Virus record (IMG/VR): IMGVR_UViG_3300043464_001630
Location: 1-64,000 of that record
Length of the DNA: 64,000 bases
Strand: one strand, 5' to 3'
Shown here: positions 1 through 64,000 of the stretch, piece by piece
Layout of the letters: each line of letters begins with the position of its first letter
Numbering within the stretch: position 1 is the first letter of the stretch
Notes under the pieces: generated by a model
What the model was told of the DNA's origin: nothing
What the model saw: the letters and a program-made list of their open reading frames with translations, nothing else
Databases searched by the model: none
Position numbers and translations under genes: made by a program

Positions 1-830
1 ATATCAATTACAAAGGAGTACCATCGAAAGCTGCTCTAAATTACAAGGATGCTTTCGATAAACACGATCATGATCGTTATCAACAATATATTTCAGATGT
101 AAAAGCAGGAAAAACTACTATTAATTCAGGAACACTATACCCTTATGATCTTGTTGAAAAATGTTTTGCCGGTGATGATTCTACTACTCTCGATGTACTA
201 TGGAATAACCTTCCTGACTACACAAATGGTGATTCTAGTAACGGGATAGCGATTGTAGATAGCTCTGGTAGTATGGCTGGTCGTCCTATGGCAGTTGCTA
301 TCTCTTTAGGAATTTATATTTCGGAACGTAATAATGGTTTGTTTAAAGATCATTTCATTACATTTTCCGAAAGACCAACACTACAAAAAGTAATTGGTAA
401 TAATATCAGAGAAAAGGTCAGTCATCTACAACGAGCTGATTGGGGGATGTCTACTGATCTTGAGGCAGTGTTTAATTTGATTTTGGATACTGCACAGGAA
501 AACAATATTCCAGCTTCCGAAATGCCTACTAAGTTGTATATTACAACAGATATGAATTTCGATGTAGCTTGTAATCCAAGTTTGACCTTATTCCAAACAA
601 TTGAAGAAAAGTATAAAGAAGCAGGATATCAACGTCCTGATATTATTTTCTGGAATGTAAATGCTAGGAACACACAAAGTCCTGTTCGTTTTGACGACAA
701 GGGTACTTGCTTGGTGTCTGGTTGTTCACCCTCTATTCTAAAATCCTTGTTGAATGGAAACATTCTAACTGCGGAACAGGTCATGTTAGATACAATTAAT
801 GTGAGCCGTTACGATTCAGTAACGATCTAA
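1..830 (+). CDS. DUF2828-family protein (TROVE/Ro60-like architecture with C-terminal vWA domain), 5'-truncated by window edge
   Basis: Frame 3 is open from base 3 (INYKGVPSKAALNYK...SGTLYPYDLV); MIDAS-like AIVDSSGSM, WGMSTDL, TDMNFD, IIFWNV, LVSGCSP typical of DUF2828. Confidence 0.8.
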   Translation, partial: INYKGVPSKAALNYKDAFDKHDHDRYQQYISDVKAGKTTINSGTLYPYDLVEKCFAGDDSTTLDVLWNNLPDYTNGDSSNGIAIVDSSGSMAGRPMAVAISLGIYISERNNGLFKDHFITFSERPTLQKVIGNNIREKVSHLQRADWGMSTDLEAVFNLILDTAQENNIPASEMPTKLYITTDMNFDVACNPSLTLFQTIEEKYKEAGYQRPDIIFWNVNARNTQSPVRFDDKGTCLVSGCSPSILKSLLNGNILTAEQVMLDTINVSRYDSVTI

Positions 831-851
831 AATTAATAGAAGATAATTCTT

Positions 852-1322
852 GTGATTTTAGATAGACACACTTCTTTTGGAGAAGTATTAGATTCAAAAA
901 AAGTTACTGTGTATCATTCATGTTCTTTCAACGGAGATTTTTTCAAAAGAATTTCTTCCCGACCAGACAAAAACATTCATGCTGGTTCGTTATTTCAAGC
1001 AGTCTGGAGAGCAGACTACAAAGTAAATGACGAAGAAGCGTATCCAGTTTCTTATATTTACGAATTGGTTCTGAAACCAGAACGTATTTATAATCAGCTA
1101 ATTCACGATTCGGGTGAAAATGTAGATCAAGCAGACGAAGATAGTTACAAAGAAAACTATGATCTATTAGTTTATCATAATACAGGAGAAGGTCACGCGA
1201 ATGAATCTAATCTATCTGTAATTATTCTAGATCATGGTATCATCAAATCTGTGAGATTGTATGCATCTATGAACGGCGAAGAGATCGGGAAGTTTATGGA
1301 GGAAAATAGTTTGACATTCTAG
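852..1322 (+). CDS. Hypothetical protein, ADP-ribosyltransferase-like fold
   Basis: VYH...IHAGS..QA...YDLLVYHNTGEG...SVIILD pattern, shared with ORF 3059. Confidence 0.4.
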   Translation: MILDRHTSFGEVLDSKKVTVYHSCSFNGDFFKRISSRPDKNIHAGSLFQAVWRADYKVNDEEAYPVSYIYELVLKPERIYNQLIHDSGENVDQADEDSYKENYDLLVYHNTGEGHANESNLSVIILDHGIIKSVRLYASMNGEEIGKFMEENSLTF

Positions 1323-1338
1323 TAAGATGTGGTAAAAT
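1311..1338 (+). promoter_or_regulatory. sigma70-type promoter upstream of the CAGCAA hairpin array
   Basis: TTGACA (1311) N16 TAAAAT with upstream TG. Confidence 0.55.
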
Positions 1339-1353
1339 TCTGTTAAATAAGTT

Positions 1354-1656
1354 TAGGTGCTTGCAGCAAATATTTTCCCCTTGTAATGGAAAAAAGGCAT
1401 CTAGTAAGTTTTAGATACACACAGCAAATATATAATATAATATGCAATTATACATCGTATCTAGTTGTTCTTTGTAATTTCCTCTAGAGGAATGACGTAG
1501 CGGATGTCACCGCAATATATATCTTATCAAGGAGACGGTAGAATTCCGTGTAATGAACTTAGTATTAGTAATCTAATGAAAGATTGAATTCGTCTTGGTA
1601 AGATAAATTTTAGATGCTTACAGCAAATTTTTATACACATGGAAAAAAAGCATCTA
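1354..1656 (+). ncRNA. Three related hairpin RNA units TAGRTRC-N3-CAGCAAA...GYATCTA (1354-1403, 1412-1463, 1611-1656)
   Basis: 7-bp closing stems with a compensatory change and a G-U wobble; invariant CAGCAAAT; variable loops. Confidence 0.65.
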
Positions 1657-1754
1657 GTGATAAAAAGTAGTTGAAATGGAGTGGAAGGTGTGGTATAGTG
1701 AGAGAGTAAGGTTGGTTGAGATCAATCTTAAAAAGTTCTTTAACAGATTTTAAC

Positions 1755-2053
1755 GGGAGAGAAGCTTAAGCAGGTTATAAGCGTCGGACTTCAGCCCACG
1801 TAAGTGGAACAGGGTCGGCTATTTAGAAATGAATAGTTAGTAAGGTGTATATCGGTGAACGGTTTAAAATCCCAACGCCGAGAGAAACCTCAGTAATGAG
1901 GGACTCGTAGAGACTACCATCACCTACCTAAAGTAGAAATACCAAGGTAAAGGCATAGTCCAGAGCACAAATTTACATAACTTATGTAAAGTGATGAAAA
2001 TCATAGTGTTAGGCATAATCCGAAGACAGTGGATTCGAATTCCACCTCTCCTA
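1755..2053 (+). tRNA. tRNA with CAU anticodon (Met or Ile2) split by a group I intron; exons 1755-1790 and 2014-2053
   Basis: Joined exons give acceptor GGGAGAG/CTCTCCT, D arm GCTT/AAGC, anticodon arm TCGGA-CT^CATAA-TCCGA, T arm GTGGA-TTCGAAT-TCCAC; no encoded CCA. Confidence 0.9.
1791..2013 (+). ncRNA. Group I self-splicing intron (223 nt) after U33
   Basis: P1 GACU/GGUC with U.G at 5' splice site; ATCGGTGAAC, GTAGAGACTA (R), GGCATAGTCC (S); terminal G. Confidence 0.9.
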
Positions 2054-2061
2054 CCTATGTT

Positions 2062-2096
2062 AAGAGCAGCTAGCTTTTTTAGTTAGCTGCTCTTTT
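2062..2096 (+). terminator. Intrinsic terminator after the tRNA
   Basis: AAGAGCAGCTAGC / GTTAGCTGCTCTT hairpin followed by T-rich run. Confidence 0.7.
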
Positions 2097-2124
2097 ATTT
2101 TGAGCTTTAAGACTAAATACTTAC

Positions 2125-2901
2125 ATGGAAACAAACCATGTAAGACCGACTAAATTGTGTACTAAATGTAATTGTAAAATTTCAGATAATAATATAAAAA
2201 AACATTTTGAAAAATGTAATGGAAAACCATCTTATGCTGTACGTAAATCCAACAGAATTCCTATAAATTCAAATTATAATAATGATTTATATAAGTCTAA
2301 ATTAGAAAATTTAAATTGGGAGGAAATACAAGCATTTTATGATGATAATCATTCATTTAGAGATGTACAAAAAAAGTACAATTTGCCAAATAATAGATTA
2401 ACTAAATATATTAAAGAAGGGTTTTTAAAAACTAGATCTTCTCACGAAACGATGAAGCTACGCGGGACTCGCCAAGTTCCGACAATGACTTCAGAAATGA
2501 GAGAAAAAATTAGTAAAGGAATGCGTAAAGCAGTATTAGAAGGCAGACAGAAAACACCAAGACCTTACGGTACATACGGAACTACAATTCATCATACTTC
2601 TTGGTTAGGTAATGACGAAGTATTACACGGTGGATGGGAACTTAAAGTAGCAAAATATATGGATGAGCATAAAATCTATTGGTGTAAATCAAAAGAACAT
2701 TTCACTTATATATTTGAAGAACGCGAACATGAATATTTTCCAGACTTCTATCTAAAAGATTATGACTTATTCATAGAAGTAAAAGGACAAGTAATGCCTA
2801 AAGATCTAGAAAAATGGAAACAATTTCCTCGAAAGCTTTTAATCATTGATCAAAAGACTATTAAACGATTGGACGAGTTTTTCTCTGATATCCAACACTA
2901 A
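2125..2901 (+). CDS. Free-standing putative homing endonuclease (Zn finger, NUMOD3-like, PD-(D/E)XK TnsA-like)
   Basis: CxxC..H..C, SEMREKISKGM, WELKVAKYMD...YFPDFYL...FIEVKG. Confidence 0.75.
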   Translation: METNHVRPTKLCTKCNCKISDNNIKKHFEKCNGKPSYAVRKSNRIPINSNYNNDLYKSKLENLNWEEIQAFYDDNHSFRDVQKKYNLPNNRLTKYIKEGFLKTRSSHETMKLRGTRQVPTMTSEMREKISKGMRKAVLEGRQKTPRPYGTYGTTIHHTSWLGNDEVLHGGWELKVAKYMDEHKIYWCKSKEHFTYIFEEREHEYFPDFYLKDYDLFIEVKGQVMPKDLEKWKQFPRKLLIIDQKTIKRLDEFFSDIQH

Positions 2902-2909
2902 ATACTCAT

Positions 2910-3050
2910 ATGAACAAATTTGATAAATTAGTAGAAAAAATACTAGAAGAACAAAAAAATACTGTTACCGAAGCCTGCTGGAAAAACTACAAACAGGTAG
3001 GCATGAAGAAAAAAGGTAAGAAGAAAGTACCGAATTGCGTACCTAAATAA
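2910..3050 (+). CDS. 46-aa basic peptide MNKFDKLVEKILEE...EACWKNYKQVGMKKKGKKKVPNCVPK (not in ORF track)
   Basis: Translated by hand; TAAATA at 2899; CW..YK..GMK.K..K.VPNCVP motif recalled from T4-like phage proteins. Confidence 0.7.
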   Translation: MNKFDKLVEKILEEQKNTVTEACWKNYKQVGMKKKGKKKVPNCVPK

Positions 3051-3058
3051 ATAATCGT

Positions 3059-3958
3059 ATGAATGATTCTTTATTAATCTGGGAAGCTTATCAAAATAGT
3101 ATATCTAATATAGTATATCACGTATCTAGAAAGAAATTTGACGACATCTATGATTGGAGTCATTTTACAAAAAACATACATGCTGCAAAAGATATTATCA
3201 ATACTGATAAATCAGAAGGAAAATATGTCGAAGGCAGCACGTATTATGTTTATAAATATAAAATGAATCCAGATTTAAAACTCATGAGAAGTGTGGATAT
3301 TCATTCCGAACATGTTCCTCAATGGGGTAATTCTGGTAGATCAAATGATTGGAGTAAACATATTCAAGGTATGTTTTATCTTCAGCAAACAGAAGATACA
3401 CAATTTAGAACCTATGTAACAAACGCAGTTTTAAATGAATTAAAAAGTAGATACGACAATAATCCAGAGAGAAAAAAATTATTTGAATTAATTTTAAATT
3501 TTCTTAACAAGAATCCTAAATATATTAAAATCCCAGAAAGCCAAGGAATGGACTCTCATAAGGCTTGGAAACCAGTCCATAATTATTTCATTAAAATTTT
3601 AGATCCAAATAAGACTAAATCCACACGAGAACTCATGAATTTATATAGTACTATGGCGACGATAATAGATTCTCTACAAATGATTCTCATTCGAAACATC
3701 AGTCAAAATGATTATGATAATGTTAAGTTGTGGAAAGTTTGGATTTTTGAATCAGACGATGATAATATTCACGGAAATTTTTTTTACGAAAACCAAATTA
3801 ATAAAAAGTCGTTTATTAATAATCTAATAACGTCATATTATGATGGCGTTGTATATAATAATGAAGTTGAAGGTGGAGGAGATTCTTATATTTTATTTCA
3901 TCCTAAGAGGGATCTACAATTAATAAGCAGAGAGATTTTACAAAATTCAGAAAATTAA
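3059..3958 (+). CDS. MND-leader protein with ART-like cargo
   Basis: MNDSLLIWEAY leader; VYH...HF...YDGVVYNNEVEGGGDSYILF. Confidence 0.55.
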   Translation: MNDSLLIWEAYQNSISNIVYHVSRKKFDDIYDWSHFTKNIHAAKDIINTDKSEGKYVEGSTYYVYKYKMNPDLKLMRSVDIHSEHVPQWGNSGRSNDWSKHIQGMFYLQQTEDTQFRTYVTNAVLNELKSRYDNNPERKKLFELILNFLNKNPKYIKIPESQGMDSHKAWKPVHNYFIKILDPNKTKSTRELMNLYSTMATIIDSLQMILIRNISQNDYDNVKLWKVWIFESDDDNIHGNFFYENQINKKSFINNLITSYYDGVVYNNEVEGGGDSYILFHPKRDLQLISREILQNSEN

Positions 3959-3959
3959 T

Positions 3960-5054
3960 ATGATAAAGAGAGATAAACAGATTATATGGGAAAGATATTT
4001 AGAGATCCTAAAAGAATCTCGTGTGGAAAGGTATTTGAATATGTATAATAAATTATTCAAAATATTTCCAGATGCAAAAGCCCCAGATAGTGTATATAAT
4101 CCAGCTAATTGCGAATTAGATTCTAGTCATTATAACCATACAAGAACTAGAAATTTAATAGAATTTAATTTTTGTTTAAAAAATGTAATAGATAAACTTA
4201 GAAGAGATGATATTATTCAGTGGTATATTAAAAAAACAATAAATGAAACAATTTGTACAATAATTGATAAAAAAATTTTTAATATTCGTTTAAAAACTAG
4301 AGCAAGTGGTTCAAATATAGAATATTTTTTAAAAACCGAACACCCAGAAATTTATGAAGAGTTCATTAAATTACGTGATCTTAAAACGAGTTTTTTTGAT
4401 ATAGAGTATTACAGTGCAATAGAAGTTGGTACGGAAACTTTATTGGAAAAATTAGAACATTATATTGCGTTAAATATACAAGACATAAACAACTTCCGAT
4501 TTGTTAATCAATCTATCGAAGATGTTTTAGAAAAATTTCAAACAATTGAACGTGAATGGCTTAAATCTATTAATAGTGTAATGGATATTACGGATGATTT
4601 AAAAAGCAAAAGAGTTAAGACACTATTAAAAATTGACGAAAACAACGAATGGCAAATAATAGATAGTTCATTTTGTACAAAAGAAGGAAAAGCAATGGGT
4701 CATTGTGGGAATAATGTAACTGGTGGAATTGATGATAAAAACACGAAGTTACTCAGTTATCGAACTATAACTCATAAAGGAGGTAAAGTTATAGCTAAAC
4801 CACATTTAACTTTTATTTATCATTTAAATGATATGTCTTTGTCTGAAAGAAAAGGAGCACAAAACGATAAACCAGTTGAGAAATATCACGAAGCTATATT
4901 AAAATTGTTAATGTTAAAAAAAGATAATGATTTCTTTATTAAGAAACTTAAAAACGAAGGATATTTGCCGCAAAATAATTTCGAAATATCTGATTTATCC
5001 GAAAATAACAGAAAGATTCTTGAACAAAATAGACCGGATTTATTCGAGGAATAA
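3960..5054 (+). CDS. Variant MND-leader protein with PcfJ-like C-terminal domain
   Basis: DKQIIWERY leader; EGKAMGHCG...PHLT...ERKGAQNDKP. Confidence 0.45.
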   Translation: MIKRDKQIIWERYLEILKESRVERYLNMYNKLFKIFPDAKAPDSVYNPANCELDSSHYNHTRTRNLIEFNFCLKNVIDKLRRDDIIQWYIKKTINETICTIIDKKIFNIRLKTRASGSNIEYFLKTEHPEIYEEFIKLRDLKTSFFDIEYYSAIEVGTETLLEKLEHYIALNIQDINNFRFVNQSIEDVLEKFQTIEREWLKSINSVMDITDDLKSKRVKTLLKIDENNEWQIIDSSFCTKEGKAMGHCGNNVTGGIDDKNTKLLSYRTITHKGGKVIAKPHLTFIYHLNDMSLSERKGAQNDKPVEKYHEAILKLLMLKKDNDFFIKKLKNEGYLPQNNFEISDLSENNRKILEQNRPDLFEE

Positions 5055-5314
5055 AAATTATAAATAAATAATCGTATGAAGCAAGAATGGCTCGAATTTT
5101 TAAAAGAACAAGATCCCGAATTATATCTACAAGCAAAGAGTTATATCGAAAAACTAGAATCCGAATTAGAAGAAAAGAAGATTATAGTTGAAAGATACCA
5201 AAATCTCATAGCATGTAACGGATTTTTTGATGAGAAATAGTTGACAAATTAGGGATATGTGGTAAATTAGTTGTGTAAGTGAAAGCTTACTTGTTCTTTG
5301 AATAGATAAAAAAA

Positions 5315-5577
5315 TCTCCTTTAGCATAGCTGGAAATGCGCCGTCCTGTTTTTTTTTATAAATGGCAGCTTATAGAAGTAATTCTATTTGAAAAATTCCG
5401 CTAAGTCGGTGAACGCTGAAACGCCAACGCCGAGCTAGCAGATCGCAAGATCGGGCAAGTGTAGAGACTTTACACGGAACATCCTTATGGGATGAAGACA
5501 AAGTCCATTCCACAGGAAATAAAACTTGTGGCTTTAAAGTAAGACGAAAAAGCAAGGTTCAAATCCTTGAGGGAGAG
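5315..5577 (+). tRNA. tRNA-Asn(GUU) split by a group I intron between positions 35 and 36; exons 5315-5349 and 5540-5577
   Basis: Acceptor TCTCCTT/AGGGAGA, discriminator G, D arm GCAT/ATGC, anticodon arm CGTC-CTGT^TAA-GACG, T arm CAAGG-TTCAAAT-CCTTG. Confidence 0.88.
5350..5539 (+). ncRNA. Group I self-splicing intron (190 nt)
   Basis: P1 CUGU/GCAG with U.G; GTCGGTGAAC...GCCGAG, GTAGAGACTT (R), GACAAAGTCC (S); terminal G at 5539. Confidence 0.88.
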
Positions 5578-5595
5578 CTTCTATTTGATTATCAA

Positions 5596-6555
5596 CTACT
5601 TACATAAATTTCTTTCTTTTAGTATTTTCTTATAAATTAATTTTAGATCCGGTACGGTATCAAAATCTATCCATAAGCATTTGTAATTATTTTTATTACA
5701 ATATTCTTCTAATGCTTTCTTTTTATGTGGTATGTGTAAATTGTATTTATGATTAGACTTTGATGTCCATTTTTGTTTAATCTCTACTATATGTGTTTGG
5801 TTATTAATATAACATATAAAATCTGGGTTGTATGTTTTATTTTTAATTCCGTCATTGTAAATTAATATATTTTTAAATCTTTCTATTGATACTGCATTTA
5901 GTTTGTCTATTAAATAGATTAATCCTGCTTTCTCTAAATTAGAATCTACTTCTATTGAAGTATTTTTATATGTAAAATGTTCTCTAGGTGTGGAGAAATT
6001 TCCATTCTTTTCTAAATATTTTTGTCTTTGTATGGAAATACTTAAAAATTTACAAGCTTCGCTACAAGTTTTTCGCTTTTTTTCTTTTGTACTATAAAAT
6101 TGTTTAGAACATACGGAACATACGTATTCTTGATTTGTATATTTTGAATATGTTTTACCTATATTGTTTATCCTTAGATGCTTAGTTGATTCGTATTTCT
6201 TTAATAAAGATTCCGAAGTTTTCTTTTTTGTTTCTTCTGTTATTATTCTGTTGGAATTATTAAATTTAGCTGAACAAGAACTAGAACAAAAGTAATTGTA
6301 AGTTTTTCCTTCTTTTAATTTCATTCTTTTATCTGCTGACTTTTCCAAAAACTTATCATATCCGATAACAATATTACATTGTTTACAGTGTTCTGGAGAT
6401 TCTAGATATTTTAATGTATTCTCTTCCTTTTGTTTTTTCCCGCGTTCTTTTATAAGAATAATATCCAAACCACTTCTTTTTACATGATGTGCTTTGTGTC
6501 CCTGTAAAGCCATTTTTTTATCAAACTCTTTATTACATATTTCGCATTTATACAT
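5596..6555 (-). CDS. Free-standing putative homing endonuclease (C2H2/Zn ribbons, NUMOD3-like, TnsA-like PD-(D/E)XK)
   Basis: YKCEIC...H...H, several CxxC, TEETKKKTSESL, DSNLE...YNPDF...IVEIKQ. Confidence 0.75.
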   Translation of the reverse strand: MYKCEICNKEFDKKMALQGHKAHHVKRSGLDIILIKERGKKQKEENTLKYLESPEHCKQCNIVIGYDKFLEKSADKRMKLKEGKTYNYFCSSSCSAKFNNSNRIITEETKKKTSESLLKKYESTKHLRINNIGKTYSKYTNQEYVCSVCSKQFYSTKEKKRKTCSEACKFLSISIQRQKYLEKNGNFSTPREHFTYKNTSIEVDSNLEKAGLIYLIDKLNAVSIERFKNILIYNDGIKNKTYNPDFICYINNQTHIVEIKQKWTSKSNHKYNLHIPHKKKALEEYCNKNNYKCLWIDFDTVPDLKLIYKKILKERNLCK

Positions 6556-6652
6556 ACATTATTATTTAGCTTCAAAACTTATTTAAAGAGCCTTTTAATT
6601 TTTCTCCTTGACTTCTTCACCACATATGATAAATTATTGTAGTTAATTAAAT

Positions 6653-6740
6653 GCATCGGTATACTGCTAAATACGCAGCTTGGACTGTAAATCCAATATC
6701 CTCTAGGATTGGTTAGGAGAGTTACCTAAACGGTGCACCA
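6653..6740 (+). tRNA. tRNA-Tyr(GUA) with atypical D and T loops
   Basis: Anticodon arm TTGGA-CTGTAAA-TCCAA, long variable arm ATCC/GGAT, T stem TTAGG/CCTAA with loop AGAGTTA, ends ACCA. Confidence 0.75.
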
Positions 6741-6781
6741 TTAACTTCTTTATATTCAACAACTTACATACATTCGCCATA

Positions 6782-6994
6782 ATGTACCCAATCCACAGAA
6801 TCGACGAAGCACATCTCTACCGTGTTTTTAAAAATAACGGAATGCGTGTATTAGATTTTCTGGTATATTTCAGTCATCCAATCGTCCGCCGAAATTTCGG
6901 TCTCGAAAATGTTGACAGAGAAGACGGTCTTATTATTTTCGAAATAAACGATCAGAAGAAGTTCTTTTTAAAGTGTATAAAGTATGGATTCTAG
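6782..6994 (+). CDS. Small protein, C-terminal KYG family
   Basis: ends EINDQKKFFLKCIKYGF. Confidence 0.6.
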   Translation: MYPIHRIDEAHLYRVFKNNGMRVLDFLVYFSHPIVRRNFGLENVDREDGLIIFEINDQKKFFLKCIKYGF

Positions 6995-7123
6995 AAACTT
7001 TCAGTAACCACAACCCCACTGGTATATAGGTCTTGTTATGATTGGAATGTAATAACATAGAAATCCTGCTGAAAACTAGCCACACATATTAATTTATGTG
7101 TGGCTTTTCTGTTAAATAATAAC

Positions 7124-8395
7124 ATGAATCGTAGAGATTTCATTTACACTGGGCTTGTAGGTGGATTAGGATTATCAATGGGTGACATCCTAAAATTACA
7201 AGCAGAATCCTCCTTGACTCCTAAAGCTCAGTCTGTTATTCATATCTTTTTACCGGGGGGTGCGGCATCACATGAAACGTTTGATCCACATCCACTTGCT
7301 CCTTCTGAGTATAGAGGCCCATTAAAAGCTATTCCTACTTCAGTAGTAGGACTACAATTCTCTGAATACTTACAGAAAACGGCAAAAATTGCAGATAAGC
7401 TCACAGTAGTACATTCCATGACACACGGAGAAGCCGCACACGAACGTGGGGTTACTTCTATGTTCACTGGCTATCGTCCATCTCCAGCATTAGAATATCC
7501 ATCATTTGGTTCTGTAATATCTAATCAATTAGGAGATAGAAATAATCTACCAGCATATGTTTGTATTCCACAGAAGATTGGTAACAATGGTAACGATCCA
7601 GCAGATAGTGGGTACTTATCGAAAGCATACGGCCCTTTTAGTTTAGGTTCTGATCCCGCCAACCTTGGATTTAAGGTTCGTGATTTAAATGTAGAAGTAG
7701 GATCAGAACGATTCGAAAGACGTAAATCTATTTTAGACACAGTAGATAGTCATTTTCGTTATTTAGAATCTAGTGATAACTTAGCAGCAATGGATACTTT
7801 CTATCAAAAGGCATTTGATTTAATATCTTCGCCAAAAGCTAAAGAAGCGTTTGCCTTGGATAAAGAACCCCAAGTGATGCGTGAAGCATACGGAATGAAC
7901 CAAGCAGGTCAGAGATTGTTAATGGCTCGTAGATTAGTAGAAGCAGGTGTAAGATTTGTTTCCGTAACTTATGGTGGATGGGATATGCATTCGGGGATTG
8001 CCAACGGAATAGGTAAACAACTACCCTCATTTGATCAGGCTTATGCAACACTCATTAATGATTTAGATCAGAGAGGAATGTTAGATTCAACACTAGTTAT
8101 GATCTCTTCTGAATTTGGTAGAACTCCGAAGATTAACAAAGATGCAGGGCGTGATCATTGGCCTAGAGTATTCTCTGTAGTGTTTGCTGGTGGTGGTTTT
8201 AAACGTGGTTATGTTTACGGTTCTTCTGATGCCACAGGAAGTGATGTAGAAAGTAATCCATTAACAGTAGAAAACCTAGCGGCTACAATGTATAATCAAT
8301 TAGGTATTGATCCAGAAACAAAACTCATGGCGGCAGGTGGAAGACCATCAGCTATTGTAAAAGATGGTACTGTAGTTAAAGATTTGTTAGTATAA
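7124..8395 (+). CDS. DUF1501 family protein (Tat-exported, alkaline phosphatase/sulfatase-like)
   Basis: MNRRDFI Tat motif; IFLPGGAASHETFDP, ARRLVEAGVRFV, GWDMH, SEFGRTP, GRDHWP; likely start ATG 7124 after TAAATA. Confidence 0.9.
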   Translation: MNRRDFIYTGLVGGLGLSMGDILKLQAESSLTPKAQSVIHIFLPGGAASHETFDPHPLAPSEYRGPLKAIPTSVVGLQFSEYLQKTAKIADKLTVVHSMTHGEAAHERGVTSMFTGYRPSPALEYPSFGSVISNQLGDRNNLPAYVCIPQKIGNNGNDPADSGYLSKAYGPFSLGSDPANLGFKVRDLNVEVGSERFERRKSILDTVDSHFRYLESSDNLAAMDTFYQKAFDLISSPKAKEAFALDKEPQVMREAYGMNQAGQRLLMARRLVEAGVRFVSVTYGGWDMHSGIANGIGKQLPSFDQAYATLINDLDQRGMLDSTLVMISSEFGRTPKINKDAGRDHWPRVFSVVFAGGGFKRGYVYGSSDATGSDVESNPLTVENLAATMYNQLGIDPETKLMAAGGRPSAIVKDGTVVKDLLV

Positions 8396-8403
8396 ATATT
8401 CTA

Positions 8404-9162
8404 ATGAATGATGATGATTTAATATTTGAAGCTTATCAAAATATATACGAAAGTGTAACTTTCAGTGTAGATGGGGGTAATCTATTTAATGTCGATAACA
8501 TTAATAATATCAATGATCTTGGTACTGCATTGCTTTATGGAGACAGAGATATAAAGGGAAGTTCTATTACTGAATTTATTAAATCCAATTTATCCGAACA
8601 AGAGTTTGAAGAATGGAAAAATAATAAAATATATGAATTTATAACAATGGATGGTTCAGAATTTGAAGCAGCAGAAGGAAATATAAATTTTTATACAGTT
8701 GGATTTCCGGAAAAAATAATACCTAAAGTTATATCTTTTATTAAGTATTTTATAGGTGAATACAACTTCAAGCTAACTTCAGAACCATATAAGGAGAGAT
8801 CAAATTTACATGAATCTGATGTTATTAGATTCCCAGTTCAAATAGTAACAAACAAGGAATCCGAAAATATACCAGAAGTAAATTTATCTAATAGAAACGC
8901 ATCTATTATTTTAATTAATATATTAAAATATCCCGAATCTGTTTTAGAAGATCATCAAATAAATTCAAGAGAATTATTAATGAAAATAGAAAACATAGAA
9001 GACAACGAAAAAAAGTTAAAATCTTATGTAGTAAAAAACGTAAATGACCGATTTACGGTTCTTGGATTAAGTGAAGAAAGAATTAAACGAATTTTATTTG
9101 ATTTAAAAAAATTAGCTCAATACGCGGTTGATAATCATTTCACTTATATAAAATTCGGTTAA
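8404..9162 (+). CDS. MND-leader hypothetical protein
   Basis: MNDDDLIFEAYQNIYE; TAAATA upstream. Confidence 0.55.
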   Translation: MNDDDLIFEAYQNIYESVTFSVDGGNLFNVDNINNINDLGTALLYGDRDIKGSSITEFIKSNLSEQEFEEWKNNKIYEFITMDGSEFEAAEGNINFYTVGFPEKIIPKVISFIKYFIGEYNFKLTSEPYKERSNLHESDVIRFPVQIVTNKESENIPEVNLSNRNASIILINILKYPESVLEDHQINSRELLMKIENIEDNEKKLKSYVVKNVNDRFTVLGLSEERIKRILFDLKKLAQYAVDNHFTYIKFG

Positions 9163-9170
9163 ATAAAATA

Positions 9171-9695
9171 ATGCTCATCGAACCAACAGAAATTCCAGAT
9201 GTTCTTCTCGTTACTCCTAAGGTCTTTAAAGACTCTCGTGGATATTTTCTAGAATCCTTTAATAATAAGCATTTACCATTTAATTTCGTACAAGATAATC
9301 AATCTTTTTCTTTAAAGAATACTATTAGAGGATTACATTATCAAGTAGTAAAACCACAAGGAAAACTAGTAAGAGTAGTTAAAGGTACTATTTTAGATGT
9401 AGCAGTAGACATTCGTAAAGATTCTCCTACATTCGGAGAATACGTAGCAGTAGAACTGTCTAGTGATAATTTTAAACAATTGTACGTTCCTGAAGGTTTT
9501 GCACACGGATTTTCTGTCTTATCAGAAGAAGCAGAAGTTCTTTACAAAACAACCGACTACTGGTACAAAGAATATGAACGTAGTATTAACTACAGTGATC
9601 CAGAATTAAACATAGATTGGAAAATTGAAGGTGTTCCTATGTTATCTGATAAAGATAGAGATGCAGTGTTATTAAAAGATGCTGAATATTTTTAA
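9171..9695 (+). CDS. rmlC: dTDP-4-dehydrorhamnose 3,5-epimerase
   Basis: DSRGYFLESF, QDNQSFS, RGLHYQ, QGKLVRV, PEGFAHGF. Confidence 0.95.
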   Translation: MLIEPTEIPDVLLVTPKVFKDSRGYFLESFNNKHLPFNFVQDNQSFSLKNTIRGLHYQVVKPQGKLVRVVKGTILDVAVDIRKDSPTFGEYVAVELSSDNFKQLYVPEGFAHGFSVLSEEAEVLYKTTDYWYKEYERSINYSDPELNIDWKIEGVPMLSDKDRDAVLLKDAEYF

Positions 9696-10003
9696 TGAAC
9701 ATTTTCTTTTATTTCTATTATTTCTTTGTTTGTTTTGGTTTAGCTTTCGTGAATGTTCATATTCAACGGGGAAACATACCTACATGGTTTACGCTGTTTG
9801 GTAGTTTACTGATGATGTGTGGTGGATATTTTATGTTGCAACTTTCTACTCTTTCCTTGACCCAGCAGTCAGTTCTGATTACGATTTCCACTTCAATCGG
9901 TTATCAGCTTGGACTAAAATACATGGGCGATCAAATTTCAAATATTCAGTGGTTTGGTATTTTTCTGTCAGTAGTTGCAGCAATCTTAGTGAATCACAAA
10001 TGA
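9695..10003 (+). CDS. Small 4-TM membrane protein (SMR/EamA-like)
   Basis: Four hydrophobic helices; GDQISNIQWFGIFL. Confidence 0.5.
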   Translation: MNIFFYFYYFFVCFGLAFVNVHIQRGNIPTWFTLFGSLLMMCGGYFMLQLSTLSLTQQSVLITISTSIGYQLGLKYMGDQISNIQWFGIFLSVVAAILVNHK

Positions 10004-10098
10004 TTAAATTTTCAAAAGAGATTATGGAATTGGCATTAACAAAAATGCCACTTAACTGTACAAAAACAATTCTCTGTTCTGCTGGAGTTGATAGTATG
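10000..10098 (+). pseudogene. tilS: 5' fragment of a tilS paralog interrupted by IS607
   Basis: MIKFSKEIMELALTKMP...CSAGVDSM matches the N-terminus of ORF 12647. Confidence 0.8.
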
Positions 10099-10173
10099 AT
10101 ATTTAAATTTAATTTTAAATAAAAAAGTGTAAAATAATCATAAAAAATTTTACAATTTAGACTAAATAATTAT

Positions 10174-10776
10174 GTGAGACAAAATTATATTAAGATTTCT
10201 AAGCTAGCTAAAGATCTAGGAGTAACTAAACAAACTCTTTGGAACTGGAAATATGCTGGTGAAGTTGATTTTGTTAAAATAGGTGGGTTAAATTGTGTAA
10301 CTAAAGAAACATACAATAATCTATTAGGAATAGAAAACAAGAAAAAAGAATCTGTTGTGATTTATTGTAGGGTTTCTTCGACGGAAAATAAATCTAATAT
10401 AGAAACACAAAAACAAAGATTGTTAAATTATTGCAATGCAAAAGGTTACAAAGTATCTGATGTGATACAAGAGTTTGGTTCTGGTATCAACGATAAGAGA
10501 CCAAAACTCGAAAAATTATTAAAACAGCAAAATTTTACAAAACTAGTAGTAGAACATAAAGATCGTCTAACAAGAGTAGGATTTAATTATATCAATACAC
10601 TGCTAAACTTCAATCATATTGAGATTGAAGTAGTTAATTCTGTTGATGATGATAGAACTGATTTAATACAAGATTTCATATCAATTATTACATCTTATTG
10701 TGCTAGAATTTACGGCAACAGAAGATCAAAAAGAAAAACTGAACAATTAATAAAGGAGCTTGAATCCAATGAGTAG
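10174..10776 (+). CDS. tnpA: IS607 serine recombinase TnpA
   Basis: N-terminal HTH (LGVTKQTLWNW), IYCRVSS, GSGINDKR, VEHKDRLTR, DLIQDFISIITSYCARIYG. Confidence 0.93.
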   Translation: MRQNYIKISKLAKDLGVTKQTLWNWKYAGEVDFVKIGGLNCVTKETYNNLLGIENKKKESVVIYCRVSSTENKSNIETQKQRLLNYCNAKGYKVSDVIQEFGSGINDKRPKLEKLLKQQNFTKLVVEHKDRLTRVGFNYINTLLNFNHIEIEVVNSVDDDRTDLIQDFISIITSYCARIYGNRRSKRKTEQLIKELESNE

Positions 10777-12355
10777 ATGCACAAAGAGTTATTCTTTCTA
10801 CTCGAAAGATCTTAACATAGGCAAATTCAATCTCTTTTTGAAGAAAGCCGAAGCAGTCAGAGATTATAAGAATGCTTTATCTGTCGAAATTTCATCTAAT
10901 CTCTTGAAGTACACTGAAGTTTCTAAGTTTGATTTCCTTAAAATGTTTGGTACGAAAACTAATTATTTGAATCCTAGCTCATTAATGAGAGGAAACGAAA
11001 TACAAAAAGCTGTAGCGGATGTGTTTGAAGCTTATCAAAATAAAATAACACAAATTAAACAAAAAATGTCTTTCTTTGTTCAAAAAGGAAAAGAGGTAGA
11101 ATTTTACAAAAGAAACACAAAAAATAATAAAAAAGGTGATGTTAGAAGTTATGAAATAAAAACTAAAAATACTCCATTGACAAAAACAATCACATTTCTA
11201 TCTCGTTATGGTTCCGAAAACACACTAGATTATGTCAATAAAAGAGCGAATCAAAATGATGACAAACAAGATTTCTATAAGACACTAAAAATACATATTC
11301 AAAAGTTTGGCTTAGAAAGATTGTCGAAACTTGCTTACAGCAAAAGAACACAAGTTCTAAATAAGTATAATTATCCAATCACATTCACCTCTCTATCTTA
11401 TCGTTCTGCTCTTCAGACGAACGATCCTTTGATTCAAAATTCCAAGAACAAAACATTTTCAAATGGAACTATTTCAATACCAAGCTTTAATGGAAAACAT
11501 ATGTTTGTTCCGACTACATTCAATGTAAAACATCATGGTCATTTGAATCAATATAAATCAAAAGAGTATATAATTTGTATCGAACAAAAGCGAAAAAGAA
11601 TCAGACTGATTACTACAAAAGAAACAGAAGAAACTATTTCTCCAGAAGGAATAAATTATTTAGGTGTTGACACCAACGTCAAACATAATCTATTTGCTAC
11701 TTCAGATGGAATGAATATTGACATGGACAGAGATTTGTTTCATGGTTATATTGCTTTTCTAAAGAAATACCAAGACAAGAAAGAACATACTTCTGGAGAA
11801 GATCAACAATTTGAACTATGGCAAGAACGTGTTCAGTGTATGCTCAAAAAGAAAGCTAGAGAGTTAGTTGATGTGGCTATAGCTTCTGGTAAGAATCATA
11901 TCATCATGGAAGATCTTGGTAACTTTGGTAAATCTTACACTAAATCAGAAGAGTTCGAAGGATTCAAATATTCTAGATTAACACGATTACTCAATCTTTC
12001 TTCTCTAAACAAAATTGTTAAAGGCATTTGTAAGAAGCTTGGTGTTAGACTAACTCTCATTCCTTCTCATTATACATCTCAGTGGTGCTTTGACTGTGGA
12101 CACATAGACAAAGCTAACAGAACCACCCAAGAAATTTTCCAATGTGTTTGTTGCAATGTAACAGCAAATTCAGACTTTCATTCTTCACGAGCCATCCTTA
12201 GGATAGGTTCTTCAGACGTTCTGAAGAGCAATATGCTCGTGATGGATAAATCATTCGATTGGATTCCTAAGAAACTCTCAAAAGGTTTCATAAGAAAACA
12301 ATTGGAAGAAATAATTCCTAAAACAACTTTTCAGTTGAATTGTCAAACTTTATAG
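10760..12355 (+). CDS. tnpB: TnpB RNA-guided RuvC nuclease (long, 531 aa)
   Basis: LGVD (RuvC-I), IMEDL (RuvC-II), YTSQWCFDCGH...CVCC Zn ribbon, NSD (RuvC-III). Confidence 0.88.
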   Translation: MNPMSRCTKSYSFYSKDLNIGKFNLFLKKAEAVRDYKNALSVEISSNLLKYTEVSKFDFLKMFGTKTNYLNPSSLMRGNEIQKAVADVFEAYQNKITQIKQKMSFFVQKGKEVEFYKRNTKNNKKGDVRSYEIKTKNTPLTKTITFLSRYGSENTLDYVNKRANQNDDKQDFYKTLKIHIQKFGLERLSKLAYSKRTQVLNKYNYPITFTSLSYRSALQTNDPLIQNSKNKTFSNGTISIPSFNGKHMFVPTTFNVKHHGHLNQYKSKEYIICIEQKRKRIRLITTKETEETISPEGINYLGVDTNVKHNLFATSDGMNIDMDRDLFHGYIAFLKKYQDKKEHTSGEDQQFELWQERVQCMLKKKARELVDVAIASGKNHIIMEDLGNFGKSYTKSEEFEGFKYSRLTRLLNLSSLNKIVKGICKKLGVRLTLIPSHYTSQWCFDCGHIDKANRTTQEIFQCVCCNVTANSDFHSSRAILRIGSSDVLKSNMLVMDKSFDWIPKKLSKGFIRKQLEEIIPKTTFQLNCQTL

Positions 12356-12376
12356 TTTTTGATAGTTTTTAGTTAT

Positions 12377-12480
12377 TATGGCACTTGGAATATTTTTCAT
12401 TTCAATCACCAACAAAGATCACAAAATGATTTGATGGAACAACGTTATCTCGAATTTGGTTATGATCACAACATATCATT
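12377..12480 (+). pseudogene. tilS: Internal fragment of the disrupted tilS paralog
   Basis: YGTWNIFHFNHQQRSQNDLMEQRYLEFGY aligns with YGSWGIMHFNHEQRQQNYLMEESYCNFGY of ORF 12647. Confidence 0.8.
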
Positions 12481-12616
12481 CTATTTCTTGACTAGTGAGT
12501 ACTACACCTAGCACATCAATATACGCTCTTCTTATAATATAAGGATCATCGGAATCAGTTACCTCTTTTAAGTTTAAAAAAAAAATAGCCAGCAAGAAAC
12601 AAATTAATTTTCTCAC
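12476..12616 (-). pseudogene. Truncated copy of the DUF1549-like gene at 21742-22323
   Basis: Hand translation MRKLICFLLAIFF...DDPYIIRRAYIDVLGVVLTSQEIE* vs MRKFICFFLACSF...DESFYIKRAYLDTIEKIPTIEEIEW; same upstream GATAAATACTTA. Confidence 0.75.
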
Positions 12617-12646
12617 ATAAGTATTTATCCAAAAAGGCTTTGCATT

Positions 12647-13357
12647 ATGATTAAATTCTCAAAAGAGATTATGGAATTGGCATTATCAATGATGCCGCGT
12701 TGTGATCTCGTTAAGGTTATGTGCTCAATGGGAATAGACAGTCTTGCTGTTTCTCATTTCTTCGAAAAGAAAATTAAAGACAAATACGGTTCTTGGGGCA
12801 TAATGCACTTCAATCATGAACAGAGACAACAAAATTATTTGATGGAAGAAAGTTATTGTAATTTTGGTTATAACTATGGTATTCCTAGATATTCTCCGGT
12901 TCGTTTAAAATCCGGAGGCTATTATGGCAGTTCTCTAGAACCAACCGAAGATAACTTCAGGGAAGCTAGACTTAATTATATTAAAAGAAGTCAGCATATT
13001 AATACAATCTTCATTACTGCTCATCATTTAGACGATGCCGCAGAAAGCTATATGCTGAATGTTTTGCGGGGTAAAGAAGGATTCTTACCCATTCCATTCA
13101 TTACAGAAGTAGGACGTAACTTAATTGTTCATCCTTTTCTTTTTACGAAGAAGAAAGATTTCAGGGAATATGCAGAAAAGAACAATCTCATGAAATATGT
13201 CGTAGAGGATGAGACTAATAAGGTAACTAAAGGAAGCAGAAGAAACTTTATTAGAAACGAGATTATGCCTCTTATTCAAAGAGAGAAGATGGGACTCGAC
13301 ACAATCGTTAAAAAGAAAATGAAAGAACGATTGATGTTGGAAATTATAAAATCTTGA
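12647..13357 (+). CDS. tilS: tRNA(Ile)-lysidine synthetase
   Basis: PP-loop SMGIDS, HFNH, TAHHLDDAAES, EDETN, RNFIRNEIMP. Confidence 0.85.
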   Translation: MIKFSKEIMELALSMMPRCDLVKVMCSMGIDSLAVSHFFEKKIKDKYGSWGIMHFNHEQRQQNYLMEESYCNFGYNYGIPRYSPVRLKSGGYYGSSLEPTEDNFREARLNYIKRSQHINTIFITAHHLDDAAESYMLNVLRGKEGFLPIPFITEVGRNLIVHPFLFTKKKDFREYAEKNNLMKYVVEDETNKVTKGSRRNFIRNEIMPLIQREKMGLDTIVKKKMKERLMLEIIKS

Positions 13358-14033
13358 TTTTATCAGGCGGAATGTTTTGGAAAGTGAACAAAGCAGTGTA
13401 ATTAGGTTTATCATCAAAATTAGGATCAATATAAAATTCCAATTCAGTAGGATCTATTTCTAAAACAACCATATCGTTTATACTATATTTTTTATCTCTT
13501 GCTATTGTTTGTTTCAGCGCATTCATGATATTAGGACTATCGGATGCCATTAAATATATTCTATTTCCATCATGCGATAAGCTAGTTTGACTAGTTTTCG
13601 GAGTTAATCCAATTCTTTTTATTTTCTCTAAATGTTTAATATGTGTAGTATGGAAGAACCTTTTGTTCTTTAGATATTTTGGTTCTACTATGAACGGAAA
13701 CTTAGGTTCGATGAATAATAATTTTTGGGAATCTTTATCATCTACATAACTTATGAAGTAGCCATACACTAATAAGTCTTTCGATATCTGCTTTCTCAAT
13801 TCATCGTTGTAATTATTTTTATTAACGTATAAAAATATTCCGCTAGTTTTTGTTTTGCCTTTATCAGATTTAATAGGATAAACTTCTAATTTACTAATTA
13901 TACTTTTATGTTTTAAATTTAACATAGTTAACACATTAGTAAATGGATACGAAGTAATCAATCCTTCTGTTAAGATTTCATTTTCTTTTTCTATTTTTTC
14001 TAGAATTCTTCCGAACAAACCGAATTCGCTCAT
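13344..14033 (-). CDS. Protein with Tpt1/ART-like C-terminal domain; likely start 14033
   Basis: FFHTT....LEKIKRIGLTPK, RIYL, NIPP; TAAATA just upstream of ATG 14033; ILTE in N-terminus. Confidence 0.5.
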   Translation of the reverse strand: MSEFGLFGRILEKIEKENEILTEGLITSYPFTNVLTMLNLKHKSIISKLEVYPIKSDKGKTKTSGIFLYVNKNNYNDELRKQISKDLLVYGYFISYVDDKDSQKLLFIEPKFPFIVEPKYLKNKRFFHTTHIKHLEKIKRIGLTPKTSQTSLSHDGNRIYLMASDSPNIMNALKQTIARDKKYSINDMVVLEIDPTELEFYIDPNFDDKPNYTALFTFQNIPPDKIKIL

Positions 14034-14269
14034 AGAGATATTTAAGAATTTTCGGATAAATAACAACATGGCTTCTGAATTCTTAAATTTAATTGAATAT
14101 GTTTTAAACGAGCACAAAGGCGACGAGGCAATGGATCAGAAGCTAAAGAAAACTTTCAAAAAGATCGTCACCAAGAAAATAGACGACGATAAGAAAGTAG
14201 AAGAATTGTTTAAAGCCGTTCAGCGGCACTTAAAAGCTAGCGGGCAACAGTAATTCACTAAATAATGTA

Positions 14270-15502
14270 ATGAATGATTGTGAATTGATCTGGGAATCTT
14301 ATTTAAATAAGATTTTATTAGAGAATGACGGAATTACTGATTTAACCTCAGATTACGTTAATAAGTTAAAGCACGATTACGAAGTTTTAATTAAAAACAT
14401 TAATAATAAATTAACTCCAGAAAACGCTTCAAAACTAAAAAATGCGTTTGATATTTCAGCAGACGATTACGACAACAAAACCACATTAATTTATAAATGG
14501 GGCGATAAAAAACGCGAAGATACTGAATATGTAAGAATTCCTATGTGGAATTTACATATAAACTTAGGAAGAATGCAGAATATTTTAGGAGAATATAGCA
14601 AAAATAAAGACGAATCAAGTTTAAAGAAATTAATTAATTTAAAAAAATCTACCACAAAAATAGCTAATGATGTATGGAATAAATTAAATCTGTTTATTTC
14701 TAATAATCCAAACATGGATTTGAAATTAAATCCAGAACAATACGTTTTAAAATTAGAAGGAATTCCTTTCACATTTATAGGTTTAACTGAAAAAAACAAA
14801 TCAAGGTTACCCAGATTAAAATATTATGTAAACAAATACATAGAAAGAGCTAAAAAAGTAGCTCCTTTAATGATAAAATATAGCTTACCAGTAGAAATTC
14901 ATATGGAATTTGATACTCATGATAGTGGTGATGCTGCTGGTCTGTACTATTTCAATAAAATAATATTAACTGCATGGGCTTCTAAAAGAGAAGACGAACG
15001 TTCATTCGTCAAAACATTAGCACATGAAATGGGTCATCATATTTATAAATCTTTATCAGAAAATAGTAGGCAATTTTGGTACGATTTCATAATCAGCGAT
15101 AAAATAGAAATAGATGTAGAAGAAATCATTAATATGATGCATGAAAATGAACTTCCTCGTCATTTCGAAAATCGAATGAAAAATGAAAATCCAATGTTAT
15201 ACATTCAAGCAGAAACTTTATTCCATACAAATAATTCAATGAATGTGTATGATTTGCAATCATTGATTGATGCATACAAAGAAAATAGAATACCGAAAAG
15301 CGTAGTCGTTCCAAACACACCAATTACTGGATATGCTGCTAAAAATTCAGAAGAAGCATTTTGCGAGGCATTAGGAATGTATGTTGCTTACGGAAATAGA
15401 GCAGTACCCGAGAAAATAAAAAACATTCTGAATGTAATCCTAGCACCAAGTGAAAAATTCCGACTTGGAGAATCCACAATTCTCCACAAAAAAGTTGACT
15501 AG
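14270..15502 (+). CDS. MND-leader zincin metallopeptidase (anthrax lethal factor/MPTase-like)
   Basis: MNDCELIWESY...ILLE; LAHEMGH and ITGYAAKNSEEAFCEA. Confidence 0.65.
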   Translation: MNDCELIWESYLNKILLENDGITDLTSDYVNKLKHDYEVLIKNINNKLTPENASKLKNAFDISADDYDNKTTLIYKWGDKKREDTEYVRIPMWNLHINLGRMQNILGEYSKNKDESSLKKLINLKKSTTKIANDVWNKLNLFISNNPNMDLKLNPEQYVLKLEGIPFTFIGLTEKNKSRLPRLKYYVNKYIERAKKVAPLMIKYSLPVEIHMEFDTHDSGDAAGLYYFNKIILTAWASKREDERSFVKTLAHEMGHHIYKSLSENSRQFWYDFIISDKIEIDVEEIINMMHENELPRHFENRMKNENPMLYIQAETLFHTNNSMNVYDLQSLIDAYKENRIPKSVVVPNTPITGYAAKNSEEAFCEALGMYVAYGNRAVPEKIKNILNVILAPSEKFRLGESTILHKKVD

Positions 15503-15528
15503 TCTTAATTTCTGAGTAGAGTACCCAC

Positions 15529-16404
15529 ATGTTTAAGAACCGTTTGGGTGTTTGTTGTATTACTCTTGGAGAAAAGTCTAACTTCAAGACACTTCAGTTG
15601 AATCGCACAAAAGACTTGTCTAATAAACAAGACAAGATCTTTGATGTTTATCGGCATAATCTAGCTGAACTTTGTAAAGTTCTAAAGTATCTGACTAGTA
15701 AGAATATTCGTCACTATCGAATTTCTTCTAACATGTTTCCTTTGTCTGATCATCCAGACTTCGAACAGTATTGGAATCTGTTCTGTTCTAAAGAAGTGTT
15801 TTGGGTGTATGCCAAAAAAGTAGTCAAAGAATACCTAGACAACGGCGGACGACTGTCTACTCATCCTGATCAGTTCTGTATCATTTCTTCGTTTCGTCAT
15901 GATGTGAATATTAACGGTGTTCGTAATCTAGAGTATCATGCCAAGATGTTTGATATGCTTGGTATTCCCCAGTCACACTTCTGTCCTATTAACATTCATG
16001 TTAGTAATGGCAACAATCCAGAAATCGCCATCGAACAAACGAATCATAATCTGACCAGACTGTCGGACAGTGTCATGAAACGTTTGGTGTTCGAGACAGA
16101 AGACAAGTCATTCTGGAAGTATCAGAATCTCCATAAGCACTTTCCAAACATTCCTATCACACTTGATTATCATCATCGTTTGATTAATAACGATGGAGAA
16201 TCTGAAGAAACTGCACACGAAGTTTGTGCGAGTACATGGAAAGATGTAGTTCCTTTGTTTCATCATAGTGAAGGCAAGGAACATCGTTTGGATCGTGCTC
16301 ATTCTGATTATATCAATAATCTACCACAATGTGCGGTTGGTGTAGATATCGAGATCGAAGCAAAGCAAAAAGATCTTGCAGTTCTTAAACTGATGTTTTC
16401 GTGA
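15529..16404 (+). CDS. uvsE: UV damage endonuclease
   Basis: YRISSNMFP, STHPDQF, LVFETED, LDYHH, HHSEG, HSDY, EAKQKD. Confidence 0.92.
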   Translation: MFKNRLGVCCITLGEKSNFKTLQLNRTKDLSNKQDKIFDVYRHNLAELCKVLKYLTSKNIRHYRISSNMFPLSDHPDFEQYWNLFCSKEVFWVYAKKVVKEYLDNGGRLSTHPDQFCIISSFRHDVNINGVRNLEYHAKMFDMLGIPQSHFCPINIHVSNGNNPEIAIEQTNHNLTRLSDSVMKRLVFETEDKSFWKYQNLHKHFPNIPITLDYHHRLINNDGESEETAHEVCASTWKDVVPLFHHSEGKEHRLDRAHSDYINNLPQCAVGVDIEIEAKQKDLAVLKLMFS

Positions 16405-16579
16405 AAAATAAATAATTCCATGAAATTAAAAATAATTAGGTGGTTTTGTTTATTTCTTATTGATATCTGCCCGTTTCTTAGAGAAAAGGACTTTTAGTGC
16501 TGCATAAAAAATGCGGATTACTAGCCATAAAATTGATTCATAAATATAAAGTGCCTGTCTGGAACCAAATTGATTTTAA

Positions 16580-17054
16580 ATGAATGAAACAGAATTCGAA
16601 CTTCCTTATGACATAGCTGCAAAGTGGATAAATTTTGGAGTAACAGAAATAATTTTTAGATTCGATTTAAAACCACCAAAAGGATATCCGAATTATCCTT
16701 ATTATTGCTTCGTTAAGAAAAATAACAATCGATACTTTAGAAAACATTTGGGATTCTCTTTTGGAAGAATAAAAGGAAATTTTAAATGTCTTAGAATTAA
16801 AATAACAGATTATAAAAAATTAATGGTTTTCCGATTGAAATATGACATCTGATAATATCAAACCGCCAACTTTACACGAATTGTCTGAGATATTTCACGA
16901 AAAAAAGTTAGGAACACCTTACGGTGATTACTATATACCAGAAAAATGGCACAATTTTTTGGAAGAATGTGGAATCATTCATGCTACTATGGAAAGAGTT
17001 AAAATAGTAGATAAACAAAAATACTTCTTAGCCAAAATCAAATACGGTTTTTAA
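16580..17054 (+). CDS. Two tandem KYG-family small proteins (16580-16852, 16842-17054)
   Basis: end KITDYKKLMVFRLKYDI and KIVDKQKYFLAKIKYGF. Confidence 0.6.
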
Positions 17055-17068
17055 ACATAAATAGTTAA

Positions 17069-17998
17069 ATGAACTATTCATTTGGTTGTGAGCCAGACAG
17101 TCACGATGAACGTGATTATCGTTTAAAGTCTGTTTTAGATCCTGTCTTTAAAGATTCTGTGGATCTAACTCACGATCCACAAACCAGATGGTGGATTGGT
17201 GAAGCGCACGATCAAGGTACATTGGGATCATGTACAGCATTTGCCACAAATGACATGGTTCGTTATGTTCGTTATAAGACGAAACTATCTAGTTGGCCTA
17301 CTTCACAGTTGTTTACTTATTATGCAACTAGAAAATTACGCGGATCAACTGAGGAAGATTCTGGAGCTACTGCCAGAGAAGCACTAAAAGCTACTGTTGA
17401 TTATGGTGTTACTAAGAACGAATTATGGCCGTATGACATAGCTAAGTTCAAAGAAGAACCACCTAAAGAAGCATGGGTTGATGCAGAAAAGCATCAGTCT
17501 CTTTCTTATTTTCGTTTAGATCAAACTGAAGATGATATAATTGGATGTTTATCCGATGGATATCCATTTATCTTTGGAATGAAGATATATCAATCTTTCT
17601 TTAATTATAAAGAATCAGCTATGTTTGATGTAGTAATGCCATTTCCAAAACCCACAAAAGAAAAGTATTATGGTGGGCATTGTATGTTAGCAGTAGGTTA
17701 CTACAAACAAAACGGAAAATACATTATTATAATCAGAAATTCTTGGGGAGTTGAGTTTTGTAGCTCTGGATATATCCATGCTCCTCTGGATTTGTTATTA
17801 GATTCTAATTTCTGTTTTGATTTGTGGACGCTTCGTACTTCAGAAGACGAAAGACCAAAACAGGAACCGATCAAGCCAACAGTCTTTGTAGAACCACCAC
17901 TACCTCCAGAACCTGTTGTTCCGTTGTGGAAAAGTAAGAACTTCTATTTCTTGCTTGGATTTGGAGTTCTTGTGCTTCTCTTTTTGTTGTTGAAGTAA
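17069..17998 (+). CDS. Papain-like C1A cysteine protease with C-terminal membrane anchor
   Basis: QGTLGSCT, GGHCM, IRNSWG; Pro-rich linker then hydrophobic C-terminus. Confidence 0.88.
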   Translation: MNYSFGCEPDSHDERDYRLKSVLDPVFKDSVDLTHDPQTRWWIGEAHDQGTLGSCTAFATNDMVRYVRYKTKLSSWPTSQLFTYYATRKLRGSTEEDSGATAREALKATVDYGVTKNELWPYDIAKFKEEPPKEAWVDAEKHQSLSYFRLDQTEDDIIGCLSDGYPFIFGMKIYQSFFNYKESAMFDVVMPFPKPTKEKYYGGHCMLAVGYYKQNGKYIIIIRNSWGVEFCSSGYIHAPLDLLLDSNFCFDLWTLRTSEDERPKQEPIKPTVFVEPPLPPEPVVPLWKSKNFYFLLGFGVLVLLFLLLK

Positions 17999-18040
17999 AA
18001 AGTTCTTGATCATCTGTTGTGTGTGTTCTAGAGTCGTAGC

Positions 18041-18815
18041 ATGGAATCCATGCACAGAAACGAAGCTGTCATTGTCGAGAAAGATGGAAGGAAGTACGCA
18101 TTTTTGCCTCTTACCATATTTAACGACATGCCGATAAAGGACAGAGACGAGAAAATTTTAGAACAATTTGGTCTCAAAGATTTGATTTGTAGTAAATCTC
18201 TGTACGAAATCGTTGACGAAAAGAAGCTAATGTTAGCTAAAATCAAATATGAAATTTAATCACGAATGGTTTAGCGAAAGAACGGAAAATTTCTGCTTTT
18301 GGTTATTCGAACTTTTTGTGAATTTTCTTATTTTCTTTATGAAGATAACTGCTAAAATAATGCTCTTCATTTTAGCATGTCAAATGATTTACGTGTTTTT
18401 TAAATGGTGATGGAACTAGAAACAATACAAATTACAGATGAAACCTTAAAAAGATTACATCGCCTTGGCGTGGTAAATTGGTTTGAACTGGGTTTACGAT
18501 TTTCTGAAAAGAATACTTGGAAAGGTGAGTTTTGGATTTTGGATGTAACGAACAAAGAGAAATACTTTTTGGCAAAAATACATTATGGATTTTAAAATCA
18601 ACAAAAGACTTAGAATAAAGATTAACGTTAATAAGTTACTCGAACTGAAAAACGAAACAAATTACGAATATCTTTATCAGTTTTTATCGGAATTTTGTAA
18701 AAATTCGGGCTTGAAAAGAACTTCCGTTCAATTCAAAAACGGCAAGCGACTTTACTATTTCCAAATCCTAGACAAGCATAAATACTTTCTAGCTAAAATT
18801 AATTATGGAATCTGA
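18041..18815 (+). CDS. Three KYG-family small proteins (18041-18259, 18404-18595, 18585-18815)
   Basis: end LMLAKIKYEI, YFLAKIHYGF, YFLAKINYGI. Confidence 0.6.
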
Positions 18816-20743
18816 TCTCGAAGAGAATTATAAAAAGAATGCTTTCATTCATGCCATCAAAACTGGAAAAGTTCCCGCTCGTTCTGGTTTAGGTTCCAGA
18901 CTTTATTTGTTGGCTGGATTCAGTCATGATCGTGTTCCCTACTGTACACTAGAAAATTGTGATTTTCCCAAAGAATATCCAGATAAGACAAATTTAACAA
19001 AACGATTAGCTTATAATAGATATGTTTATAGCATAAAAGAATCATCATTTGATGATGCCATTTCTTCGAAAGACATGCGGAACGTATTTGATAAGTATCT
19101 GAAGGATTATGAAATAATTCATCACTGGAATTATATATTTGTTTATTTCGATCCGACGAATATGCCTTCGTGGGCGGTTCTGGATAATGATTTAAAACTT
19201 AAATATCCGAATAATCATAGAGTTGACAAACGTGGATTTGTGTATTATAAATAGGCGATGTCATATAATTTATCGTCCGCCACTAACAATTCAGCAGCAT
19301 TACAAAATGCATTGAATTCAATTTCTAATATTTCTAATGCTAGTGTTGGTAATGTACCTTTCATTACAAACAACACTTCTACGAATGCATCGTATTCATT
19401 TCCATCGAGTTTATCTCCTGTATTTAAAATGGAATTTTATAAATCAGAAAATGGCGGATTCGTTTTAAATCTTATCAAACCAAATGTAGATACATACTCA
19501 GAAAAAGCTAAATTATTCACTCTAAAGGATGTGGAGAACATCGGAAGAGATATACAGAATATCCTGTTAGTGGAAATTTTAAAACAGTAATTATGCCAAA
19601 ACTTCCTGATGAAACCATTTACATGAAGGTGGATGGTAAGTTCAAAGCAGTCGGAAAAATCTATGACCGTGACACCATCGGTTATGGTAATTATTTTGTA
19701 TATAGTAACAAATACTCAAAAGGTGTAAGAAAAATATCAGCATCACCTGATCCTGACTTTATCGGTTTAGAATCTGCCATAGAAGAATCTCGTGAGAATT
19801 TAGAAAAAGAAATTATAGACATATTCAATAAAACTCGAAATTCAGGAGAATACATTTTTTATTACAAAGTCTGCGATGACATCATTCAAGCAATCCGAAA
19901 AACTTTTCTTGACAAAAAGAAAGAAATGCTTAATATTATAAACAAATGAGAAAAAGTTACATTTGCAGTTGTTGCGGTGGAAAAGATTTAAGCTTCGATG
20001 CTTCTGGAAAGTGGAACGAAGCCAAGCAAGAATTCGAGTTTGAACTGAGTTCTTTTTATTTCATAGAAGAAAATCTCACTTATTGTAATGTTTGCGATAA
20101 CTGGACAGATTTTAAAGAAACAGAAGAGGAATAATTATATGATGCATCGAATCGAATTTCATGGTTACGGCGAAGAGATTATCGTTGGATCTTGTACAGA
20201 AAAAATGTACAAGCACTTCAAAGAAAACGGAATTGACGTTACTGATCACATGTGCGGAAACATGGAAGATGAACTTCCCGAAGAAATCCACGAAGGTTTG
20301 ACAGAAGAAACGAAATACGAGAATGACGAATTTTATCATATTTCGATGCCTCATTTTAATTCGGATGTAATCATGAAGGTTTTCGATGAAAACGAAGTAG
20401 AAGTCTATTCTTCCAGCATGGAGTACAAAACGGGAGATCTCTGGAATAGTGAGTGTATCGAAGAAACTGTTTTTAGTGATTTCGATTCACCCTATATCAT
20501 GGTAGGTCGTGAGTTTTGCAAAGGTTATCAAGCAGAATATATTTTAGAATTGAAAGAAGGAAAAAAATTTGATCCATCTAAACTTACGATTCTCTTCGAA
20601 GATGTGGATGAAATGATCGAAATCATTACAGGACTGAAATATGATGATGTTGAATTAGAATGTACTGGAGAACTTTCTACTATAGGAAAATCCGCCTGTT
20701 GGTTCATTCGTGACACAGAAACAAACGAAGAAACTTATTACTG

Positions 20744-21046
20744 ATGAGTAGCAGACAAGTGATTCTAAACAAAAGTGAAGTTGTGAATTTGTTTTCTAAA
20801 CTAGAAACTGATCACAAATTCAATAACATGGACGAATATATAAATCACATGAAAAATGTTCATGGTTTGTCTCCTTATAAAAAAGATATCAGAAAATGTG
20901 TATACACTTTTTATGGATTAGGAGAAGGCGAAAACAAAATGAATCATTATTCTATCAAGAAAGAAGGTTTATTCACAGAAAGATATCGCTATTATATTGT
21001 TAATAAACAAAAATGGTTTCTCACTAAAATTAATTACGGATTATGA
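20744..21046 (+). CDS. KYG-family small protein
   Basis: ends IVNKQKWFLTKINYGL. Confidence 0.6.
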   Translation: MSSRQVILNKSEVVNLFSKLETDHKFNNMDEYINHMKNVHGLSPYKKDIRKCVYTFYGLGEGENKMNHYSIKKEGLFTERYRYYIVNKQKWFLTKINYGL

Positions 21047-21423
21047 AAAGCGAAAAGACTTCCAATCTAGATATTGATCTGAGTTCTCTAGATAAAGAAC
21101 AGTTGATAACTCTCATTCTTTATGCTCACAAGCGAGATATTACATTCAATCAAGCATTCGTAGAAATCTTGGAGAAAATAGTAGAACACAACGAAAATCA
21201 AAATGGCTAAATTTATACAACTTCCAGTTTACGAGCATCCTTACAGAAAATACTGTCCAGTAGATAAACAATTAATTAATGTCAATTATATTATAAGAGT
21301 GTATAATTCAAACAATTACGAGTATGATAGCGACACGTTTATAGAAACAACTCGTCAATTTAATGTTAACGAGCCGTTAAGAATTGCTCTGAATTATGAT
21401 GAAGTTGTGAAAATCATCAACTC

Positions 21424-21741
21424 GTGAACTTGAAAGATCCAGAAAATACCACACTATTAGTAGTAGGTTGGAATATTGACAGAATTATTTTAAATCTAAA
21501 AACATCTCCGTATCCTGCTGTTTCTTTAAGAAAAATCGGATTAAAGAGTTTAAATTTTAGAAAAAGAAAGCCAAAATTCAAATCAGACATCGCAGTTTCT
21601 TATTTAAAACAAAGAAACGAGGTATTAGATCTTCGAGTAACTACTGATAAAAACGATCCGCTTTACGAATGGTGGTACACAGTCTATGAGATAACAGACA
21701 AACCTAAATTCTTCTTAGCAAGAATTAAACTTGGTTTTTAG
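21424..21741 (+). CDS. KYG-family small protein
   Basis: ends EITDKPKFFLARIKLGF. Confidence 0.6.
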   Translation: MNLKDPENTTLLVVGWNIDRIILNLKTSPYPAVSLRKIGLKSLNFRKRKPKFKSDIAVSYLKQRNEVLDLRVTTDKNDPLYEWWYTVYEITDKPKFFLARIKLGF

Positions 21742-22323
21742 TTATTTCGTCTTCACATCTTCAAATTCCAGAATAGCATTCAACACATCTAACCATGTGT
21801 CGTTTTCGTTTTTTCTGGATTCTTTGATGATTTTGGATAATATATTGTTCTCTTCTAGATTCGTGGATCGGCACATTAACGAATTTGCCATGTAATCCAT
21901 GATTTCGGTTTCGGTTCCGCCACATTCAATAGCCATTTTAATTAAACTTAACTTGGCTATTTCTACGTTTTCTATTGTTGGTTCTTGATCCATACCTACT
22001 ACATATAGTAGATTTTTTCTAACCTGTAATTTATCCAGTAACATTTTGGGTAAATTATGATAATCCTTAGAAAGTAATAAAATTTTGGCATATTCTTTCG
22101 GAATATTCCATTTATAATCTTTATTTTGCACTAGCCAGTCTACGGCTAATTTATAACCTTCTGTGTTATATACGAGATACCATTCTATTTCTTCTATGGT
22201 TGGTATCTTTTCTATTGTGTCAAGGTAAGCTCTTTTGATGTAAAAAGACTCATCTTCGTTTGCGTTTACCTTATTTGTTACTAAGAACGAACAAGCCAGA
22301 AAGAAACAGATAAACTTTCTCAC
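21742..22323 (-). CDS. Secreted DUF1549/DUF1553-like protein
   Basis: Signal peptide; DESFYIKRAYLDTIEKIPTIEEI resembles the DUF1549 motif D..F.RR.YLD..G..PT.EE; TAAATA upstream. Confidence 0.55.
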   Translation of the reverse strand: MRKFICFFLACSFLVTNKVNANEDESFYIKRAYLDTIEKIPTIEEIEWYLVYNTEGYKLAVDWLVQNKDYKWNIPKEYAKILLLSKDYHNLPKMLLDKLQVRKNLLYVVGMDQEPTIENVEIAKLSLIKMAIECGGTETEIMDYMANSLMCRSTNLEENNILSKIIKESRKNENDTWLDVLNAILEFEDVKTK

Positions 22324-23111
22324 CTAAGTATTTATCTTAAAACGGGTTACGGAACTTAAATTCTACCTTTTATCTCTGTGAAAGAAAAAAATTTCTAAAG
22401 AAATCCGAGGGATCTACCGATTACTTCTATGTACGAGTAAACCACCGAAATCACATGAAAAAAGACATCGAAAAAGAAATGACCCGACTTGCCTTCAAAC
22501 TGGCAGAATCTATCATCACACGGAACATTATTGATCACAAAGGTCTAGTTCATAAGAATACTCCATACGTTCAAGACATTGACGAAGAAGTTCTCGCAGA
22601 AGTACCAAAAATGTGGGGTCGTGATGCCGCACTTCATGACATTGAACTTTTCAACGACATTCTCTGTAATGTTATCGAAAAGCGACTGGATTGGTATCAT
22701 GCAGAAGGATTTACAGAAGAACTAGAAGATTGTTATCGTTTCTTCTCAAACGAAGAAATCAAAGAAAAAAACGACGAACTTTACGGAGACGACAACTACA
22801 GTCAGGACTAATATGCACAAAATTCTATTAGAATCTAAAAAGTTTGATAATTATTATGCGATTTTTATTAGCCGCGAATCTAGTTCTTTTTTTGGTGATT
22901 ATCTTTCAACTAAAGAGTGGCGCACCAATTATGGAATACGCATTATTGATGCCGAGTTTCAACAAGATTTGTCGTGCATTTTGATTCCAAATAAACTGGA
23001 TTATAAACTATTCGAAGCCGATCTTTTAAATTTTAAGAGAACACATAAAAATAAAGCGGTAAAGAATTCACAGTTTTGGGGGCAGAATAATGTCGGATAC
23101 GAAAATAAGCA

Positions 23112-23360
23112 TTGGACATTTTTCATATGACAAAAGAAAACACGGTAGTTATCAGAATGGAGAATTTCGATAAGGCTTATAGGAAGTTTTTGATCAACTA
23201 CAGAATCCACCGTTCTACGAAGCAAGTAACGCCTGTAGCGTTCGAGACATACCTTGGCATAGTCCATGTAGCGGATTGGAGAAATGAGGACGTTTTTCGT
23301 GAATATAGAATCGCCAATAAAGAACGGTTCGATTACGGCAAAGTTAAATTCGGATTGTGA
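23112..23360 (+). CDS. Divergent KYG-family small protein
   Basis: ends RIANKERFDYGKVKFGL. Confidence 0.5.
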   Translation: MDIFHMTKENTVVIRMENFDKAYRKFLINYRIHRSTKQVTPVAFETYLGIVHVADWRNEDVFREYRIANKERFDYGKVKFGL

Positions 23361-23437
23361 ATAAGAAACTTATCCAATAAAATCACGAGTTTATTAAATT
23401 TGCGATTTTCTGATAAACTTTTGTTTTTAAAATTTGC

Positions 23438-23466
23438 TTGACATAGTTATTTTAATAATGTATAAT
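23438..23466 (+). promoter_or_regulatory. Perfect consensus sigma70 promoter before very AT-rich ORF 23486
   Basis: TTGACA-N17-TATAAT with TG extension. Confidence 0.8.
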
Positions 23467-23752
23467 ACATTTATTAGTAATTAAAATGTTTAATTTAACT
23501 TTATTAAAAGATATTAATCTAACAAAAGAAGGTTTAATAGTAAATTATGGTACAGTAGAACAAACTAATATTAAAGTAGATATTATTATAAGTGACAATA
23601 CATTAAAGTTATCTTATTACGATATTAATGGTATTTACAATGTAAATAAAACATCATTACATAAATACACATTTTTACGTAAATTCGGCAGTGATGAAAT
23701 TATTGGAATATTACCACTTGACAGTGATTGGTACTTATGTTGGTGACATTAT

Positions 23753-24192
23753 ATGTTTGTAAGACTTACAGAAAAAAGTTTGCTGAAAATGATCGAAGTT
23801 TATTCTAGTGATGAAGCTTTAGGAATAAAATATGATTGCGGAGTTGAACATTATGAAATAATCGACGAGAAAGTGTTCTTTTTGGCAGTGATTACTCACG
23901 AACTAGAATTCAGCGAAATTTATTACGAATCTAGAAGATGGAAACCGATTAATTCTTAAAAATGTTTATTAAGCTCACCTACAGAGGGCTTTGGGCAATG
24001 GTGAAAACGAACAGAAGTCCAGCAGCATTTGGACTGGAGTATGACAATGAAATTTTACATTACAAAGTTGTTGACGAGCCGTTGTTTTTCTTATCTGTTC
24101 TTAAACTCGATATAGAGTTCGATGTAGTAACCAAAGAATCCAGAGCAGCAGTTCAGCGAGAAATTCTCGAACAATTTTATAGACAAACCTAA
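23753..24192 (+). CDS. Two KYG-family proteins, extended subtype (23753-23959, 23962-24192)
   Basis: MF(V/I)(R/K)LT...IIDEKVFFLAVITHELEF / VVDEPLFFLSVLKLDIEF. Confidence 0.6.
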
Positions 24193-24367
24193 AAAAGGTG
24201 TGCTACATTGCTAACACCTTCGAAGTTCTCCTCTGAACACAGAGACAGAAAGAAAAAGGGAAAAAAAACTAAAGTCGGTCAGAAAAAAGCCGATTAGTAT
24301 GTACGCCAGTGAAAACTGGTAGCAGCAAAACAAAAAACAAAAACAAAGAAAACAGAAAGACAACGAT

Positions 24368-25378
24368 ATGCACGGACTAACACAACGCGAAGACGGACGG
24401 ACTGAATTTTTCAGCGCAGTCACACGCGGATATCATCAACTGGGTCAGCTCAGTGATCGTCAGTTGACAGCAGAAGAGGCGATCAAGGAATCGCTTCTAA
24501 ACTGGGAAGTCGAGCAGGTTCCGGTCTATCACCGTAATCCAGTAGACGAAGAACTCATGGAAGTTCCTGATCAGTTCCTCGTTCGTAGGACTGACAACTA
24601 CAATCCGCTGAAAGTTATGAGTGCTCGCTACACGCCGATTCAGAATCTCGAAGCATTCACATTCTTCGACGAAATTATTGGTTCTGGTCGAGCATGTTGG
24701 GACACTGCTGGTTCTTTGAAAGGTGGTCGTATTGTTTTCATGCAGGCTGAGTTGGAAGGATCATTGTTTTTGAATTCCAATCCAGATGACAAGACAGTAA
24801 AGAAGATTTTGTTCTTTACAAGTCACGATGGATCGAAAGCTTTGACAGGGCTTCTAACTCCATACCGCACAATTTGCGAAAATTCGTTTAACGCGGCTTT
24901 GCGAAATAATACAAATTGTTTCAAGATTTATCATCGCAAGAACTTCGCAGAAAAGAAGCACGAAGCATCTAAGGTTCTTGGATTTGCAAATGCGTTTTAC
25001 GATGATCTCCAACACGTTATGAATCAGTTTGCTGAAGAAGAAGTATCCAAGTCTTATGTCGAAGGATTCATAAATACTCTAGTTCCCGCTGAGTTGAATC
25101 CAGAAACTGGTCGTATTTCGACTCGTACCAGTAATCGTCGAAATGACATTGCAACCTTGTTTACTTCTGGTAAGGGTAACAACGGACGCACCAAGTGGGA
25201 TCTGTTCAATGCAGTCACTGAATATGTTGATCATCATCAAGGTGGTCGTCTCACCGAATCCCGTAAGAACCGTTCAGAGGAAGGAGTTTCCATCGAAGCA
25301 GAAGCACGTTTCGAACGAGCGATCCTTGGATCAGGTGCTCGAATGAAGCAAGAAGCAATGAACCTCTTGCTCAACTAA
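24368..25378 (+). CDS. DUF932/DUF945 phage-plasmid protein
   Basis: LNWEV, YTPIQN, TAGSLKGG, SHDGS, RTICEN, TKWDLFNAVTEYVDH. Confidence 0.85.
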   Translation: MHGLTQREDGRTEFFSAVTRGYHQLGQLSDRQLTAEEAIKESLLNWEVEQVPVYHRNPVDEELMEVPDQFLVRRTDNYNPLKVMSARYTPIQNLEAFTFFDEIIGSGRACWDTAGSLKGGRIVFMQAELEGSLFLNSNPDDKTVKKILFFTSHDGSKALTGLLTPYRTICENSFNAALRNNTNCFKIYHRKNFAEKKHEASKVLGFANAFYDDLQHVMNQFAEEEVSKSYVEGFINTLVPAELNPETGRISTRTSNRRNDIATLFTSGKGNNGRTKWDLFNAVTEYVDHHQGGRLTESRKNRSEEGVSIEAEARFERAILGSGARMKQEAMNLLLN

Positions 25379-25387
25379 AAATCCCTT

Positions 25388-25422
25388 AAAGGAGGGATTC
25401 CGTAAAAAAGAATCCCTCCTTT
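25388..25422 (+). terminator. Intrinsic terminator
   Basis: AAAGGAGGGATTC / GAATCCCTCCTTT. Confidence 0.7.
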
Positions 25423-26230
25423 ATAAACACAAAAACAAACCCAACAAACAATTAAATTAGTCTAATTATGAACGCAAACATCAATACCGAAATCCAGCAG
25501 AATCCTCAGTACAAGATTGGTTATCATACAGCAATGGACGAAGTTCGTTATATTGTAGATAATCTTATGCGTGAACAAGAAAAAACAGAACTTGGAGTTG
25601 CGATTCGAGGTGTATTGAATAAGGTTTCTATTCGTGTCAAAGCTCTTGAAGTTGAACAAGGCTAAGAATGAAAGAAAAAGAAACCGAAAAAGAACCACCG
25701 TCAAAGATGACGCTCGAACAAGCAACTGTTTATCTTAAAAAGTTGGGTGAATGGGAAAATTCTTGGAAGTTTGATAGAGATACTATTATTAAGTGGGCAG
25801 AGTTTTTGAAGAGCAAGAACGCAAAGTGACATGACTAAGTATATTTTAATTGCTAGTTTAATTGGAGTTACTGCACTTTTAGCAGTACAAGAAAAAAGTG
25901 TAGTAAAGCAGAAACCAGAATATCCAAAAGTAATTCTAAATTCGCCTGATTCTTCACAAAGAATTATGACTGAATGTCCTAGGAATCTTCCTAAGAGTTA
26001 CGAATCCGTCTTCGCGGAAGATGGACAAACTCCAGAAATGGCAAAGCATTGTCCAAAATGTAGCATCGGAGTATATTCTCTACATGAGAATGAAGAGTTC
26101 GCAAGATGCACTTGGTGCGGTGACAAGGAAAAATAAAGAGTAATTTGGTGCAAAAAAGATCGGGAGAACCTAAAAAAAGACTAATGGTTCTCCCGATTTT
26201 GCCGATATATAGGTAGGTCAAAAAACTACC

Positions 26231-26707
26231 ATGCGTACTCAAGCCGCTTCTACCGTCGCAGAGATTGTCATTCGTAAAATGGCACATGAATTGATGGGTC
26301 ATTACAATCTATCACAAACTGGTTGGGAGTTTTATTTCAACGACAACCGCTCCAGACTGGGAGTTTGTAAAGATTATAATAAATCTATCGAGTTGAGCGT
26401 TTGGCATGTTAATAACAGTCCTTTTGAATCAGTAAAAAATACTTTACTGCATGAAATAGCACATGCTATCGTTGGTTGTGGTCATCAGCACAATCATGTT
26501 TGGCGTAGAAAAGCAATAGAAATCGGTTGTGACGGTGAACGGTGCGGTACAATGAATGCTCCGTACAAATATACTGCAATCTGTTCTAACTGCGAAACCA
26601 CATATCAAACCAACAGAGCATCAAATAAAGCTTGTGGTAGGTGCTGTAAAAAGTTTAACTCAGGCAGATATTCATCTGAATACAAATTTATCTTTAACAG
26701 AAACTAA
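26231..26707 (+). CDS. SprT-like zinc metalloprotease
   Basis: LLHEIAHA...HNHVW...IGC, C-terminal CxxC pairs. Confidence 0.85.
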   Translation: MRTQAASTVAEIVIRKMAHELMGHYNLSQTGWEFYFNDNRSRLGVCKDYNKSIELSVWHVNNSPFESVKNTLLHEIAHAIVGCGHQHNHVWRRKAIEIGCDGERCGTMNAPYKYTAICSNCETTYQTNRASNKACGRCCKKFNSGRYSSEYKFIFNRN

Positions 26708-26708
26708 A

Positions 26709-27458
26709 ATGAAATTTCAACACAAACTTCTTGTCATTCCAGACATTCATACTCATTATGAAAAAGCTGAACGTATTATTCAGAAGTTTAATAAAACCCA
26801 TAAGTTTATATTTCTGGGTGATTACTTCGATCAGTTTGGCGATACACCAGAAATTAATAGCGATACAGCTCATTGGCTTAAAGTGACAATGAATAGTTAT
26901 CCTGATTGGGTATACATACTTGGGAATCATGATTTGTCTTACATGCCGCAGTTTTCCTTAATGTGCAGTGGTTTTTCTACACAAAAGAAAACGGCTATTA
27001 ATGAAGTCTTGTTAATAGAAGATTGGAATAAACTAAAATATTTTCATTTCGAAAATGATCATTGGTTTTCACATGCTGGTATTACGAAGCATTGGTTTCA
27101 ACATCCGATGCGAGAAAAGATTTCGGTTGACAACGTACAAAGAATCATCGACGATGCGGTAATTAAGTTAAAAACTGGTGATGATGATAATGCGATCTGG
27201 GCGGCATCTTCAAGGAGAGGTGGAAGTAGTCCAGTCGGATCAATCGTTTGGCATGATTGGAGCGAACTTGAACTCATTCCCGAAATGTCTCAAGTAGTAG
27301 GACATAGTCCAGTTTCAAGAATTATTACGATTTCGGACGATAACACAAAATCTTCTATCACAAATGTTGACACAAGTGCATCAAGAGTGTACATGACCGA
27401 ACTATTAGAGATTGATGAGAACGGAAAGCGCAAAAAAATCGACACAAGTTTCATTTAA
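26709..27458 (+). CDS. Calcineurin-like metallophosphoesterase
   Basis: PDIH, GDYFD, GNHD, SHAG, VGHS; start ATG 26709. Confidence 0.9.
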   Translation: MKFQHKLLVIPDIHTHYEKAERIIQKFNKTHKFIFLGDYFDQFGDTPEINSDTAHWLKVTMNSYPDWVYILGNHDLSYMPQFSLMCSGFSTQKKTAINEVLLIEDWNKLKYFHFENDHWFSHAGITKHWFQHPMREKISVDNVQRIIDDAVIKLKTGDDDNAIWAASSRRGGSSPVGSIVWHDWSELELIPEMSQVVGHSPVSRIITISDDNTKSSITNVDTSASRVYMTELLEIDENGKRKKIDTSFI

Positions 27459-28235
27459 AGCTAAAGTGCCACACAGAATCTGCCGATTACTTAGTACCAT
27501 GAATAAAACCGAATGTCTTGATCTGCTGGAAAATGTTCTGAAGAACATCGAAAACCACAATTGGGAAGCACAAGTGGAAGACAGTAGTTTTCTTTTGGAT
27601 CACGAAGATTTGAAAGGTTATCTAGCTGACTTTGATCTACCAGAAGCAAAGATGAACAAGAATGTTTGTGTCGGTCTTCCGAAAGATTGGTTGCCTAATG
27701 TTTCTATTGAGTCGGAAGATTATGCAGAAGTATTAGAAAAGTACGAAGATGTTTATCATTTCCTTCGTACAGAAGCTTCAAGAGAAGTAGAAGCTCTTAA
27801 TTATATGGATGAATGTGACGAGAAAGATATGAACAATCAATTTTTTAGTGATTGCGGTGTGTACTAAAACAAACAAATAAACAACAAAATTATTAATATT
27901 ATGACAAAATATATCATTTCCAACGATCTAGATTCACGCGAAAAGTACACGTTTACTGCCGCAACGGAATTGGATAATCCATTCGAACTCGCTCTAGAAA
28001 CACTTGGTTATCATCTGAATCACAAAACCGATGACGGTAATGTACACGAATATGTATTGATCGAAAACGAAACTCGTAAGTCTTCATATCAATTCATGGA
28101 ATATATGTACTACCGTGCTTGTTTCGAGGCACTTAGCGAATTGGGATATTCTTGTGAGAAGGAGGAAGATTACTTTGAAATCGAAAAACAAAGATTTTTG
28201 AAAGCAAGTAATATTGTTCCGTTCGAATTGTAAGA

Positions 28236-28694
28236 ATGATAACGGAAAGTTATCTCCAGTTGTGCGATGATTTATTCAAAAAATATAAGTTGCACAACTG
28301 GAGTTGCTCGATAAACCGAGAGCATAACGAATGGTCTGCTATCTGTAGACATTCATCTAAAAGAATAGAACTGTCTCATTATCTTTTTCGTTGCAGTAAC
28401 GAATACATTATTGATACAATCTTACATGAAGTTGCTCATGCTATTGCTGGATATGATGCGAAACACGGATCAACTTGGCTAAAGATAGCAAAAGAAATCG
28501 GATGCTCTGGAGAAATTCATGGATATAATATTTTTGAAAAATATCTGGCAATTTGTGGATCATGTGGCTACCATCACACACGAAACGATCTGCCGAATCA
28601 TAAACTTTCTTGCGTTTTTTGTTGCGAAAAATTCTCGAATGGTTCGTATGATTCAAAATTTAGGTTAAACTACAAAACAAACACAAACAAATAA
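28236..28694 (+). CDS. SprT-like zinc metalloprotease (paralog of 26231)
   Basis: ILHEVAHA...HGSTW...IGC, CxxC. Confidence 0.85.
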   Translation: MITESYLQLCDDLFKKYKLHNWSCSINREHNEWSAICRHSSKRIELSHYLFRCSNEYIIDTILHEVAHAIAGYDAKHGSTWLKIAKEIGCSGEIHGYNIFEKYLAICGSCGYHHTRNDLPNHKLSCVFCCEKFSNGSYDSKFRLNYKTNTNK

Positions 28695-28695
28695 A

Positions 28696-29574
28696 ATGAA
28701 CAAAACCACTAATAAACCAAATAACTTCGATAACTTCTTCCAATCATTGCCGATGGATATTTTCAATCGAAATGATAATAACAACTGGCTAATTAGCAGT
28801 ACGCCAAAGAGCAGGTTAGTGACTATTACTCCTCAATTAGGCGAAGAACTTATTAGCAGAAATATCGGAAACCGTAATCTTAGTCTTGGTGAAGTTTCCA
28901 AGCTGAGAGAAGAAATTCGTAGAGGTAATTTCGTGACAACTGGTCAAGGGCTAAGTGTAAACACGCAAGGAATTCTTGTAGATGGACAGCATCGTCTATA
29001 TGCTCTAAAGGCTGAAGGTTGGCCGAATGTAAAGATGTTTGTGATGACTGGTATTGCTGATGAAGCAAAGATGTACTTTGATCAACATCGCATCAGGCGC
29101 GAAAAAGATATCTTTGACATCGAACATCCTTCTGCAAAGGTTAAGAGTCGGTTCTTTTCTGTACTAAATTATATTATTCAGTACAATAATAAGTGGAACC
29201 GCATAGGTAGGACGAAGCTTGTCAACTCAGAAAAGAAAGAAATGATTCCAATCTACAAAAATGAGATTGACAACGTAGTAGATATTGGCTCCCCGAAGGC
29301 ATTCTTTGCTTCTCCGCATTATGCTGGCTTTGTTGTAGTTGCACACGAAACTGGTCGGTTATCAGAAGTTTGTGATTTTGTCAAACAAGTAGCAGATGGA
29401 ATCAACCTTACGGACAAGATGCCAGCGTATCACCTTCGTAACTTCGTTTCAATGCAACGCGGAGGAAGCGGTTCGAATATTCATCAAGAACGAATGATGA
29501 AATCTATCGCAGCTACAAGAGCATTTCTTGACAAGAAGGAGATGAAGCTTTTGCGAGCTTCGTACAGTATTTAA
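28696..29574 (+). CDS. ParB/Srx-like N-terminal domain protein
   Basis: NRNL...LVDGQHRLYA. Confidence 0.65.
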   Translation: MNKTTNKPNNFDNFFQSLPMDIFNRNDNNNWLISSTPKSRLVTITPQLGEELISRNIGNRNLSLGEVSKLREEIRRGNFVTTGQGLSVNTQGILVDGQHRLYALKAEGWPNVKMFVMTGIADEAKMYFDQHRIRREKDIFDIEHPSAKVKSRFFSVLNYIIQYNNKWNRIGRTKLVNSEKKEMIPIYKNEIDNVVDIGSPKAFFASPHYAGFVVVAHETGRLSEVCDFVKQVADGINLTDKMPAYHLRNFVSMQRGGSGSNIHQERMMKSIAATRAFLDKKEMKLLRASYSI

Positions 29575-29671
29575 GTCTTTGATTTGCAGTAGTTTACTAG
29601 GAGAGTGATTTTATTTTCACTCTCCTAGTATTTTTTCCTAAAGTTCTTCTAGGAACTGCCGATTAACTCTT

Positions 29672-30010
29672 ATGAGAAAATTATTGTTCTTGTTCCTTCT
29701 CTTCCCTGTGGTTTCTGAAGCTTCTTATACACAGGTCGGAATTGCTTCTTGGTACGGAAAGGAAAACACAAAATCTTCTACTGGTAAGAAGCTATCGAAA
29801 CATCTTCCAGCGGTGGCTCATAAAACCCTTCCTATGGGCTCGAAGGTGAAAATCACCTCTCACCGCACCAAGAAGAGTGTAGTGGCCGTGGTGGAGGATA
29901 GAGGCCCTTACACAAAAGGACGCATCGTTGACTTGAACATCGTAGCAGCTAAAAAGCTAGGCATCACAAAATCTGGAATTGCAAAGGTGACTCTAGAAAA
30001 AATTAACTAA
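29672..30010 (+). CDS. rlpA: RlpA-like (DPBB) lytic transglycosylase
   Basis: Signal peptide; GIASWYG, AHKTLPMG, EDRGPY..GRIVDL. Confidence 0.9.
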   Translation: MRKLLFLFLLFPVVSEASYTQVGIASWYGKENTKSSTGKKLSKHLPAVAHKTLPMGSKVKITSHRTKKSVVAVVEDRGPYTKGRIVDLNIVAAKKLGITKSGIAKVTLEKIN

Positions 30011-30337
30011 AGTTCCGCAAAAAACTGCCGATATATAGTGTAGTCGGTCGAACCACTAAAAACCTAAAATTATGAGCGAAAAATATAAAGCTTCTTACTA
30101 CCGCACCTCCCAATATTCTTCCTATGAAGAGGCAGAGAAAAATGGTGGAGTGAACTACTGGTGCGAAACTTACGGATACGCTTCCACGATGGATAGTCTC
30201 ACGAATGTCAGGAATATTCTGGATTGTTGTGATCCAGAACTGAAGAAAGAGTTTCGCTTTATCTGGAATATCGACGGAGTGAATTATCCCGAATGTTCAT
30301 TCGCAGAATCTTATGATCTTTTGGATCGAAGCTGTAA

Positions 30338-31085
30338 CTAAATTTTATTAGTTTTAGAACGAACAGAAATGGTCGGACGCTTCTTCTTTCTATTAGAAGA
30401 AGCGTTCTTCTTTGAAGCTTTTACTTTTTCTGTAAACTGTTCGTATTGCCAGAGAGATAGCCAAAAGAATGTTATCGACATTCCGCAATTTAAAATAATT
30501 TCGGTTTTCGCTGGCGTGTTTAATGTGAGTACGTTACTTACTGCGCCGCAAATTATTACGGATAAACCAAACTTAGCTAACCAAGCTTGTAATTTGTTAT
30601 TCCAAATAAGGTTATCAGGATCACCGAAAATATGAATTAATAGTCCAATGGCGGACATTGCGATTGTACAATTTGAAATTGCATTGATTAGTGTAAGTAA
30701 GTTTATTTGTAGCATAATTCAATTATTTACGTTTACGTGTTCTAGTAACTTTAGGTTTAATTAAAGTTTCATCACTTAGATGATCTGGTATTATCTTTCT
30801 ACTAAAATAATCAATACCTTTTAATCCAGCATAACCTAAAATAAATGCTATAGAATAGTGATAGTGATTTTCATCTAATTTTGTTATACTTATGATCACA
30901 GGCGTGATGTAATTAGCAGATGCCGCTCCGCCTACTAAAGATGTTACGGTTCTAGTGAGATTTAGTGCTCCGTCTTTACTGGTTAAAAGAATCGCCCCGA
31001 AAAGCCCAGAAATTAATAGACCGATATCAATTCCATATTGTTTCAAATTTAATGGCGTTTGCGGTTCCACATAACTATTTAGCAT
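30338..31085 (-). CDS. Two small multi-TM proteins (30723-31085 holin-like; 30338-30715)
   Basis: Three hydrophobic segments each with basic C-tails. Confidence 0.45.
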
Positions 31086-33728
31086 AATTTACATAAACAA
31101 AGAAACTTACGAAAAATTAATTATCATTATATGAATTCGATTGACATGGAAGAGTACAGCAAAAAACTCAGTCAAGTACAAAATGGGATTATTTCCGAGG
31201 ATACTTGGATGGAATATTGCGCGGAATTGATGAAGCAAGTTCTGGAAGATGCTAAAGATGTAATGGTTCGAATGAAAGAAAGAGGCGATTAATTTAAAAA
31301 ATTCCTAAAGTTCCTCTTCTAAACTGCCGATTATTACGCATGAAAACGATTTCATTTGAAATTCAACCAGATGGTGATGTTTACTACATCAGTTGTGAAG
31401 CAATGAAGTTCTCTTCTTACACAAATGATCCCAAAAAACTCATAAAAGAGTTGTTTGAAGAATGGTTTGATGCCGATATGGGAGAAGCATTTCTTCCAGT
31501 TTAAAAAATCCCTAAAGTTCTTACCAAAACTACCGATTACTAAATATGAGCACAACAAAAAACGAAACAATCTTGATCGAGTGGAACGAAACACTTTTCA
31601 GCGAAAATATCTTCGCATGGTTCGAGAGTGGCATGGTTCCTGTATTTTCCAACAACCTCGAAGATTTAATGCTGCCAGATGATTATGTGCTGGAGAAGCA
31701 CGAGAGCGGTTCTTATGAACTTTTTGCTCACGATTCTGATTGTGATGAGTATCTTTATGTTGGAAGGCTTTTTACTCCGAAAGGAAAACCACTTGAAGAA
31801 TAAAAAAATTTCTAAAGTTCTTCCCAGATCTGCCGATATATAGGTACAGTAGAGAATCCCAAACAGAAAGAAATAAAATGAAAACTACCAAAATTAAAGG
31901 TTATAAAGTTGAATTCACAATCACCGACGATTCTTCGAACTGCTTCATCGAAAAAGGCAACTTTTTCTCAAGCCTTGCGGTTCTCAGTGATTTTGGATAT
32001 CTCGAAAGTCGTAGTGGCTCACAACATAAGGTGAATCCAGATACTATCGAAGAAATCTACGAGTGGGCAGTCGAACAAGGTTATTAAAAAAATATGCTAA
32101 AGTTCCTTCCAGAACTGCCGATTACTATTTATGACAAAACATCAGGCTGAGTACAACCGAGCAGTAACGATGAAGCTCGACGCATGGGTGCCCGCGTGCG
32201 GCGGAACTGAAGAGATTTTTGTTGCAAGAAATAAGAGGATTCTGTATGTCTATAATCCGAAAACTAAGAAACACGCATTTCTTGATGTTGACTCCGACAT
32301 GATAATGACGGACGAAGAATATTTCGCTCTTATTGCAAAATAATTCTAAAGAAATCCTAAAATCTGCCGATTACTAGACATGACAACGAAACGTACCGCT
32401 AACATCAACGGAACTTCACTTGTAGGAACCATCGAAACTACCTACAACAAGCTTGTAGAAGTGTTTGGTGAGCCTTGTTTGAATGATCCACCTTCAGAAC
32501 ATGAAAAGGTCACCACTGAATGGGATCTCGAATTTCCTTGCGGAACGGTCGCCACAATCTATAACTGGAAGAATTATGGAATTGATCCAGAACCGTATGA
32601 AAACTACTACTGGCATGTTGGTGGATATAATTTCACTGCGTTTGCTTTGGTGAGTGACGCACTAAAAAACTAAAAAAGTTCTAAAGTTCTCCCCAGAACT
32701 GCCGATATATAAGTACGATAGTTAATAACAACCAACCGAAAACCAAAATGAACACGATCATCCTCAACGCAGAAACCGCCGCCAATACTTATCTTACCGT
32801 TATGATGGATTTAATTAACGGTGATATGAAGTACAATACGGTTCTAGATACAGCAGAATCGCTCGCAGAGCTTGGAAAGGATCTCCAAGATTTGCTCTCT
32901 ACGACTCCTAGTGTGGCTTTTAATGCCTTTCGTAACCAGTTCCGCTCTGGTTCTACTATGTGCTTTGTTTCGGAAGAAATCAGCAAGAATCTAGAAATTT
33001 GGAACGATAGAAACGAAGAGTTTCAGATTGCAATCTTCCGCAATGACGGTCAGCCTGTGGGATTGTACGGCAAGGACGTTCTCTCTTGGTAGTTTGTAAA
33101 CAAAAAAATTGTTATGCAAATTTTGATCACTGCTACACTTTTGTTCATATTTTGGTTGTTTTTCGGATCGCACCTATATATGATTGGTATTGTTACCGCT
33201 GGAGTTGTTTTGGGAAACACTATCTATCATAAATTGATTCATTAAAATGAAAGAAATTGAACCAGAAATCACTTATCTTATTGGATACATAGTTGATGAA
33301 GAATTCTATGCTTCACACGAAGCAAAAACAAAACAAGATGCAATAGAAACTCGTGATGTGCTAGAAAAGAATCGTAAAGACACAAAGCCAAAAGTTAGTG
33401 ACGAACCATACACAATTTTTGTCAAAAAAGTAACATACACTGAACTTATCTAATATGAAAATCGACTACAAAAACGGAAGAATCGTAAGCAAGCAAGTAG
33501 ATTTTGACGGAGAAACGGAAGATGGTAGGACATTCACAATCGACGCCAACTGGAATGATTGGGAGCAGTGGAGCGTGGACGGAATCTCTTGGGATGATGC
33601 AGAAGGCACAGAAGAGGAAGAAGAAGAAATTAAAGAAAAGTTCTTGTCAGAGATGAACTGACACTACACAATGATTGAACGCTACACTGAGTGGGTGTAG
33701 CGTTCTAGTTTGGTGTATCTTCTCTTTT

Positions 33729-34145
33729 ATGAAATGTGACAATCTCAAACTCATTCTGATCCGTGGAATCTCTGGATCGGGCAAAACTACATATGCCAAG
33801 AATCTACAAGCAGAATGCCCCGTCCTGTCGCATTACGAAGCTGATATGTTCTTCGAAAAGAACGGAGAATATAAGTTTGATCCGACGAAACTCAAAGATG
33901 CTCACAAGTGGTGCAAAGCTCAAACTGAGATTGACTTGATGTTTGGTAGATCGGTAATTGTTTCAAACACTTTCACCCAGAAATGGGAAATTGAGCCATA
34001 CATCGAACTAGGTAAAAAATACGGTGCTGAAGTGATTATCAAAAAAGCAACTGGAAACTACCAAAATGTTCACGGAGTTCCTCAGGAAGCACTAGAACGA
34101 ATGCTCTCACGTTGGGAAGAACTCGAAGGCGAAGAGAATATTTAG
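33729..34145 (+). CDS. AAA_33/P-loop kinase
   Basis: RGISGSGKT, EADMFF, AHKWC, VSNT, NVHGVP. Confidence 0.85.
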   Translation: MKCDNLKLILIRGISGSGKTTYAKNLQAECPVLSHYEADMFFEKNGEYKFDPTKLKDAHKWCKAQTEIDLMFGRSVIVSNTFTQKWEIEPYIELGKKYGAEVIIKKATGNYQNVHGVPQEALERMLSRWEELEGEENI

Positions 34146-34447
34146 AAAGTTCTAAAGTTCTGCTGGAATTAGCCGATATATAAGGTACACCTCAGTAACC
34201 AGAAAACATATTATGAGCGGATACTACGACGACAACTTCGGACGGTGGGAGGACATGAACGATCCAGAAATGGTAGACTTCTATCACCAAGTTCAGAAAG
34301 AATCTGAATGGAAAACTTGCAAACAGTGCGAAGAACGTGTATTCTTGCGGCGGAATTATGTCATTTGTAATTCTTGTGCCGATCAAAACGAAAGGTTCTA
34401 AATAGAATTAATTAATTATGTTTAGATGTGTTTAAATAAATATCCTC

Positions 34448-34819
34448 ATGAACGACGAACAATTGATTTGGGAGGCATATGAAAACAATAATCAGTTTTT
34501 ATATCATGCCACATACAAGCCACATTTGAAGAAGATAATGCAGTATGGCTTGGGAGGATCGCCAAAGATTAGAAAGAATTGGGAGGATTCTAAACAAGGC
34601 GTGGTGTATTTAGCTTATGATGCAAATGTAGCAGAATCTTATGCTGAAAGTTCTGATGATGTACCAGAATCCTATTTAGATAATATCATCATATTAAGAA
34701 TTGATACTTCTAAACTAGATAGAAATAATCTAAAGAGAGATCAGAATGTAATTGACGGAGAAGATACATTAGAGTATCACGGGATTATACCACCGGACGC
34801 AATAGAAAGAATTAAATAA
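34448..34819 (+). CDS. MND-leader Tpt1/ART-like protein
   Basis: MNDEQLIWEAY; LYHAT...IMQYGL, VYLA, IIPP. Confidence 0.6.
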   Translation: MNDEQLIWEAYENNNQFLYHATYKPHLKKIMQYGLGGSPKIRKNWEDSKQGVVYLAYDANVAESYAESSDDVPESYLDNIIILRIDTSKLDRNNLKRDQNVIDGEDTLEYHGIIPPDAIERIK

Positions 34820-35243
34820 TCCCGAAAGTATTAAAACTAATTATTAAGTTATGGCAAATGAAGTCGTTCTCAAACCGAATTCAAATAATGGAGTATCACA
34901 AATAAGTCAGAATATTCCAGCATCACCAGTAGCATCACCAGCACCAACAGCACCTCCTCCTGCTACGCCGCCGAATCCTCCCAAGTCCACGAAATTTCCG
35001 AATAAGATACCAAAAACGGCATGTGCTACTCCTTATCCTTCTCTTATTCGAGAATTGGTATTTACTTATTTACAGCGGGAATATTCCAGCACGGCTCAAA
35101 TGGCTAGGATCATGCATCATGCCAAGAAAAAAGGATTGATTAAAAATCCAAAAGAGTTTAGAAAATGGATGTTAAAAGAAATCTGTAAATCTATTAATGC
35201 TATTGATAAATGGATACAAATGTAGTGAATTGGCGAGAAATAT

Positions 35244-36633
35244 ATGAAATGTAAAATATCTACAAATATTGTTAGAGAAAGATTGATGCCTTGGTACAAG
35301 CAACAAGTAGATGCGTGTAATATGACATGGGAGGCACTAGAACCTCTTACTAATAAATTAGGATTGAGTTATATTAATTGTGTGATAGTGGACGGAAAAT
35401 ATAATGATGAATATTTTTTGTTTAGAATTATAGACAAAGAACTATTCTTTCTTGCGGCAATTAGCCATGGCATTGCATTCGTGGAGGCATGACAAAAAAA
35501 TTTCATGTAGATAGAAAAAGTTCTAAAGAACCCGCAGGTTTTGTCCGATTATAGTATACGCCAGTTAAAAATTGATAAAGAATTGCACAAAAAAATCAAG
35601 TGTAATCATGACAACTACAAAAACTACTTACAAAGTAAAGAACCTTGTTGATGGTTGGACTTCCCTGCCTCATACTACTCTGGAAGAAGCTCAGACTGAT
35701 CTTGTGCGTTTGCGGGATCGTGTTGGCATGATGGAATGGAAGACCAGACCACCACACAATTATGTAGTGGTGATGGAAGTTGTCACAACCAAACAAACCA
35801 TAATCGAGTAGGTCTGAGTGACAAGTGATTGAATAGATGTATAAAAACATGTTTATTAGAATTACTGATTGGGGTAATGGTTCTCATTCGCTCTTTAGTT
35901 CTCAACTTGGTTTAAGAATGATCGAGCCTATTTGTTTAGATAATGCTCATAATTATATTATAATAAATAAACCTCTATTCATGCTATCAGTGATCAAATA
36001 TGGTATAAGGTTTGATGAAGTATGAGAATATTGATTGATTCTACACATTACTATGCTAGAGCAGGATCATGTTATGGTGTACAGTACGATGATAAAACAG
36101 GCGCATTTTACCATGTTACGAATGGACCAATTTTAGAAGAAAACACTGACATTCCCAGTACACTTGGATTAAAGCATCTCGAAACAGATGCAAGGCTTAA
36201 TTATATATTTGAAGTAATTAATAAAAAGCTATTCTTTCTATCTGTGTTTAAATATGGTTTAGAGTTCGAATTAATAAATGAAGAAAGAGATGATTGTTGA
36301 TATACGAAAATGGGGTTCAGCAGAACTGCTCGATATTCCCTCATGGGAGTTTGGGCTTGTCGTCCCTAAGTTTAAAACATCAGTTTATGTATGGGAAGTA
36401 TTTGATAAAAAGTTATTCTTTTTAATGGTAATCAAATATGGTATACAATTCGAGGAAGTATGAAGATACACATAACCGATTTCGGAGATTGTCTTTTATG
36501 GATTATTGATGCGGAAGAAATTGGATTGAATTCGCCTCCATATATAGATGCAAAGTTTGAGGTAATAGATGAGAAAAAGTTCTTCCTATCAGTAATCAAA
36601 TATGGTATAAAATACGAGGAAGCATTAAATTAA
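35244..36633 (+). CDS. Cluster of KYG-family proteins: 35244-35492, 35837-36025, 36022-36300, 36278-36463, 36460-36633 (last not in ORF track)
   Basis: All end (I/V)x(D/N)xxxF(F/M)Lxx(I/F)(K/S)(Y/H)G(I/L)x(F/Y); 36460 translates MKIHITD...EVIDEKKFFLSVIKYGIKYEEALN. Confidence 0.65.
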
Positions 36634-36636
36634 AAA

Positions 36637-36766
36637 CTTCCCAGAGAGAGTGGGCGAAACTACCCTGTAATGTAGTGATTACACATTACTTGTTTACGCG
36701 AGTCCTGCTTGGGGTAGTGCTGTTGGGGCTCCTCACTAAGGAGTGAACCACTCTCTCTCTGGGAAG
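36637..36766. ncRNA. Multi-stem structured intergenic element
   Basis: 17-bp outer stem CTTCCCAGAGAGAGTGG/CCACTCTCTCTCTGGGAAG enclosing ACTACCC/GGGTAGT, GTAATGT/ACATTAC, CTCCT/AGGAG. Confidence 0.55.
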
Positions 36767-37977
36767 GTTTTAAAATTCTCTATATAAAGAGAAAAAAAAT
36801 TACACAATCAACAACAATTAAGTAATATTAAAAAATATGAGTAACAAAATATATGTAGAAATCGGTCAAGATTCCAAAGAACTATACTTGATGTATAAAA
36901 ATTTCTGCGAATCCAATCAAATTAAAATCAAGACTCAAAAACATTTCGATTCTGAAGACGAAGAAATGGAAAAGAAATTCTGCGAGAAATTTGGAAGTAC
37001 TGAAGAAGCAGACGAGAAGATGTTTGAAATGCACGGGGTGAAATATGGAACATCATATAATCATCCTCTCGATGAATATAGATGGATCACTGCATTTGAA
37101 GTAGTGAACAAGGAAGCCTTTGAAAAGACTCCTTGTTATGAATACTTGAAGAAGAAACAATATGATGGCGATGATGTCTATATTACGGAGAAAAGAGTAC
37201 AGAACAGAAAGCACTCTTTCAAACAACGAGTAGATGCTTTTTTCGGAGATGACTAAAGAATGAATAAATGCTCCATGTAAGGAGAAAAAGATGTTGACAG
37301 CACAAAGCCAGTGTCCTATCATAAACACATGAAAACAAAAAAGCGTTACGTTGATTCGGGAAGAATATTCGAATACAAATCAAAGTATATGAATGATGAT
37401 CCTAATCATATTCTGTCTGTATTCAAAAACTTCCTTGAAGAAATGAAGGAATTTAAAAAGATTAAGAACCTTGTTTATGGTATAAAGTATCAATCAAACT
37501 ATACTCGCGTATTAGAATCTGATGAGGTATACGAAAAAAGAGTAGCCGAATATAAAGAAGAATTGGCTAAAAAGCGGATTGTTCTAGAAGAACAGGCAAA
37601 AGAAATGGGCTTGAAGCTCAAGCCAGTAAAGGATGTTGTTCCTAGAAGAGAATATGTTGTGGTGCGCTATCCAGATCTGCCAAGTGATGTTCCTTTCAAG
37701 ACATTCTGCGAAAACATAATCAATCATTTAGAAAAGCACTGGGACATTGATACAGAAGAACATTATCTTACGATGAACTTCTTTATTGAATTCAACGGTC
37801 AGAGACTAGAAAATGATTATGAATTCAACAGACGGGTGTATCACGAACGACTCGAAAATACCAAGCTCAAGCGCACAGAAAAGGAAAACAAGCTCAGAGA
37901 ACTCAAATCTCTGGCAAGACAGATGGGCGTGGAATTGGTTAAGGCATAAACAAAAATGTTCGATGTAGGGAGAAAAG

Positions 37978-38250
37978 ATGAACATTGCATTGTATAAACT
38001 AGGAGATTATATGTGGTCTTCTCCTCGTCTTTCTGAAGATTTGGGAGTAATCATGGAACACATCGTACCAGAAGATACACGATCTCCTTGTTATTCTCGT
38101 GTTTGTGATAAACAAAAATTCTTTCTTGCCGTGGTAAAGTATGGAATAGTCTTTAAAGAGTTATCTGATGATGATATGGAAAGAATGAAAGCGGATTATC
38201 TACAAGAATCTGCGAGAAGGCGTAATTTCTTTTATGCTTCGTGGATATAA
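37978..38250 (+). CDS. KYG-family small protein
   Basis: RVCDKQKFFLAVVKYGIVF. Confidence 0.6.
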   Translation: MNIALYKLGDYMWSSPRLSEDLGVIMEHIVPEDTRSPCYSRVCDKQKFFLAVVKYGIVFKELSDDDMERMKADYLQESARRRNFFYASWI

Positions 38251-38290
38251 AAGCTAGATGTAGATATCGGAAGATGATTAAATAAGTATC

Positions 38291-38725
38291 ATGAATGACG
38301 AAGAACTGATATGGGAAGCTTATAAAGCACAGGAAGATATAGAACTAGGTATTGATGACCTTGTGCTTCGTAAACGTAAGCTCAGAGGAGAAGGAATCAG
38401 TTACGTCATTTACGATAAAAAACAAACACCTACGAAGATGCTAGGACATCTCAGTGGCTTTGAGGATAAGTTTGGTAAGCACGATGGAATGTTCCATCTA
38501 TACAAGACTGAACTGACCGAAGCGACTCGTAATGATCCACAGTACCAGAACCGTGGAATATACAGAATTGCTGTACAAAAGGTAGCTAACCTTTATCCGA
38601 ATGGATTATATGTGAGTCAATTCGAAGCATCGCCACAATTAAGGAATTCATTAAAACGAATGAGTACATATGAGTTCTTAAATGATGATCGTTATATAGA
38701 TGTGTTACATATCAAGCCAGAATAA
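38291..38725 (+). CDS. MND-leader GNAT-like protein
   Basis: MNDEELIWEAY; PQYQNRGIY motif A-like. Confidence 0.5.
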   Translation: MNDEELIWEAYKAQEDIELGIDDLVLRKRKLRGEGISYVIYDKKQTPTKMLGHLSGFEDKFGKHDGMFHLYKTELTEATRNDPQYQNRGIYRIAVQKVANLYPNGLYVSQFEASPQLRNSLKRMSTYEFLNDDRYIDVLHIKPE

Positions 38726-38734
38726 ATAATCGTT

Positions 38735-39301
38735 ATGAACGACGAAGAATTGATATGGGATAATTATTACAAATCTATTTTAACCGAGGGATTTGATAGC
38801 GATAACATAAAAGTTTTGGATAGATTTTTAAGAACTTATTATTCCGAAAGCCGCGTTGTTCTCACAGGAGAAGAAGAAATAATAAATTTTAATATAAAAC
38901 AAGTCGAAAGACATCCAAACTTTAATCCAAAGCCACAAGGATTATGGTACAGCAAAGGAAACGAATGGGCTGATTTTCTAAAATACGATCCAGCTAATTG
39001 GGCAGACACATATAACAATGTATTTCTTTTAGATATTGATCTCAAGAAGATACTAAAAATAGATTCTTATGAAAAGCTTCTTTCGTTTAGCAGGAAGTAT
39101 TCAGACGGCAAGGAATATGTCGATTGGGAAGCAGTTGAGAATTTAGGATATCATGGAGTAGAAATTATACCGTACCAAGGAGAAGCCAGACATAACATAC
39201 CTTGGTATTACAGATGGGATGTTGCTTCTGGTTGCATATGGAATACCGATTGTATTTTAAAATCTACGAAGGTTTATCCAAGAACAAAGAACAAAAGGTA
39301 A
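38735..39301 (+). CDS. MND-leader hypothetical protein (possible ART-like)
   Basis: MNDEELIWDNYYKSILTE; KPQGLWYS...GYHGVEI...WDVASGCIWN. Confidence 0.5.
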   Translation: MNDEELIWDNYYKSILTEGFDSDNIKVLDRFLRTYYSESRVVLTGEEEIINFNIKQVERHPNFNPKPQGLWYSKGNEWADFLKYDPANWADTYNNVFLLDIDLKKILKIDSYEKLLSFSRKYSDGKEYVDWEAVENLGYHGVEIIPYQGEARHNIPWYYRWDVASGCIWNTDCILKSTKVYPRTKNKR

Positions 39302-39509
39302 TTGATATATAATAGAGGATCTACTATTATACTTAAATACGATTAATAACTACTAATAGACAATCCTCTATTAATAAACTAGCTACAATAAGTCTGATTC
39401 TTGTATAATCACTCTTAATAAATACAGAAAACCGCTCCACTTTTAGACAAAAAGTCCGGACTAGAGACAACGGATTGTCTAGTATCGTGATAAGTATTAA
39501 ATAGTAATC

Positions 39510-39971
39510 ATGAATGACGAAGAATTGATTTGGGAGGCATACAATAATATTGGAATCCATATTAAGGACAAGGTTAAGGGTAAGGTGTATGACTTCACTG
39601 GAAAGATTCTCAGGGGGGAGAAGACCATAGAAACTCGTCCAGCCCCAACCCTGAGTCCGTATATCGGTCAACGAGTGGGAATCATCAGCACTGGCACCAG
39701 CAAGGGCACACCCGCGAAATCTTACCTTGTGGGGTCTGCGATCATTGGCGAACCAATAGTCTACCACAACGAGGAAGAGTTCGACAGGGACTACGACAAG
39801 CACCTAGTGGGCAAGGATGATAAAGATTTCTATATTAAGACAGGGAAGGTAAAGTACGGCTATCCTATGCTCGATGTCAGACGCATGGAACCCGTGGAAC
39901 TGACAGCACCTACTGACCGGAAAGCGGCAGGCTTTAGCATAATTAGAAGACGAATAGATTACGAATTGTAA
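39510..39971 (+). CDS. MND-leader ASCH/PUA domain protein
   Basis: MNDEELIWEAY; ILRGEKTIETR. Confidence 0.7.
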   Translation: MNDEELIWEAYNNIGIHIKDKVKGKVYDFTGKILRGEKTIETRPAPTLSPYIGQRVGIISTGTSKGTPAKSYLVGSAIIGEPIVYHNEEEFDRDYDKHLVGKDDKDFYIKTGKVKYGYPMLDVRRMEPVELTAPTDRKAAGFSIIRRRIDYEL

Positions 39972-40124
39972 ATCTCTAAATGATTATTAGTTTATTATGT
40001 GCTGAGTGGTCGTATCCAAATCCTAAACCTTATGTTTTAGGCATTAAATACAGAAACGATATCGAAAGAAATTATGCACCGTATGGAGAATGTTAATTGT
40101 ATAAGGCATACGGTTTAAAATGCT

Positions 40125-40319
40125 ATGAATATAGTCTTATGGAAAGCTGAATGGAAAAGCCCGCATGTTACAAGTTTGGAAATAGGAATTAGATATAATT
40201 CTGAAATTACTAAAAGATTTAAATTAAAAAATGTCTCGATTTATGAAATAATTGATGAGCAACTATTCATGTTAGCAGTCATCAAGCACAATATAGACTT
40301 TGAGAAGGTAGAGTTATAG
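40125..40319 (+). CDS. KYG-family small protein
   Basis: EIIDEQLFMLAVIKHNIDF. Confidence 0.6.
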   Translation: MNIVLWKAEWKSPHVTSLEIGIRYNSEITKRFKLKNVSIYEIIDEQLFMLAVIKHNIDFEKVEL

Positions 40320-40667
40320 ATGTAGGGAGAAAGATGTAGTAATAAAGAATACTATTAACTTTTATGTCCTAGACACATGCCTGTTATCTGTTATCTGATT
40401 AATAACAGAAGATCTAAAGAGGAATAAACTAATAGAAGATCCTCTATTACTTAAATATCTACTAATATCTACTAATAAACAATCCTCTATTAATTATTAG
40501 TATCCATCTATTGTGTTATTCCTTTAAACTAACACATAATACTAGATAATAGTATTAAAAACTACGAATAATTAGGGATAGCGCCCCACTTTGCCCCACT
40601 TTGAGACAAAAAGGCTGGACTAGAGACAACGAACTGTCTAGTATCGGCGTAAGTATTAAATAATCGT

Positions 40668-41090
40668 ATGAACGACGAGCGGTTGATATGGGAAGCCTAC
40701 AAAAGTAGAGAGGTAGAAACTATGGAATTTCCTATGTTATCTAAACCTAATGGAGTGTCGTATCGAGGCAAACCAGATTGGAAAAAATTTAAAGTAAATG
40801 GCTATTACAGGGATGGTGATGTATTAAGATACATATATTCACAACACAAAGAATTCGAAGACGACCACCGAGTAAAAAGAATTTATAAATTAATATCAAT
40901 AGATCCAAATAAATTAGAACCCAGCGAATGGGAAATAGATGATTATAAAGTAGAAGATTTGTCTAAGTCTAATGAACCATATCCTCCAATCGTAATCAAT
41001 AAAAACAAATCTATCGTAGATGGCGGACACAGATTAGAAGCAGCAAAAGTTAGAGGAGATAAAGAAATTCTAGTATTCTTACAACAATAA
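40668..41090 (+). CDS. MND-leader ParB/Srx domain protein
   Basis: MNDERLIWEAY; YPPIVI...IVDGGHRLEAA. Confidence 0.7.
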   Translation: MNDERLIWEAYKSREVETMEFPMLSKPNGVSYRGKPDWKKFKVNGYYRDGDVLRYIYSQHKEFEDDHRVKRIYKLISIDPNKLEPSEWEIDDYKVEDLSKSNEPYPPIVINKNKSIVDGGHRLEAAKVRGDKEILVFLQQ

Positions 41091-42163
41091 GAATTCGGTA
41101 GTGTATAAACTAATAGAGGATTCTTTATTATTTAAATAACAAGAAATATCTACTAATAAACTATACCTAAAATAATAGACAATCCTCTATTAGTACTAAA
41201 CAGACTAATGATATACTTATCAACTAGGCAAAATTTGCCTAGTAAGATACAAAAATAGTCGTTATTATTCATTTTTTTGTAGTAAACCAGAAAAAAATTC
41301 CTGTTTTTGTTACGAATGTTTGTATATTGTATACAATACATAACGAAATAACATCGTGAAGGTACACGGTGTTTACTCTGTTGGAGGGATAAATATCGAG
41401 TCTTTTTATTTACAAACGATAAAAACTTGTAAAAAGAATAAAAGTGTCGACACTCTATAAAGTTGAACTCGTCCAAAATTATTTTTTATCAAAAGTCAAG
41501 TAAATTTTTAAAGTCCTCCTTCTAGGCGATTTTAGGTTGTGTACAGAGAGAACAGATATTTCTTTACTATTTTACTAGAAGATCCTCTATTCCTTTGATC
41601 CCAAAAAACGACAGATCCTTATATGTCAATAAAAAAATGCTAGCTCTAGCATCAAAAAGATGTTTTACAGAGAGAACAGAAAGTCAACACAAAAATTTCC
41701 CCAATAAAAAAACTAAAGAATCCTCTACAACTCACCGATATATTCTTATGACCGAAACATTATTTGAACTTTGGGTAGAGCGGCAGATCGACAGAATCGA
41801 CCGTGAATACATGAACGACCAGTTATCAGAAGAAGAGTACACTAATAAAATGAAAGAATTGAATAAGATGGAAGAAGAGTTCATCAATAATCTCGTACTA
41901 GAAAAATGCACTCTCTAGTAACAAAAACATGTACGCTTGTTATATTCATTTGTATATTAGAACGGTTACTATAAACTCGTGAATATAATAAACTCGTGAC
42001 TCTATGAGAAAAGTTTCGTTCTCGGGCAGAAGTCTCGCTCCCCCACACAAACGCTACGCTTCCACTCCAGAGTCCAGCACCAAATAGTAGTTGACACCTT
42101 CTATCTACAGTATATTATACAGTAGTAATAAAAGATCCTCTATAACTCACAGAATTAACAAAT

Positions 42164-42430
42164 ATGAATAACCTTATTGATCCTCTCAAAATTATCAAAT
42201 CCACGAATGGCAAGTTCTTCAGTATCTCTTATACTAATAAGAAGGGAGAGACGAAAGATTACATTTGTCGTATAGGCGTAAAGAAGCACCTGCGTGGAGG
42301 CGAAAAGTACTTTGTGCCCGATAGTGTTACTGTTTATTCTGTTACTAATAGTAATAAAGGATACAAGACATTTGTAAGAGAACAAATAAACAGTATTAAA
42401 GTGGGTACTACCCTGTGGAGTGGAGTGTAA
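42164..42430 (+). CDS. Small SH3/WYL-like phage protein
   Basis: GKFFSISYTNKKGE...RIGVKKHLRGG. Confidence 0.45.
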   Translation: MNNLIDPLKIIKSTNGKFFSISYTNKKGETKDYICRIGVKKHLRGGEKYFVPDSVTVYSVTNSNKGYKTFVREQINSIKVGTTLWSGV

Positions 42431-42465
42431 AGGTAATTTGTCAGGGTCACCTCTCTTCTCTCCTT

Positions 42466-45400
42466 TGTTCCATGTGGAACATTCTCCAACGGAGAGAAGA
42501 GAGGATTCTGGGGAGAGTATAGTGGTTATGTTTAGAATGAATATGTTCTTATGCACATAATGCATAATGATTATTAGATATGCTTATAATGCATAAGAAC
42601 TATTAGATATGCACATAATACATGTGTGTTATTAGGTATGCTTAAATTGCATATTAGTTTCGCTTATCTGGGGTTTTCTCGTGGTTTAGGTCAGACCCTC
42701 CCCCCACCTCAAGGTTAATAAGAATCCTCTACTAATGGAAGGTTTATTTTCACTTTTTTTGGGTTTGTTTAGAAAAGGTCAGACCCTCCCCCCGTACCTC
42801 TAGGTTAGTATGCGATCCAGTATTTTAGCAAGAAAAAAGAAAAATAAAAATAGTGCTAAAGAAAAAAGATTTTCAGTTTTTCCTAAAGAGTTTTTTTCAA
42901 ATGCCTATTAAAAGGAGCCATGCAATTTACAAATTCCATTTGCTTAGAGTTAGCTACCCTTGCCTCTCTCAATCAGTTAGAGAAGCTCGCCGAGCGCCTG
43001 ACTGAATTGCAGCCCTTAGTTAAACAGGGACGCGGAACATGGGGGGAGAATATTGAAAAGATGTTGGCTTTTCTCTCTGACCGAAAGCCCCGCTTCTCCA
43101 TCTTTGCCAAGGGAAACGGAAAACTGCCGTTTGCTGCGTTTTCTGTGCTTCCGCTTGTTTCCTGCCCCGGTTCTGGTGCTTGTAAAAACTGGTGCTATTC
43201 TCTGAAAGCATGGCGATATCCAGCGGCTTTCTTTCGCCAGTTGCAGAACCTAATTCTTTTGATGTCCCCAGAGGGGCGGAAAACTGTCGCAGAGGCATGG
43301 AACAAGCTCCGCAAGGGGGCGCATGTTCGGTTGTACGTTGATGGGGACATTCACTCTCTTGAGATTCTAGAATATTGGCAGAACCTTTGTCGCCAGCGTT
43401 CAGATTTGCAGGTTTATGGGTATTCTAAAAGCTGGGGAATATTCTTGCGTTTCGATGGAGAATGGGCGTCGAACTATACTCTCAACCTTTCAAGCGGTTC
43501 GAAGTTTGTAAACAGCCCTAAAGTAAAAGAACAAATTTCCGCCCTTCCGATTGTGCGGGGTGAGTTTGTGGCTGTTCCCGTGGCTTCGAAGGCTCCAAAG
43601 CGCAACCTTAAAACGGGTCAGCCTCTGAACCCCGCAGCATGGCAGTCTCATAGGTTAGAGGTTCTAGCCGCTGCAAAGAAGCTAGGAATGGGTAAAGTGT
43701 TTGTTTGTCCGGGTTTGTGTGGATTCTGTGCAAACGGAAAACACGCTTGTGGCAATCGTGCATTTAACGGAATTCCGATTGTGATTGGAATCCATTAAAA
43801 TAGTTCTAAAGAATCCTCTATTCTTTGCCGATTAGTATATACCGGAAGGTTCGATCCCTTCCGGTTCACTCAGAAACCCAAAAAACAGCCATGATGCTCA
43901 AAGCCAAAAAATCGAAAAAGTCACAAAAAATTGTAATTGCATTCCCGATTGCAAACACTAATGGTCAAATGGTTTCGATTCATACAACCGTTGGAAAGTA
44001 TTCTTTTATTCTTGATTACTGGGCTGGTGATGCCGTCGAAAACGCTCTCAAGAGAATCGAGGAAGAGAATGTCACCGGAATCGGTTTTACGACAGCAAAC
44101 GGAACACCGATTCAAGTAAGGTTGCTAGATTAGCAGGTTTTAGAGAATCCCCTACTCTTTACGAAGGGCGGGGGATTCTCCGTTGTTCCACATGGAACAT
44201 TATAGGAACAGATAATAGGTTAAACCCTCCCGTCCTTCCTCTAGGTTAATAAGGATTCTCTATTACTACAACAGAAAAGAAAAAAAAGTTTCTGCTAAAG
44301 TTTTCTAGAAACCTGTTACTGATTCTTTGTTCCACATGGAACATTCCAGAATCTAGTGAGTATACAAACCCTCCCGTCACACCTATAGGTTAATAGAGAA
44401 TCCTCTATTCTTACAACCTTTTTCTTTTTTATTTTTCTGCTAAAGTCTTTCACCTTTCTTGCCTATTAGTAGTTATGCCGAAACATTCCTCTGACATTGC
44501 TTACGAGTTGACAAACCTCTTGAAGTTTGAAAGCATGAAAAGCGTTGGCGAATTTAGTGAAGCCTACGTCATCGGATACTTGAGCAGTATCTTGAAGAAT
44601 CTTGCAAAGTATCCTGAGGTTCAGCGTGAACTGGAAAAAGAAGTAGAAAGAATAAAAAAGTACTAAAGACGCTCTGCTGAAAAACCGACTACTCTGTATG
44701 ACTGTAAAACTGATCAACGCCGCAATCAAACACCTCAACCTCGAAATCATCAAAGGAAGCGGATACGTTTATTTTCTTGACTTGACTACTGGATATCAGG
44801 TGGGCGACTCTGTGCATATTGCATACCTCAATCATGTCAGCTTGGATCGGTGGATCGAAGAAGCCGAAGGTGCAAGAAAAGACGAAGAAGTAAAAAAGTT
44901 CTAAAGAATCCTCTACAAATACCGACTACTATATACCAGAAGGTCCAATCCCTTCTGGTTCACTCAGAAACCTTAGTACATTATGGAAAAACTCACCTTG
45001 GAAGAAATCACCCGCATTGCTGAAAAACTGGGAGTCAAGTTGGACGGGAATCCAACGCCAGCGCAGAAAGCCGAAATCGCAAACATACTTGTCACCCTTT
45101 TGGAAGTTGAAGCGAAACTGAAAAAGAACTAAAGTCTCTCCGAGAAAAACCGATTACTATATACCGGAAGGTTCCAGTCCTTCCGGTTCTCAACCCAAAA
45201 ACCAAACTACATTCTATGATCACCAAAAACGAAAACGGCACACTCTCAATCGGCGACATTCAAATCGTTTCTTCTTATAACAAAGAAACAAAGCAGCATA
45301 CCTTCAATCTGCTTAAAGCGGGTTGTGTTCCCGTTCAGCATATCGGGAATCACCTGACGCTCCGAAACAATATCACGAAACTGGTGGAACAAGTAGAAGC

Positions 45401-46291
45401 TACCTACGTTGAGGAAGTGGCCTCAGAAGTGGCCTCAGAATCGTTCAGCGAGACTATTCTGGACATTACAGAATTCGTTCAGATTCCAGTCGACGACAAC
45501 GCCCCCACTTCTGAGTCAGAAGATTATAACCTCTTCAAGGATTATCTAAAGAAATTCTCCGAAGCTACCGGAGAGGAACGGGAGAAATTTGCGGAGATTG
45601 CCAGTCAGATTCTCCTTGGCATGAACATTCAAGCGGTGTAAAGAATCCCCCCGCCACACTCACTAGAGACTCCCCCCTATCTAGTGAGTGTGGTATCTTT
45701 TTCACTTCTCTATTAAAAATGAATTTATAGCATATTCGTTTTTATATCATCGAGTCGTGAGTCAACCAAAAAAATCCCGCTCTCCCCTAAAAACGCTAGG
45801 CTCCTACACACAAGCGTAGGACTCCCACAAAAATAATACGGGGGCGCAAATAGTTCTAAAGAATCCTCTACAGTTGCCGATAGATATAGTGTCAGCGTAG
45901 TAAACCTTAAATTCACTTCTTATGTTCCAAGCAAACCTTGTCAAAGCTGTCTCTCACTACCCGCTCTCCAAGTTGATCCCTGATTCTATCGGAAACGAAA
46001 AAGACGAAGGTCTCTATGACTATTTTATCGACAGTCTTTCCGAAGGACGTATTGTGGGAGCAGGAGCTACTTTTATGCTTCTCGAACCCAAACTGTTCAG
46101 GAAGCACCTAATGAGTGCTCTAGAATTCGGCGAATTCAATCTCGCCGCTCTTGAGATTGAAGATATCCTAAGAACAACTGACACTCTGATTCTCCGCGAC
46201 ATTCACGTTTCATTGGCAGAGTAAAGAAGAAAGAAGTAGTCCCCTATGCTCTACGGAGTGTAGGGGATTCTCTATTGTTCCACATGGAACA
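42466..46291. repeat. Four parS-like 16-bp palindromes TGTTCCAYRTGGAACA (42466, 44184, 44328, 46276)
   Basis: Read directly; one mismatch from the parS palindrome TGTTCCACGTGGAACA. Confidence 0.7.
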
Positions 46292-46670
46292 TTCGGGAAT
46301 AGTAAGATACACTATAAGCATATCTTATATGCATTATGATGTATAAGCATAACTTCTAATAATAATATATAAGAACCTCCGCCCTCCCCCCTCCCTTTCA
46401 GTATATCACACTTGTCAAGCCCCAGTTTTGAGAGACTGGAATAGGCCAAACCCTCCCCCCGCCTCTAGGTTAATAAAGAAACAAGTGGTTTGTGAAGGTT
46501 TATTTTCACTTTTTTTCTGAGCTTTTACAATTCCAGACAGACCCTCCCTTCCGCCTCTAGGTTAGTTTGAAAATAATAGTTCTGTCAATCCCTTTTTTTG
46601 CAGAAAAAAAGAAAAGGTCATACCCTCCCGTCACGCCGATAGGTTAGTCCGCAAAACAGGGGGCAGTCAA
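42695..46670 (-). promoter_or_regulatory. Seven minus-strand units: A-tract, TTGACA-like, N17-18, TAACCT, AGAGG-like, N3-5, GGGAGGGT
   Basis: + strand ACCCTCCC...AGGTTA at 42695, 42783, 44224, 44368, 46450, 46541, 46622. Confidence 0.7.
42920..43798 (+). CDS. Gp88-like Cys-rich protein
   Basis: GNGKL, SCPGSGACKNWCY, RLYVDGDI, YGYSK, CPG.CG.C. Confidence 0.7.
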   Translation: MQFTNSICLELATLASLNQLEKLAERLTELQPLVKQGRGTWGENIEKMLAFLSDRKPRFSIFAKGNGKLPFAAFSVLPLVSCPGSGACKNWCYSLKAWRYPAAFFRQLQNLILLMSPEGRKTVAEAWNKLRKGAHVRLYVDGDIHSLEILEYWQNLCRQRSDLQVYGYSKSWGIFLRFDGEWASNYTLNLSSGSKFVNSPKVKEQISALPIVRGEFVAVPVASKAPKRNLKTGQPLNPAAWQSHRLEVLAAAKKLGMGKVFVCPGLCGFCANGKHACGNRAFNGIPIVIGIH

Positions 46671-47740
46671 ATTTATTTTCATTTATTTTTAACCTGTGTA
46701 AATCGTTGAGAATCATTAACTTACGAAGTTTTCGCGTTTAAAGGCGATTCTAGGGGGGTTTCTACCGTGTCAGCTATGATCACCCTACCGGCAATAGAAA
46801 GGGGATCAGAACGGGATTCTTGGCGATTCCAGAGTGGGTTCCTGTATTAGGTTCCGGTGAGCTTTTTCCCTACCGGCGAACCCTACCGACGAACCGTTGA
46901 AAACTTTTTTGCTAGTGTAACTTTCGGAAATATAGGGACTTATAAAATTATTTAAAAAAAGAGCTTAAGGGATTTGCCATTTCGTTCGAATACTAGGGTA
47001 GGTCAGCGAGATTCCGCTGGCTTGGCCGCGAGAGGCAAGGGAAGTCTCCGCTAGGGCTGGAACCTATGGTTACCAGAGTTGATGGTGCTCTCTGAAGAGG
47101 CTCGCAGAGGAATGTCCGATAGAATACGGGACGGTTCCGGTTGCTCAGGCTAGTACCCTGAGTGGCTACCAGCGAAGGTACACAGTATTTGTGGGGTTTG
47201 TCGCCAGCGTTTTACGGTTACCGAGATAGGGAATCCGAGAATAGAGCGTTGGCAATCAAACACTAATTAAGATTATGAAAATAACAAATGCCGTTTCCGC
47301 CGCTAATTCTAGTGATTTTGTTTATTCGGAAAATGTTAGGTACGTTTTTATCTGTAAAATGATCGAATCCCGAATCTCTTCACGACTTTTTCTGATTGAT
47401 GATTCGAAAGAACAAAAGTTACAGGATATAATTAATGGCGATTGGCGCAAAACCTTGGGATGTATTGATGAGCAGATTAAAAATCTAGAAAAAGAGCGGA
47501 TTCCTTTGGAGAAATGGCTCCGCGACAACGGAGCAAACGACGACGATTTAGACCATAGTTTGTGGTGCGACGACACAGATTGGAGAGCATGGGTAAATGA
47601 GGATTAGGTATTGTGTTCAGCCCCTTACACAATTCGGTGTAGGGGGCGCGGTTATAAGTGTTTTGCTTTCAGCCTTTTGTCAGTCCCGCTGTAGGGCACT
47701 GAGTTCACAAAGGGTTGAATAACAGTACACTAATTAAATT

Positions 47741-49273
47741 ATGACCCCATCAAAGTATCAAACCGCTGCAATCAACTGGATGACAAGCGGAAGCGGAAAC
47801 GCAGTTATTAGCGCAGTAGCAGGAAGCGGAAAGACGACTCTTTTGCTCATGATGCTGAAAGAGTTGTTCAAAGAAGGAAAGTGTCCCTCAGTGGCTTGCC
47901 TAGTGTTTGCGAAGAAAAACCAAGTGGAAATGGACTATAAGCTCAAAAGGGAAGGGATTCCCGCCGAGTCTTATACGGTTCACTCGCTTTGCCTCAGGGC
48001 ATATAGGAAGTTTGTTCCTAACTTCAAACTCGAAGGAAGGAAAGTGAGACTAATCCTCGAAGAAAACCTATCGTCTGAGGACTTTAGTCTCTATGCAACC
48101 GCTTGCGAAAAACTGGTTAAGTTCGCAAAGGACGACGGGGCCGGAATTTTTTGGCCCATTGCGGATGCTGCTCAATGGCAGCGCCTTATGGCGCATCATG
48201 ATGTCGAACTAGAGAACGATGCCACGATGGATCGGGCGATTGAGATTTGTCAGAAAACCTTAGAAGCGAACAATAAAGAGAAAATCTTTATAGATTTCTC
48301 TGATATGATTTATCTTACTCTGTTGAACGGGTACACTTTACCGAAGTTTGACTGGGTACTGGTGGACGAAGCGCAGGATTTAAGTCCCCTTAGACAAGCG
48401 GTTTGCTTTGCTTTGAAGGGAGAAAACACTCGCTTCGTTTTCCCCGGCGATAGAATCCAAGCAGTGTTTGGGTTCACTGGCGCGGATGCGGAGTCTCTGG
48501 ACAATATCAAATCCGCTTACAACGCTACAGAGCTACCGTTGTCAGTGTGTTACCGCTGTTCAAGCTCAGTGGTGAACCACGCAAAGCAATGGAATCCCGT
48601 AATTGAATCAGCACCAAACGCTGAAACGGGAAGCGTTACCGAAATGCCCTACACCGCGCTGACGGAAAAGCCTGAGTCTCTTAACCTTTCGTACAAAGAC
48701 GCGATCCTTTGCCGGACTAATGCGCCTTTGATGCGCACCGCGTTTTCTCTGATCAAAAAGGGAATCCCGTGCAGAATTGAGGGGCGGGACATCGCTCAGG
48801 GGCTCATTAACGTAATCGGAAAATGGAAAGTTAAGACACTGGACGCTCTCGAAAACCGCCTTTCCGATTACTTGGATCGCGAAACGCAAAAGGCTCAGAC
48901 TAAGGGTAATGAGGCTTTGGTAGGCGTCATAACCGATAAGGTGGATTGCATTAGGGCTTGCATGGAAAAGTGCTACCTCGAAGGCAAGACCCGCGTTGAC
49001 GACCTCAAAGCATTGATTGATAGCATGTTCTCGAACGCGGACGATAAGACAACCCGCCGCGACTTGCTCACCCTTTGCTCTGTCCACAAATCAAAGGGGC
49101 TGGAATGGGAACGAGTCTTTCTACTTGGGCGTCAAGACTTTATGCCTTCCAAGTGGGCAAAGAAAGACTGGATGAAGGTTCAGGAAACTAACCTTATCTA
49201 TGTAGCTATCACCCGCGCCAAGAGAGACTTAGTCGAAGTCACCGGAGTGTCTGAGTACCTCAAAGGCAAGTAG
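47741..49273 (+). CDS. UvrD/Rep-like superfamily 1 helicase
   Basis: AVAGSGKT, VDEAQD, GDRIQAVFGFTGA, YRC, ILCRTN, VHKSKGLEW, YVAITRAK. Confidence 0.92.
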   Translation: MTPSKYQTAAINWMTSGSGNAVISAVAGSGKTTLLLMMLKELFKEGKCPSVACLVFAKKNQVEMDYKLKREGIPAESYTVHSLCLRAYRKFVPNFKLEGRKVRLILEENLSSEDFSLYATACEKLVKFAKDDGAGIFWPIADAAQWQRLMAHHDVELENDATMDRAIEICQKTLEANNKEKIFIDFSDMIYLTLLNGYTLPKFDWVLVDEAQDLSPLRQAVCFALKGENTRFVFPGDRIQAVFGFTGADAESLDNIKSAYNATELPLSVCYRCSSSVVNHAKQWNPVIESAPNAETGSVTEMPYTALTEKPESLNLSYKDAILCRTNAPLMRTAFSLIKKGIPCRIEGRDIAQGLINVIGKWKVKTLDALENRLSDYLDRETQKAQTKGNEALVGVITDKVDCIRACMEKCYLEGKTRVDDLKALIDSMFSNADDKTTRRDLLTLCSVHKSKGLEWERVFLLGRQDFMPSKWAKKDWMKVQETNLIYVAITRAKRDLVEVTGVSEYLKGK

Positions 49274-50160
49274 CCTTCAGAGTTGCGGCTCAGGGGAGTT
49301 CAATCCTCTCCTGAGCCCTTCGCGTTTAAATGCCCTTTAAAAGGCTCCACCCCCTTCGTCAGTATCTCCACCGCCCCCCGCCCCCTATAGGCCATTAGAA
49401 ACCCCCGTAGCGTTCCGCCATTAGGGGATCATGATTGTCCCCTCAGTTCCGTTCACACAATAAACTCACGTTGGTAATAGATTCGCGTTCACATTACACA
49501 CTCAACCCACTCTAATAAACTCATGAGAGACACACACTTCCCTAACTTTGTTCACCTTATCCTTTCCAATAATCCTTCAGCCTATGCCAAGCAAGTGCTT
49601 ATTAGAGAGTCTAGTCTGTACTACAGAGACTTCTATTCCTCTTGCTACGTCCTGACTCTGGACGAAAAAGACTTCGCCATTAACAGAGCGGTGGAAAGGT
49701 TCTCTGAGTATGTAAACCTTTCGAAATCAACGCTAGACTCACTGGACGCGGTTAAGACTGCTGTCGCTCAGGTGCTTCAAGAATCTTATACTGAGTCTAT
49801 TCAAAGAACTTTCAAAGCTAAGGGGTTGGCTATGGTATAGGCGACCTCTCCTAATACGGGGCTCCCTTTTTCGGAAGGGGGTTCCCGTTTCAGGAAGCGT
49901 GCCACCTAGCGAAAAAGAAAGTTTTATTTTCTACTAAAGTTTTTGGGAGAACGGGGCTCTTCTATGCAGGTCGAGCATTTTAATTTGCGGCTTGCGTAAG
50001 TTGCATGACTGGTCGGGTGAGGGGGCATTGCCAAAATTTTTTTTGCAAATTTCTGGAAATTTTACTAAAGGCGATTTTTTAATATACAATCCTCTATTAT
50101 TTCCAGATCTTTTTTTGATATTTTAATTTTATATTTTTGTTGAGTAAAATATACGAAATT

Positions 50161-50541
50161 CTAATTTTCCATTCTACTACTCCATCCGTCTACGTCGTCG
50201 GTTAATCTTGGGATATATCCGCCTATGCTTTGTGCGAACTGTTCTCCTTCGTATGATCGTCTGGAAGAATGTTCTGGTACTGGTTGATCGTTTTGTTCTG
50301 CCCATTCTGTGGCAGTTTCCCATATATGCGTAGCTACTCCTTGTCTCCTATACGGTTCGCCTACATATAACCTTTCTACTTCTCCATCATCTTTAGACCA
50401 TTCAATAAATCCCACGGCTCCCTTCTTATTAAAGAAATCTATTCTGTTATTATATTCGGTTTCTGAATGTTTAAATCTTAACGTATCCCAGTCTAATGCT
50501 ATTTTTTTATAACTCTCCCATATCATTTGTTCGTCATTCAT
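50161..50541 (-). CDS. MND-leader GNAT acetyltransferase
   Basis: MNDEQMIWESY; LYVGEPYRRQGVAT. Confidence 0.75.
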   Translation of the reverse strand: MNDEQMIWESYKKIALDWDTLRFKHSETEYNNRIDFFNKKGAVGFIEWSKDDGEVERLYVGEPYRRQGVATHIWETATEWAEQNDQPVPEHSSRRSYEGEQFAQSIGGYIPRLTDDVDGWSSRMEN

Positions 50542-50583
50542 AATTTTATTTAACCTTTAAACTATAATAATTTTATTTAACCT

Positions 50584-51561
50584 TTAAACTATATCGTATA
50601 GTATATCACCTATGCAATTTTCTATGGCCGTGTCGATTTGATCAGCTATATATTCTTCGATGTTTATTAGATTTTTTATATTAAAATCAGCGAACCAAGA
50701 TTCCATCTTTTTAAACATCTTTTCGTCTATCATTTGGTTAAAGGTTATTTTTCCGGTTTGCATTAACTGAGCTACTAATTCTTCTTTCATGTCAGATACT
50801 ATTAATTGTTTATTTCTTGCCGAGCCGAATGTAAAAAAGTCCATGTAAAAATTTTCTGGATCTCTATAGTATTTTCCAGCATGTATGTTATTTGTTGTTA
50901 TATTTTTTAAAATTGGATAATCGTATAGGTTTATCGAAGGATCGCCATATATTGATAAGGATTCTTTAAACATGGTATGATAATCTTTGAGTACCTTTCT
51001 TATATTATTATCGATATCTACGTTTTCCCTATGTGCTAGAATAGCATGTCCGCATTTGTGTGATCGTATCCAAGAAGAAAAAGCCATAATACCCGATCTT
51101 TCTTCTTGACCAGAAGGTGTCATTATTACGGTAATTCCGTTTGGACTCGATAATCTCTTTTTTATTGATGGATCTCCTTCTACTAAATTTTGAATATCAG
51201 ATTTGTTTATGATATGTTTGATACCAGAATCGTACTTAGATTCTTTTTCTAAATTAGCATCTATCAGTCTCCATAATAAAGGAGGTTTTCCTTGGGTTTG
51301 TCTTCTGCGGTCTAAGCCTTTTGCCGTTCCGGTTTGTACCGTGGATTTCATCAGTTCTCTGGCTTTTTCGCTGCTCCATGCATTTATATCAGTTTTTCTT
51401 GATTTAGGCTCGTTAATTATTTTTCTTGAATTTTTTTGTACAGGTTTATATTCGGATTTTAATTTATCAGTTATTTCTGGATCGTCGCCCATGAATTCCA
51501 GAGTAGCGGGAACTTCAGATATTAACTTATATCTTTCCCAGATCATTTGTTCGTCATTCAT
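50584..51561 (-). CDS. MND-leader protein with HxxGH zincin-like motif
   Basis: MNDEQMIWERY..ISE; WIRSHKCGHAI...EELVAQ; TATAAATA upstream. Confidence 0.55.
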   Translation of the reverse strand: MNDEQMIWERYKLISEVPATLEFMGDDPEITDKLKSEYKPVQKNSRKIINEPKSRKTDINAWSSEKARELMKSTVQTGTAKGLDRRRQTQGKPPLLWRLIDANLEKESKYDSGIKHIINKSDIQNLVEGDPSIKKRLSSPNGITVIMTPSGQEERSGIMAFSSWIRSHKCGHAILAHRENVDIDNNIRKVLKDYHTMFKESLSIYGDPSINLYDYPILKNITTNNIHAGKYYRDPENFYMDFFTFGSARNKQLIVSDMKEELVAQLMQTGKITFNQMIDEKMFKKMESWFADFNIKNLINIEEYIADQIDTAIENCIGDILYDIV

Positions 51562-51623
51562 AGGATTATTTATATAAACAGAAAATTCTTGACGTTTCTG
51601 AAAAAAGAAATTATAATAAATCT

Positions 51624-52112
51624 GTGATTAAAATAGATATAGATAATAAAGTAATTTACGATTCTATATTAAAATCAAAAAGTATGGGAGAGTTGAAAGA
51701 TTCCATACGTAATGGAAAAGGTAACCTAATAGGATTTATAGGTGAATACTCTGTACAGTCTATATTAAAAGATTCAATAATATCCAACACATACGATTAT
51801 GATTTAATTTACAATGATAAAAAGTATGATATCAAATCAAAACAAACATCAGTAATTCCTTCTATGGATTATGAATGTAGTGTAGCTGATTATAATACGA
51901 GACAAAAATGCGATTATTATGTTTTTACTCGTGTTTTATGGAAAAAAGGAAGTATTCGCCCAGAATGTGTGTACATCATGGGATATTACGAAAAAGAAAA
52001 ATACTTCAAAGATGCAAGATTCTTGAAGAAAGGAGATATCGACGGTTCTAATGGATTTGTAGTGCGAGCCGATTGTTGGAATATGAAATATTCCGAATTA
52101 AACTCCTTTTAA
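51624..52112 (+). CDS. Putative PD-(D/E)XK nuclease-like phage protein
   Basis: GFIGE...YDYDL...YDIKSK. Confidence 0.4.
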   Translation: MIKIDIDNKVIYDSILKSKSMGELKDSIRNGKGNLIGFIGEYSVQSILKDSIISNTYDYDLIYNDKKYDIKSKQTSVIPSMDYECSVADYNTRQKCDYYVFTRVLWKKGSIRPECVYIMGYYEKEKYFKDARFLKKGDIDGSNGFVVRADCWNMKYSELNSF

Positions 52113-53275
52113 ATACCCGGAGTTGTACCGTAATACTGTGTACGGAAATAAACCACACCCCCATTAGTACCATTTGCACTAAGTTCTGATATATTTGTTA
52201 ATCCACGAAATGTCATTTCTTCTCCACTGAGCATCCCAAATCCAACACTTGGATTCATGGGATCAAAAATTTCTACGTTAGTTCTTGATCTTGCAACTAC
52301 TTCTGTGCATTCTTGAGATCCTAATACTGACGATAAATTTTGCATAGAACCATTACAAGTTAATTTAAAAGTTTTGCAAATGTTTCTATTGTAGAATGGC
52401 ATAACATTATTTATTAAATATAAAAATTTTTAATAAAACACTTTTTATTAATTTCTGTAATATTTGATAAATATGATTATATGAGTACTTCTAAACAAAG
52501 TCAAGGAAAAATTAAATATACTATGTGTTCTAATAAAACATGCTGTCCTGTGTTGTCTGAGACAGATGATAGTAATTTCACAATTACAGATGATTACAAC
52601 GGTAAAGTAATTTTAACAAAAGAAGAACTATTACTATTAAAGAACTTTCTTAAAGATAACTTAGAATAATAATTATTAAAAATGAATAAGAAAGATTTAT
52701 CAAATTTATCCAAGATTTATATTGAACAGGTAATAGAAGAAATCAATATAAATCCCGAAAGCGATTTCGGAGACAGAGAAGACGGTAAATTTGGTAGATA
52801 CAAAGGTAGACACTTTAAAAAGCCTCCGATTCCACAGTCTAGAAAAGATTACGTAGGATCTTCAGAAAGCGAAACTGATCTTTTTTCTGGCTCAGAGTAT
52901 CCAGAGATTTATGGAAACGAAGAGGAAGAAGACGAAGGAGTAGGTTTAAATACTTTATCTTCTATAGATTTAAATAAATTACAGAAAGACGAAAGAAGAG
53001 AATATATAACAAGATTAGCAATTTTGAGATCTGAAATAGATGAACTCAAAAACGAAAGCCAACAAATAGCGGCATTATCTGTTAATAGAAGTTTAATGGA
53101 TGAAATATTATTTAAATTAGTTTCTAATTTCGGAAAGGGTAATATGAGTCTAAAATACGTTGCTAATAACGGAGATCCTATTTTCTCCACAGACTCTGAG
53201 CATATTCAAGTTTCTATTCCTCTTGGTTCACGAACGAATCCAGAAGATGTGACCATTAAAAAAGTAAATATTTAA

Positions 53276-53587
53276 ATGATGGTATTTTATTGGATAAGCA
53301 GTATCGGATTTTGTTTAGTAGTTAAACACGGAAGTATATTAGAAAGTTTCCGTGAAAAGACTTCTGAGCTTTTTCCTTTTCTAAAAAAACTATACAAGTG
53401 TTGTTTATGTATGGGATTCTGGGTAGGAATGAGTATGATACCCTTTCTTTACGTTATCGAAGGATTTGGTATTGAACTCGTATGGTATCCTTTCTCCACT
53501 TCTGCTCTGTGTTGGATAGCCGATAGCGTGTTAAGTTTAATTCATTCCTTAACTATTTTAGTAGATAAGAAAATCGACGAAGAATAG
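53276..53587 (+). CDS. DUF1360-like membrane protein
   Basis: TM segments and LYKCCLCMGFWVG. Confidence 0.5.
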   Translation: MMVFYWISSIGFCLVVKHGSILESFREKTSELFPFLKKLYKCCLCMGFWVGMSMIPFLYVIEGFGIELVWYPFSTSALCWIADSVLSLIHSLTILVDKKIDEE

Positions 53588-54243
53588 AGAATTACTTTTT
53601 CTTCTTTTTCTCGACTTCTTCTGCGGAATTTGTTGACAAAAGATGATCAAGTAATTCTCCGAATTTATTTTTTGTTTCTTGATTGAACTTTCCGTTATCA
53701 ATTTCGTCTCTGAGAAACTCTATGAGTAAATTTTTCTTATCTTCGTTAGAAATTTCTTGATCTTTCGGAAACATTACTTTACTATCAAAGTTGTTGGGGC
53801 TGGTGTCGGTGGCACCTGTGGTTTTTCCGTGTCCCGGACCACTAAAAGAACCAGAAAATTGTGAAGAATTTTTAATATCTTCTACTGGGCTGTTATACTC
53901 TCTGAGTAATACTTTATCTCGATAAACATCTCCCAGATGATAGTTACTAATATTCATACGATTATTTAGCTAAATATCTCTATGAAGTTTGACGATATAG
54001 TAAAACAGATATTAGAAGATTATAATTATTCTTACAACTCTGGAAATTACCAAACAGGAACAGTACAAGCAAGTAGTAAAGAAGGTATCTTAAATACACT
54101 ACGACCATTTGATGGCTCGATGGGTGGAGCTAATCAACCAATTGGCCGTGGTATGTTTCCCCAGAAGAAAGATTACACGACCAAGAACAAGAACAAACTC
54201 AAGAAACTCGAAAGAAAACTAAAAAACAAAAATAAATAAGATT

Positions 54244-55608
54244 ATGGCTGACTGTGGAAATCATAACAACGAATACAGAACCCGTAGAGATTTCCTGAAT
54301 AATTTCGGATGGGGTATAGGAGGATTATCTTTAGCATCTATCTTGGGTGTAGATCCCGTAACTGCTGAAGCAGTTTCTCCTCTTGCCGCTAAAGCTTCAC
54401 ACTTTCCAGTTAAAGCAAAAGCAGTTATTCAACTATTTGCTTCTGGTGCTCCGTCTCATGTAGATACTTTTGATTATAAACCAGAACTTCAAAAGCGTGA
54501 TGGACAAAAAGGAGATTATGGTAATCTTCTCGCTTCTCCGTTCAACTTTCCCCAGTTTGGAAAATCTGGTTTACATATATCTGAAGTTTGGTCGAAATTA
54601 GGCCAACATGCGGATAATATGGCAATCATAAATTCCATGCAAACAGACGTTCCTGATCATGGAATTGCTGCAAAAATGTTTAATACAGGTTCTACACAAC
54701 TTCCAAAACCAAGTCTGGGTAGTTGGTTAACCTATGGTTTAGGTTCCTTGAACCAAAACATGCCAGCTTTTATATCTTTAAACGGTGCGCCAGAATGGAG
54801 ACAGTGTGCATTCTTGCCGGGGATGTTTCAAGGCTGTAATGTGCAATACAGAACTGGTATGAGAGCAGAAGAGATTCTTTCTAATATCCGAAGTGAATTC
54901 TCTTCTTTAGATCGCCAAAGACGCCAAATTGACTTTTCTAAGTTTTTGAATTATGATCACATGAGTAAGTTGCAAAAAGATACGCAACTAGAAGCCAGAA
55001 TTGAATCTTTCGAAACCGCATTTAAAATGCAAACCGAAGCAACAGATGCTTTTGATGTCTCTAAAGAACCAGAGAACATTAAAGATCTATATGGTCGTAA
55101 CGAAGAAGGTAATAAAATGATAGTGGCTCGTCGTTTGGTTGAGCGTGGAGTACGTTTTGTACAGGTTAATGTGGGTGGCTATGATCATCATAGTGATATC
55201 AAAACCGCCATGACGAATACCACAATGCGTTACGACACAGCTTTTAGTGGATTACTAACTGATCTTAAACAACGAGGGTTGTTAGATTCTACACTAGTTA
55301 TTTGGGGTGGTGAATTTGGACGTACTGTGACCGCTGGAGGAGGTGCTGGTGCTCCGGGTCGTGATCATAATGGTAAAGCATTTTCAGTATGGATGGCAGG
55401 AGGAAACATTAAAGGCGGACAGCGTTACGGAGAAACCGACGAAACCGGCGGAAGATCGGTTAAAGATATTGTACATATTCATGATTTACATGCGACGATT
55501 CTTCATTTAATGGGATTTGATCACACGAAATTAACTTACAATTACAACGGAAGAGAGTTCCGTCTCACTGATAACTTCGGAAACGTTATAAAAGAACTTA
55601 TTAGTTAA
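54244..55608 (+). CDS. DUF1501 family protein (second copy, Tat-exported)
   Basis: TRRDFL; GAPSHVDTFDYKP, ARRLVERGVRFVQ, GEFGRT, GRDHN, DLHATILHLMGFDH. Confidence 0.92.
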   Translation: MADCGNHNNEYRTRRDFLNNFGWGIGGLSLASILGVDPVTAEAVSPLAAKASHFPVKAKAVIQLFASGAPSHVDTFDYKPELQKRDGQKGDYGNLLASPFNFPQFGKSGLHISEVWSKLGQHADNMAIINSMQTDVPDHGIAAKMFNTGSTQLPKPSLGSWLTYGLGSLNQNMPAFISLNGAPEWRQCAFLPGMFQGCNVQYRTGMRAEEILSNIRSEFSSLDRQRRQIDFSKFLNYDHMSKLQKDTQLEARIESFETAFKMQTEATDAFDVSKEPENIKDLYGRNEEGNKMIVARRLVERGVRFVQVNVGGYDHHSDIKTAMTNTTMRYDTAFSGLLTDLKQRGLLDSTLVIWGGEFGRTVTAGGGAGAPGRDHNGKAFSVWMAGGNIKGGQRYGETDETGGRSVKDIVHIHDLHATILHLMGFDHTKLTYNYNGREFRLTDNFGNVIKELIS

Positions 55609-56561
55609 GAGACAGATTCTTCTTGAACAGAGAGGAAACTGTGGTAGTATAGAGAAATGTCTCATAAACTTACCTGTGTAATTACAGGAAAAACAATAAC
55701 TGTAGGAAACGAATACTACGATAAAAAAGTAGCACAGTTTGGAACAGAGGATAAGTTCAACTCTTTGTATGTTTCTCGTCAAGTAAAAAGTCTACTTAAA
55801 CGTGGTTACAAGGTTAAAGAAATTAAGGATCTCCTAAAAGTAGACAGAGAAGATCTACCCGAAATTACTGATAAAACAGTAAAAGAGATTCTTAAAATTA
55901 ATGACGACGATGGATTTAATCCCGAATATATCAGTGTAAAAAAGTCAGATCCAGAAGTAGCTGAATATATTAGAAATATACGAGAGACGTTTTTAATATA
56001 AACATGCTAAACTCTTATTATGGATTTTTCGAAATTAATTCAAAAGATGTTAAAATCTAGATCTTATAAAGATTTAATATCCTCGTCATATTTAGAAGAT
56101 GTAATTCGTTCATTGAAAGAATACAGATTAGATGTAAATTTAAAAGATCCTATAATAGATGTCGATTACGAAGATCATCATTATAATTCAGTTTCTTACG
56201 AAAAGATAGTAAACACTTTTGAATATATTAATCAAGTGAATATAAATTCACAAGATTTAAATCTGTTTAAAAAAGAAAAAGACAACATTACTTATGACGT
56301 ATACGGGAACGATTCTTTAGTAAGAATGTATGTTATCTACGATAAAAATGGAATTATAGATTACTGGGAACCTATAACGGACGATGTTCTATTTTTAGAA
56401 TATCTTAAAGATACTGATTCCTTCAGAAAGAAGTTTAAGTCCGTAATTCCTGCTTATATAAAAGATCTCTATAACTGATCAAAAACTGTAACTATTTATC
56501 TTGCGGATTCATTTAAAAGGTGCTACATTGGCAACTCATTTTTATTATAAATATATAGGCT

Positions 56562-57533
56562 ATGATATTTGACGAACAAATTTCCCGTAAACCAAACCAT
56601 TATCCTTGGACAGATAAATTTATCGAAGCCATGCATAATGGTTTCTGGACAGACAAAGAATTTAATTTCAGTTCGGATATTCAAGACTTTAAGGTCAATC
56701 TTTCTGAAAAAGAAAAGGAGATTATTATTAGAACTCTTTCTGCTATCGGTCAAATAGAGATAGCAGTAAAGACATTCTGGGCTAAATTAGGCGAGAATTT
56801 ACCCCATCCTAGCCTCTCTGATCTAGGGTATGTAATGGCTAATGTTGAAGTTATACATAATAATGCCTACGAACGATTAATTTCTGTATTAGGATTAGAG
56901 AATGTATTCGAAGAGAATCTTAAATTAAGCTGGATTGAAGGAAGAGTTAAGTATCTTCGTAAATACACTCACCGCTTCTATAAAGATAGTAAGAAACAAT
57001 ATCTATATGCATTAATTCTTTTCACTTTGTTTGTAGAAAATGTGTCTCTTTTTAGCCAATTCTATATTATTAATTGGTTTGCAAGATACAAAAATGTATT
57101 AAAAGATACCGATCAACAAGTACGTTATACTCGTAATGAAGAAAATATTCATGCTTTAGTAGGTATTAGGATCGTTAATACTATTCGTGAAGAGTATCCA
57201 GAATTGTTTGATGAAGAACTTACGGATAAAATTGTAAAAGAAGCAAAAGAAGCATTTGAATCAGAATCAGCAATTATTGATTGGATGATTAATGGCATTC
57301 AAGAAGAAGGCTTAAATGCAATTACATTGAAGGAATTTGTTAAAGATAGAATTAATAATTCTATGGAACAAATAGGATTTCCTCAAGTCTTTGTTGTAGA
57401 CAAAAATATTTTATCTGCTACTATGTGGTTTCAGGAAGAATTATTGGGCAATAATATGACTGATTTTTTCAAGTCAAAACCAACGGAATACTCTAAAAAA
57501 TCACAATCATTCGACGAAGACGATTTATTTTAA
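56562..57533 (+). CDS. nrdB: Ribonucleotide reductase class I beta subunit
   Basis: EVIHNNAY, VENVSLFSQF, NEENIH, DFF. Confidence 0.93.
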   Translation: MIFDEQISRKPNHYPWTDKFIEAMHNGFWTDKEFNFSSDIQDFKVNLSEKEKEIIIRTLSAIGQIEIAVKTFWAKLGENLPHPSLSDLGYVMANVEVIHNNAYERLISVLGLENVFEENLKLSWIEGRVKYLRKYTHRFYKDSKKQYLYALILFTLFVENVSLFSQFYIINWFARYKNVLKDTDQQVRYTRNEENIHALVGIRIVNTIREEYPELFDEELTDKIVKEAKEAFESESAIIDWMINGIQEEGLNAITLKEFVKDRINNSMEQIGFPQVFVVDKNILSATMWFQEELLGNNMTDFFKSKPTEYSKKSQSFDEDDLF

Positions 57534-57536
57534 ATT

Positions 57537-59180
57537 ATGAGCAATATATATTGGCTAAACAAAGACTCTAGAACTTTCCTAGAGAGAGGGTATCTTCTTA
57601 AAGATGAAACTCCGGAACAACGCATTTTAGATATTGCTAATGCCGCTAAACAATATTTAGGCGAAGATTATTATAATAAATTTATTGAGTATATTTCTAA
57701 AGGCTATTACTCGTTAAGTAGTCCTCTGTGGAGTAATTACGGAAGAGAAAGAGGATTGCCTATTAGTTGTTTTGGATCATATATTCCAGATACTATGGAA
57801 GGTATTCTAGAAAAAGCTGCCGAAGTTGGAATGATGACTAAAGGTGGCGGTGGAACATCTGGATATTTTGGGGATGTTCGTGGAAGAGGAACTGCTATTT
57901 CTTCTGGAGGAGTTTCTACTGGAGCGGTCCATTTCATGGAAATTTACGATACCTTAATGAAGGTAGTTTCTCAGGGAAATGTACGTCGGGGATCGTTTGC
58001 TGCGTATCTTCCAATAGATCATACTGATATCGAAGAATTCTTGAAAATTAAATCAGAAGGAAATCCAATTCAGGATATTTCTATCGGAGTGACTGTATCT
58101 GATGAGTGGATGAAATCGATGTTAGAAGGAGACAAACAGAAAAGAAAAGTATGGGGTGATGTTATCAAAAAACGCTTTGAAAGTGGATATCCATATGTGT
58201 TCTTTTCTGATAATGCAAATAATAATGCTCCTCAAGTTTATAAAGATAAAGGAATGAAAATTCTACACAGTAACTTGTGTTCTGAAATCTTTCTTCCTAA
58301 CAAACAAGACGAATCTTTTGTTTGTAATTTAGCTTCTATGAATCTCGAACAATGGGATGAATGGAAGAATACCGATGCTGTTCAAGTAATGATACATTTT
58401 CTTGATGCTGTCATGACTGAATTTATCGATAAAACCGAAAATGATAAGTACATGCAAGCTCCTAGAAACTTTGCTATTAATCATAGAGCACTAGGATTGG
58501 GTGTATTAGGATGGCATTCTCTTCTTCAAAAGAAGAATATCGCATTCGAAAGTATGAATGCCAAATTTCTAAACGTAGAAGTATGGAAATTTATCAGATC
58601 CGAATCGGATAAGGCTACATGTGATTTGGCTGAAAAATTTGGCGAAGCTCCTTTATTAAAAGGATATGGACGTAGAAATACTACAACATTAGCCGTGGCT
58701 CCTACTACTTCTAGCTCATTTATTCTAGGACAAGTATCTCCTAGTATAGAACCACTTAATAGTAATTATTATGTTCGTGATTTGGCTAAAGGCAAATTTA
58801 CATACAGAAATCCTTATTTAAAATCTTTACTTAGTAGTAAAGATATGGATACTGAAGAAGTATGGAAAAGTATATTAATTCGCGGTGGGTCGGTTCAGCA
58901 CTTAGAATTCTTATCACAAGAAGAAAAGGATGTTTATAAGACTTTTAGTGAAATTAGTCAGAAAGAAATTGTCATTCAAGCCTCACAAAGGCAGAAATAC
59001 ATCGATCAAGGACAAAGTTTAAATTTCATGATTCCGCCGACTACAAAGCCAAAAGAAGTAAACGAACTTATGATTTTTGCTTGGGAAATGGGAATTAAGA
59101 GTTTATACTACCAACGTAGCGCAAACCCAGCCCAAGAGCTTGCCCGAAGTATTCTAAATTGTACAAATTGCGAAGCCTAA
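57537..59180 (+). CDS. nrdA: Ribonucleotide reductase class I alpha subunit (no ATP cone)
   Basis: PISCF, RRGS, SNLCSEI, APTTSSS, DQGQSLN, KSLYY, C-terminal CxxC. Confidence 0.95.
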   Translation: MSNIYWLNKDSRTFLERGYLLKDETPEQRILDIANAAKQYLGEDYYNKFIEYISKGYYSLSSPLWSNYGRERGLPISCFGSYIPDTMEGILEKAAEVGMMTKGGGGTSGYFGDVRGRGTAISSGGVSTGAVHFMEIYDTLMKVVSQGNVRRGSFAAYLPIDHTDIEEFLKIKSEGNPIQDISIGVTVSDEWMKSMLEGDKQKRKVWGDVIKKRFESGYPYVFFSDNANNNAPQVYKDKGMKILHSNLCSEIFLPNKQDESFVCNLASMNLEQWDEWKNTDAVQVMIHFLDAVMTEFIDKTENDKYMQAPRNFAINHRALGLGVLGWHSLLQKKNIAFESMNAKFLNVEVWKFIRSESDKATCDLAEKFGEAPLLKGYGRRNTTTLAVAPTTSSSFILGQVSPSIEPLNSNYYVRDLAKGKFTYRNPYLKSLLSSKDMDTEEVWKSILIRGGSVQHLEFLSQEEKDVYKTFSEISQKEIVIQASQRQKYIDQGQSLNFMIPPTTKPKEVNELMIFAWEMGIKSLYYQRSANPAQELARSILNCTNCEA

Positions 59181-59637
59181 TATGATCCATACACACAAAC
59201 TAAAACGATTATCCGACGAAGAAATTGATATTCTTTTATTTTGCGTAAATGATGGGAATATCGAAACACCCAAGATAGATAGAACAAGTCTATCTTGGGT
59301 TAGGATAGAATACGCATTTCGTATGTTAAACGAGTATGCGGCGAAAGTAGAAGGAGACAAACGCAATCATTTACAACAAATTGCTGATAAAATTACAAAT
59401 CCATGAGTAATATTTGGAAAATATGGTGCAGAACCATGGGAGGAAAGATATCAGAAGACGAAACAGAAGCTGATATCGCCGCCTATATACGAACGTTTTG
59501 GTGGTTCATGCATATAATTACTTGTTTCTTTATTATTGCCGGTGTCATAAGACACTGGTAACTATAAAGTCTCTCTAGAGAAGAGTTTAGGAAACCCCTA
59601 AACTCTTTTTTTGTATCCATTTTGGATAAATAATAAT

Positions 59638-59874
59638 ATGGGAAAATACAATTTATATTTCAGAATGGGTGCGTATGTATTTGTTACTACTGTAATAACA
59701 TTCGTAACTCTACTAGATACTATAGAGGGACGTAATTTTTCCGATATATCTAACTTAGAATGGGTAAAATTATGCTTAAAATCATTATTGCCCGGCTTTG
59801 TTTCTCTGAAAGCATTCTTAGATACCACTATTAATAGCGATAAAAAATCAGAATCTGAAGTATTACAAGGATAG
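59638..59874 (+). CDS. Small 2-TM membrane protein (holin-like)
   Basis: Two hydrophobic segments; TAAATA before ATG 59638. Confidence 0.4.
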   Translation: MGKYNLYFRMGAYVFVTTVITFVTLLDTIEGRNFSDISNLEWVKLCLKSLLPGFVSLKAFLDTTINSDKKSESEVLQG

Positions 59875-59879
59875 CGGAT

Positions 59880-60443
59880 ATGAAAATAAATTTGGAATTT
59901 TTAGAATCCCATTTGGGTACTGTGTATACCATTTTAGCTATTATTGGTATATTGTATGGTTTTTATAGATTTGTCGTAAAAACATTCAAAAAAACTGATT
60001 CTTATAATTTAATCAAATTATTAAACGAAACCCCCGGAATGATACTTGAAATCAAAGAGGGACAGAAAGAAATTTACAACGAAATCAAACTTCAAGGAAA
60101 AGTAGTCAATACCATACTAGACACATTAGAATTAGCACAATTTGTTTGTGATTCGGAAGGTAAATGTATAAAAGTTAATAGCAAATGGATATCCCTCACT
60201 GGATTATCCGAAGAAGAAGCACATGGGCATAATTGGTTATTATCTGTACACATAGAAGATCGTCAAGAAGTACAGAAGAAATGGCATAATATGATTGCAT
60301 ACAATACTCCATTTGAGGAAATATTTCGTTATCATCATCGTGTTACTGGTTTAATAACAAATGTTAAGTGTACTGCTACTGATGTAACAGATGAAAATGA
60401 AAACCGAATTTTCATACTTGGACTTTCTCGTGTTTTGATCTAA
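59880..60443 (+). CDS. Membrane-anchored PAS domain protein
   Basis: N-terminal TM; CDSEGKCIKVNSKWISLTG....AHGHNWLLSVHIEDR. Confidence 0.8.
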   Translation: MKINLEFLESHLGTVYTILAIIGILYGFYRFVVKTFKKTDSYNLIKLLNETPGMILEIKEGQKEIYNEIKLQGKVVNTILDTLELAQFVCDSEGKCIKVNSKWISLTGLSEEEAHGHNWLLSVHIEDRQEVQKKWHNMIAYNTPFEEIFRYHHRVTGLITNVKCTATDVTDENENRIFILGLSRVLI

Positions 60444-60451
60444 ATAATTAC

Positions 60452-61084
60452 ATGAGAAAATACTGGGGGTCGGAGGAAAACGAGGAAGAATCTTTAAGAG
60501 AATTACCACAATCGTTACCGACTTCGGATCTATTGCTTCCTGCTGGATCTATCAAAGTATTAGATAATAGTATACAATTCTATGCAGAAATCTCTGGTTC
60601 TACTTGTAGCGAACTGAATCGTTTACTCAGAGAACTAGATACCCGAATGCAACATGCTAAGATCACTATGAACGACAGTTCTTTTGATCCAGTAATTCAT
60701 TTAAGAATGCACAGTTACGGAGGAGATGTATTGGCTGGATTAGCATCAGTAGATACAATCAGAAGCCTCAAGACAAAAGTATATACATACGTAGAGGGTG
60801 CTGCTGCAAGTGCCGCTACAATCATCAGTATTGCTGGTAAAAAGCGTCACATAGGAAAGAATAGCTTTATGCTTATTCATCAATTAAGTTCAGTCTGTGC
60901 TGGAACTTTTGAACGTTTAGAAGACGAACAAGAAAACAATCGTAGAATGATGAATACTATCAAATCTTTGTATAAAGAATACACAAAGATTCCTATGAAA
61001 GAATTAGATAATATTCTAAAGCGTGATATCTGGTTTGATGCCGCTACTTGCTTAAAGTACGGATTAGTGGATGAAGTGTTGTAA
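60452..61084 (+). CDS. ClpP-like protease
   Basis: SYGGDV, AASAAT, MLIHQ, DIWFDA...YGLVDEV. Confidence 0.85.
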   Translation: MRKYWGSEENEEESLRELPQSLPTSDLLLPAGSIKVLDNSIQFYAEISGSTCSELNRLLRELDTRMQHAKITMNDSSFDPVIHLRMHSYGGDVLAGLASVDTIRSLKTKVYTYVEGAAASAATIISIAGKKRHIGKNSFMLIHQLSSVCAGTFERLEDEQENNRRMMNTIKSLYKEYTKIPMKELDNILKRDIWFDAATCLKYGLVDEVL

Positions 61085-61123
61085 TTTTCTTTACAAATAT
61101 ATCGTAGCTGATATCATGTAAAA

Positions 61124-61948
61124 ATGATCTCAGCTAAAATCATTGCCGATTCAGTTTGTTCCGAAAGTACATCAAAGCGTATTACTTCTTTCGTATTAAC
61201 ATATCCACGATTCATTCATGCGGAACTGCTTACGCATCGAGCACTTACAAGGAATGCGGCGAGTTCCAGAGCAATCCCCGTCTCTAAATTCATTGAAGAT
61301 GTATTAACCGATCCAGCAATGCCTGTACATTGGGGAGCTAACCAAAAAGGAATGCAAGCCGATAATGAAGTAAGCGAAGAAGCCAAAACCAAAGCAATGA
61401 TGATTTGGAACTCCGCTAGAGACGCAGCAGTCGAACATGCAAAACAATTAAACGAACTTGGTTTACATAAACAAGTAGTTAATCGTATTATGGAACCGTT
61501 CTTTCATATTACTACTTTGTTAACTGCTACTGAATTCAAGAACTTCTTTAAGCTACGAGCACATAAAGCTGCTCAACCAGAAATTAGAGAATTAGCATAT
61601 AAAATGTTAGAGTTATACGAATCTAACAAACCAGTAGAGAAAGGAATTGGTGAATGGCATATTCCATTTGGAGACAAATATCTAGATGGTCTGAGTACTC
61701 GACAAAAGTTAAAGATCGCAACAGCAAGAGCAGCTAGAGTTTCTTATAAGAATTTTGATGGAGTAGTAGATTATGATAAAGATTACAGTCTACATGATGA
61801 TTTAGTAAAAGAAGGACATTGGAGTCCATTCGAACATTCTGCAATTTGTGATTTTGGTGTTCATGATAATTTTGATGGATGGCGTTCTTATAGAAATATT
61901 CTTTCTAAACAAAACTGGAGTGAAGAAGCATGGCAACAAATAAAGTAG
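61124..61948 (+). CDS. thyX: Flavin-dependent thymidylate synthase
   Basis: RFIHAELLTHR, NAASSRAIP, NFFKLR...AQPEIR, ARVSY, HWSPFEH. Confidence 0.88.
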   Translation: MISAKIIADSVCSESTSKRITSFVLTYPRFIHAELLTHRALTRNAASSRAIPVSKFIEDVLTDPAMPVHWGANQKGMQADNEVSEEAKTKAMMIWNSARDAAVEHAKQLNELGLHKQVVNRIMEPFFHITTLLTATEFKNFFKLRAHKAAQPEIRELAYKMLELYESNKPVEKGIGEWHIPFGDKYLDGLSTRQKLKIATARAARVSYKNFDGVVDYDKDYSLHDDLVKEGHWSPFEHSAICDFGVHDNFDGWRSYRNILSKQNWSEEAWQQIK

Positions 61949-62148
61949 TTCTTTCGTTCTATAAACAATACGAACCCGCAATGGTTCAAAGTTTGGGTAA
62001 TTCTTCACCTAAATTAGAATATTCATTTAATGAAGAATTAGGATTAAAAGTAATAAATGTACATGAAATGGGTCATGACGATTATTGCGAGTTCGAAATT
62101 GTTGATGAAAAGCTTTGGATGTTAGCAGTTGTTAAATATGGCTTCTAA
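61930..62148 (+). CDS. KYG-family small protein
   Basis: ends EIVDEKLWMLAVVKYGF. Confidence 0.6.
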   Translation: MATNKVVLSFYKQYEPAMVQSLGNSSPKLEYSFNEELGLKVINVHEMGHDDYCEFEIVDEKLWMLAVVKYGF

Positions 62149-63197
62149 GCCGTAGGAGTTTTGTATCCGTGCTGAATTGGGGCTGCTGTACCTATATTGC
62201 CAGAATTCAGTACGGATGCTCTAGCTCTCATTTGTTCATTACCCGTAGTGAATGAAAGTGGTATATTATTGAACGGATGTTGATGAGGAAGAACAAATAC
62301 CGAATATTCTGGATTTTTATGACTTCCTCCGTTACCAGCACTAGATGCTACGCTAGTTCCTCCGTCTGATAAAACCAAAACAGGAACCTTGTCGGGGCCT
62401 GTCCAAGGAGATTTTGGAGCACCGATACTATTATACAAATTTTTAATATAACTTACATCAGCATATGCAATAATAGCAGTTCCTCCTCCACCTTTTCCGT
62501 CTCCGTTTATTCCACTAGAAGACATTAACTGTCCAAAACTACCAATACCTCCTCCTGTGTATTGAACTTCTGCTGGACAAGTGATATGGTTTACATAAAC
62601 TTCTCCATCAATAAATGCACATCCATTGATAATTGCATTTTTAGCCACTCCTAAATTAGAATTAACTACAACCTGATTTGGAGTTTCGAGATTCATAGAA
62701 TCTGATTTCAATGATATATTATTACCAGATCTAATATTAACATTTCCTTCCGAAGCTACGTTCATTTCTTCCGAAGCAGAAATGATACTTCTTCCGCCAG
62801 AACCTAATCGCATGTTTCCAGCAGTTGCTATACTAGCACCTCCTGCTCCTACAGAAACATCATACTTATTTCCAATATTTAAAGAATAAGTTCCGCAAGG
62901 AAATTTACTATTTTCTACTTCTTCTGTATAAGGAACTGGTTCGTTTTTTACGAAAGATCCTTTTCCTTCGATATCTACAGACTTGGGTCTGAATTCTCCT
63001 TTAACATCTTTTCTAATATGAGGAAAAGTATTTGTGGCTGCACCTATGTGTTCTTGTTTATCTTTTTCGTAAGAAATTATTTGATTTCCTCCTGCCTTGA
63101 TATTGCTTTCAATTGGAATCAAATTTTCACAAACTTTTGCTAAAACTTCACCTTGATTTGATTTATCAAATTTTTGTGTATTCGTTACGTCTGGCAT
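62145..63197 (-). CDS. Putative baseplate spike/hub-associated protein
   Basis: Gly/Asn-rich beta-repeat segments, C-terminal HxH, adjacent to gp5-like gene. Confidence 0.5.
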   Translation of the reverse strand: MPDVTNTQKFDKSNQGEVLAKVCENLIPIESNIKAGGNQIISYEKDKQEHIGAATNTFPHIRKDVKGEFRPKSVDIEGKGSFVKNEPVPYTEEVENSKFPCGTYSLNIGNKYDVSVGAGGASIATAGNMRLGSGGRSIISASEEMNVASEGNVNIRSGNNISLKSDSMNLETPNQVVVNSNLGVAKNAIINGCAFIDGEVYVNHITCPAEVQYTGGGIGSFGQLMSSSGINGDGKGGGGTAIIAYADVSYIKNLYNSIGAPKSPWTGPDKVPVLVLSDGGTSVASSAGNGGSHKNPEYSVFVLPHQHPFNNIPLSFTTGNEQMRARASVLNSGNIGTAAPIQHGYKTPTA

Positions 63198-63209
63198 ATT
63201 ATTTTATAT

Positions 63210-64000
63210 TTAAGCAGGTTTTACTCCTAATTCAACATGCTGAACCTTTTTCATATATTTACTAGGATTCATACCCTTTAACAGATTTGTCCAATTTGTA
63301 GACAATGTTAATTGATTTGATGGATGAGAAAAGGTATTGTTTGCGTTTCCCTTAGATGCGCCACTCTTTGTGGGGTCTGTTATTTTTCTTTCTTTTTGTG
63401 AAAATTGTGCAGATTGAGCAAATGCAGGTGCTGCGGTTTCTACCCATTCGTCGTAGTACGTTTTGTTATCAGGATCTCCGTATGTTAAATAATGATCTCC
63501 TTCGTACCTTTCGTGATTATCTCCCATCACACGAATTGCGCGATCACCTTTTACTGTGTGGGTTTCTTGCTGATTAACAACAGAGATTTTATTTTCTACT
63601 GCAACTTCTGCGGTTACGTGATTTGAAATTTCATAAAAAGAACCGCTATAATGTGATATTTTTATTTTTTCAAAATCATCAGTTTCAATAAATTCTAATG
63701 ATCCTGCTTTTGAATTGAAAACTGTTTTTCCTGTAAAGAAAAAAGGTTCGCCATCTTGCATGTTTTCGCTTCCTGCTGGATAATGTAAGTCTGGATTACT
63801 TCCTTGTGTATTCATTACACTATTCCAATCTGACTTGTCGAATACATATCCGATATATACAGGATAATCTAAACTACCATTTTCGAAAAATACCCAAACT
63901 TGCGATCCAACACGAGGAACCGAAAACATTCCTTTTGTTGCATTGTTAATTGGTGATGGTGCTAATGTTTGATTATAAACATCACATATTCCAGTTTTAT
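63210..64000 (-). CDS. gp5/Vgr-like baseplate hub protein (OB-fold plus beta-helix), 5'-truncated
   Basis: FSVPRVGSQVWVFFENGSLDYPVYIG; HYSGSFYEI; TVKGD..VMGD repeats; frame open to window edge. Confidence 0.8.
   Translation of the reverse strand, partial: KTGICDVYNQTLAPSPINNATKGMFSVPRVGSQVWVFFENGSLDYPVYIGYVFDKSDWNSVMNTQGSNPDLHYPAGSENMQDGEPFFFTGKTVFNSKAGSLEFIETDDFEKIKISHYSGSFYEISNHVTAEVAVENKISVVNQQETHTVKGDRAIRVMGDNHERYEGDHYLTYGDPDNKTYYDEWVETAAPAFAQSAQFSQKERKITDPTKSGASKGNANNTFSHPSNQLTLSTNWTNLLKGMNPSKYMKKVQHVELGVKPA

What the first reader, a model, noticed from the sequence alone, without database searches (positions are those of the whole stretch)
6782..62148. About 19 small paralogs with hypervariable N-termini and a constant C-terminal (I/V)xDKxxFFLxxIKYG module
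Seen: 6782, 16580, 16842, 18041, 18404, 18585, 20744, 21424, 23112, 23753, 23962, 35244, 35837, 36022, 36278, 36460, 37978, 40125 and 61930 (57-105 aa). All are on the + strand and often in stop/start-overlapping tandem arrays. Two subtypes exist: ending at YG(F/I/L), or extended by IxFEEV with an N-terminal M(F)IxIT strand. I do not recognise the family. Inference: a common docking or oligomerisation module with diversified specificity regions, e.g. an adaptor repertoire or anti-defence family under expansion.
Basis: partly seen in the sequence, partly recalled or inferred. Interest (0 to 1): 0.8.

Follow-up and report, generated by a model that had tools for sequence, protein, structure and literature searches.

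The report
Mini-protein family arrayed in lake jumbo phages
The 19 small genes are real, anciently duplicated members of a large, unnamed family of single-domain mini-proteins found only in uncultured freshwater jumbo phages; their function is unknown, most likely a set of small binders used during host takeover.

Summary
All 19 + strand ORFs share the motif and there are exactly 19. A profile built only from an unrelated contig recovers 17. The other two (16580, 23112) are divergent but supported. The window is the first 64 kb of a 236-kb lake phage contig. The family matches nothing in Pfam, PHROGs, NCBIfam, PADLOC, PDB or 50,697 deposited phage genomes. It has at least 591 clusters (≤50% identity) in metagenomes, always in same-strand clusters, up to about 22 consecutive genes in 4.8 kb.

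AlphaFold models of both subtypes (pLDDT 88) show one compact domain. The "constant C-terminal module" is strand β3 plus the central helix (plus β4 in subtype B). No significant structural neighbour exists.

The N-termini differ between paralogs but are conserved between orthologs (dN/dS about 0.24, module about 0.09). Paralogs are at most 50% identical, so the family is old, not expanding or hypervariable. A new detail: the next gene's ATG often lies inside the conserved Tyr-Gly codons (11-nt overlap).

Function is inferred only. I favour a repertoire of small intracellular binders for host takeover or counter-defence. Expression could not be tested.

The parts
6782..6994 (+). Subtype A member (70 aa), solitary, upstream of a DUF1501 gene
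   Evidence: Ortholog P0098 is 81% identical.
16580..16852 (+). Divergent subtype A member (90 aa, ends KYDI). Its Tyr codon supplies the ATG of the next member (11-nt overlap).
   Evidence: Recovered at E 3e-4 by a profile lacking it and its orthologs, and hhalign gives 93.5%. Ortholog is 91% identical.
16842..17054 (+). Subtype A member (70 aa), followed by a papain-like peptidase gene
   Evidence: Orthologs P0013-15. Synteny is kept in L001 and L002.
18041..18259 (+). Subtype A member (72 aa, ends KYEI). A 53-aa ORF starts at the embedded ATG (-11).
18404..18595 (+). Subtype A member (63 aa). The next member starts at the embedded ATG (-11).
18585..18815 (+). Subtype A member (76 aa), the one modelled. 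A 149-aa ORF starts at the embedded ATG (-11).
   Evidence: AF2 model: pLDDT 87.9, pTM 0.72, order beta-alpha-alpha-[GL]-beta-beta-alpha. Ortholog P0001 is 95% identical.
20744..21046 (+). Subtype A member (100 aa), with an ATGA overlap to the next ORF
   Evidence: Ortholog P0019 is 96% identical.
21424..21741 (+). Subtype A member (105 aa, GTG start, ends KLGF). A TTG sits at the -11 position.
   Evidence: Ortholog P0024 is 87% identical.
23112..23360 (+). Most divergent subtype A member (ends KVKFGL). The true start is probably the ATG at 23127 (77 aa).
   Evidence: E 2e-3 with a profile lacking it and its orthologs, and hhalign gives 77.8%. Orthologs P0028, P0031 and P0034 start MTKEN.
23753..23959 (+). 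Subtype B member (68 aa) with a short C-terminal tail
   Evidence: Its nearest paralog is its neighbour 23962.
23962..24192 (+). Subtype B member (76 aa) with a C-terminal tail
35244..35492 (+). Subtype B member (82 aa) with a longer N-terminal insert
35837..36025 (+). Subtype B member (62 aa; possibly starts at 35849, MFIRIT), with an ATGA overlap to the next member
   Evidence: Ortholog P0049.
36022..36300 (+). Subtype B member (92 aa)
   Evidence: Ortholog P0051 is 81% identical.
36278..36463 (+). Subtype B member (61 aa; possibly starts at 36290, which would give an 11-nt overlap), the one modelled
   Evidence: AF2 model: pLDDT 88.4, pTM 0.72, order beta-alpha-beta-beta-alpha-beta. Ortholog P0003 is 95% identical.
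36460..36633 (+). Subtype B member (57 aa), the shortest; starts in the ATGA overlap
37978..38250 (+). Subtype B member (90 aa) with a 30-aa charged C-terminal tail
   Evidence: Ortholog P0066 is 84% identical.
40125..40319 (+). Subtype B member (64 aa), solitary
61930..62148 (+). Subtype A member (72 aa, acidic), solitary; overlaps the upstream gene's end by 19 nt
   Evidence: The ortholog sits at the same place in L004 and L005.
23438..23466 (+). Perfect sigma-70-type promoter consensus ahead of the 23486/23753/23962 operon (tentative)
   Evidence: Consensus match only.
37294..37322 (+). Sigma-70-type promoter-like site (11 of 12) ahead of the 37311/37978 operon (tentative)
   Evidence: Consensus match only.

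Best explanation
Shown here:
- The 19 ORFs belong to one phage-restricted family of single-domain mini-proteins.
- The fold is a minimal alpha/beta sandwich. Subtype B has the complete order beta1-alpha1-beta2-beta3-alpha2-beta4 in 57-62 residues. Subtype A has a longer two-helix insert after beta1 and stops after alpha2.
- The conserved 'module' is beta3 plus the central helix alpha2 (and beta4 in B). The variable N-terminal part is beta1, the helical insert, an invariant Gly-Leu turn and beta2 of the same domain.
- The genes arose by old tandem duplication. They sit in the flexible, small-gene, same-strand regions of a lineage of freshwater jumbo phages.
- They are packed for coupled translation, with the next ATG inside the conserved Tyr-Gly codons or in an ATGA overlap.
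- Each paralog is kept individually under purifying selection across related phages.

Inferred, not shown: each paralog uses its own variable surface (insert and loops, with net charge from -11 to +12) on the shared scaffold to bind a different host or phage macromolecule early in infection. That would make the family a repertoire of small binders or inhibitors for host takeover or counter-defence. Neighbours possibly act as homo- or heterodimers, since ferredoxin-like domains often pair through their sheets and natural two-module fusions exist.
For: - Family real and phage-only. The profile separates the 19 from everything else. There are 591 clusters at E <= 1e-3, all 37-150 aa. No relative appears in one genome each of 185,579 cellular species with the subtype-B pattern. 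The nearest ESM Atlas clusters are 97-100% viral.
- Single compact domain: two confident AF2 models.
- Core-like conservation of the helix.
- Old paralogs with conserved orthologs.
- Tandem origin: the nearest paralog is the physical neighbour in 7 of 19 cases against 2.0 expected, p = 0.005.
- Coupling. In the window the -11 junction occurs at 4 subtype-A members with ATG and one with TTG. In other loci it occurs at 10 of 25 subtype-A genes. It also shows in the N-terminal tetrapeptide of 44 of 95 subtype-A homologs against 2 of 95 subtype-B.
- Arrays elsewhere: about 22 members in 4.8 kb (L011/L012), 5 genes carrying 6 modules in 1.4 kb (L009), and 2-8 modules per contig in 9 more lake contigs.
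- Flexible regions. Related phages share backbone genes at 50-80% identity but differ in the complement and order of members.
- Early-type setting. The surrounding genes are same-strand small ORFs among nucleotide-metabolism and repair genes. Sigma-70-like promoters are enriched on the + strand (6 against 1.7 expected), and two lie directly ahead of member operons.
- Diverse charge.
- Fusions P0045 and P0050 recur in two or more assemblies.
Against: - No functional evidence of any kind exists.
- No RNA run could be listed, so even transcription is untested.
- The host is unknown and there is no Shine-Dalgarno signal to score.
- There is no homology or significant structural similarity to any known takeover or anti-defence protein.
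- Old, conserved paralogs are not the signature of a fast arms race.
- The early-gene assignment rests on context and consensus promoters only.
- The dimer idea rests on fusions that could be indel products, and no multimer model could be run.
Confidence: 0.4

Rival explanations
1. Docking-module model. The conserved beta3-helix segment binds one common partner, such as a host protease, polymerase or phage assembly. The variable half recruits different clients, making the family an adaptor repertoire.
For: Polar residues D3, K13 and Y14 of the module are 82-92% conserved in both subtypes, and K6 and K11 are 91-94% conserved in subtype A. That is more than a folding core strictly needs. Every helix position is conserved. 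The variable halves differ widely in charge.
Against: Both AF2 models put the segment in the middle of one small domain rather than in a separable module. The helix has two hydrophobic stripes, as a buried helix would. Subtypes A and B differ at positions 6 and 11 (K versus L, K/R versus V), so a single common surface is not conserved across the family.
Confidence: 0.2
2. Small nucleic-acid-binding regulators. The fold resembles winged-helix, PheRS-B1, KH or RRM-type domains, and the members modulate transcription or RNA fate at different sites.
For: The weak structural neighbours of subtype A are winged-helix regulators (PadR, HxlR, MarR, RTP), KH and RRM domains. The top Atlas structural match is the PheRS beta-subunit B1 domain at TM 0.62. 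Subtype A is mostly basic, with median pI 9.0.
Against: No match is significant (best E 0.017, TM <= 0.5 in Foldseek). Subtype B lacks the two-helix insert and is mildly acidic (median pI 5.7). Charges in the family range from -11 to +12. The helix that would be the recognition helix is acidic or hydrophobic in the sequences read (for example ...FLEECGI...FDKECGL).
Confidence: 0.15
3. Subunits of a hetero-oligomeric phage structure, such as virion-internal or ejected proteins or an intracellular scaffold, made in fixed ratios from coupled neighbouring genes.
For: Translational coupling through overlapping junctions is family-wide. Natural two-module fusions exist. Neighbour pairs are kept in synteny, for example 16580/16842 in L001 and L002.
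Against: The members lie among early-type small genes and nucleotide-metabolism genes, not structural modules. Complement and order vary between related phages, which is unusual for parts of one structure.
Confidence: 0.12
4. Chance ORFs, or decaying duplicates without function.
For: No expression data could be obtained. One member in L011 is split by a frameshift.
Against: dN/dS is 0.09-0.24 between orthologs. There are hundreds of conserved clusters and confident folds. ORFs of 57-105 codons are maintained in a 32% GC genome.
Confidence: 0.03

Closest known systems
Tandem arrays of paralogous genes in jumbo phages G and 121Q (Hua et al. 2017, PMC5646251; cited in the jumbo-phage review PMC13282480)
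   Same: Long same-strand tandem arrays of small paralogs of unknown function in phages over 200 kb, interpreted as tandem duplication. The accordion idea for large phages is reviewed in PMC13359090.
   Different: [quoted passage not shown] Here the paralogs are at most 50% identical, are conserved one-to-one between related phages, and are scattered in five clusters. No sequence relationship was found: tblastn of four members against 50,697 phage records gave nothing. I did not check that the G and 121Q genomes are among those records.
T4-type internal proteins (variable small proteins sharing a short capsid-targeting sequence). This is from my own knowledge; the literature query failed.
   Same: The concept of a short constant element plus diverse remainder, encoded by neighbouring small genes in a plastic region. 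At least one such protein acts against a host defence.
   Different: There the constant element is an N-terminal targeting peptide that is cleaved off. Here it is the central strand and helix of the fold, at or near the C-terminus. No PHROG or Pfam hit was found. A Foldseek match to an Ip6-like protein was insignificant (E 0.5).
Ferredoxin-like (beta-alpha-beta-beta-alpha-beta) small domains: ACT, HMA, RRM, PII-like, procarboxypeptidase pro-domain
   Same: The order of secondary-structure elements in the subtype-B model is the same. All the weak Foldseek neighbours are of this class.
   Different: No significant match was found (best E 0.13 in PDB, 0.08 in BFVD; TM <= 0.6). Alpha1 is reduced to two short turns. 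Subtype A lacks beta4. None of those families' ligand or metal motifs is present.
Winged-helix-like domains, including the PheRS beta-subunit B1 domain
   Same: Subtype A has strand, two helices and a beta-hairpin in the order of a winged-helix core. The Atlas structural match is TM 0.62, and Foldseek lists PadR, HxlR, MarR and RTP.
   Different: All matches are insignificant. The N-terminal helix of the canonical fold is missing. The family-conserved part is the hairpin strand plus an extra C-terminal helix, not the helix-turn-helix. Subtype B has no such helices.

Membership tests
Any curated protein family (Pfam-A, PHROGs v4, NCBIfam 20, PADLOC 2) | Profile match at or near the curated threshold | tested here: not met
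   Ten members per library were scanned. Nothing relevant appeared even at E <= 0.1-1.
Any protein with a solved structure | Sequence-profile or fold match that is significant | tested here: not met
   Profile against PDB sequences: best E 0.73. Foldseek PDB: best E 0.13 for subtype B and 0.017 for subtype A, TM <= 0.6. BFVD: best E 0.08.
Ferredoxin-like fold class | beta-alpha-beta-beta-alpha-beta order of elements | tested here: met
   Met for subtype B: E5-11, H15-19/H22-25, E27-34, E36-41, H44-54, E57-60 at pLDDT 88. Subtype A lacks the last strand. This rests on predicted models only. Sheet order was not inspected because no coordinates were available.
Ferredoxin-like fold class | Significant superposition on a known member | tested here: not met
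   TM 0.41-0.60 and E >= 0.13.
Winged helix-turn-helix DNA binders | Helix-turn-helix with a basic or polar recognition helix, followed by a beta-hairpin wing | tested here: inconclusive
   Element order is compatible in subtype A, with weak matches. The candidate recognition helix is acidic or hydrophobic in the sequences read. The insert is absent from subtype B.
T4-type internal proteins | N-terminal capsid-targeting sequence shared by otherwise unrelated proteins | tested here: not met
   The shared element is C-terminal or central, and the N-termini are paralog-specific. No PHROG hit was found.
Tandem paralog arrays of phages G and 121Q | Tandem same-strand array of paralogs in a jumbo phage | tested here: met
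   The window has five clusters, the largest with four back-to-back genes. L011 has about 22 consecutive members.
Tandem paralog arrays of phages G and 121Q | Members very similar to one another (recent duplication) and homologous to those arrays | tested here: not met
   Paralogs are at most 50% identical. No tblastn hit was found in the phage collection.
C-terminal amphipathic membrane-targeting helix (MinD/FtsA type) | Terminal helix with one hydrophobic face, free of the folded domain | tested here: not met
   The helix has two hydrophobic stripes. It is modelled as packed in the domain at pLDDT about 90. In subtype B it is followed by a strand.
Known anti-defence proteins (anti-CRISPR, sponge proteins, DNA mimics) | Homology to a characterised member, or demonstrated inhibition of a defence system | not testable with these tools
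   No homology was found. Activity needs experiments, and the host is unknown.

The most novel reading that the evidence does not exclude
The arrays encode a combinatorial system. Translationally coupled neighbours, and the natural two-module fusions, pair through their sheets into many different heterodimers. That would give the phage a large library of binding surfaces from a few dozen 60-residue genes. It would be a phage-encoded, germline 'binder repertoire' on the smallest known ferredoxin-like scaffold, aimed at variable host defence or surface-maintenance proteins.
Probability: 0.12. Interest if true: 0.85.

Novelty: new variant of a known kind. Interest (0 to 1): 0.55.

Why it matters
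Large phages are full of small genes of unknown function, and this family is among the more conspicuous examples. It has at least 591 distinct clusters, 19 copies in 64 kb here and about 22 in 4.8 kb elsewhere, yet no name in any curated library and no representative in any deposited phage genome.

It offers four things:
- a well-defined family, with profile, two subtypes and two confident models, that could be added to Pfam or PHROGs;
- a very small, apparently stable alpha/beta scaffold of 57-61 residues that tolerates large surface and insert variation, which is of interest for structural biology and binder design;
- a clear case where paralog arrays in a jumbo phage are old and individually conserved rather than recent accordion products;
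- a neat example of a protein motif (Tyr-Gly) that doubles as the start codon of the next gene.

What the proteins do remains open. An answer would bear on how freshwater jumbo phages take over their hosts.

Tried and rejected
- Single-sequence tblastn of four members against 50,697 phage records gave no real hit.
- The search for related loci with the 19-member alignment failed for lack of a conserved 7-10-column stretch. Subtype alignments A2 and A3 worked.
- Exact consensus DNA patterns in IMG/VR found only this contig.
- Cellular genomes had no relative (only the subtype-B pattern was scanned).
- An RNA run search listed none. Laying DNA contigs showed presence in several lakes but no informative variation.
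- Shine-Dalgarno inspection found no signal for any gene in this genome, so it is uninformative.
- DNA repeat search found no long exact repeats, so recent gene conversion or a recombination-cassette idea was dropped.
- A diversity-generating or hypervariation idea was rejected on ortholog conservation and population identity.
- The C-terminal helix as a membrane-targeting helix, or a C-terminal Y-x-F-type tag, was considered and rejected. The helix is packed in the models, and subtype B continues beyond it.
- ESM Atlas gave only viral hypothetical clusters and held no model of a fusion protein.
- Literature searches found no description of the family or the phage lineage. One query failed on a too-short term.
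- The neighbour-similarity test in the L011 array was not significant.

Full report
**What is there**

The window is low in G+C (about 0.28-0.40, with a richer stretch at 42-50 kb) and densely packed with + strand ORFs. Translating the 19 coordinates gives proteins of 57-105 aa. All carry the motif (I/V)-x-D-(K/E)-x-x-(F/Y/W)-(F/M)-L-x-x-I-K-Y-G at or near the C-terminus.

A (L/F/I)-G-(L/I) turn lies 15-30 residues upstream, and its Gly is invariant in 78 subtype-A sequences.

A profile of the 19 separates them (43-76 bits) from all other six-frame segments (next best 6.7 bits), so the count of 19 is exact for this window.

That test is circular, so I built a profile only from an unrelated metagenomic array (L011). 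It recovers 17 of the 19 at E <= 6e-4, with a shuffled control best of 6.7 bits. The two that fail, 16580 and 23112, are the most divergent. A subtype-A profile that excludes them and their orthologs recovers them at E 3e-4 and 2e-3, and profile-profile comparison gives 93.5% and 77.8%.

Ten members are subtype A and end at Y-G-(F/I/L). Nine are subtype B and continue with x-(F/Y)-x-E-(V/I), sometimes with a tail.

**Where it comes from**

The window is positions 1-64000 of IMG/VR contig UViG_3300043464_001630, which is 236,391 bp. It is a jumbo phage-like genome from lake water. Pieces of the same genotype occur at low depth in independent lake metagenomes dated 2016 to 2024.

The window also encodes the following:
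- ribonucleotide reductase
- a helicase
- UvdE
- a papain-like peptidase
- DUF932
- a metallophosphatase
- a TnpB-like protein
- two DUF1501 proteins

It has no tRNA and no Rfam match, and no near-identical deposited phage.

**How big the family is**

No member hits Pfam, PHROGs, NCBIfam or PADLOC. Four members used as tblastn queries find nothing real in 50,697 deposited phage genomes.

An exhaustive profile search of 1.84 billion representative proteins finds 591 clusters at E <= 0.001. All are 37-150 aa, and a few contain two modules. Both subtypes are common, 95 and 95 among 190 collected.

The subtype-B pattern finds no relative in one genome each of 185,579 cellular species. The nearest ESM Atlas clusters are viral. 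The family is therefore large, phage-restricted as far as tested, and confined so far to uncultured freshwater sequences.

**Genomic habit**

Wherever flanks are available the family occurs in same-strand clusters:
- six members within 3.2 kb in L008
- five genes carrying six modules in 1.4 kb in L009
- two to eight modules in each of nine further lake contigs
- about 22 consecutive members filling the whole 4.8-kb contig L011, assembled independently as L012

Subtypes A and B are interleaved. Most carriers are relatives of the window's phage, with backbone genes 50-80% identical. Their complement and order of family members differ, so the family lives in the flexible parts of the genome. A second jumbo contig (L007, 242,607 bp) shares only the family with the window.

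**A coupling device built into the motif**

In subtype A the Tyr-Gly codons (TAT GGn) contain an ATG. In the window the next ORF starts exactly there, with an 11-nt overlap, after 16580, 18041, 18404 and 18585. After 21424 a TTG sits at the same place, where Tyr is replaced by Leu. Subtype B members ending E-E-V use GTA TGA, an ATGA overlap.

In 15 other loci, 10 of 25 subtype-A genes have the -11 junction and 4 have -4. Twelve of 60 subtype-B genes have -4.

The junction forces the next protein to begin M-(E/D/A/G/V)-(F/S/Y)-(K/N/S/R/D/E). Forty-four of 95 subtype-A homologs from many samples begin that way, against 2 of 95 subtype-B and about 1% by chance. Head-to-tail A-to-A arrays with coupled translation are therefore a family-wide habit.

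**Structure**

AlphaFold2 gives confident models for both subtypes.
- The 61-aa subtype-B member (36278) has pLDDT 88.4 and pTM 0.72. Its elements are strand 5-11, short helices 15-19 and 22-25, strands 27-34 and 36-41, helix 44-54 and strand 57-60. That is the ferredoxin-like order.
- The 76-aa subtype-A member (18585) has pLDDT 87.9 and pTM 0.72. It has strand 10-14, helices 15-23 and 30-41, the Gly-Leu turn, strands 43-51 and 54-61 and helix 64-74. This is the same core with a longer helical insert and no last strand.

The protein is therefore one compact domain.

Foldseek finds no significant neighbour in the PDB or BFVD. The best values are E 0.13, 0.08 and 0.017, with TM <= 0.6. The weak hits are ferredoxin-like domains for B and winged-helix, KH and RRM domains for A. 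The Atlas structural search gives the PheRS B1 domain at TM 0.62. A profile against PDB sequences finds nothing.

**What the conservation looks like**

In both subtypes every helix position is conserved. D3, K13, Y14 and G15 are shared. Position 6 is K in A and L in B, and position 11 is K/R in A and V in B.

On a helical wheel there are two hydrophobic stripes separated by lysines. That fits a helix sandwiched between the sheet and the first helices, so it is a folding core. The few conserved polar residues leave room for a common ligand but do not demand one.

**Evolution**

Paralogs within the window share only the module. Best matches are 16-63 residues at 21-56 bits, and identity is at most 50%. 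At DNA level the module is 60-74% identical with no long exact repeats.

By contrast, 13 of 19 have full-length orthologs at 59-96% identity elsewhere. Syntenic contigs carry an ortholog of each paralog.

For eight ortholog pairs between the window and L001, dN/dS is about 0.24 in the N-terminal parts (471 codons) and about 0.09 in the module (151 codons). dS is near saturation, so the values are approximate.

The nearest paralog is the physical neighbour in 7 of 19 cases against 2.0 expected (p = 0.005). The family therefore arose by tandem duplication long ago. Each copy has since been kept for its own sake, with some birth and death between lineages. One member in L011 is frameshifted. It is neither hypervariable nor currently expanding in this genome.

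**Function**

Nothing here tests function. No RNA run could be listed, and no gene in this genome shows a Shine-Dalgarno signal.

The context is of the early, accessory kind. Near-perfect sigma-70-type promoters are modestly enriched on the + strand (6 against 1.7 expected). Two lie directly ahead of operons with members, including a perfect consensus at 23438.

Net charge ranges from -11 to +12. Subtype A has median pI 9.0 and subtype B 5.7. That argues against one uniform activity such as DNA mimicry or general nucleic-acid binding.

My best reading, at about 0.4, is a repertoire of small intracellular binders on one scaffold, each aimed at a different host or phage macromolecule during takeover or counter-defence. 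The rivals are:
- small nucleic-acid-binding regulators (0.15)
- subunits of a hetero-oligomeric structure (0.12)
- non-functional ORFs (0.03, contradicted by selection)

**Comparison with what is known**

Tandem arrays of paralogs in jumbo phages are on record. [quoted passage not shown] Reviews discuss accordion-like expansion in large phages (PMC13359090, PMC13282480).

The present family differs in being unrelated in sequence, deeply diverged, individually conserved, and equipped with the Tyr-Gly/ATG junction. I therefore rate it a new variant of a known kind. It is a new protein family inside a known phenomenon, and its function is open.

Noticed in passing
window 38291-38725, 38735-39301, 39510-39971 (+): A second, unrelated paralog trio (144, 188 and 153 aa). 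All three begin MNDEELIWE and are preceded by a conserved upstream stretch, forming a 49-nt repeat family 78-84% identical (D2). One member hits phrog_8582 of unknown function. Homologs of 39510 occur in L016 and L019.
   Followed up: partly
window 39344-39375, 40420-40451, 40463-40494: A 32-nt intergenic direct repeat; two copies are 94% identical (D3). It could be a promoter, terminator or regulatory site.
   Followed up: no
window 7100-8395 and 54244-55608 (+): Two full-length DUF1501 (sulfatase-superfamily-like) genes in a phage genome (E 3e-114 and 8e-132). This is an unusual auxiliary gene, and the ortholog is conserved in the related contig L002.
   Followed up: no
window 10760-12355 (+); L001 4471-5712 (-): A TnpB/IS605 OrfB-like gene. 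In the related phage a copy sits at a different place, on the opposite strand between small-gene clusters. This suggests an active mobile element in this lineage.
   Followed up: no
window 42000-50000: A G+C-rich stretch (0.42-0.48 against about 0.32 elsewhere). It has few long ORFs before the helicase gene at 47741-49273, for example none of 45 aa or more in 46450-47274. It has no Rfam or tRNA match.
   Followed up: no
window 17069-17998 (+): A papain-family cysteine peptidase (Peptidase_C1, E 4e-14) sits immediately downstream of the 16580/16842 pair. The synteny is conserved in L001, L002 and an 82.7-kb contig.
   Followed up: partly
window 5596-6555 (-): A 319-aa minus-strand ORF with a weak C2H2 zinc-finger match at its N-terminus (E 2e-4, below the Pfam cut-off).
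   Followed up: no
L007 3211-4221 and 8883-9971: The other jumbo contig carries two RNA ligase genes, AAA ATPases, a DUF2201 metallopeptidase/VWA protein and a GH46 chitosanase next to its family members.
   Followed up: no
whole window, upstream of starts: No Shine-Dalgarno-like sequence appears ahead of almost any gene, including well-annotated ones. This may hint at a host with weak Shine-Dalgarno usage.
   Followed up: no

Follow-up and report, generated by a model that had tools for sequence, protein, structure and literature searches.

The first 64 kb (the 64,000-nucleotide window analysed here) of a closed 236,391-bp T4-like phage genome from lake metagenomes encodes two intact proteins of the uncharacterised family DUF1501, which is typical of Planctomycetes and Verrucomicrobia, and a small, putatively secreted relative of their usual partner protein. 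DUF1501 copy 1 (7124-8395, plus strand; 423 aa) matches PF07394 at E 2.9e-114 with 382.7 bits, and copy 2 (54244-55608, plus strand; 454 aa) at E 7.8e-132 with 440.5 bits, against a curated cutoff of 27, and both cover profile positions 1-390 of 390. They are about 31% identical to each other and belong to different module types. Although the frame of copy 1 opens at GTG 7100, ATG 7124 is the likely start, because relatives are 419-426 aa long and the promoter-like motif sits at the canonical distance from 7124. Just upstream of this motif, a GC-poor hairpin followed by a T-run (7080-7110, plus strand), read directly from the sequence, looks like a terminator-like boundary of the transcription unit.

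Both N-termini carry a twin-arginine motif (NRRDFI in copy 1, about residues 1-27; TRRDFL in copy 2, about residues 1-43), followed by a hydrophobic stretch and an AxA-like site. The two arginines are invariant or nearly so in alignments with phage and cellular homologues, but this leader is inferred from reading the motif, and no NCBIfam model of any kind matched at E 0.05. Residues conserved across the family, including the WD-H and GRDH motifs as candidate metal ligands, are retained in both copies; the columns invariant across phage and cellular sequences include D287/H289 and D344/H345 in copy 1, and D314/H316 and R373/H375 in copy 2.

The third gene (21742-22323, minus strand) encodes a 193-aa protein with a GTG start and a Sec-type leader of about residues 1-21. 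It is a real, conserved gene, found in 36 clusters at 41-100% identity. Its Pfam match to PSCyt2/DUF1549 (PF07583) is below threshold, with 17.9 bits against a cutoff of 29.8, and covers only profile positions 17-80 of 209. Even so, all 17 family members hit PSCyt2 (best E 2e-6), a family HMM searched against 6362 ORFs hit only PSCyt2-bearing proteins and always at the start of that domain, and profile-profile comparison by hhalign gave 96.6% probability and E 5e-10 over 50 columns. Residues 20-70 are homologous to the start of PSCyt2. The rest is all-helical and resembles the C-terminal part of DUF1553 proteins in its structural model only; PSD1/DUF1553 (PF07587) gave no sequence match (hhalign probability 2%). 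In Foldseek searches the top hits were DUF1553 and DUF1549 proteins, and most of the best-ranked hits among AlphaFold DB clusters were C-terminal parts of DUF1553 proteins, with probability up to 1.0 but E 0.1-1 and TM-scores of only 0.43-0.45.

TAAATA ends exactly 5 nt before the start codon of all three genes, at 7113-7118 (plus strand) for copy 1, at 54233-54238 (plus strand, within AATAAATA) for copy 2, and at 22329-22334 (minus strand) for the small protein. Genome-wide, 53 genes have this exact spacing against 0-2 at other distances, so it is not chance, and TAAATA-N5-start occurs in about 80 genes. All five motif-bearing large genes that could be annotated are virion genes, and portal, sheath and tail-fibre genes are included, whereas ribonucleotide reductase and the UvrD helicase lack the motif at this spacing. 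A T4-type late promoter is a TATAAATA-like element at -10, read by a phage late sigma factor; the assignment of the elements found here to this type is inferred from their core, their fixed distance and their association with virion genes.

Residence in the phage genome and conservation

The element is a phage. The assembly has a 146-bp terminal overlap, a gp23-type capsid gene is present at E 2e-88, and portal, sheath and tail-fibre genes are found. Whether the genes form an assembly chimera with host DNA had been named beforehand as a condition that would overturn the observation, and they do not. Several independent assemblies show the same context, including one of 240,510 bp in which copy 2 is likewise followed by the ribonucleotide reductase subunits, and lake metagenomes from many separate studies hold words of the region. 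Third-codon GC of the two DUF1501 genes is 22-27%, close to the phage mean of 27.6% and far from the 78-84% of cellular homologues.

Each DUF1501 copy has relatives in more than 120 clusters at 73-99% identity, several on contigs of 197-247 kb, and dN/dS is about 0.04 (0.035-0.046 for copy 2). In the one genome-wide comparison made, against a related complete phage (G309), the two copies rank first and second of 75 reciprocal best hits, with 75.8% and 73.7% identity against a median of 38.8% and 60.9% for the capsid protein. This conservation could partly reflect gene exchange among phages after they diverged rather than selection alone, and the changing positions of the two genes fit such mobility. 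A further complete relative chosen by its capsid gene rather than by DUF1501 (G319) also has two DUF1501 genes, and DUF1501 occurs in several other groups of large phage contigs. No GenBank phage record has a homologue, and no report of phage-borne DUF1501 was found.

The observation made in the preliminary description, namely two intact DUF1501 genes of different subtypes and a signal-peptide protein with a DUF1549-like motif, each with TAAATA just upstream and phage-like codons, is confirmed.

Origin, partner genes and predicted fold

In the careful tree, the phage copy 2 clade nests within freshwater Verrucomicrobiota (Opitutaceae and others) with supports of 97-100, and the best cellular identity is 50-54%. 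Copy 2 is of the two-gene-module type, in which a PSCyt1-PSCyt2-PSD1 partner lies directly downstream in its nearest cellular relatives and in some related phages. Copy 1 is sister to the cellular orthologues that head the four-gene module described by Kamneva et al. 2012 (PMC3542564); it is 57-62% identical to orthologues in Verrucomicrobiota and Planctomycetota, whose downstream genes are a PPC protein, a Big_2-PSCyt2-PSD1 protein and a PSCyt1-WD40 protein.

Relatives normally keep the two DUF1501 genes adjacent, often beside a full PSCyt2-PSD1 partner. A 990-aa PSCyt1-PSCyt2-PSD1 protein follows copy 2 in some phages, a 595-aa PSCyt2-PSD1 protein lies between the two DUF1501 genes in G319, and adjacency of such a partner was found in the related phages L004, L096, L103 and G319. 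The phage studied here has none of the large partners; no PSD1 match exists anywhere in its 236-kb genome, and the only PSCyt2 match is the 17-bit hit in the 193-aa ORF. If DUF1501 needs a partner, it must be that of the host or the 193-aa protein.

The model of copy 2 has an alkaline-phosphatase-superfamily fold. Foldseek against the PDB gave 105 matches at E <= 0.001, of which the 50 best listed are sulfatases, LtaS or annotated superfamily members; the nearest solved structures are LtaS, S1 sulfatases and sulfamidase (E 2e-6 to 1e-4, probability 1.0), although TM-scores are only 0.3-0.39 and identity is 9-13%. Weak profile hits to the C-terminal metal-site region fall in the same superfamily, but no significant sequence match to any solved structure was found. 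As read from the sequences, the proteins lack the Cys/Ser-x-Pro-x-Arg formylglycine motif of classical sulfatases.

Interpretation and comparison with known systems

The reading considered best, with a probability of roughly 0.6, is that these are long-resident auxiliary genes of a widespread clade of freshwater T4-like phages of roughly 190-250 kb. In this view, an ancestor captured DUF1501 genes, and in some lineages their PSCyt2-PSD1 partners, from the periplasmic DUF1501/PSCyt/PSD1 modules of PVC bacteria, copy 2 coming from a Verrucomicrobiota-like donor and copy 1 from the conserved four-gene module. The two proteins would be metal-dependent enzymes with a sulfatase/LtaS-like fold, transcribed from T4-type late promoters together with the virion genes, folded in the cytoplasm and exported by the host Tat pathway to the periplasm. 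There they would supplement or replace the host's own DUF1501 enzymes during late infection, working either with host-encoded PSCyt/PSD1 partners or with the miniature partner-like protein of the phage. The most likely chemistry would be cleavage of a phosphate or sulfate ester on an envelope or periplasmic substrate, to supply nutrients or to modify the envelope, but this is a guess from the fold, since no biochemical function is known for any DUF1501 protein. The analysis establishes phage residence, origin, intactness, strong purifying selection, a shared promoter class and, from the model, the fold class, whereas the export route, timing, substrate and any partnership with the small protein or with host proteins are inferred. 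Late timing in particular rests on the motif rather than on expression data; metatranscriptome contigs matched only relatives, at 80-95% likeness, and could derive from DNA.

The interpretation offered in the preliminary description is supported only in part. The evidence supports that the element is a phage, that the genes are phage-resident and functional, that they derive from the PVC modules, that all three sit behind the motif shared with virion genes, and that the small ORF has real, though only partial, similarity to DUF1549 and DUF1553. On the other hand, it is not shown that the three proteins form a complex. That the host is a PVC bacterium is also not shown and rests on the gene tree alone, and a GC gap of about 30 points to the closest donors and the complete absence of tRNA genes argue against those high-GC lineages being the present host. 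Envelope remodelling, superinfection exclusion or a virion part is likewise not shown as the function, and a Tat leader argues against a virion component. The preliminary description also missed the usual adjacency of the two genes in related phages, the full-length partner carried by many relatives, the top rank of the pair in conservation, and the occurrence of DUF1501 in other groups of large phage contigs.

Among alternatives, it is possible but unlikely that the three proteins form a self-contained periplasmic complex, in which the 193-aa protein would be the minimal docking module of PSCyt2-PSD1 proteins, binding one or both DUF1501 enzymes in place of the large host-type partner. Besides its homology to the start of PSCyt2 and the resemblance of the rest of its model to DUF1553 proteins, the small protein is predicted to be secreted, shares the promoter class, and co-occurs with the DUF1501 pair in the genomes G000, G309 and G308 and in contigs of 230 kb and 242 kb, and partner size varies across the clade (990, 595 and 193 aa). 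However, multimer prediction gave no support, although this is not evidence against binding, and the gene is not adjacent to DUF1501 in any genome examined. It also coexists with a full 998-aa partner in G308 and is absent from G319, so that it is neither a simple substitute nor universal.

Still more doubtful is a role outside the infected cell or at lysis, in which late-made soluble enzymes, released at lysis or helping to breach the envelope, would strip phosphate or sulfate groups from host surface polysaccharide so that progeny can escape or adsorb. The late-type promoter and the predicted sulfatase/LtaS-like fold are in its favor, as are neighbouring accessory genes for sugar-nucleotide and glycosyltransferase functions, namely RmlC at 9171-9695 and, in relatives, WbqC, DegT and an epimerase. 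Against it, close orthology to periplasmic host module enzymes and retention of the same leader suggest that the cellular role is kept, there is no similarity to known lysins or depolymerases, and two distinct subtypes are kept in parallel, as in host modules. Misassembled host DNA or recently captured passengers without function, which might be suspected because the family is otherwise typical of PVC cells and no GenBank phage record has a homologue, are already refuted by the codon composition, independent assemblies, closed genome, separate phage clades 50-62% identical to the nearest cellular proteins, low dN/dS and conservation ranks.

DUF1501 and its PSCyt/PSD1 partners are among the most expanded gene families in Planctomycetes and Verrucomicrobia, and have had no assigned function since their description in 2004-2012. 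Phages usually keep only host-type genes that pay off during infection, and the rank of the two proteins between two complete phage genomes, together with partner proteins of 990, 595 and perhaps 193 residues, argues that the activity is important and delimits which parts of the system may be dispensable. The phages thus offer a small, tractable version of the system with small, AT-rich, easily synthesised genes for biochemistry, a gene-tree lead to a verrucomicrobial host or donor, and a flag for an abundant, uncultured lineage of freshwater T4-like phages, whose capsid is only 32% identical to any cultured phage. A bolder and improbable reading, though not excluded, is that a large clade of lake phages has reduced this machinery to its essentials, two Tat-exported enzymes and a 170-residue mature protein keeping only the docking elements of the ~1000-residue partner. 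These would form a working periplasmic complex or plug into host partners, with an activity so important to phage fitness that the enzymes evolve more slowly than the capsid. If so, the phage set would be the minimal experimental system for finding the function of a family that makes up a sizeable share of many planctomycete and verrucomicrobial genomes.

Three known systems are closest. First, alkaline-phosphatase superfamily enzymes (type I sulfatases, sulfamidase and LtaS) share the overall predicted fold and the C-terminal metal-site region, with the low TM-scores and the missing formylglycine motif described above. Second, T4-like cyanophages carry host-derived auxiliary metabolic genes such as psbA, pstS and phoA, which are also host-type genes kept under purifying selection in accessory regions and presumed to sustain or boost a host function during infection; here, however, the function of the family is unknown, the products are predicted to be exported, the genes use the late-type motif rather than early or host promoters, and they are more conserved than the capsid protein. 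Third, the DUF1501/PSCyt1-PSCyt2-PSD1 modules of Planctomycetes, Verrucomicrobia and Lentisphaerae (Kamneva et al. 2012, PMC3542564; He et al. 2017, PMC5615132) share with the phage full-length DUF1501 proteins with twin-arginine motifs, the orthology of copy 1 to the head of the four-gene module, the two-gene type of copy 2, and, in related phages, the partners. The phage differs from them in its codon composition and late-type promoters, in lacking a large partner, in bringing the two subtypes together in one phage lineage, and in having a 193-aa protein with only the first ~50 residues of PSCyt2 detectable, a family that the homologue search found only on contigs of unnamed origin, several of them the same large phage contigs.

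Genome context and the promoter motif

The 236,391-bp IMG/VR virus record opened by the 64-kb window has an overall GC content of 33.7%, and its first 146 bases recur at the far end, so the assembly closes on itself. Within the window, GC rises to 42-48% at 44000-50000 around the UvrD-type helicase gene (47741-49273). The genome carries a T4 gp23-type major capsid gene (PF07068, E 2e-88) and also encodes a portal, tail sheath, tail fibres and a Hoc-like protein. Although a 319-aa ORF at 5596-6555 (-), with a weak N-terminal C2H2 zinc-finger match and lying divergent from DUF1501 copy 1 across a 568-nt gap, raised the idea of a giant virus, a search of the genome found no NCLDV capsid and this idea was dropped. 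The capsid protein is at most 32% identical to any of 50,697 GenBank phages, the nearest being T4-like cyanophages, and GenBank phages gave no DNA match to the first 25 kb and no tblastn match to DUF1501 copy 2. Near-identical sequence occurs in lake-water and freshwater metagenomes from many studies. The element is therefore an uncultured, deeply branching freshwater T4-like phage. Accessory genes in the window (9171-9695, 12647-13357, 15529-16404, 17069-17998 and 59880-61948) include an RmlC-type dTDP-sugar epimerase, a PP-loop ATPase, the UvdE UV endonuclease, a papain-family peptidase, a PAS-domain protein, a ClpP protease and ThyX, several of which have orthologues near the DUF1501 genes in related phages. 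A 531-aa ORF at 10760-12355 (+) carries a Cas12f1-like TNB domain (TnpB-type, E 3e-9), which suggests a transposon-derived RNA-guided nuclease.

TAAATA ends exactly 5 nt before the start codon of both DUF1501 genes and of the gene for the small secreted protein. Across 319 ORFs of the genome, called with a simple greedy script, 53 have nTAAATA at this exact spacing, 16 at 6 nt and 9 at 7 nt, about 80 in all, whereas other distances show 0-2; examples in the window lie at 3059, 8404, 17069, 34448 and 50584(-), and the C2H2 zinc-finger ORF has the motif 7 nt upstream. The 100 nt upstream of genes hold 130 copies where 28 would be expected. Ten large motif-bearing genes were scanned against PHROGs; five matched nothing, and the five that could be named are the portal, the tail sheath, a tail-fibre/collar protein, a tail/Hoc-like protein and one protein matching only PHROGs of unknown function. 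Ribonucleotide reductase and the UvrD helicase lack the motif at this spacing, and the capsid gene is an exception in that its TAAATA lies about 41 nt upstream. This pattern fits a T4-type late promoter. By T4 geometry, in which the last A is at -6, transcription would start at the A of the ATG and these late mRNAs would be leaderless, but this last step is inference. Four lake metatranscriptomes held only contigs of relatives, at 80-95% likeness over copy 2, and because the runs were picked through that very gene, this is no proof of transcription.

Two DUF1501 genes and a small secreted protein

The preliminary description of two intact DUF1501 genes of different subtypes and a DUF1549-like secreted protein behind TAAATA motifs holds. 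Both DUF1501 genes are intact and full-length (PF07394, E 2.9e-114 for copy 1 and 7.8e-132 for copy 2), and the two copies are about 31% identical. Copy 1 starts most plausibly at ATG 7124 and not at GTG 7100, since relatives are 419-426 aa and the promoter-like motif sits at the canonical distance from 7124. Both proteins begin with a twin-arginine motif (NRRDFI and TRRDFL), a hydrophobic stretch and an AxA-like site, and the arginines are conserved in alignments that include cellular homologues. However, no NCBIfam model matched any of the five proteins tried, and export by Tat is inferred from the motif alone. Neighbours of the two genes (8404-9162, 53982-54239 and 55657-56001) have no signal peptides and no Pfam domains, so they are not partners.

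The ORF at 21742-22323 (minus strand) is a real gene, with 36 database clusters at 41-100% identity, a Sec-type leader and orthologues in two other near-complete genomes of the clade. Its Pfam hit to PSCyt2/DUF1549 is below threshold (17.9 bits), but the similarity is genuine for residues 20-70. All 17 family members tested hit PSCyt2 (best E 2e-6), and a family HMM searched against 6362 ORFs from all fetched loci hit only PSCyt2-bearing proteins, always at the start of that domain. A profile-profile comparison with 14 PSCyt/PSD1 proteins gives 96.6% probability and E 5e-10 over 50 columns. The AlphaFold model (pLDDT 79.9, all helical) was compared with 2.3 million AlphaFold DB clusters, and its best-ranked matches are mostly DUF1553 and DUF1549 proteins, mainly their C-terminal parts, although E-values are 0.1-1 and TM-scores only 0.43-0.45. 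The C-terminal two thirds give no significant sequence match; the last 120 residues compared with a PSCyt/PSD1 profile reach a probability of 2%, with the alignment falling on the GWSLK...LS.TY motif of PSD1. This protein is read as a drastically shortened relative of PSCyt2-PSD1 proteins, of which only the first motif is demonstrably homologous.

An assembly chimera with host DNA, named beforehand as an outcome that would overturn the preliminary description, is excluded, and the genes are not mere passengers. An independent 240,510-bp assembly has copy 2 (95% identical) in the same context, followed by the two ribonucleotide reductase subunits. GC3 of the two DUF1501 genes is 22% and 27%, against a phage mean of 27.6% and 78-84% in the closest cellular homologues, and dN/dS against close relatives is 0.035-0.046 where dS is still measurable. 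When all ORFs of this genome were compared with those of G309, a complete 227,352-bp T4-like relative, 75 reciprocal best hits were obtained with a median identity of 38.8%; copy 2 (75.8%) and copy 1 (73.7%) rank first and second, ahead of the capsid protein at 60.9%, although this ranking comes from a single genome pair. G319, a complete 224,703-bp genome picked through its capsid gene (72% identical) rather than through DUF1501, also has two DUF1501 genes.

Origin and distribution of the genes

For copy 2, the nearest sequences outside the phage cluster are 58% and 51% identical, and the best matches among 185,579 species genomes are freshwater Verrucomicrobiales and Opitutaceae MAGs at 50-54%. 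In a careful tree (38 sequences, LG+C20), the phage clade nests inside these Verrucomicrobiota sequences with supports of 97-100. A 9.2-kb contig of 67.6% GC binned as Planctomycetota (JANPIY010000768.1) carries a DUF1501 that is sister (support 100/99) to one phage copy inside the otherwise viral clade, which may reflect phage-to-cell transfer or an unsampled donor lineage. In the nearest cellular loci the PSCyt-PSD1 gene lies directly downstream of DUF1501, as it does in the phages that have it. For copy 1, orthologues at 57-62% identity occur in both Verrucomicrobiota and Planctomycetota. These cellular orthologues are themselves only 55-64% identical across phyla, apart from one within-phylum pair at 69%, so the subtype evolves slowly everywhere. 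In Singulisphaera, the copy 1 orthologue heads the cluster DUF1501, PPC-domain protein, Big_2-PSCyt2-PSD1 and PSCyt1-WD40, and in a Verrucomicrobiales MAG the first two genes are seen before the contig ends; this is the four-gene module described by Kamneva et al. (2012; PMC3542564). The phage copy 1 sequences form one clade, sister to these orthologues, in a large tree made by a quick search.

In most related contigs the two DUF1501 genes are adjacent or a few kb apart, although contigs found through DUF1501 are an ascertainment-biased sample; in this phage they are 46 kb apart. Partner content varies across the clade. A 990-aa PSCyt1-PSCyt2-PSD1 protein follows copy 2 in five related contigs (L004, L096, L103, L104 and L116), and in L004 a 520-aa protein with a zincin (HExxH-type) signature sits between the two DUF1501 genes (L004:9296-10858). 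In G319 (locus L285, G319:C1:73493-76636), a partner of intermediate size, a 595-aa PSCyt2-PSD1 protein without the cytochrome domain, lies between the two DUF1501 genes together with a weak FMN-reductase-like ORF. No large partner exists in the present genome, in which searches for homologues of the cellular partners (PPC protein, Big_2-PSCyt2-PSD1 and PSCyt1-WD40) and of the zincin-like protein also found none, and no partner of the 990-aa type was found in G309. The 193-aa protein encoded at 21742-22323 (-) is present in this genome, in G309 and in G308, another genome of the clade, where it coexists with a 998-aa partner, but it was not found in G319 and is never next to a DUF1501 gene. 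DUF1501 genes at 31-50% identity to copy 2, mostly with a PSCyt-PSD1 neighbour, also occur on other low-GC (31-43%) viral contigs of IMG/VR, 150-195 kb long (L122-L161). Most of these lack a gp23-type capsid match, one has a gp23 capsid gene and two have a weak terminase match. Phage-borne DUF1501 is therefore wider than this one clade, and other phage groups hold the module too.

Predicted function, host and comparison with known systems

The model of copy 2 (pLDDT 77) is closest to LtaS, S1-family sulfatases, sulfamidase and other alkaline-phosphatase-superfamily enzymes (E 2e-6 to 1e-4), although TM-scores are only 0.3-0.39. A sequence search of solved structures found nothing with copy 2 alone, and a profile gave only weak hits in the same families. 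The residues invariant in the family alignments are present in both phage copies, while the Cys/Ser-x-Pro-x-Arg motif of classical sulfatases is absent from both sequences. Conserved positions include D/H pairs and a Thr near the SM-T motif. The best explanation is that these proteins are metal-dependent ester hydrolases or transferases, which would be made late, exported folded through Tat, and act in the periplasm as replacements or supplements for the host's own module enzymes, with the host's large partners or the phage's small protein as possible companions. The intactness, phage residence and conservation of the genes come directly from the sequence comparisons, whereas expression timing, localisation and activity are inferred. 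A complex prediction with mature copy 1, mature copy 2 and the mature small protein scored 0.00, which gives no verdict either way and is not used as evidence, so any physical link between the small protein and DUF1501 rests on homology and co-occurrence only. The preliminary interpretation, that the genes point to the host group and that the phage domesticated a periplasmic complex for late infection, is only partly supported.

The gene tree points to Verrucomicrobiota as the donor of copy 2 but does not prove the present host. The phage is about 30 GC points below the closest donor genes, and has no tRNA gene at all in its 236 kb (the window plus L162-L170). Shine-Dalgarno-like 4-mers upstream of genes are no more frequent than in shuffled sequence (7.5% against 7.6%), and leaders are A-rich. 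The absence of tRNA genes and of a Shine-Dalgarno signal is unusual for a large T4-like phage. These features suit a low-GC host with Shine-Dalgarno-independent initiation better than the high-GC Opitutaceae MAGs. Neither the Bacteroidetes-type -7 promoter motif nor the T4 MotA box is enriched upstream of genes, so they give no clue to the host.

In the literature that could be searched in full text, no paper links DUF1501, DUF1553 or PSCyt to phages or viruses, the single hit being a 61-aa weak CDD match in a Pseudomonas phage. The cellular modules themselves are already known, although without an assigned function. What is described here is a host-derived auxiliary module in a T4-like phage that is unusual in four ways: it comes from an uncharacterised, PVC-typical family; two subtypes are kept together; it outranks the capsid in conservation in the one genome pair compared; and it comes with a shrinking series of partner proteins.

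Follow-up and report, generated by a model that had tools for sequence, protein, structure and literature searches.

Which form of RNA polymerase transcribes the small early-type genes of an uncultured T4-like lake phage, when 21 promoter-like sites in front of them resemble those of the bacterial flagellar sigma factor (sigma-28/FliA) instead of the usual sigma-70 type? We examined a stretch of 64,000 nucleotides (hereafter the window), which is the first 64 kb of a 236 kb contig from a divergent T4-like phage. An earlier note on the window had proposed that about 22 sigma-28-like promoters run an early-type region between 22 and 46 kb, that none occur in its tRNA or late regions, that no sigma gene is present, and that the phage either uses host FliA, tying infection to the motile or swarmer state, or encodes its own sigma-28-like factor in a sigma-70/sigma-28/gp55-like cascade.

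We first asked whether the motif is real. The pattern of the earlier note, CTAAAG followed by (G/A)CCGAT(T/A)A, gives 10 matches when a gap of 13-15 nt is allowed, against 0.01 expected from shuffled sequence, and all 10 are on the + strand between 22395 and 45156. A position-weight scan with a two-block matrix and a flexible spacer gives 21 sites, again all on the + strand, from 22395 to 45856, with the last octamer ending at 45883, whereas shuffled sequence gives 0-3 weak hits; the count and the coordinates both match those of the earlier note. Scanning contig positions 1-140,095 with the same matrix finds nothing comparable outside 22.4-45.9 kb, only two chance-level hits. The observation that the note had made is therefore confirmed, including the absence of such sites from the late regions, except that the window contains no tRNA region: ARAGORN finds no tRNA and Rfam searches find nothing.

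The consensus of the sites is an A-tract, then CTAAAG(TTC), 11-12 bp, and then GCCGAT(AT/TA), which closely matches the published E. coli sigma-28 consensus TAAAGTTT-n11-GCCGATAA (PMC2859248). In the -35 element, CTAAAG is invariant in all 21 sites and is followed by TT(C) in 11 of 17 strong sites. In the -10 element, CCGA occurs in 19 of 21 sites and CCGAT in 17, G or A precedes it at all but one site, and AT or TA follows; four sites (42883, 44440, 44663 and 44901) are degenerate, with CCTA or CCGAC in the -10 element. The gap from CTAAAG to (G/A)CCGAT is 14 nt at 13 sites and 15 nt at 8 sites (15 or 16 nt when counted to CCGAT), equal to n11 or n12 between the octamers. Across 40 sites in three genomes, the 7th base after the -10 octamer is A in 30 and is preceded by T in 26, and the E. 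coli aer start lies 6 bp after the octamer (PMC2859248). All 21 window sites are followed by an ORF of at least 49 aa with a predicted leader of 0-65 nt; in 8 of them the conserved A is the A of the ATG, so that those mRNAs would be leaderless, and three 5' hairpins begin exactly at the same point. As a search listed no RNA run holding this sequence, the start points are inferred from sequence alone. The individual sites and associated features are collected in the table below.

Predicted promoters and associated features of the window. Start points (+1) and leaders are predicted from sequence; L022 and L023 are two related lake-phage contigs carrying orthologous sites.
Positions	Strand	Feature	Predicted start, leader and gene	Remarks
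22395..22423	+	sigma-28-type promoter	+1 at 22430; 25-nt leader to the ORF at 22455	orthologous site in L022
24269..24296	+	sigma-28-type promoter	+1 at 24303; 65-nt leader to the DUF932 gene at 24368	orthologous site L022:9904
27461..27489	+	sigma-28-type promoter	+1 at 27496; ATG at +4 (27499)	orthologous site L023:5184
29638..29665	+	sigma-28-type promoter	leaderless; +1 is the ATG at 29672 (DPBB/RlpA-like protein)	preceded by a terminator-like hairpin at 29595-29630
30007..30034	+	sigma-28-type promoter	+1 at 30041; 31-nt leader	orthologous sites L022:19299 and L023:5948
31305..31333	+	sigma-28-type promoter	leaderless; ATG at 31340	orthologous site L023:7706
31512..31539	+	sigma-28-type promoter	leaderless; ATG at 31546	
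31812..31839	+	sigma-28-type promoter	+1 at 31846; 32-nt leader	orthologous site L023:8645
32097..32124	+	sigma-28-type promoter	leaderless; ATG at 32131	
32346..32373	+	sigma-28-type promoter	leaderless; ATG at 32380	
32681..32708	+	sigma-28-type promoter	+1 at 32715; 33-nt leader	orthologous site L023:8936
34152..34179	+	sigma-28-type promoter	+1 at about 34186; 27-nt leader	
35523..35551	+	sigma-28-type promoter	+1 at 35558	weaker -10 (TCCGATTA)
41713..41741	+	sigma-28-type promoter	leaderless; ATG at 41748	spacer of the AATCCTCTAC sub-family
42883..42910	+	degenerate site (GCCTATTA)	before the GP88-like gene at 42920	weak score of 15.8 bits
43806..43834	+	sigma-28-type promoter	+1 at 43841	+1 is the first base of a 9-bp 5' hairpin
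44440..44468	+	degenerate site (GCCTATTA)	leaderless; ATG at 44475	
44663..44691	+	variant site (ACCGACTA)	leaderless; ATG at 44698	
44901..44928	+	variant site (ACCGACTA)	+1 at 44935	+1 is the first base of a 5' hairpin
45129..45156	+	sigma-28-type promoter	+1 at 45163	+1 is the first base of a 5' hairpin
45856..45883	+	sigma-28-type promoter (GCCGATAG)	32-nt leader to the ORF at 45922	
43841..43865	+	5'-terminal 9-bp hairpin	begins exactly at the predicted +1	copies at 44935-44959 and 45163-45187 keep the pairing through a compensatory change; -13 to -15 kcal/mol, z -2.6 to -4.2
23438..23466	+	sigma-70-type promoter	20 nt before three small tandem ORFs	12/12 match, 17-nt spacer, in an intergenic gap
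51589..51617	+	sigma-70-type promoter	GTG start codon 6 nt after the -10	11/12 match; divergent partner at 52504-52476 on the - strand
38279..38293	+	example of the late (gp55-type) class, TAAATA-N5-6-ATG	also leaderless	26 such sites end at predicted gene starts in the window, none between 22.4-34.4 or 41-50 kb

Conservation among relatives bears on whether the sites are promoters at all. L022 and L023 carry the same motif at 8 orthologous positions, although the downstream proteins are only 35-91% identical, while the more distant relatives L024-L027 lack the motif upstream of the same gene, restricting it to a sub-clade comprising the window, L022 and L023. One could suppose that the sites are instead repeated binding or recombination sites, such as operators, homing sites or shuffling cassettes, since spacer sub-families exist (TTCYYCCCAGAACT, which forms an AGTTC-N6-GAACT palindrome, and AATCCTCTAC) and gene order differs between the window and L023 at these cassettes. 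We consider this very unlikely, given that all sites have one orientation, a fixed distance to start codons, an ATG exactly at octamer+7 in 8 of 21 cases, 5' hairpins at the same point, and conservation only of the two sigma-contact blocks; a role in recombination would be in addition to promoter function, not instead of it.

Nor do the sites look like sigma-70 promoters. In the inferred register, positions -12 to -7 read CGATAT or CGATTA, which lack the A at -11 that sigma-70 needs, and no TTGACA-like hexamer lies upstream; the region as a whole shows no excess of sigma-70-like matches (62 against 72 expected). It also seems unlikely that the sites are read by host sigma-70 re-targeted by a phage appropriation factor (MotA/AsiA style) or by a phage single-subunit RNA polymerase. 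T4 relatives do re-target sigma-70 and many early ORFs here have no known function, but no RNA polymerase, MotA or AsiA family hit appeared in any scan, the motif is bipartite with a variable 14/15-nt gap and a variable spacer sequence, unlike the contiguous promoters of single-subunit polymerases, and the match to sigma-28 spans 14 of 16 consensus positions at sites such as 32681.

Two further promoter classes are nevertheless present. Several 12/12 sigma-70 matches lie inside AT-rich coding DNA, and counting only the intergenic ones leaves a few credible sigma-70-like promoters. A late class is represented by TAAATA-N5-ATG sites (36 observed against 9 expected), matched by a gp55 late sigma gene at about 104 kb of the contig (phrog_234, E 5e-21). 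The sigma-28-type motif is distinct from this class, being bipartite and lacking a TATAAATA-type single -10 element.

Which sigma factor, then, would read the sigma-28-type sites? A FliA-like gene elsewhere in the genome, which the earlier note had suggested looking for, was sought in several ways. Pfam or PHROG scans of about 65 window ORFs and tblastn with E. coli FliA found no sigma gene in the window, in agreement with the note as far as tested; precomputed Pfam tables covered all called genes at 52-160 kb and about 7 kb upstream of the contig start; and tblastn with E. coli FliA and an HMM of a phage sigma-24-like family covered 1-160 kb. The only sigma found in the roughly 70% of the genome covered (about 168 of 236 kb, omitting about 69 kb from 159,671 to roughly 229,000) is gp55. 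The relatives L022 and L023 likewise show no sigma in 32 kb. Four candidates for a hidden sigma were read individually, namely the sigma-70-driven ORFs 37329-37949 and 51624-52112, the 244-aa ORF next to gp55, and the 292-aa early ORF, which is DGQHR/ParB-like, and none looks like a sigma.

Two leads towards a phage-borne factor were rejected. An IMG/VR contig (L003) has four CTAAAG...CCGATAT sites next to a weak Sigma70_r2 protein, but in 80 related loci the two words sit inside a sigma-70-type promoter (TTGACA-N17-TAGAAT) with a 17-nt gap, and the sigma-24-like family has no homologue in contig positions 1-160 kb. The fliA gene of Microcystis phage MaAM05 is no precedent either, as the first 50 kb of that record, which holds the gene, carries ribosomal-protein, nusG and secE genes and looks like bacterial DNA.

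A phage-encoded sigma remains possible, though we regard it as less likely than a host factor. This could be a captured FliA-like gene in the 69 kb not covered (about 29% of the genome), or a factor too divergent for Pfam or PHROG to recognise, made from one of the few sigma-70-type promoters, which could provide an immediate-early step; the sigma-28-type sites would then be a delayed-early or middle class, as with SPO1 gp28. Phage-borne group-3 sigma genes do exist, as tblastn with E. coli FliA hits 183 phage records, mostly Bacillus phages, and the absence of the motif from L024-L027 would also fit gain of a phage sigma in one sub-clade. Against this, much of the remaining sequence must hold T4 core genes not yet seen (tail fibres, the rest of the baseplate, gp41/61/45), which leaves little room, and a factor reading the canonical sigma-28 consensus this exactly should keep recognisable regions 2 and 4.

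The host side of the question gave conflicting hints. The DUF1501 gene has an 89% hit in a Bacteriovoracaceae MAG, into which a relative's contig was binned, but this gene is conserved at 77-100% across more than 100 phage-sized contigs and the MAG contig looks phage-like, such that this amounts to binning evidence only, on which reliance is warned against (PMC13768751). Some early genes look actinophage-like, the DUF1501/PSCyt genes are of the Planctomycetes type, and the protein atlas gave no host signal. The nine DNA runs are lake or freshwater metagenomes, and contigs from four runs showed strain variants over 29.6-35.6 kb. Among cultured phages there is no DNA match in 50,697 records, and gp23 is only 32% identical to cyanophage gp23; a strict promoter pattern gave only single hits in IMG/VR, so the clade is absent from that collection.

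Our best explanation, which as a whole, including the choice of a host sigma, we hold with about even confidence, is that the 21 sites are real bipartite promoters of the sigma-28 (FliA/SigD/WhiG) class, running the early-type small-gene block. In this view a bacterial core RNA polymerase carrying a sigma-28-family factor binds the -35 octamer (C)TAAAGTTC and the -10 octamer GCCGAT(AT/TA), the upstream A-tract probably helps as an UP element, and transcription starts at the conserved A seven bases after the -10 octamer. At about a third of the promoters the mRNA would have no leader, while the others would have short A-rich leaders without a Shine-Dalgarno sequence, three of them beginning with a protective 5' hairpin. 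The sigma is most likely the host's own sigma-28-family factor, provided that the host has one, used immediately after DNA entry in the way T4 uses sigma-70, with late genes then read by the phage gp55 sigma from TAAATA promoters. The genes served include anti-defence-like early functions (DUF932, two SprT-like proteins and a DGQHR ParB-like protein), which should need expression on entry; on the other hand, dependence on a conditionally active host sigma looks risky for a phage clade that appears widespread. What the analysis itself establishes is the motif, its confinement to one block and one strand, its geometry relative to start codons, its conservation in relatives and the gp55 gene, whereas the start point, the identity of the sigma, transcription by sigma-28 and not sigma-70 holoenzyme, and the timing are inferred. 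The interpretation offered by the earlier note is thus supported in part: the promoter class, its confinement to the early-type block and the existence of three promoter classes hold, but the choice between host and phage sigma is only shifted toward host FliA, and the temporal cascade and the link to a motile or swarmer state remain inference.

A bolder possibility, to which we give slightly less than even weight, is that the phage has no sigma-28 of its own and runs its entire early programme on the host's FliA-type holoenzyme, so that productive infection is tied to the host's motile state. In an extreme version the host would be, for example, a predatory Bacteriovoracaceae bacterium, in which sigma-28 is the master sigma of the free-swimming phase, the only phase exposed to phage. 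This would be the first phage early programme known to depend on a flagellar sigma, combined with genome-wide leaderless translation. Phage early transcription is a textbook case of hijacking the housekeeping sigma-70 of the host, with alternative sigmas entering later and, in known cases, being phage-encoded; an early block run by flagellar-type promoters would mean either that a phage senses and depends on a host physiological state (motility or a developmental phase), or that a T4-like lineage has captured a FliA-type factor. Our literature searches found no description of phage promoters of this class. The strict octamer+7 geometry also gives a clean natural set of predicted leaderless and hairpin-capped mRNAs, and the promoters, being compact and orthogonal to sigma-70, could be useful as parts.

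Among known systems, the regulons of phage-encoded sigmas (SPO1 gp28 and gp33/34; T4 gp55; SigF/G-like sigmas of Bacillus phages, PMC9429907) likewise have a non-sigma-70 promoter class defining a temporal block of phage genes, and gp55 with its TAAATA class is present here too; however, no second phage sigma gene was found in about 70% of the genome, and the motif is the host-type sigma-28 consensus, not a phage-specific one. T4 early promoters and the PeSL promoter cassettes of T4-type phages resemble the present sites in being many, strong and similar, with an upstream A-tract, lying on one strand between small ORFs of a plastic early region (here 21 sites for about 58 small genes) whose gene order is shuffled between relatives, but T4 early promoters are sigma-70 promoters (TTGACA/TATAAT) and the present sites have neither hexamer. 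In Bdellovibrio bacteriovorus, where FliA acts as a global and not purely flagellar regulator, 92 of 140 attack-phase promoters read TTAAG-N16-CCGATA (PMC3627812), so that a sigma-28-type motif serves a whole non-flagellar gene programme with almost identical spacing (CTAAAG-N15/16-CCGAT here); that is a cellular programme whereas this is a virus, and the binned contig of one relative is the only, and weak, link to such a host. Finally, class 3 flagellar promoters of bacteria share both octamers, the 11-12 bp spacing and the implied start 6-7 nt after the -10 octamer (PMC2859248), whereas here 21 such sites are packed into 23.5 kb of a phage genome in front of small early-type genes, with an upstream A-tract, with a third of them predicted to give leaderless mRNAs, and with no flagellar or chemotaxis genes involved.

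The pattern of the earlier note (CTAAAG followed by the CCGAT-containing block), searched with a 13-15 nt gap, occurs 10 times against 0.01 expected, and all 10 matches are on the + strand between 22395 and 45156. CCGATWA alone is not enriched in the window (21 against 15.6 expected), so the signal lies in the pairing of the two blocks. A relaxed search followed by a two-block weight matrix recovered 21 + strand sites from 22395 to 45856, whereas shuffled sequence gives 0-3 weak hits and the - strand gives one weak hit. The gap between CTAAAG and CCGAT is 15 or 16 nt; a run of about five A's lies upstream of CTAAAG (12-16 of the 17 strong sites at each position), TTC follows CTAAAG in most sites, and CTG or A precedes CCGAT. 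Four sites are degenerate (see the table). The observation made in the earlier note is real, and the sites are more regular than could be seen by reading the sequence alone.

The window forms positions 1-64,000 of a 236,391-bp lake-metagenome contig (JGI 3300043464 Ga0453100_0000002), and all sequencing runs that contain it are lake or freshwater DNA runs. We followed the contig to position 159,670 through overlapping stretches that agreed without a single mismatch. It is a divergent T4-like myovirus, carrying gp23, the gp21 protease, portal, gp13, gp15, terminase, sheath, tube, baseplate genes, gp43, UvsX, gp32, gp46/47, UvsW, UvsY and gp44; inteins interrupt three essential genes, the gp55 late sigma, the portal and the large terminase. 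Its gp23 is only 32% identical to the nearest cultured phages, which are cyanomyoviruses, and there is no nucleotide match in 50,697 phage records, while protein searches show a large uncultured clade on contigs of 140-255 kb. Two DUF1501 paralogues and a weak PSCyt2 (DUF1549)-like ORF are present, families typical of Planctomycetes-like bacteria; the DUF1501 copy at 54244 is conserved at 77-100% identity across more than 100 clusters on contigs of 200-250 kb, and so is a core gene of this phage clade and not a recent pick-up. The phage also contains an IS607-like pair, a serine resolvase followed by a TnpB/Cas12f-like protein, which is present in the same place in the contigs of two other samples. 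One lake run (X3) carries a variant lacking 433 bp, which removes an ORF preceded by a late promoter, and neighbouring segments differ by 5-9%.

The same matrix, run over contig positions 1-140,095, finds the motif only at 22.4-45.9 kb. That block consists of about 58 mostly small + strand ORFs, of which the few recognisable ones look like early or anti-defence functions: DUF932, two SprT-like proteins, a metallophosphatase, an AAA_33 kinase-like protein, a GP88-like protein, a DGQHR/ParB-like protein and a DPBB lytic-transglycosylase-like protein.

Coordinates of individual features (window positions unless stated otherwise; sigma-28-type sites are given by their first base)
Feature	Position	Strand	Remarks
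Sigma-28-type site	24269	+	Compared with site 9904 of locus L022
Sigma-28-type site	32681	+	Matches 14 of 16 consensus positions
Sigma-28-type site	42883	+	Degenerate
Sigma-28-type site	43806	+	Followed by the 9-bp hairpin
Sigma-28-type site	44440	+	Degenerate
Sigma-28-type site	44663	+	Degenerate
Sigma-28-type site	44901	+	Degenerate; followed by the 9-bp hairpin
Sigma-28-type site	45129	+	Followed by the 9-bp hairpin
Sigma-70-type promoter	23438-23466		12/12 match, intergenic
Sigma-70-type promoters	51617 and 52476		Divergent pair, intergenic; 51617 has a start codon 6 nt after the -10
Sigma-70-type promoter	42118		Intergenic
Sigma-70-type promoters	1338 and 1699 (ends)		Intergenic, extended -10 elements
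Sigma-70-like matches	19251 and 37322		Start codon 6 nt after the -10
Examples for the scarcity of Shine-Dalgarno sequences and start codons at the predicted +1	2114-2127, 3048-3061, 53971-53984
Three tandem small ORFs (86, 68 and 76 aa)	23486-24192		Behind the promoter at 23438-23466
ORF-free stretches of shared modules	42400-42900, 44130-44450, 46230-46700
29-nt tandem repeat	42550-42653
GC-rich (44-48%) ORF-free stretches	46700-47270 and 49280-50100		Either side of the UvrD-like helicase gene
Folded segment	46960-47262		-111 kcal/mol, z = -2.6
ORF-free gap of 800 nt	1322-2125		Fold z-score -1.2
Serine resolvase	10174-10776
TnpB/Cas12f-like protein	10760-12355
Two DUF1501 paralogues and a weak PSCyt2 (DUF1549)-like ORF	7100-8395, 54244-55608, 21742-22323(-)
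Segment lacking in run X3	34421-34855		Includes late-promoter ORF 34448-34819
Intein-interrupted gp55, portal and large terminase genes (contig beyond the window; L numbers denote sequenced stretches)	About 103.5-105.0 kb (L019:4240-5715), L013:1066-3303, L030:3469-6054

To examine whether the sites behave as promoters, 40 of them (21 in the window and 19 in two relatives) were anchored on the -10 octamer. The 7th base after the octamer is A in 30 sites and is preceded by T in 26, and an ATG sits exactly there in 9 sites. In the window every site is followed by an ORF of at least 49 aa with a leader of 0-65 nt measured from that position, which we take as the predicted +1; eight sites have a leader of 0 and two have a leader of 3. 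As a given trinucleotide has about a 2% chance of occurring at a fixed offset, eight exact coincidences cannot be chance. Three promoters are followed by a 9-bp hairpin whose first paired base is the predicted +1, and one copy keeps the pairing through a compensatory change, which is what a 5'-end-protecting hairpin should look like. The geometry agrees with the published E. coli sigma-28 consensus, TAAAGTTT-n11-GCCGATAA, and with the mapped aer start, 6 bp after the octamer (PMC2859248); the site at 32681, for example, reads TAAAGTTC-n11-GCCGATAT. In that register positions -12 to -7 read CGATAT or CGATTA, which lack the A at -11 that sigma-70 requires for recognition by its region 2; no TTGACA-like hexamer lies at -35, and the region shows no excess of sigma-70-like matches (62 against 72 expected).

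A metagenome scan with the DUF932 protein returned eight loci, of which the two closest are 82% and 87% identical in protein. These two loci, L022 and L023, carry 9 sites in 21 kb and 10 sites in 10.9 kb, respectively, all on the gene strand and with the same architecture. Eight sites lie within 20 nt of the position expected from the orthologous downstream gene, although those proteins are only 35-91% identical. Between orthologous promoters the two sigma-contact blocks are kept while the spacer changes, as seen by comparing the window site at 24269 with its L022 counterpart. More distant relatives (62-65% identity) have other sequences upstream of DUF932.

Two further promoter classes were identified. 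TAAATA followed after 5-7 nt by ATG or GTG occurs 36 times against 9.2 +/- 2.6 expected, and in 26 cases it ends exactly at a predicted gene start; none of these lies at 22.4-34.4 or 41-50 kb. The cognate late sigma gene, gp55, is present, sitting between UvsW and gp47 as in other T4-like phages (phrog_234, E 5e-21), and a 244-aa ORF between gp55 and gp47 has no family hit. A few sigma-70-type promoters sit in intergenic gaps, and three sigma-70-like matches have a start codon shortly after the -10, whereas several further perfect matches lie inside AT-rich coding DNA and are not counted. The perfect intergenic promoter precedes three tandem small ORFs that each begin with ATGTTT and have no family hits. 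Shine-Dalgarno sequences are almost absent (6 of 116 predicted starts), and all three promoter classes often place the start codon at the predicted +1, such that many mRNAs would begin at the start codon; leaderless translation appears to be genome-wide in this T4-like phage.

Three ORF-free stretches are built from the same modules: a hairpin (TCCCCTA...TAGGGGA), a 16-nt palindrome TGTTCCACATGGAACA (four copies in all), one to three copies of ACCCTCCC-N-CCTCTAGGTTAATAAG (six copies), and the word AGAATCCTCTA, which also forms the spacer of four promoters; one of these stretches contains a tandem repeat. The GC-rich ORF-free stretches flanking the UvrD-like helicase gene gave no Rfam match even at E <= 1 and no tRNA; they may be structured RNAs of an undescribed kind, and may be what the earlier note took for a tRNA region. 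An 800-nt ORF-free gap that begins with two sigma-70-type promoters could also be a noncoding RNA, although its fold is only weakly supported.

A gene for a sigma-70-family factor that could read the sigma-28-type sites was sought by Pfam or PHROG scans of about 65 window ORFs, in precomputed Pfam tables for every called gene at 52-160 kb and for a 7.3-kb stretch upstream of the contig start seen in another sample, by tblastn with E. coli FliA, and with an HMM of a phage sigma-24-like family; only gp55 appeared in the sequence searched, which leaves out about 69 kb of the contig. That remainder must still hold many T4 core genes (tail fibres, the rest of the baseplate, gp41, gp61 and gp45), and a factor able to read the canonical sigma-28 consensus this exactly should be recognisable. 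On that basis we consider the host's own sigma-28-family factor about as likely as not to be responsible, and a phage-encoded factor a possible but less likely alternative; the anti-defence flavour of the genes served also argues for expression by pre-existing host enzyme.

Two leads proved false. An IMG/VR contig (L003) with four look-alike sites next to a weak Sigma70_r2 protein proved to be a different thing, as in 80 related loci the two words lie inside a sigma-70-type promoter with a 17-nt gap. L003 and about 25 of the IMG/VR loci L039-L117 represent another group of large aquatic phages, which carries a conserved 220-aa sigma-24-like protein with a Cys-rich insert (1555 relatives) and has sigma-70-type promoters (TTGACA-N17-TAGAAT) with CTAAAG conserved just after the -35 and CCGATAT just after the -10, dual specificity being one possibility. 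The record named Microcystis phage MaAM05 (GenBank MW495066.1) holds the only "phage fliA" outside Firmicutes phages and fecal contigs in a tblastn search of phage records with E. coli FliA, but the first 50 kb, which include that gene, hold ribosomal-protein genes, nusG, secE, ispG/H and a type-3 secretin, and look like bacterial DNA rather than a phage.

Hints on the host point in different directions, and none of them decides the matter. A DUF1501 gene has an 89% match on a contig of a MAG labelled Bacteriovoracaceae, but that contig carries two tRNAs and a stretch shared with the phage and looks like a relative's DNA, and the gene is itself conserved in the phage clade; this is binning evidence only, a kind of evidence known to mislead (PMC13768751). 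Some early genes have their nearest families in actinophages (DUF932, GP88 and L5_gp82), and leaderless mRNAs are typical of Actinobacteria, while DUF1501 and the PSCyt2-like ORF are typical of Planctomycetes-like genomes.

Taken together, the interpretation offered in the earlier note is supported in part. The motif, its confinement to one block, its geometry and its conservation in relatives are shown by the sequences, and the assignment to sigma-28-type promoters is well supported on these grounds; the start points, transcription by a sigma-28-family factor, the source of that factor (host or phage), the timing of expression and the tie to host motility proposed in the note are inferences. 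Promoters of this class are known from bacteria, whereas our literature searches found no description of them in phages. Segment order differs between the window and L023 at these cassettes, which recalls the PeSL cassettes of T4-type phages. That sigma-28 can run a large non-flagellar programme is seen in Bdellovibrio, in which 92 of 140 attack-phase promoters read TTAAG-N16-CCGATA (PMC3627812).

Follow-up and report, generated by a model that had tools for sequence, protein, structure and literature searches.

The window, that is, the whole stretch of 64,000 nucleotides analysed here, is the first part of a phage record of 236,391 bp and contains a GC-rich island in which four copies of a short palindrome lie among genes, hairpins and repeats. 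The island includes a GP88-family gene (42920-43798), small ORFs, a 560-nt leader free of ORFs, and a gene for a UvrD-type helicase (47741-49273), and all of its credible genes are on the plus strand. Its main features, with positions in the window, are the following:

42400-50000, plus strand: GC-rich island, 40-48% GC against 33.7% for the genome
42440-42830, plus strand: repeat region R1, a paralogue of R2, with a hairpin, site 1, AT-rich 29-bp units and two C-rich units
42466-42481: parS-like site 1, TGTTCCATGTGGAACA, centre TG on the plus strand, at the tip of an inverted repeat with an 18-bp stem (42450-42504) and just past the ORF 42164-42430
42550-42653: three to four AT-rich iteron-like units of 29 bp, each with TATGCA-N5-TGCATA
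42691-46656, plus strand: span of the C-rich unit ACCCTCCC-N-CCTCTAGGTTAATA, of which the genome has seven copies, all of them here, located by a repeat search and the CCCTCCC motif
44184-44199: parS-like site 2, TGTTCCACATGGAACA, centre CA, 3 nt past a strong hairpin (44143-44180)
44328-44343: parS-like site 3, TGTTCCACATGGAACA, centre CA, in a tandem unit 144 bp past site 2 and inside a weak hairpin (44316-44359)
46250-46700, plus strand: repeat region R2, with a hairpin, site 4, AT-rich TATGCAT-type repeats and three C-rich units
46276-46291: parS-like site 4, TGTTCCACATGGAACA, centre CA, 7 nt past a hairpin (46239-46268)

A scan of the whole 236,391-bp record for the 16-mer TGTTCCA(CA/TG)TGGAACA gave four exact copies inside 3.8 kb, starting at 42466, 44184, 44328 and 46276, as had been noticed from the sequence alone, and no further copy elsewhere, either exact or with 1 mismatch; the sole match with 2 mismatches is at position 187122. 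When up to 3 mismatches were allowed, 8 strand-matches were obtained, all of them corresponding to the four palindrome sites, against 0.54 expected from shuffles, and none of the 100 shuffles reached 8. The palindromes had also been described as intergenic, which the plus-strand gene map confirms for all four, and the hairpins preceding sites 2 and 4 come after the ORFs 43891-44133 and 45922-46224, respectively. The 7-bp arms are 100% identical across the four copies and the 20-30 nt flanks about 40% identical; in contigs from other lakes the palindromes are likewise intact and the flanks vary. The sequence-only reading had seen one 16-mer in two orientations. For the bare 16-mer this is equivalent to a changed centre, but the plus-strand flanks T...TT (TTGTTCCAYRTGGAACATT) are common to all four copies, so that site 1 is better described as a same-orientation copy in which the central CA has become TG.

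The C-rich units look like promoters. Six were located by the repeat search (42691, 42781, 44222, 44366, 46446 and 46620) and the seventh by a CCCTCCC motif at 46542 (unit start about 46538), and they are arranged in three tandem groups, of 2, 2 and 3 units, ahead of plus-strand genes. They had been read as G-rich promoter units of the minus strand with the palindromes downstream of them; the repeats are real (CCCTCCC-N-AGGTTA, seven copies, all in the island) but their orientation is the reverse, and since every credible island gene is on the plus strand, it is the units that lie downstream of the palindromes, at distances of 26-215 bp. From sites 2 and 3 the spacing to the following unit is the same, 26 nt from the end of the palindrome. 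The unit is absent from every other viral locus fetched. A scan of the island for sigma-70 promoters and terminators gave counts not above those of shuffles, and the fold of the 560-nt leader was not clearly better than shuffles. The 29-bp AT-rich units, which have a related copy at 46307-46366 and are variable among the lake variants, could be an operator or origin element. No DNA match to the phage was found in cultured phages. As possible relatives of the island, a phage with a GP88 homologue (an unrelated high-GC phage that lacks the palindromes) and the helicase homologues (33-35% identity) were set aside. A second GC-rich region, at 196-200 kb, is coding and unrelated to the island.

Compared with the perfect parS TGTTCCACGTGGAACA (PMC5450999, PMC4368675), the 16-mer is equal at 15 of the 16 positions, the sole difference being a transition in the centre, at position 8 or 9, and it conforms to the parS palindrome TGTTNCACGTGNAACA. 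Like chromosomal parS sites of this type, as found in Pseudomonas and Flavobacteriaceae, the phage sites are 16-bp palindromes with the same 7-bp arms and are clustered within a few kb, all four falling in 3.8 kb and the other 232 kb having none. Unlike them, they have CA or TG instead of CG at the centre in all four copies, and they are viral and have no adjacent ParA or ParB gene. The extended 18-mer TGTTCCACATGGAACATT is present at no fewer than, that is at least, 120 loci in the bacterial genome set, where about 17 would be expected by chance in 596 Gb. Among the matches listed, 70 of the 120 8-kb loci hold additional parS-like sites, and the centres found in these 120 loci are CA (86), TG (82) and CG (83); ParB box II (GERRxRA) was detected in 31 of the 120 listed loci, and so was a ParA Walker motif. 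Identical 16-mers are found within chromosomal parS clusters adjoining parAB in many phyla. In three genomes, two from Flavobacteriaceae and one from Chitinophagales, no parS-like site other than the CA/TG form is present, and in both Flavobacteriaceae this form lies in the ybeY-mnmG spacer, in which relatives have the CG form. The helix-turn-helix of ParB is unchanged between genomes of the CG type and those of the CA/TG type. Judged by these occurrences, the 16-mer is a genuine natural parS variant, and the genome comparisons show the change of the parS centre from CG to CA/TG to be common, tolerated and, in some Bacteroidota, fixed as the form of the bacterial centromere.

Some experimental background is available on the centre of the palindrome. 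The CACGTG core is important in P. aeruginosa and B. cenocepacia (PMC4368675, PMC5450999), symmetric changes of the core abolish binding (PMC5450999), and the natural central-A sites parS5 and parS10 of Pseudomonas are bound specifically yet weakly (PMC4368675). In some hosts, CA/TG sites would be low-affinity sites. CA/TG-centred 16-mers are mentioned in no paper of the literature searched. Restriction avoidance was considered as the reason for the changed centre and rejected, with 3 CACGTG observed against 4.8 expected; the phage genome strongly avoids many 6-bp palindromes.

Hundreds of unrelated viral contigs, whose GC content ranges from 22 to 70%, also carry the identical centre variants. 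Among the matches listed, viral sites with perfect C-arms have the centre CG in 46 cases, CA/TG in 24 and all others in 26, and those with perfect T-arms have CG in 101, CA/TG in 37 and all others in 12. The flank bias in viral contigs is the same for the CG and CA/TG classes, orthologous sites within one phage family switch between CG, CA and TG, and another phage carries a TG-centred copy together with two canonical parS sites in a 90-bp array. ParB or ParA motifs were found near the site in 0 of the 305 viral loci among the matches listed, and a ParB_N domain of any kind in 3 of 50 viral records, the one inspected being a methylase fusion. A single site is present in 273 of the 305 listed loci, which puts a genome with four sites in the top few percent. 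When every island protein was compared by tblastn with the viral loci fetched, none proved common to the loci carrying sites; the matches obtained, the helicase and GP88 homologues, were discarded as a shared phage factor because they bear no relation to the sites. The literature searched yielded no survey of host-type parS in phages.

The sequence-only reading had allowed for a ParB of the phage itself as the binder, with two ORFs as candidates:

28696-29574, plus strand: ORF of 292 aa with a DGQHR motif, phrog_5931, and a faint DpdB-like match (E 0.037)
40668-41090, plus strand: ORF of 140 aa with a ParB_N/Srx-like C-terminal motif (IVDGGHRLEAAK) and DGGHR, without a helix-turn-helix

Neither supports that proposal. 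No match to HTH_ParB, ParA (AAA_31) or Phage_integrase was found in the 236-kb record, and TIGR00180 and PF02195 match just a ParB_N fragment of 142 aa, below the cut-off. By its motifs, the protein of ORF 40668 is not a canonical ParB; that of ORF 28696 may at most be assigned to the ParB superfamily, and no link between this ORF and the palindromes was found. A third ORF, at 227694, has ParB_N-like motifs at most. A phage ParB was accordingly rejected as the binder, and since no canonical ParB or ParA is encoded by the phage, the binder is most likely the ParB of the host.

The palindromes are probably parS nucleation sites for a chromosomal ParB (Spo0J), most likely that of the host, and would thus form an orphan cluster of the phi29 type; this reading, which agrees with the earlier proposal of parS-type sites for a ParB, draws on the 15/16 match, the identical chromosomal copies by parAB, the orthologous ybeY-mnmG position and the phi29 precedent. 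The lytic phage phi29 exploits host Spo0J/parS for spore entrapment, as reported by Meijer et al. 2005 and cited in PMC2731898. Its genome has four identical TGTTTCACGTGGAACA sites (four to five copies of the host-type parS 16-mer), and the two phages are alike in being lytic or lytic-looking, in lacking ParA, ParB and integrase of their own, in the number of sites, and in having a host protein as the presumed binder. The perfect sites of phi29 are CG-centred, mostly located in coding sequence, and spread over a 19-kb genome, whereas those described here are centred on CA/TG, intergenic, confined to 3.8 kb of a 236-kb genome and placed beside promoter-like units. Moreover, the host lives in lake water, and spore entrapment cannot be assumed for it.

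The identity with a natural parS variant, the clustering, the conservation and the absence of phage ParAB are direct observations; ParB binding, spreading, all downstream effects and the host are what we infer. Each ParB helix-turn-helix would read one TGTTCCA(C/T) half-site, and by analogy with known ParB proteins, the four sites would serve for the loading of CTP-bound ParB, which would close into a clamp and slide over a few kb of the island, so that a structure resembling a partition complex would form on every copy of the phage genome. The most likely selected effect would be the coupling of the unintegrated phage genome to the ParA/SMC-dependent positioning and segregation of the host, by which the genome would be kept and inherited when infection is delayed, on the same principle as the Spo0J-dependent spore entrapment of phi29. 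Two side effects would be expected, either of which may be the selected function, namely that the many replicating copies of the phage sequester host ParB, and that ParB dampens the tandem promoter-like units located after each site.

Partition sites that also act on gene expression are known from other elements. N15, a linear phage-plasmid, has approximately four dispersed sopC-like inverted repeats, some near promoters, which are bound by its own SopB, and binding of the partition protein also affects phage gene expression. N15, a stable plasmid prophage, has genes for SopA and SopB, whereas the phage described here lacks partition proteins and carries sites of the chromosomal parS type. In RK2, the KorB operators (OB) are palindromes located at variable distances upstream of promoters, where a sliding clamp acts as repressor. 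KorB is a plasmid-encoded member of the ParB family with an operator sequence different from the palindromes discussed here; no KorB or ParB helix-turn-helix protein, such as an operator network run by the element itself would employ, is encoded by this phage.

The layout of the sites, beside hairpins and just upstream of promoter-like units, suits an operator role equally. It is conceivable, though rather unlikely, that the palindromes are operators for a phage regulator, or for a host regulator other than ParB, that controls the C-rich units, and that the likeness to parS is coincidental or convergent. Such operators would account for the palindrome upstream of each promoter-like set and for the shared spacing of sites 2 and 3; the neighbouring TATGCA-N5-TGCATA repeats would be further operator-like elements, and in other phages, too, the site is often preceded by a terminator and followed by the ribosome-binding site of a gene with high expression. 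They would not account for the recurrence of the 16-mer in so many unrelated phages and in bacterial centromere clusters by parAB, and the spacing to the units is variable, between 26 and 215 bp. The island proteins are not common to other phage loci that carry the site, and no DNA-binding domain was found among the island ORFs scanned against Pfam.

The island is apparently acquired, and the sites could have come in with it. That they are functionless passengers, brought along from a host chromosome, a plasmid or another phage, is unlikely. The GC content of the island, its unique repeat elements, the lack of DNA similarity to the remainder of the phage genome and its merely partial presence in related lake populations would all be expected of passengers. 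However, the arms have remained perfect in four copies while the paralogous flanks diverged, the sites are intact in the variants of other lakes, four sites are far above the single one of most listed viral loci, and a ATCCTCTA motif is common to the island and the flanking low-GC region.

A role of the sites as DnaA boxes or another origin element, acting together with the AT-rich iterons and the helicase gene, is very unlikely. The relaxed DnaA-box consensus is TTWTNCACA, which TGTTCCACA, on one strand of the CA form, fits at 8 of 9 positions, and AT-rich 29-bp repeats flank sites 1 and 4 in an island that also encodes a UvrD-type helicase. The perfect 7-bp inverted arms are nevertheless left unexplained, the CG-centred orthologues lose the match, a G at position 2 of a DnaA box is unfavourable, and in bacteria the identical sites are found in parS clusters rather than in DnaA-box arrays. 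GC skew, put forward earlier as a way of mapping an origin, tracks the orientation of the genes and shows no sign of an origin at the palindromes. Finally, it is scarcely credible that the palindromes act only as RNA hairpins aiding termination or processing between transcription units: each forms a 6-bp stem capped by a tetraloop, and a strong gene-end hairpin adjoins or encloses it (z-scores -2.2 to -5.9), but it is the sequence itself that is invariant, with no compensatory changes among the copies or in hundreds of unrelated genomes, no U-tract, and no Rfam match at gathering or E-value thresholds.

In the case of the host, few clues were obtained. A transposase scan of bacterial genomes found nothing, no tRNAs are present in the phage record, no psbA was found, and the structural proteins have weak cyanophage matches at best; the helicase hits, too, are weak. 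Comparison of the island with five candidate genomes gave no meaningful DNA match, and the Bacteroidota -7 promoter motif is not enriched.

If host ParB does load at these sites, a large, lytic-looking freshwater phage would be using the segregation machinery of its host without a partition protein of its own, a use of host ParB that has so far been documented essentially just for phi29 and spore entrapment. That hundreds of viral contigs carry parS-like sites, with no ParA/ParB motifs nearby in the 305 listed loci, suggests that the phenomenon may be broad. A tentative extension, which we consider possible but hold with less than even confidence, is that orphan host-type parS sites, including the CA/TG forms, represent a widespread and barely described strategy of virulent phages by which host ParB-CTP clamps are loaded onto phage DNA. 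Possible purposes of such loading are inheritance in carrier or pseudolysogenic cells, positioning, sequestration of ParB and the timed silencing of early promoters. If this is true, the jumbo phage described here, with four sites placed before tandem promoter units, would make an exceptionally clear example from outside the spore-formers. The strategy would bear on the persistence of virulent phages in slow-growing natural populations, be it as pseudolysogeny or in a carrier state. Additionally, orphan parS sites could aid the prediction of phage hosts, and they could flag phages that are unfit for uses in which persistence is unwanted.

Four 16-bp palindromes resembling the bacterial centromere site parS are present in the window, the initial 64 kb of a virus record that spans 236,391 bp and is rated complete. 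The sequence-only reading had located them exactly, and all four lie between genes, as it had claimed.

42466: parS-like site 1, TGTTCCATGTGGAACA, with a swapped centre (pattern search)
44184, 44328 and 46276: parS-like sites 2, 3 and 4, TGTTCCACATGGAACA (pattern search)

No further copy was found in the window by a pattern search allowing up to three mismatches, and the whole 236,391-bp genome holds only these four, with none at one mismatch. Eight strand-matches were observed against 0.54 expected, a count reached by 0 of 100 dinucleotide-preserving shuffles. The 7-bp arms are the same in all four copies, and the flanks of 20-30 nt are about 40% identical. On the + strand every 16-mer has a T on its 5' side and TT on its 3' side; because these flanks are common to all four, site 1 is best seen as a same-orientation copy with TG in place of CA at its centre. 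For the 16-mer taken alone, this description and the two orientations of the earlier reading amount to the same.

The sites are surrounded by a GC-rich island (about 42.4-50 kb; 40-48% GC, compared with 33.7% genome-wide) for which no DNA similarity to the remaining genome was found.

42550-42653 and 46307-46366: AT-rich 29-bp tandem units with the dyad TATGCA-N5-TGCATA, adjoining sites 1 and 4
42691, 42781, 44222, 44366, 46446, ~46538 and 46620 (span 42691-46656): C-rich units (repeat and motif search)
42920-43798, + strand: gene for a GP88-family protein
47741-49273, + strand: gene for a UvrD-type helicase
island, + strand: several small ORFs

The C-rich unit, ACCCTCCC-N-CCTCTAGGTTAATA, occurs seven times genome-wide, always inside the island and 3' of the palindromes, as two tandem pairs and then a tandem triplet upstream of + strand genes. 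Each palindrome ends 26-215 bp short of the CCCTCCC core conserved in the unit that follows it. No other fetched viral locus carries the unit. These repeats probably act as strong promoters, unusual in type; they had been described as minus-strand G-rich promoter units, and the repeats are real, but the direction of reading was wrong, as the credible island genes are all on the + strand. Sites 2 and 4 lie 3 and 7 nt past strong hairpins that end genes, and sites 1 and 3 at the tip of longer hairpins. Sites 1 and 4 each fall within a paralogous repeat of about 400 bp that also carries the AT-rich 29-bp units, which look like iterons or operators. Elsewhere in the island, a GC-rich, ORF-free stretch of 560 nt (46700-47260) separates the three tandem C-rich units from ORF 47275; its fold z-score is just -1.7, Rfam gave no match, and it may be a non-coding RNA or a structured leader. 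Repeated cassettes are also found between small ORFs (43794-43867, 44888-44961, 45116-45189 and also 45848-45880), in which the upstream gene has its stop codon inside AAAAAGTTCTAAAGAATCCTCTA; CCGAyTAnTATATA and a hairpin, ACCGGAAGG...CCTTCCGGT, come next, a layout that recalls the promoter-stem-loop cassettes known from T4-type phages.

The phage 16-mer is one central transition apart from TGTTCCACGTGGAACA, the perfect parS of the Pseudomonas chromosome, which departs from the general TGTTTCACGTGAAACA by a tolerated double transition at positions 5/12 (PMC5450999, PMC4368675). Natural Pseudomonas sites with a central A bind weakly, and the CACGTG core matters (PMC4368675). When the 18-mer TGTTCCACATGGAACATT was scanned against 185,579 bacterial and archaeal species genomes (596 Gb), at least 120 loci were recovered, compared with an estimated 17 or so expected by chance. 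Among the matches listed, 70 of the 120 8-kb loci contain further parS-like sites, whose centres are CA (86), TG (82) or CG (83); the ParB box II motif GERRxRA is present in 31 of these 120 loci and a ParA Walker motif in 31. An Acidobacteriaceae array, for example, has 13 sites, two of them TG-centred, and in Ruminococcus a parAB region holds nine, two of them CA-centred. In two Flavobacteriaceae genomes (L365, L478) and one Chitinophagales genome (L369), the CA/TG form is the sole parS-like sequence genome-wide, in clusters of 2, 2 and 4 copies, the last a non-coding array, and each genome encodes one canonical ParB. Most of 40 sampled Flavobacteriaceae genomes have one to three CG-centred sites each, which flank mnmG in the two genomes examined; the CA-type copies occupy the same ybeY-mnmG spacer in the two CA-type genomes, and the ParB helix-turn-helix (RSTIANYLRLLKL ... 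MGHGRA) is the same in both types. These Bacteroidota represent a natural shift of centromere sequence. On such comparisons we take the CA/TG-centred palindrome to be a naturally occurring and functional parS variant, one that an ordinary ParB would tolerate.

Other viruses carry similar sites. Viral contigs scanned for the flanked pattern with a YR centre gave, among the matches listed, 72 CG, 33 CA, 22 TG and no TA centres, mostly intergenic and on contigs of 22 to 66% GC. With the centre left free and unique contexts counted, the matches listed for the C-arm palindrome comprise CG 46, CA/TG 24 and eight other classes summing to 26, and those for the T-arm palindrome (TGTTTCA..TGAAACA) CG 101, CA/TG 37 and others 12. 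CG-centred and CA/TG-centred viral sites have in common a T-rich, G-poor flank bias, and in one phage family an orthologous site, with a terminator on one side and on the other the start of a gene that is small and highly expressed, switches between CG, CA and TG. A complete 39-kb phage (G022) carries a TG-centred copy and two canonical parS in a 90-bp array, its single ParB_N protein being a methylase fusion; a viral fragment (G049, also L080) has five canonical sites within 5.6 kb, locus L271 has five sites in 800 bp, and L306 has three CA/TG-centred and two CG-centred sites. Across 305 viral loci (L006-L354), 273 have one site and just 12 have three or more. A ParB box II or ParA Walker motif near the site was found in 0 of the 305, compared with 31 of the 120 listed bacterial loci, and any ParB_N domain in just 3 of 50 whole viral records. 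Host-type parS is widespread across IMG/VR contigs that differ greatly in GC, with clusters of 3-5 sites in a minority. Orphan parS is common on phages, and in general a phage-encoded protein cannot be its binder. The present phage encodes a DUF932 protein (24368-25378), and another adjoins the five-parS cluster of the unrelated G049 (L230:972-1979), next to an SNF2 helicase.

No partition proteins were found in this phage either. Searches of it for HTH_ParB, ParA (AAA_31) and tyrosine integrase profiles gave no match, and the sole match to PF02195 and TIGR00180 is a 142-aa ParB_N fragment at 227.7 kb, under the cut-off. ORF 40668 carries a C-terminal ParB_N/Srx-like motif, IVDGGHRLEAAK, without a DNA-binding domain, and ORF 28696 combines a DGQHR motif with no more than a faint DpdB-like score; a ParB of the phage's own as binder is not supported. 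The sites belong to the parS sequence class, are clustered and conserved, and come without phage ParAB; of the two binders first envisaged, host or phage ParB, comparative evidence supports recruitment of the former. The palindromes could instead be operators for another regulator, which would explain their position beside promoters but leaves unaccounted for the identical sequence in unrelated phages and in centromere clusters. DnaA boxes, which they match at 8 of 9 positions on one strand, would leave the dyad symmetry unexplained. A transposase-like ORF of 531 aa (10760-12355; phrog_506 / phrog_12300) also lies in the window, with no close relative found in the bacterial genome set.

The sequence is derived from lake water metagenomes. 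Contigs from other lakes have many substitutions in the C-rich units and in the AT-rich repeats, whose 29-bp units vary more than the rest of the region, and no change within any palindrome. Passive import along with the island is contradicted by this perfect conservation across lakes and among diverged paralogues, and RNA-only hairpins by an invariant sequence without compensatory change and by the lack of an Rfam match. Two contigs of another lake (run X2) diverge fully where site 2 or site 3 borders its flank (44201, 44326) and continue into unrelated sequence, which fits palindromes that are conserved sites bordering exchangeable modules.

Regarding the host, many 6-bp palindromes are strongly avoided in the whole genome (GGATCC 0 observed against 38.8 expected, CTGCAG 0/26, GGTACC 0/20.8; CAGCTG, GCATGC, GAGCTC, CGATCG and ACCGGT each 0), which suggests a host rich in restriction systems. 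Upstream of 289 crude ORFs, CTAAATA(A/G), resembling a T4 late-promoter-like box, is enriched about 10-fold and Shine-Dalgarno-like motifs are at background level. This background level, low GC and the broad palindrome avoidance fit Bacteroidota or cyanobacteria and prove neither.

Both parS and its use by a lytic phage are already known: phi29, a lytic Bacillus phage with parS sites, has its genome brought into the spore by host Spo0J (PMC2731898), and a sequence search finds four identical TGTTTCACGTGGAACA copies in its genome. What is new is the jumbo freshwater phage setting, the CA/TG-centred form in all four copies, their placement ahead of tandem promoter-like units, and the wide presence of orphan parS in viral contigs. 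By established ParB behaviour, one host ParB dimer would nucleate at each site, shut as a CTP clamp and spread across the island. Damping of the adjoining promoter-like units is plausible, because ParB represses parS-adjacent promoters in P. aeruginosa (PMC5521831), and sequestration of ParB by replicating phage genomes would be an almost unavoidable consequence. By analogy with phi29, the selected effect is most likely that the phage genome, as an episome, becomes coupled to the positioning and segregation of its host.
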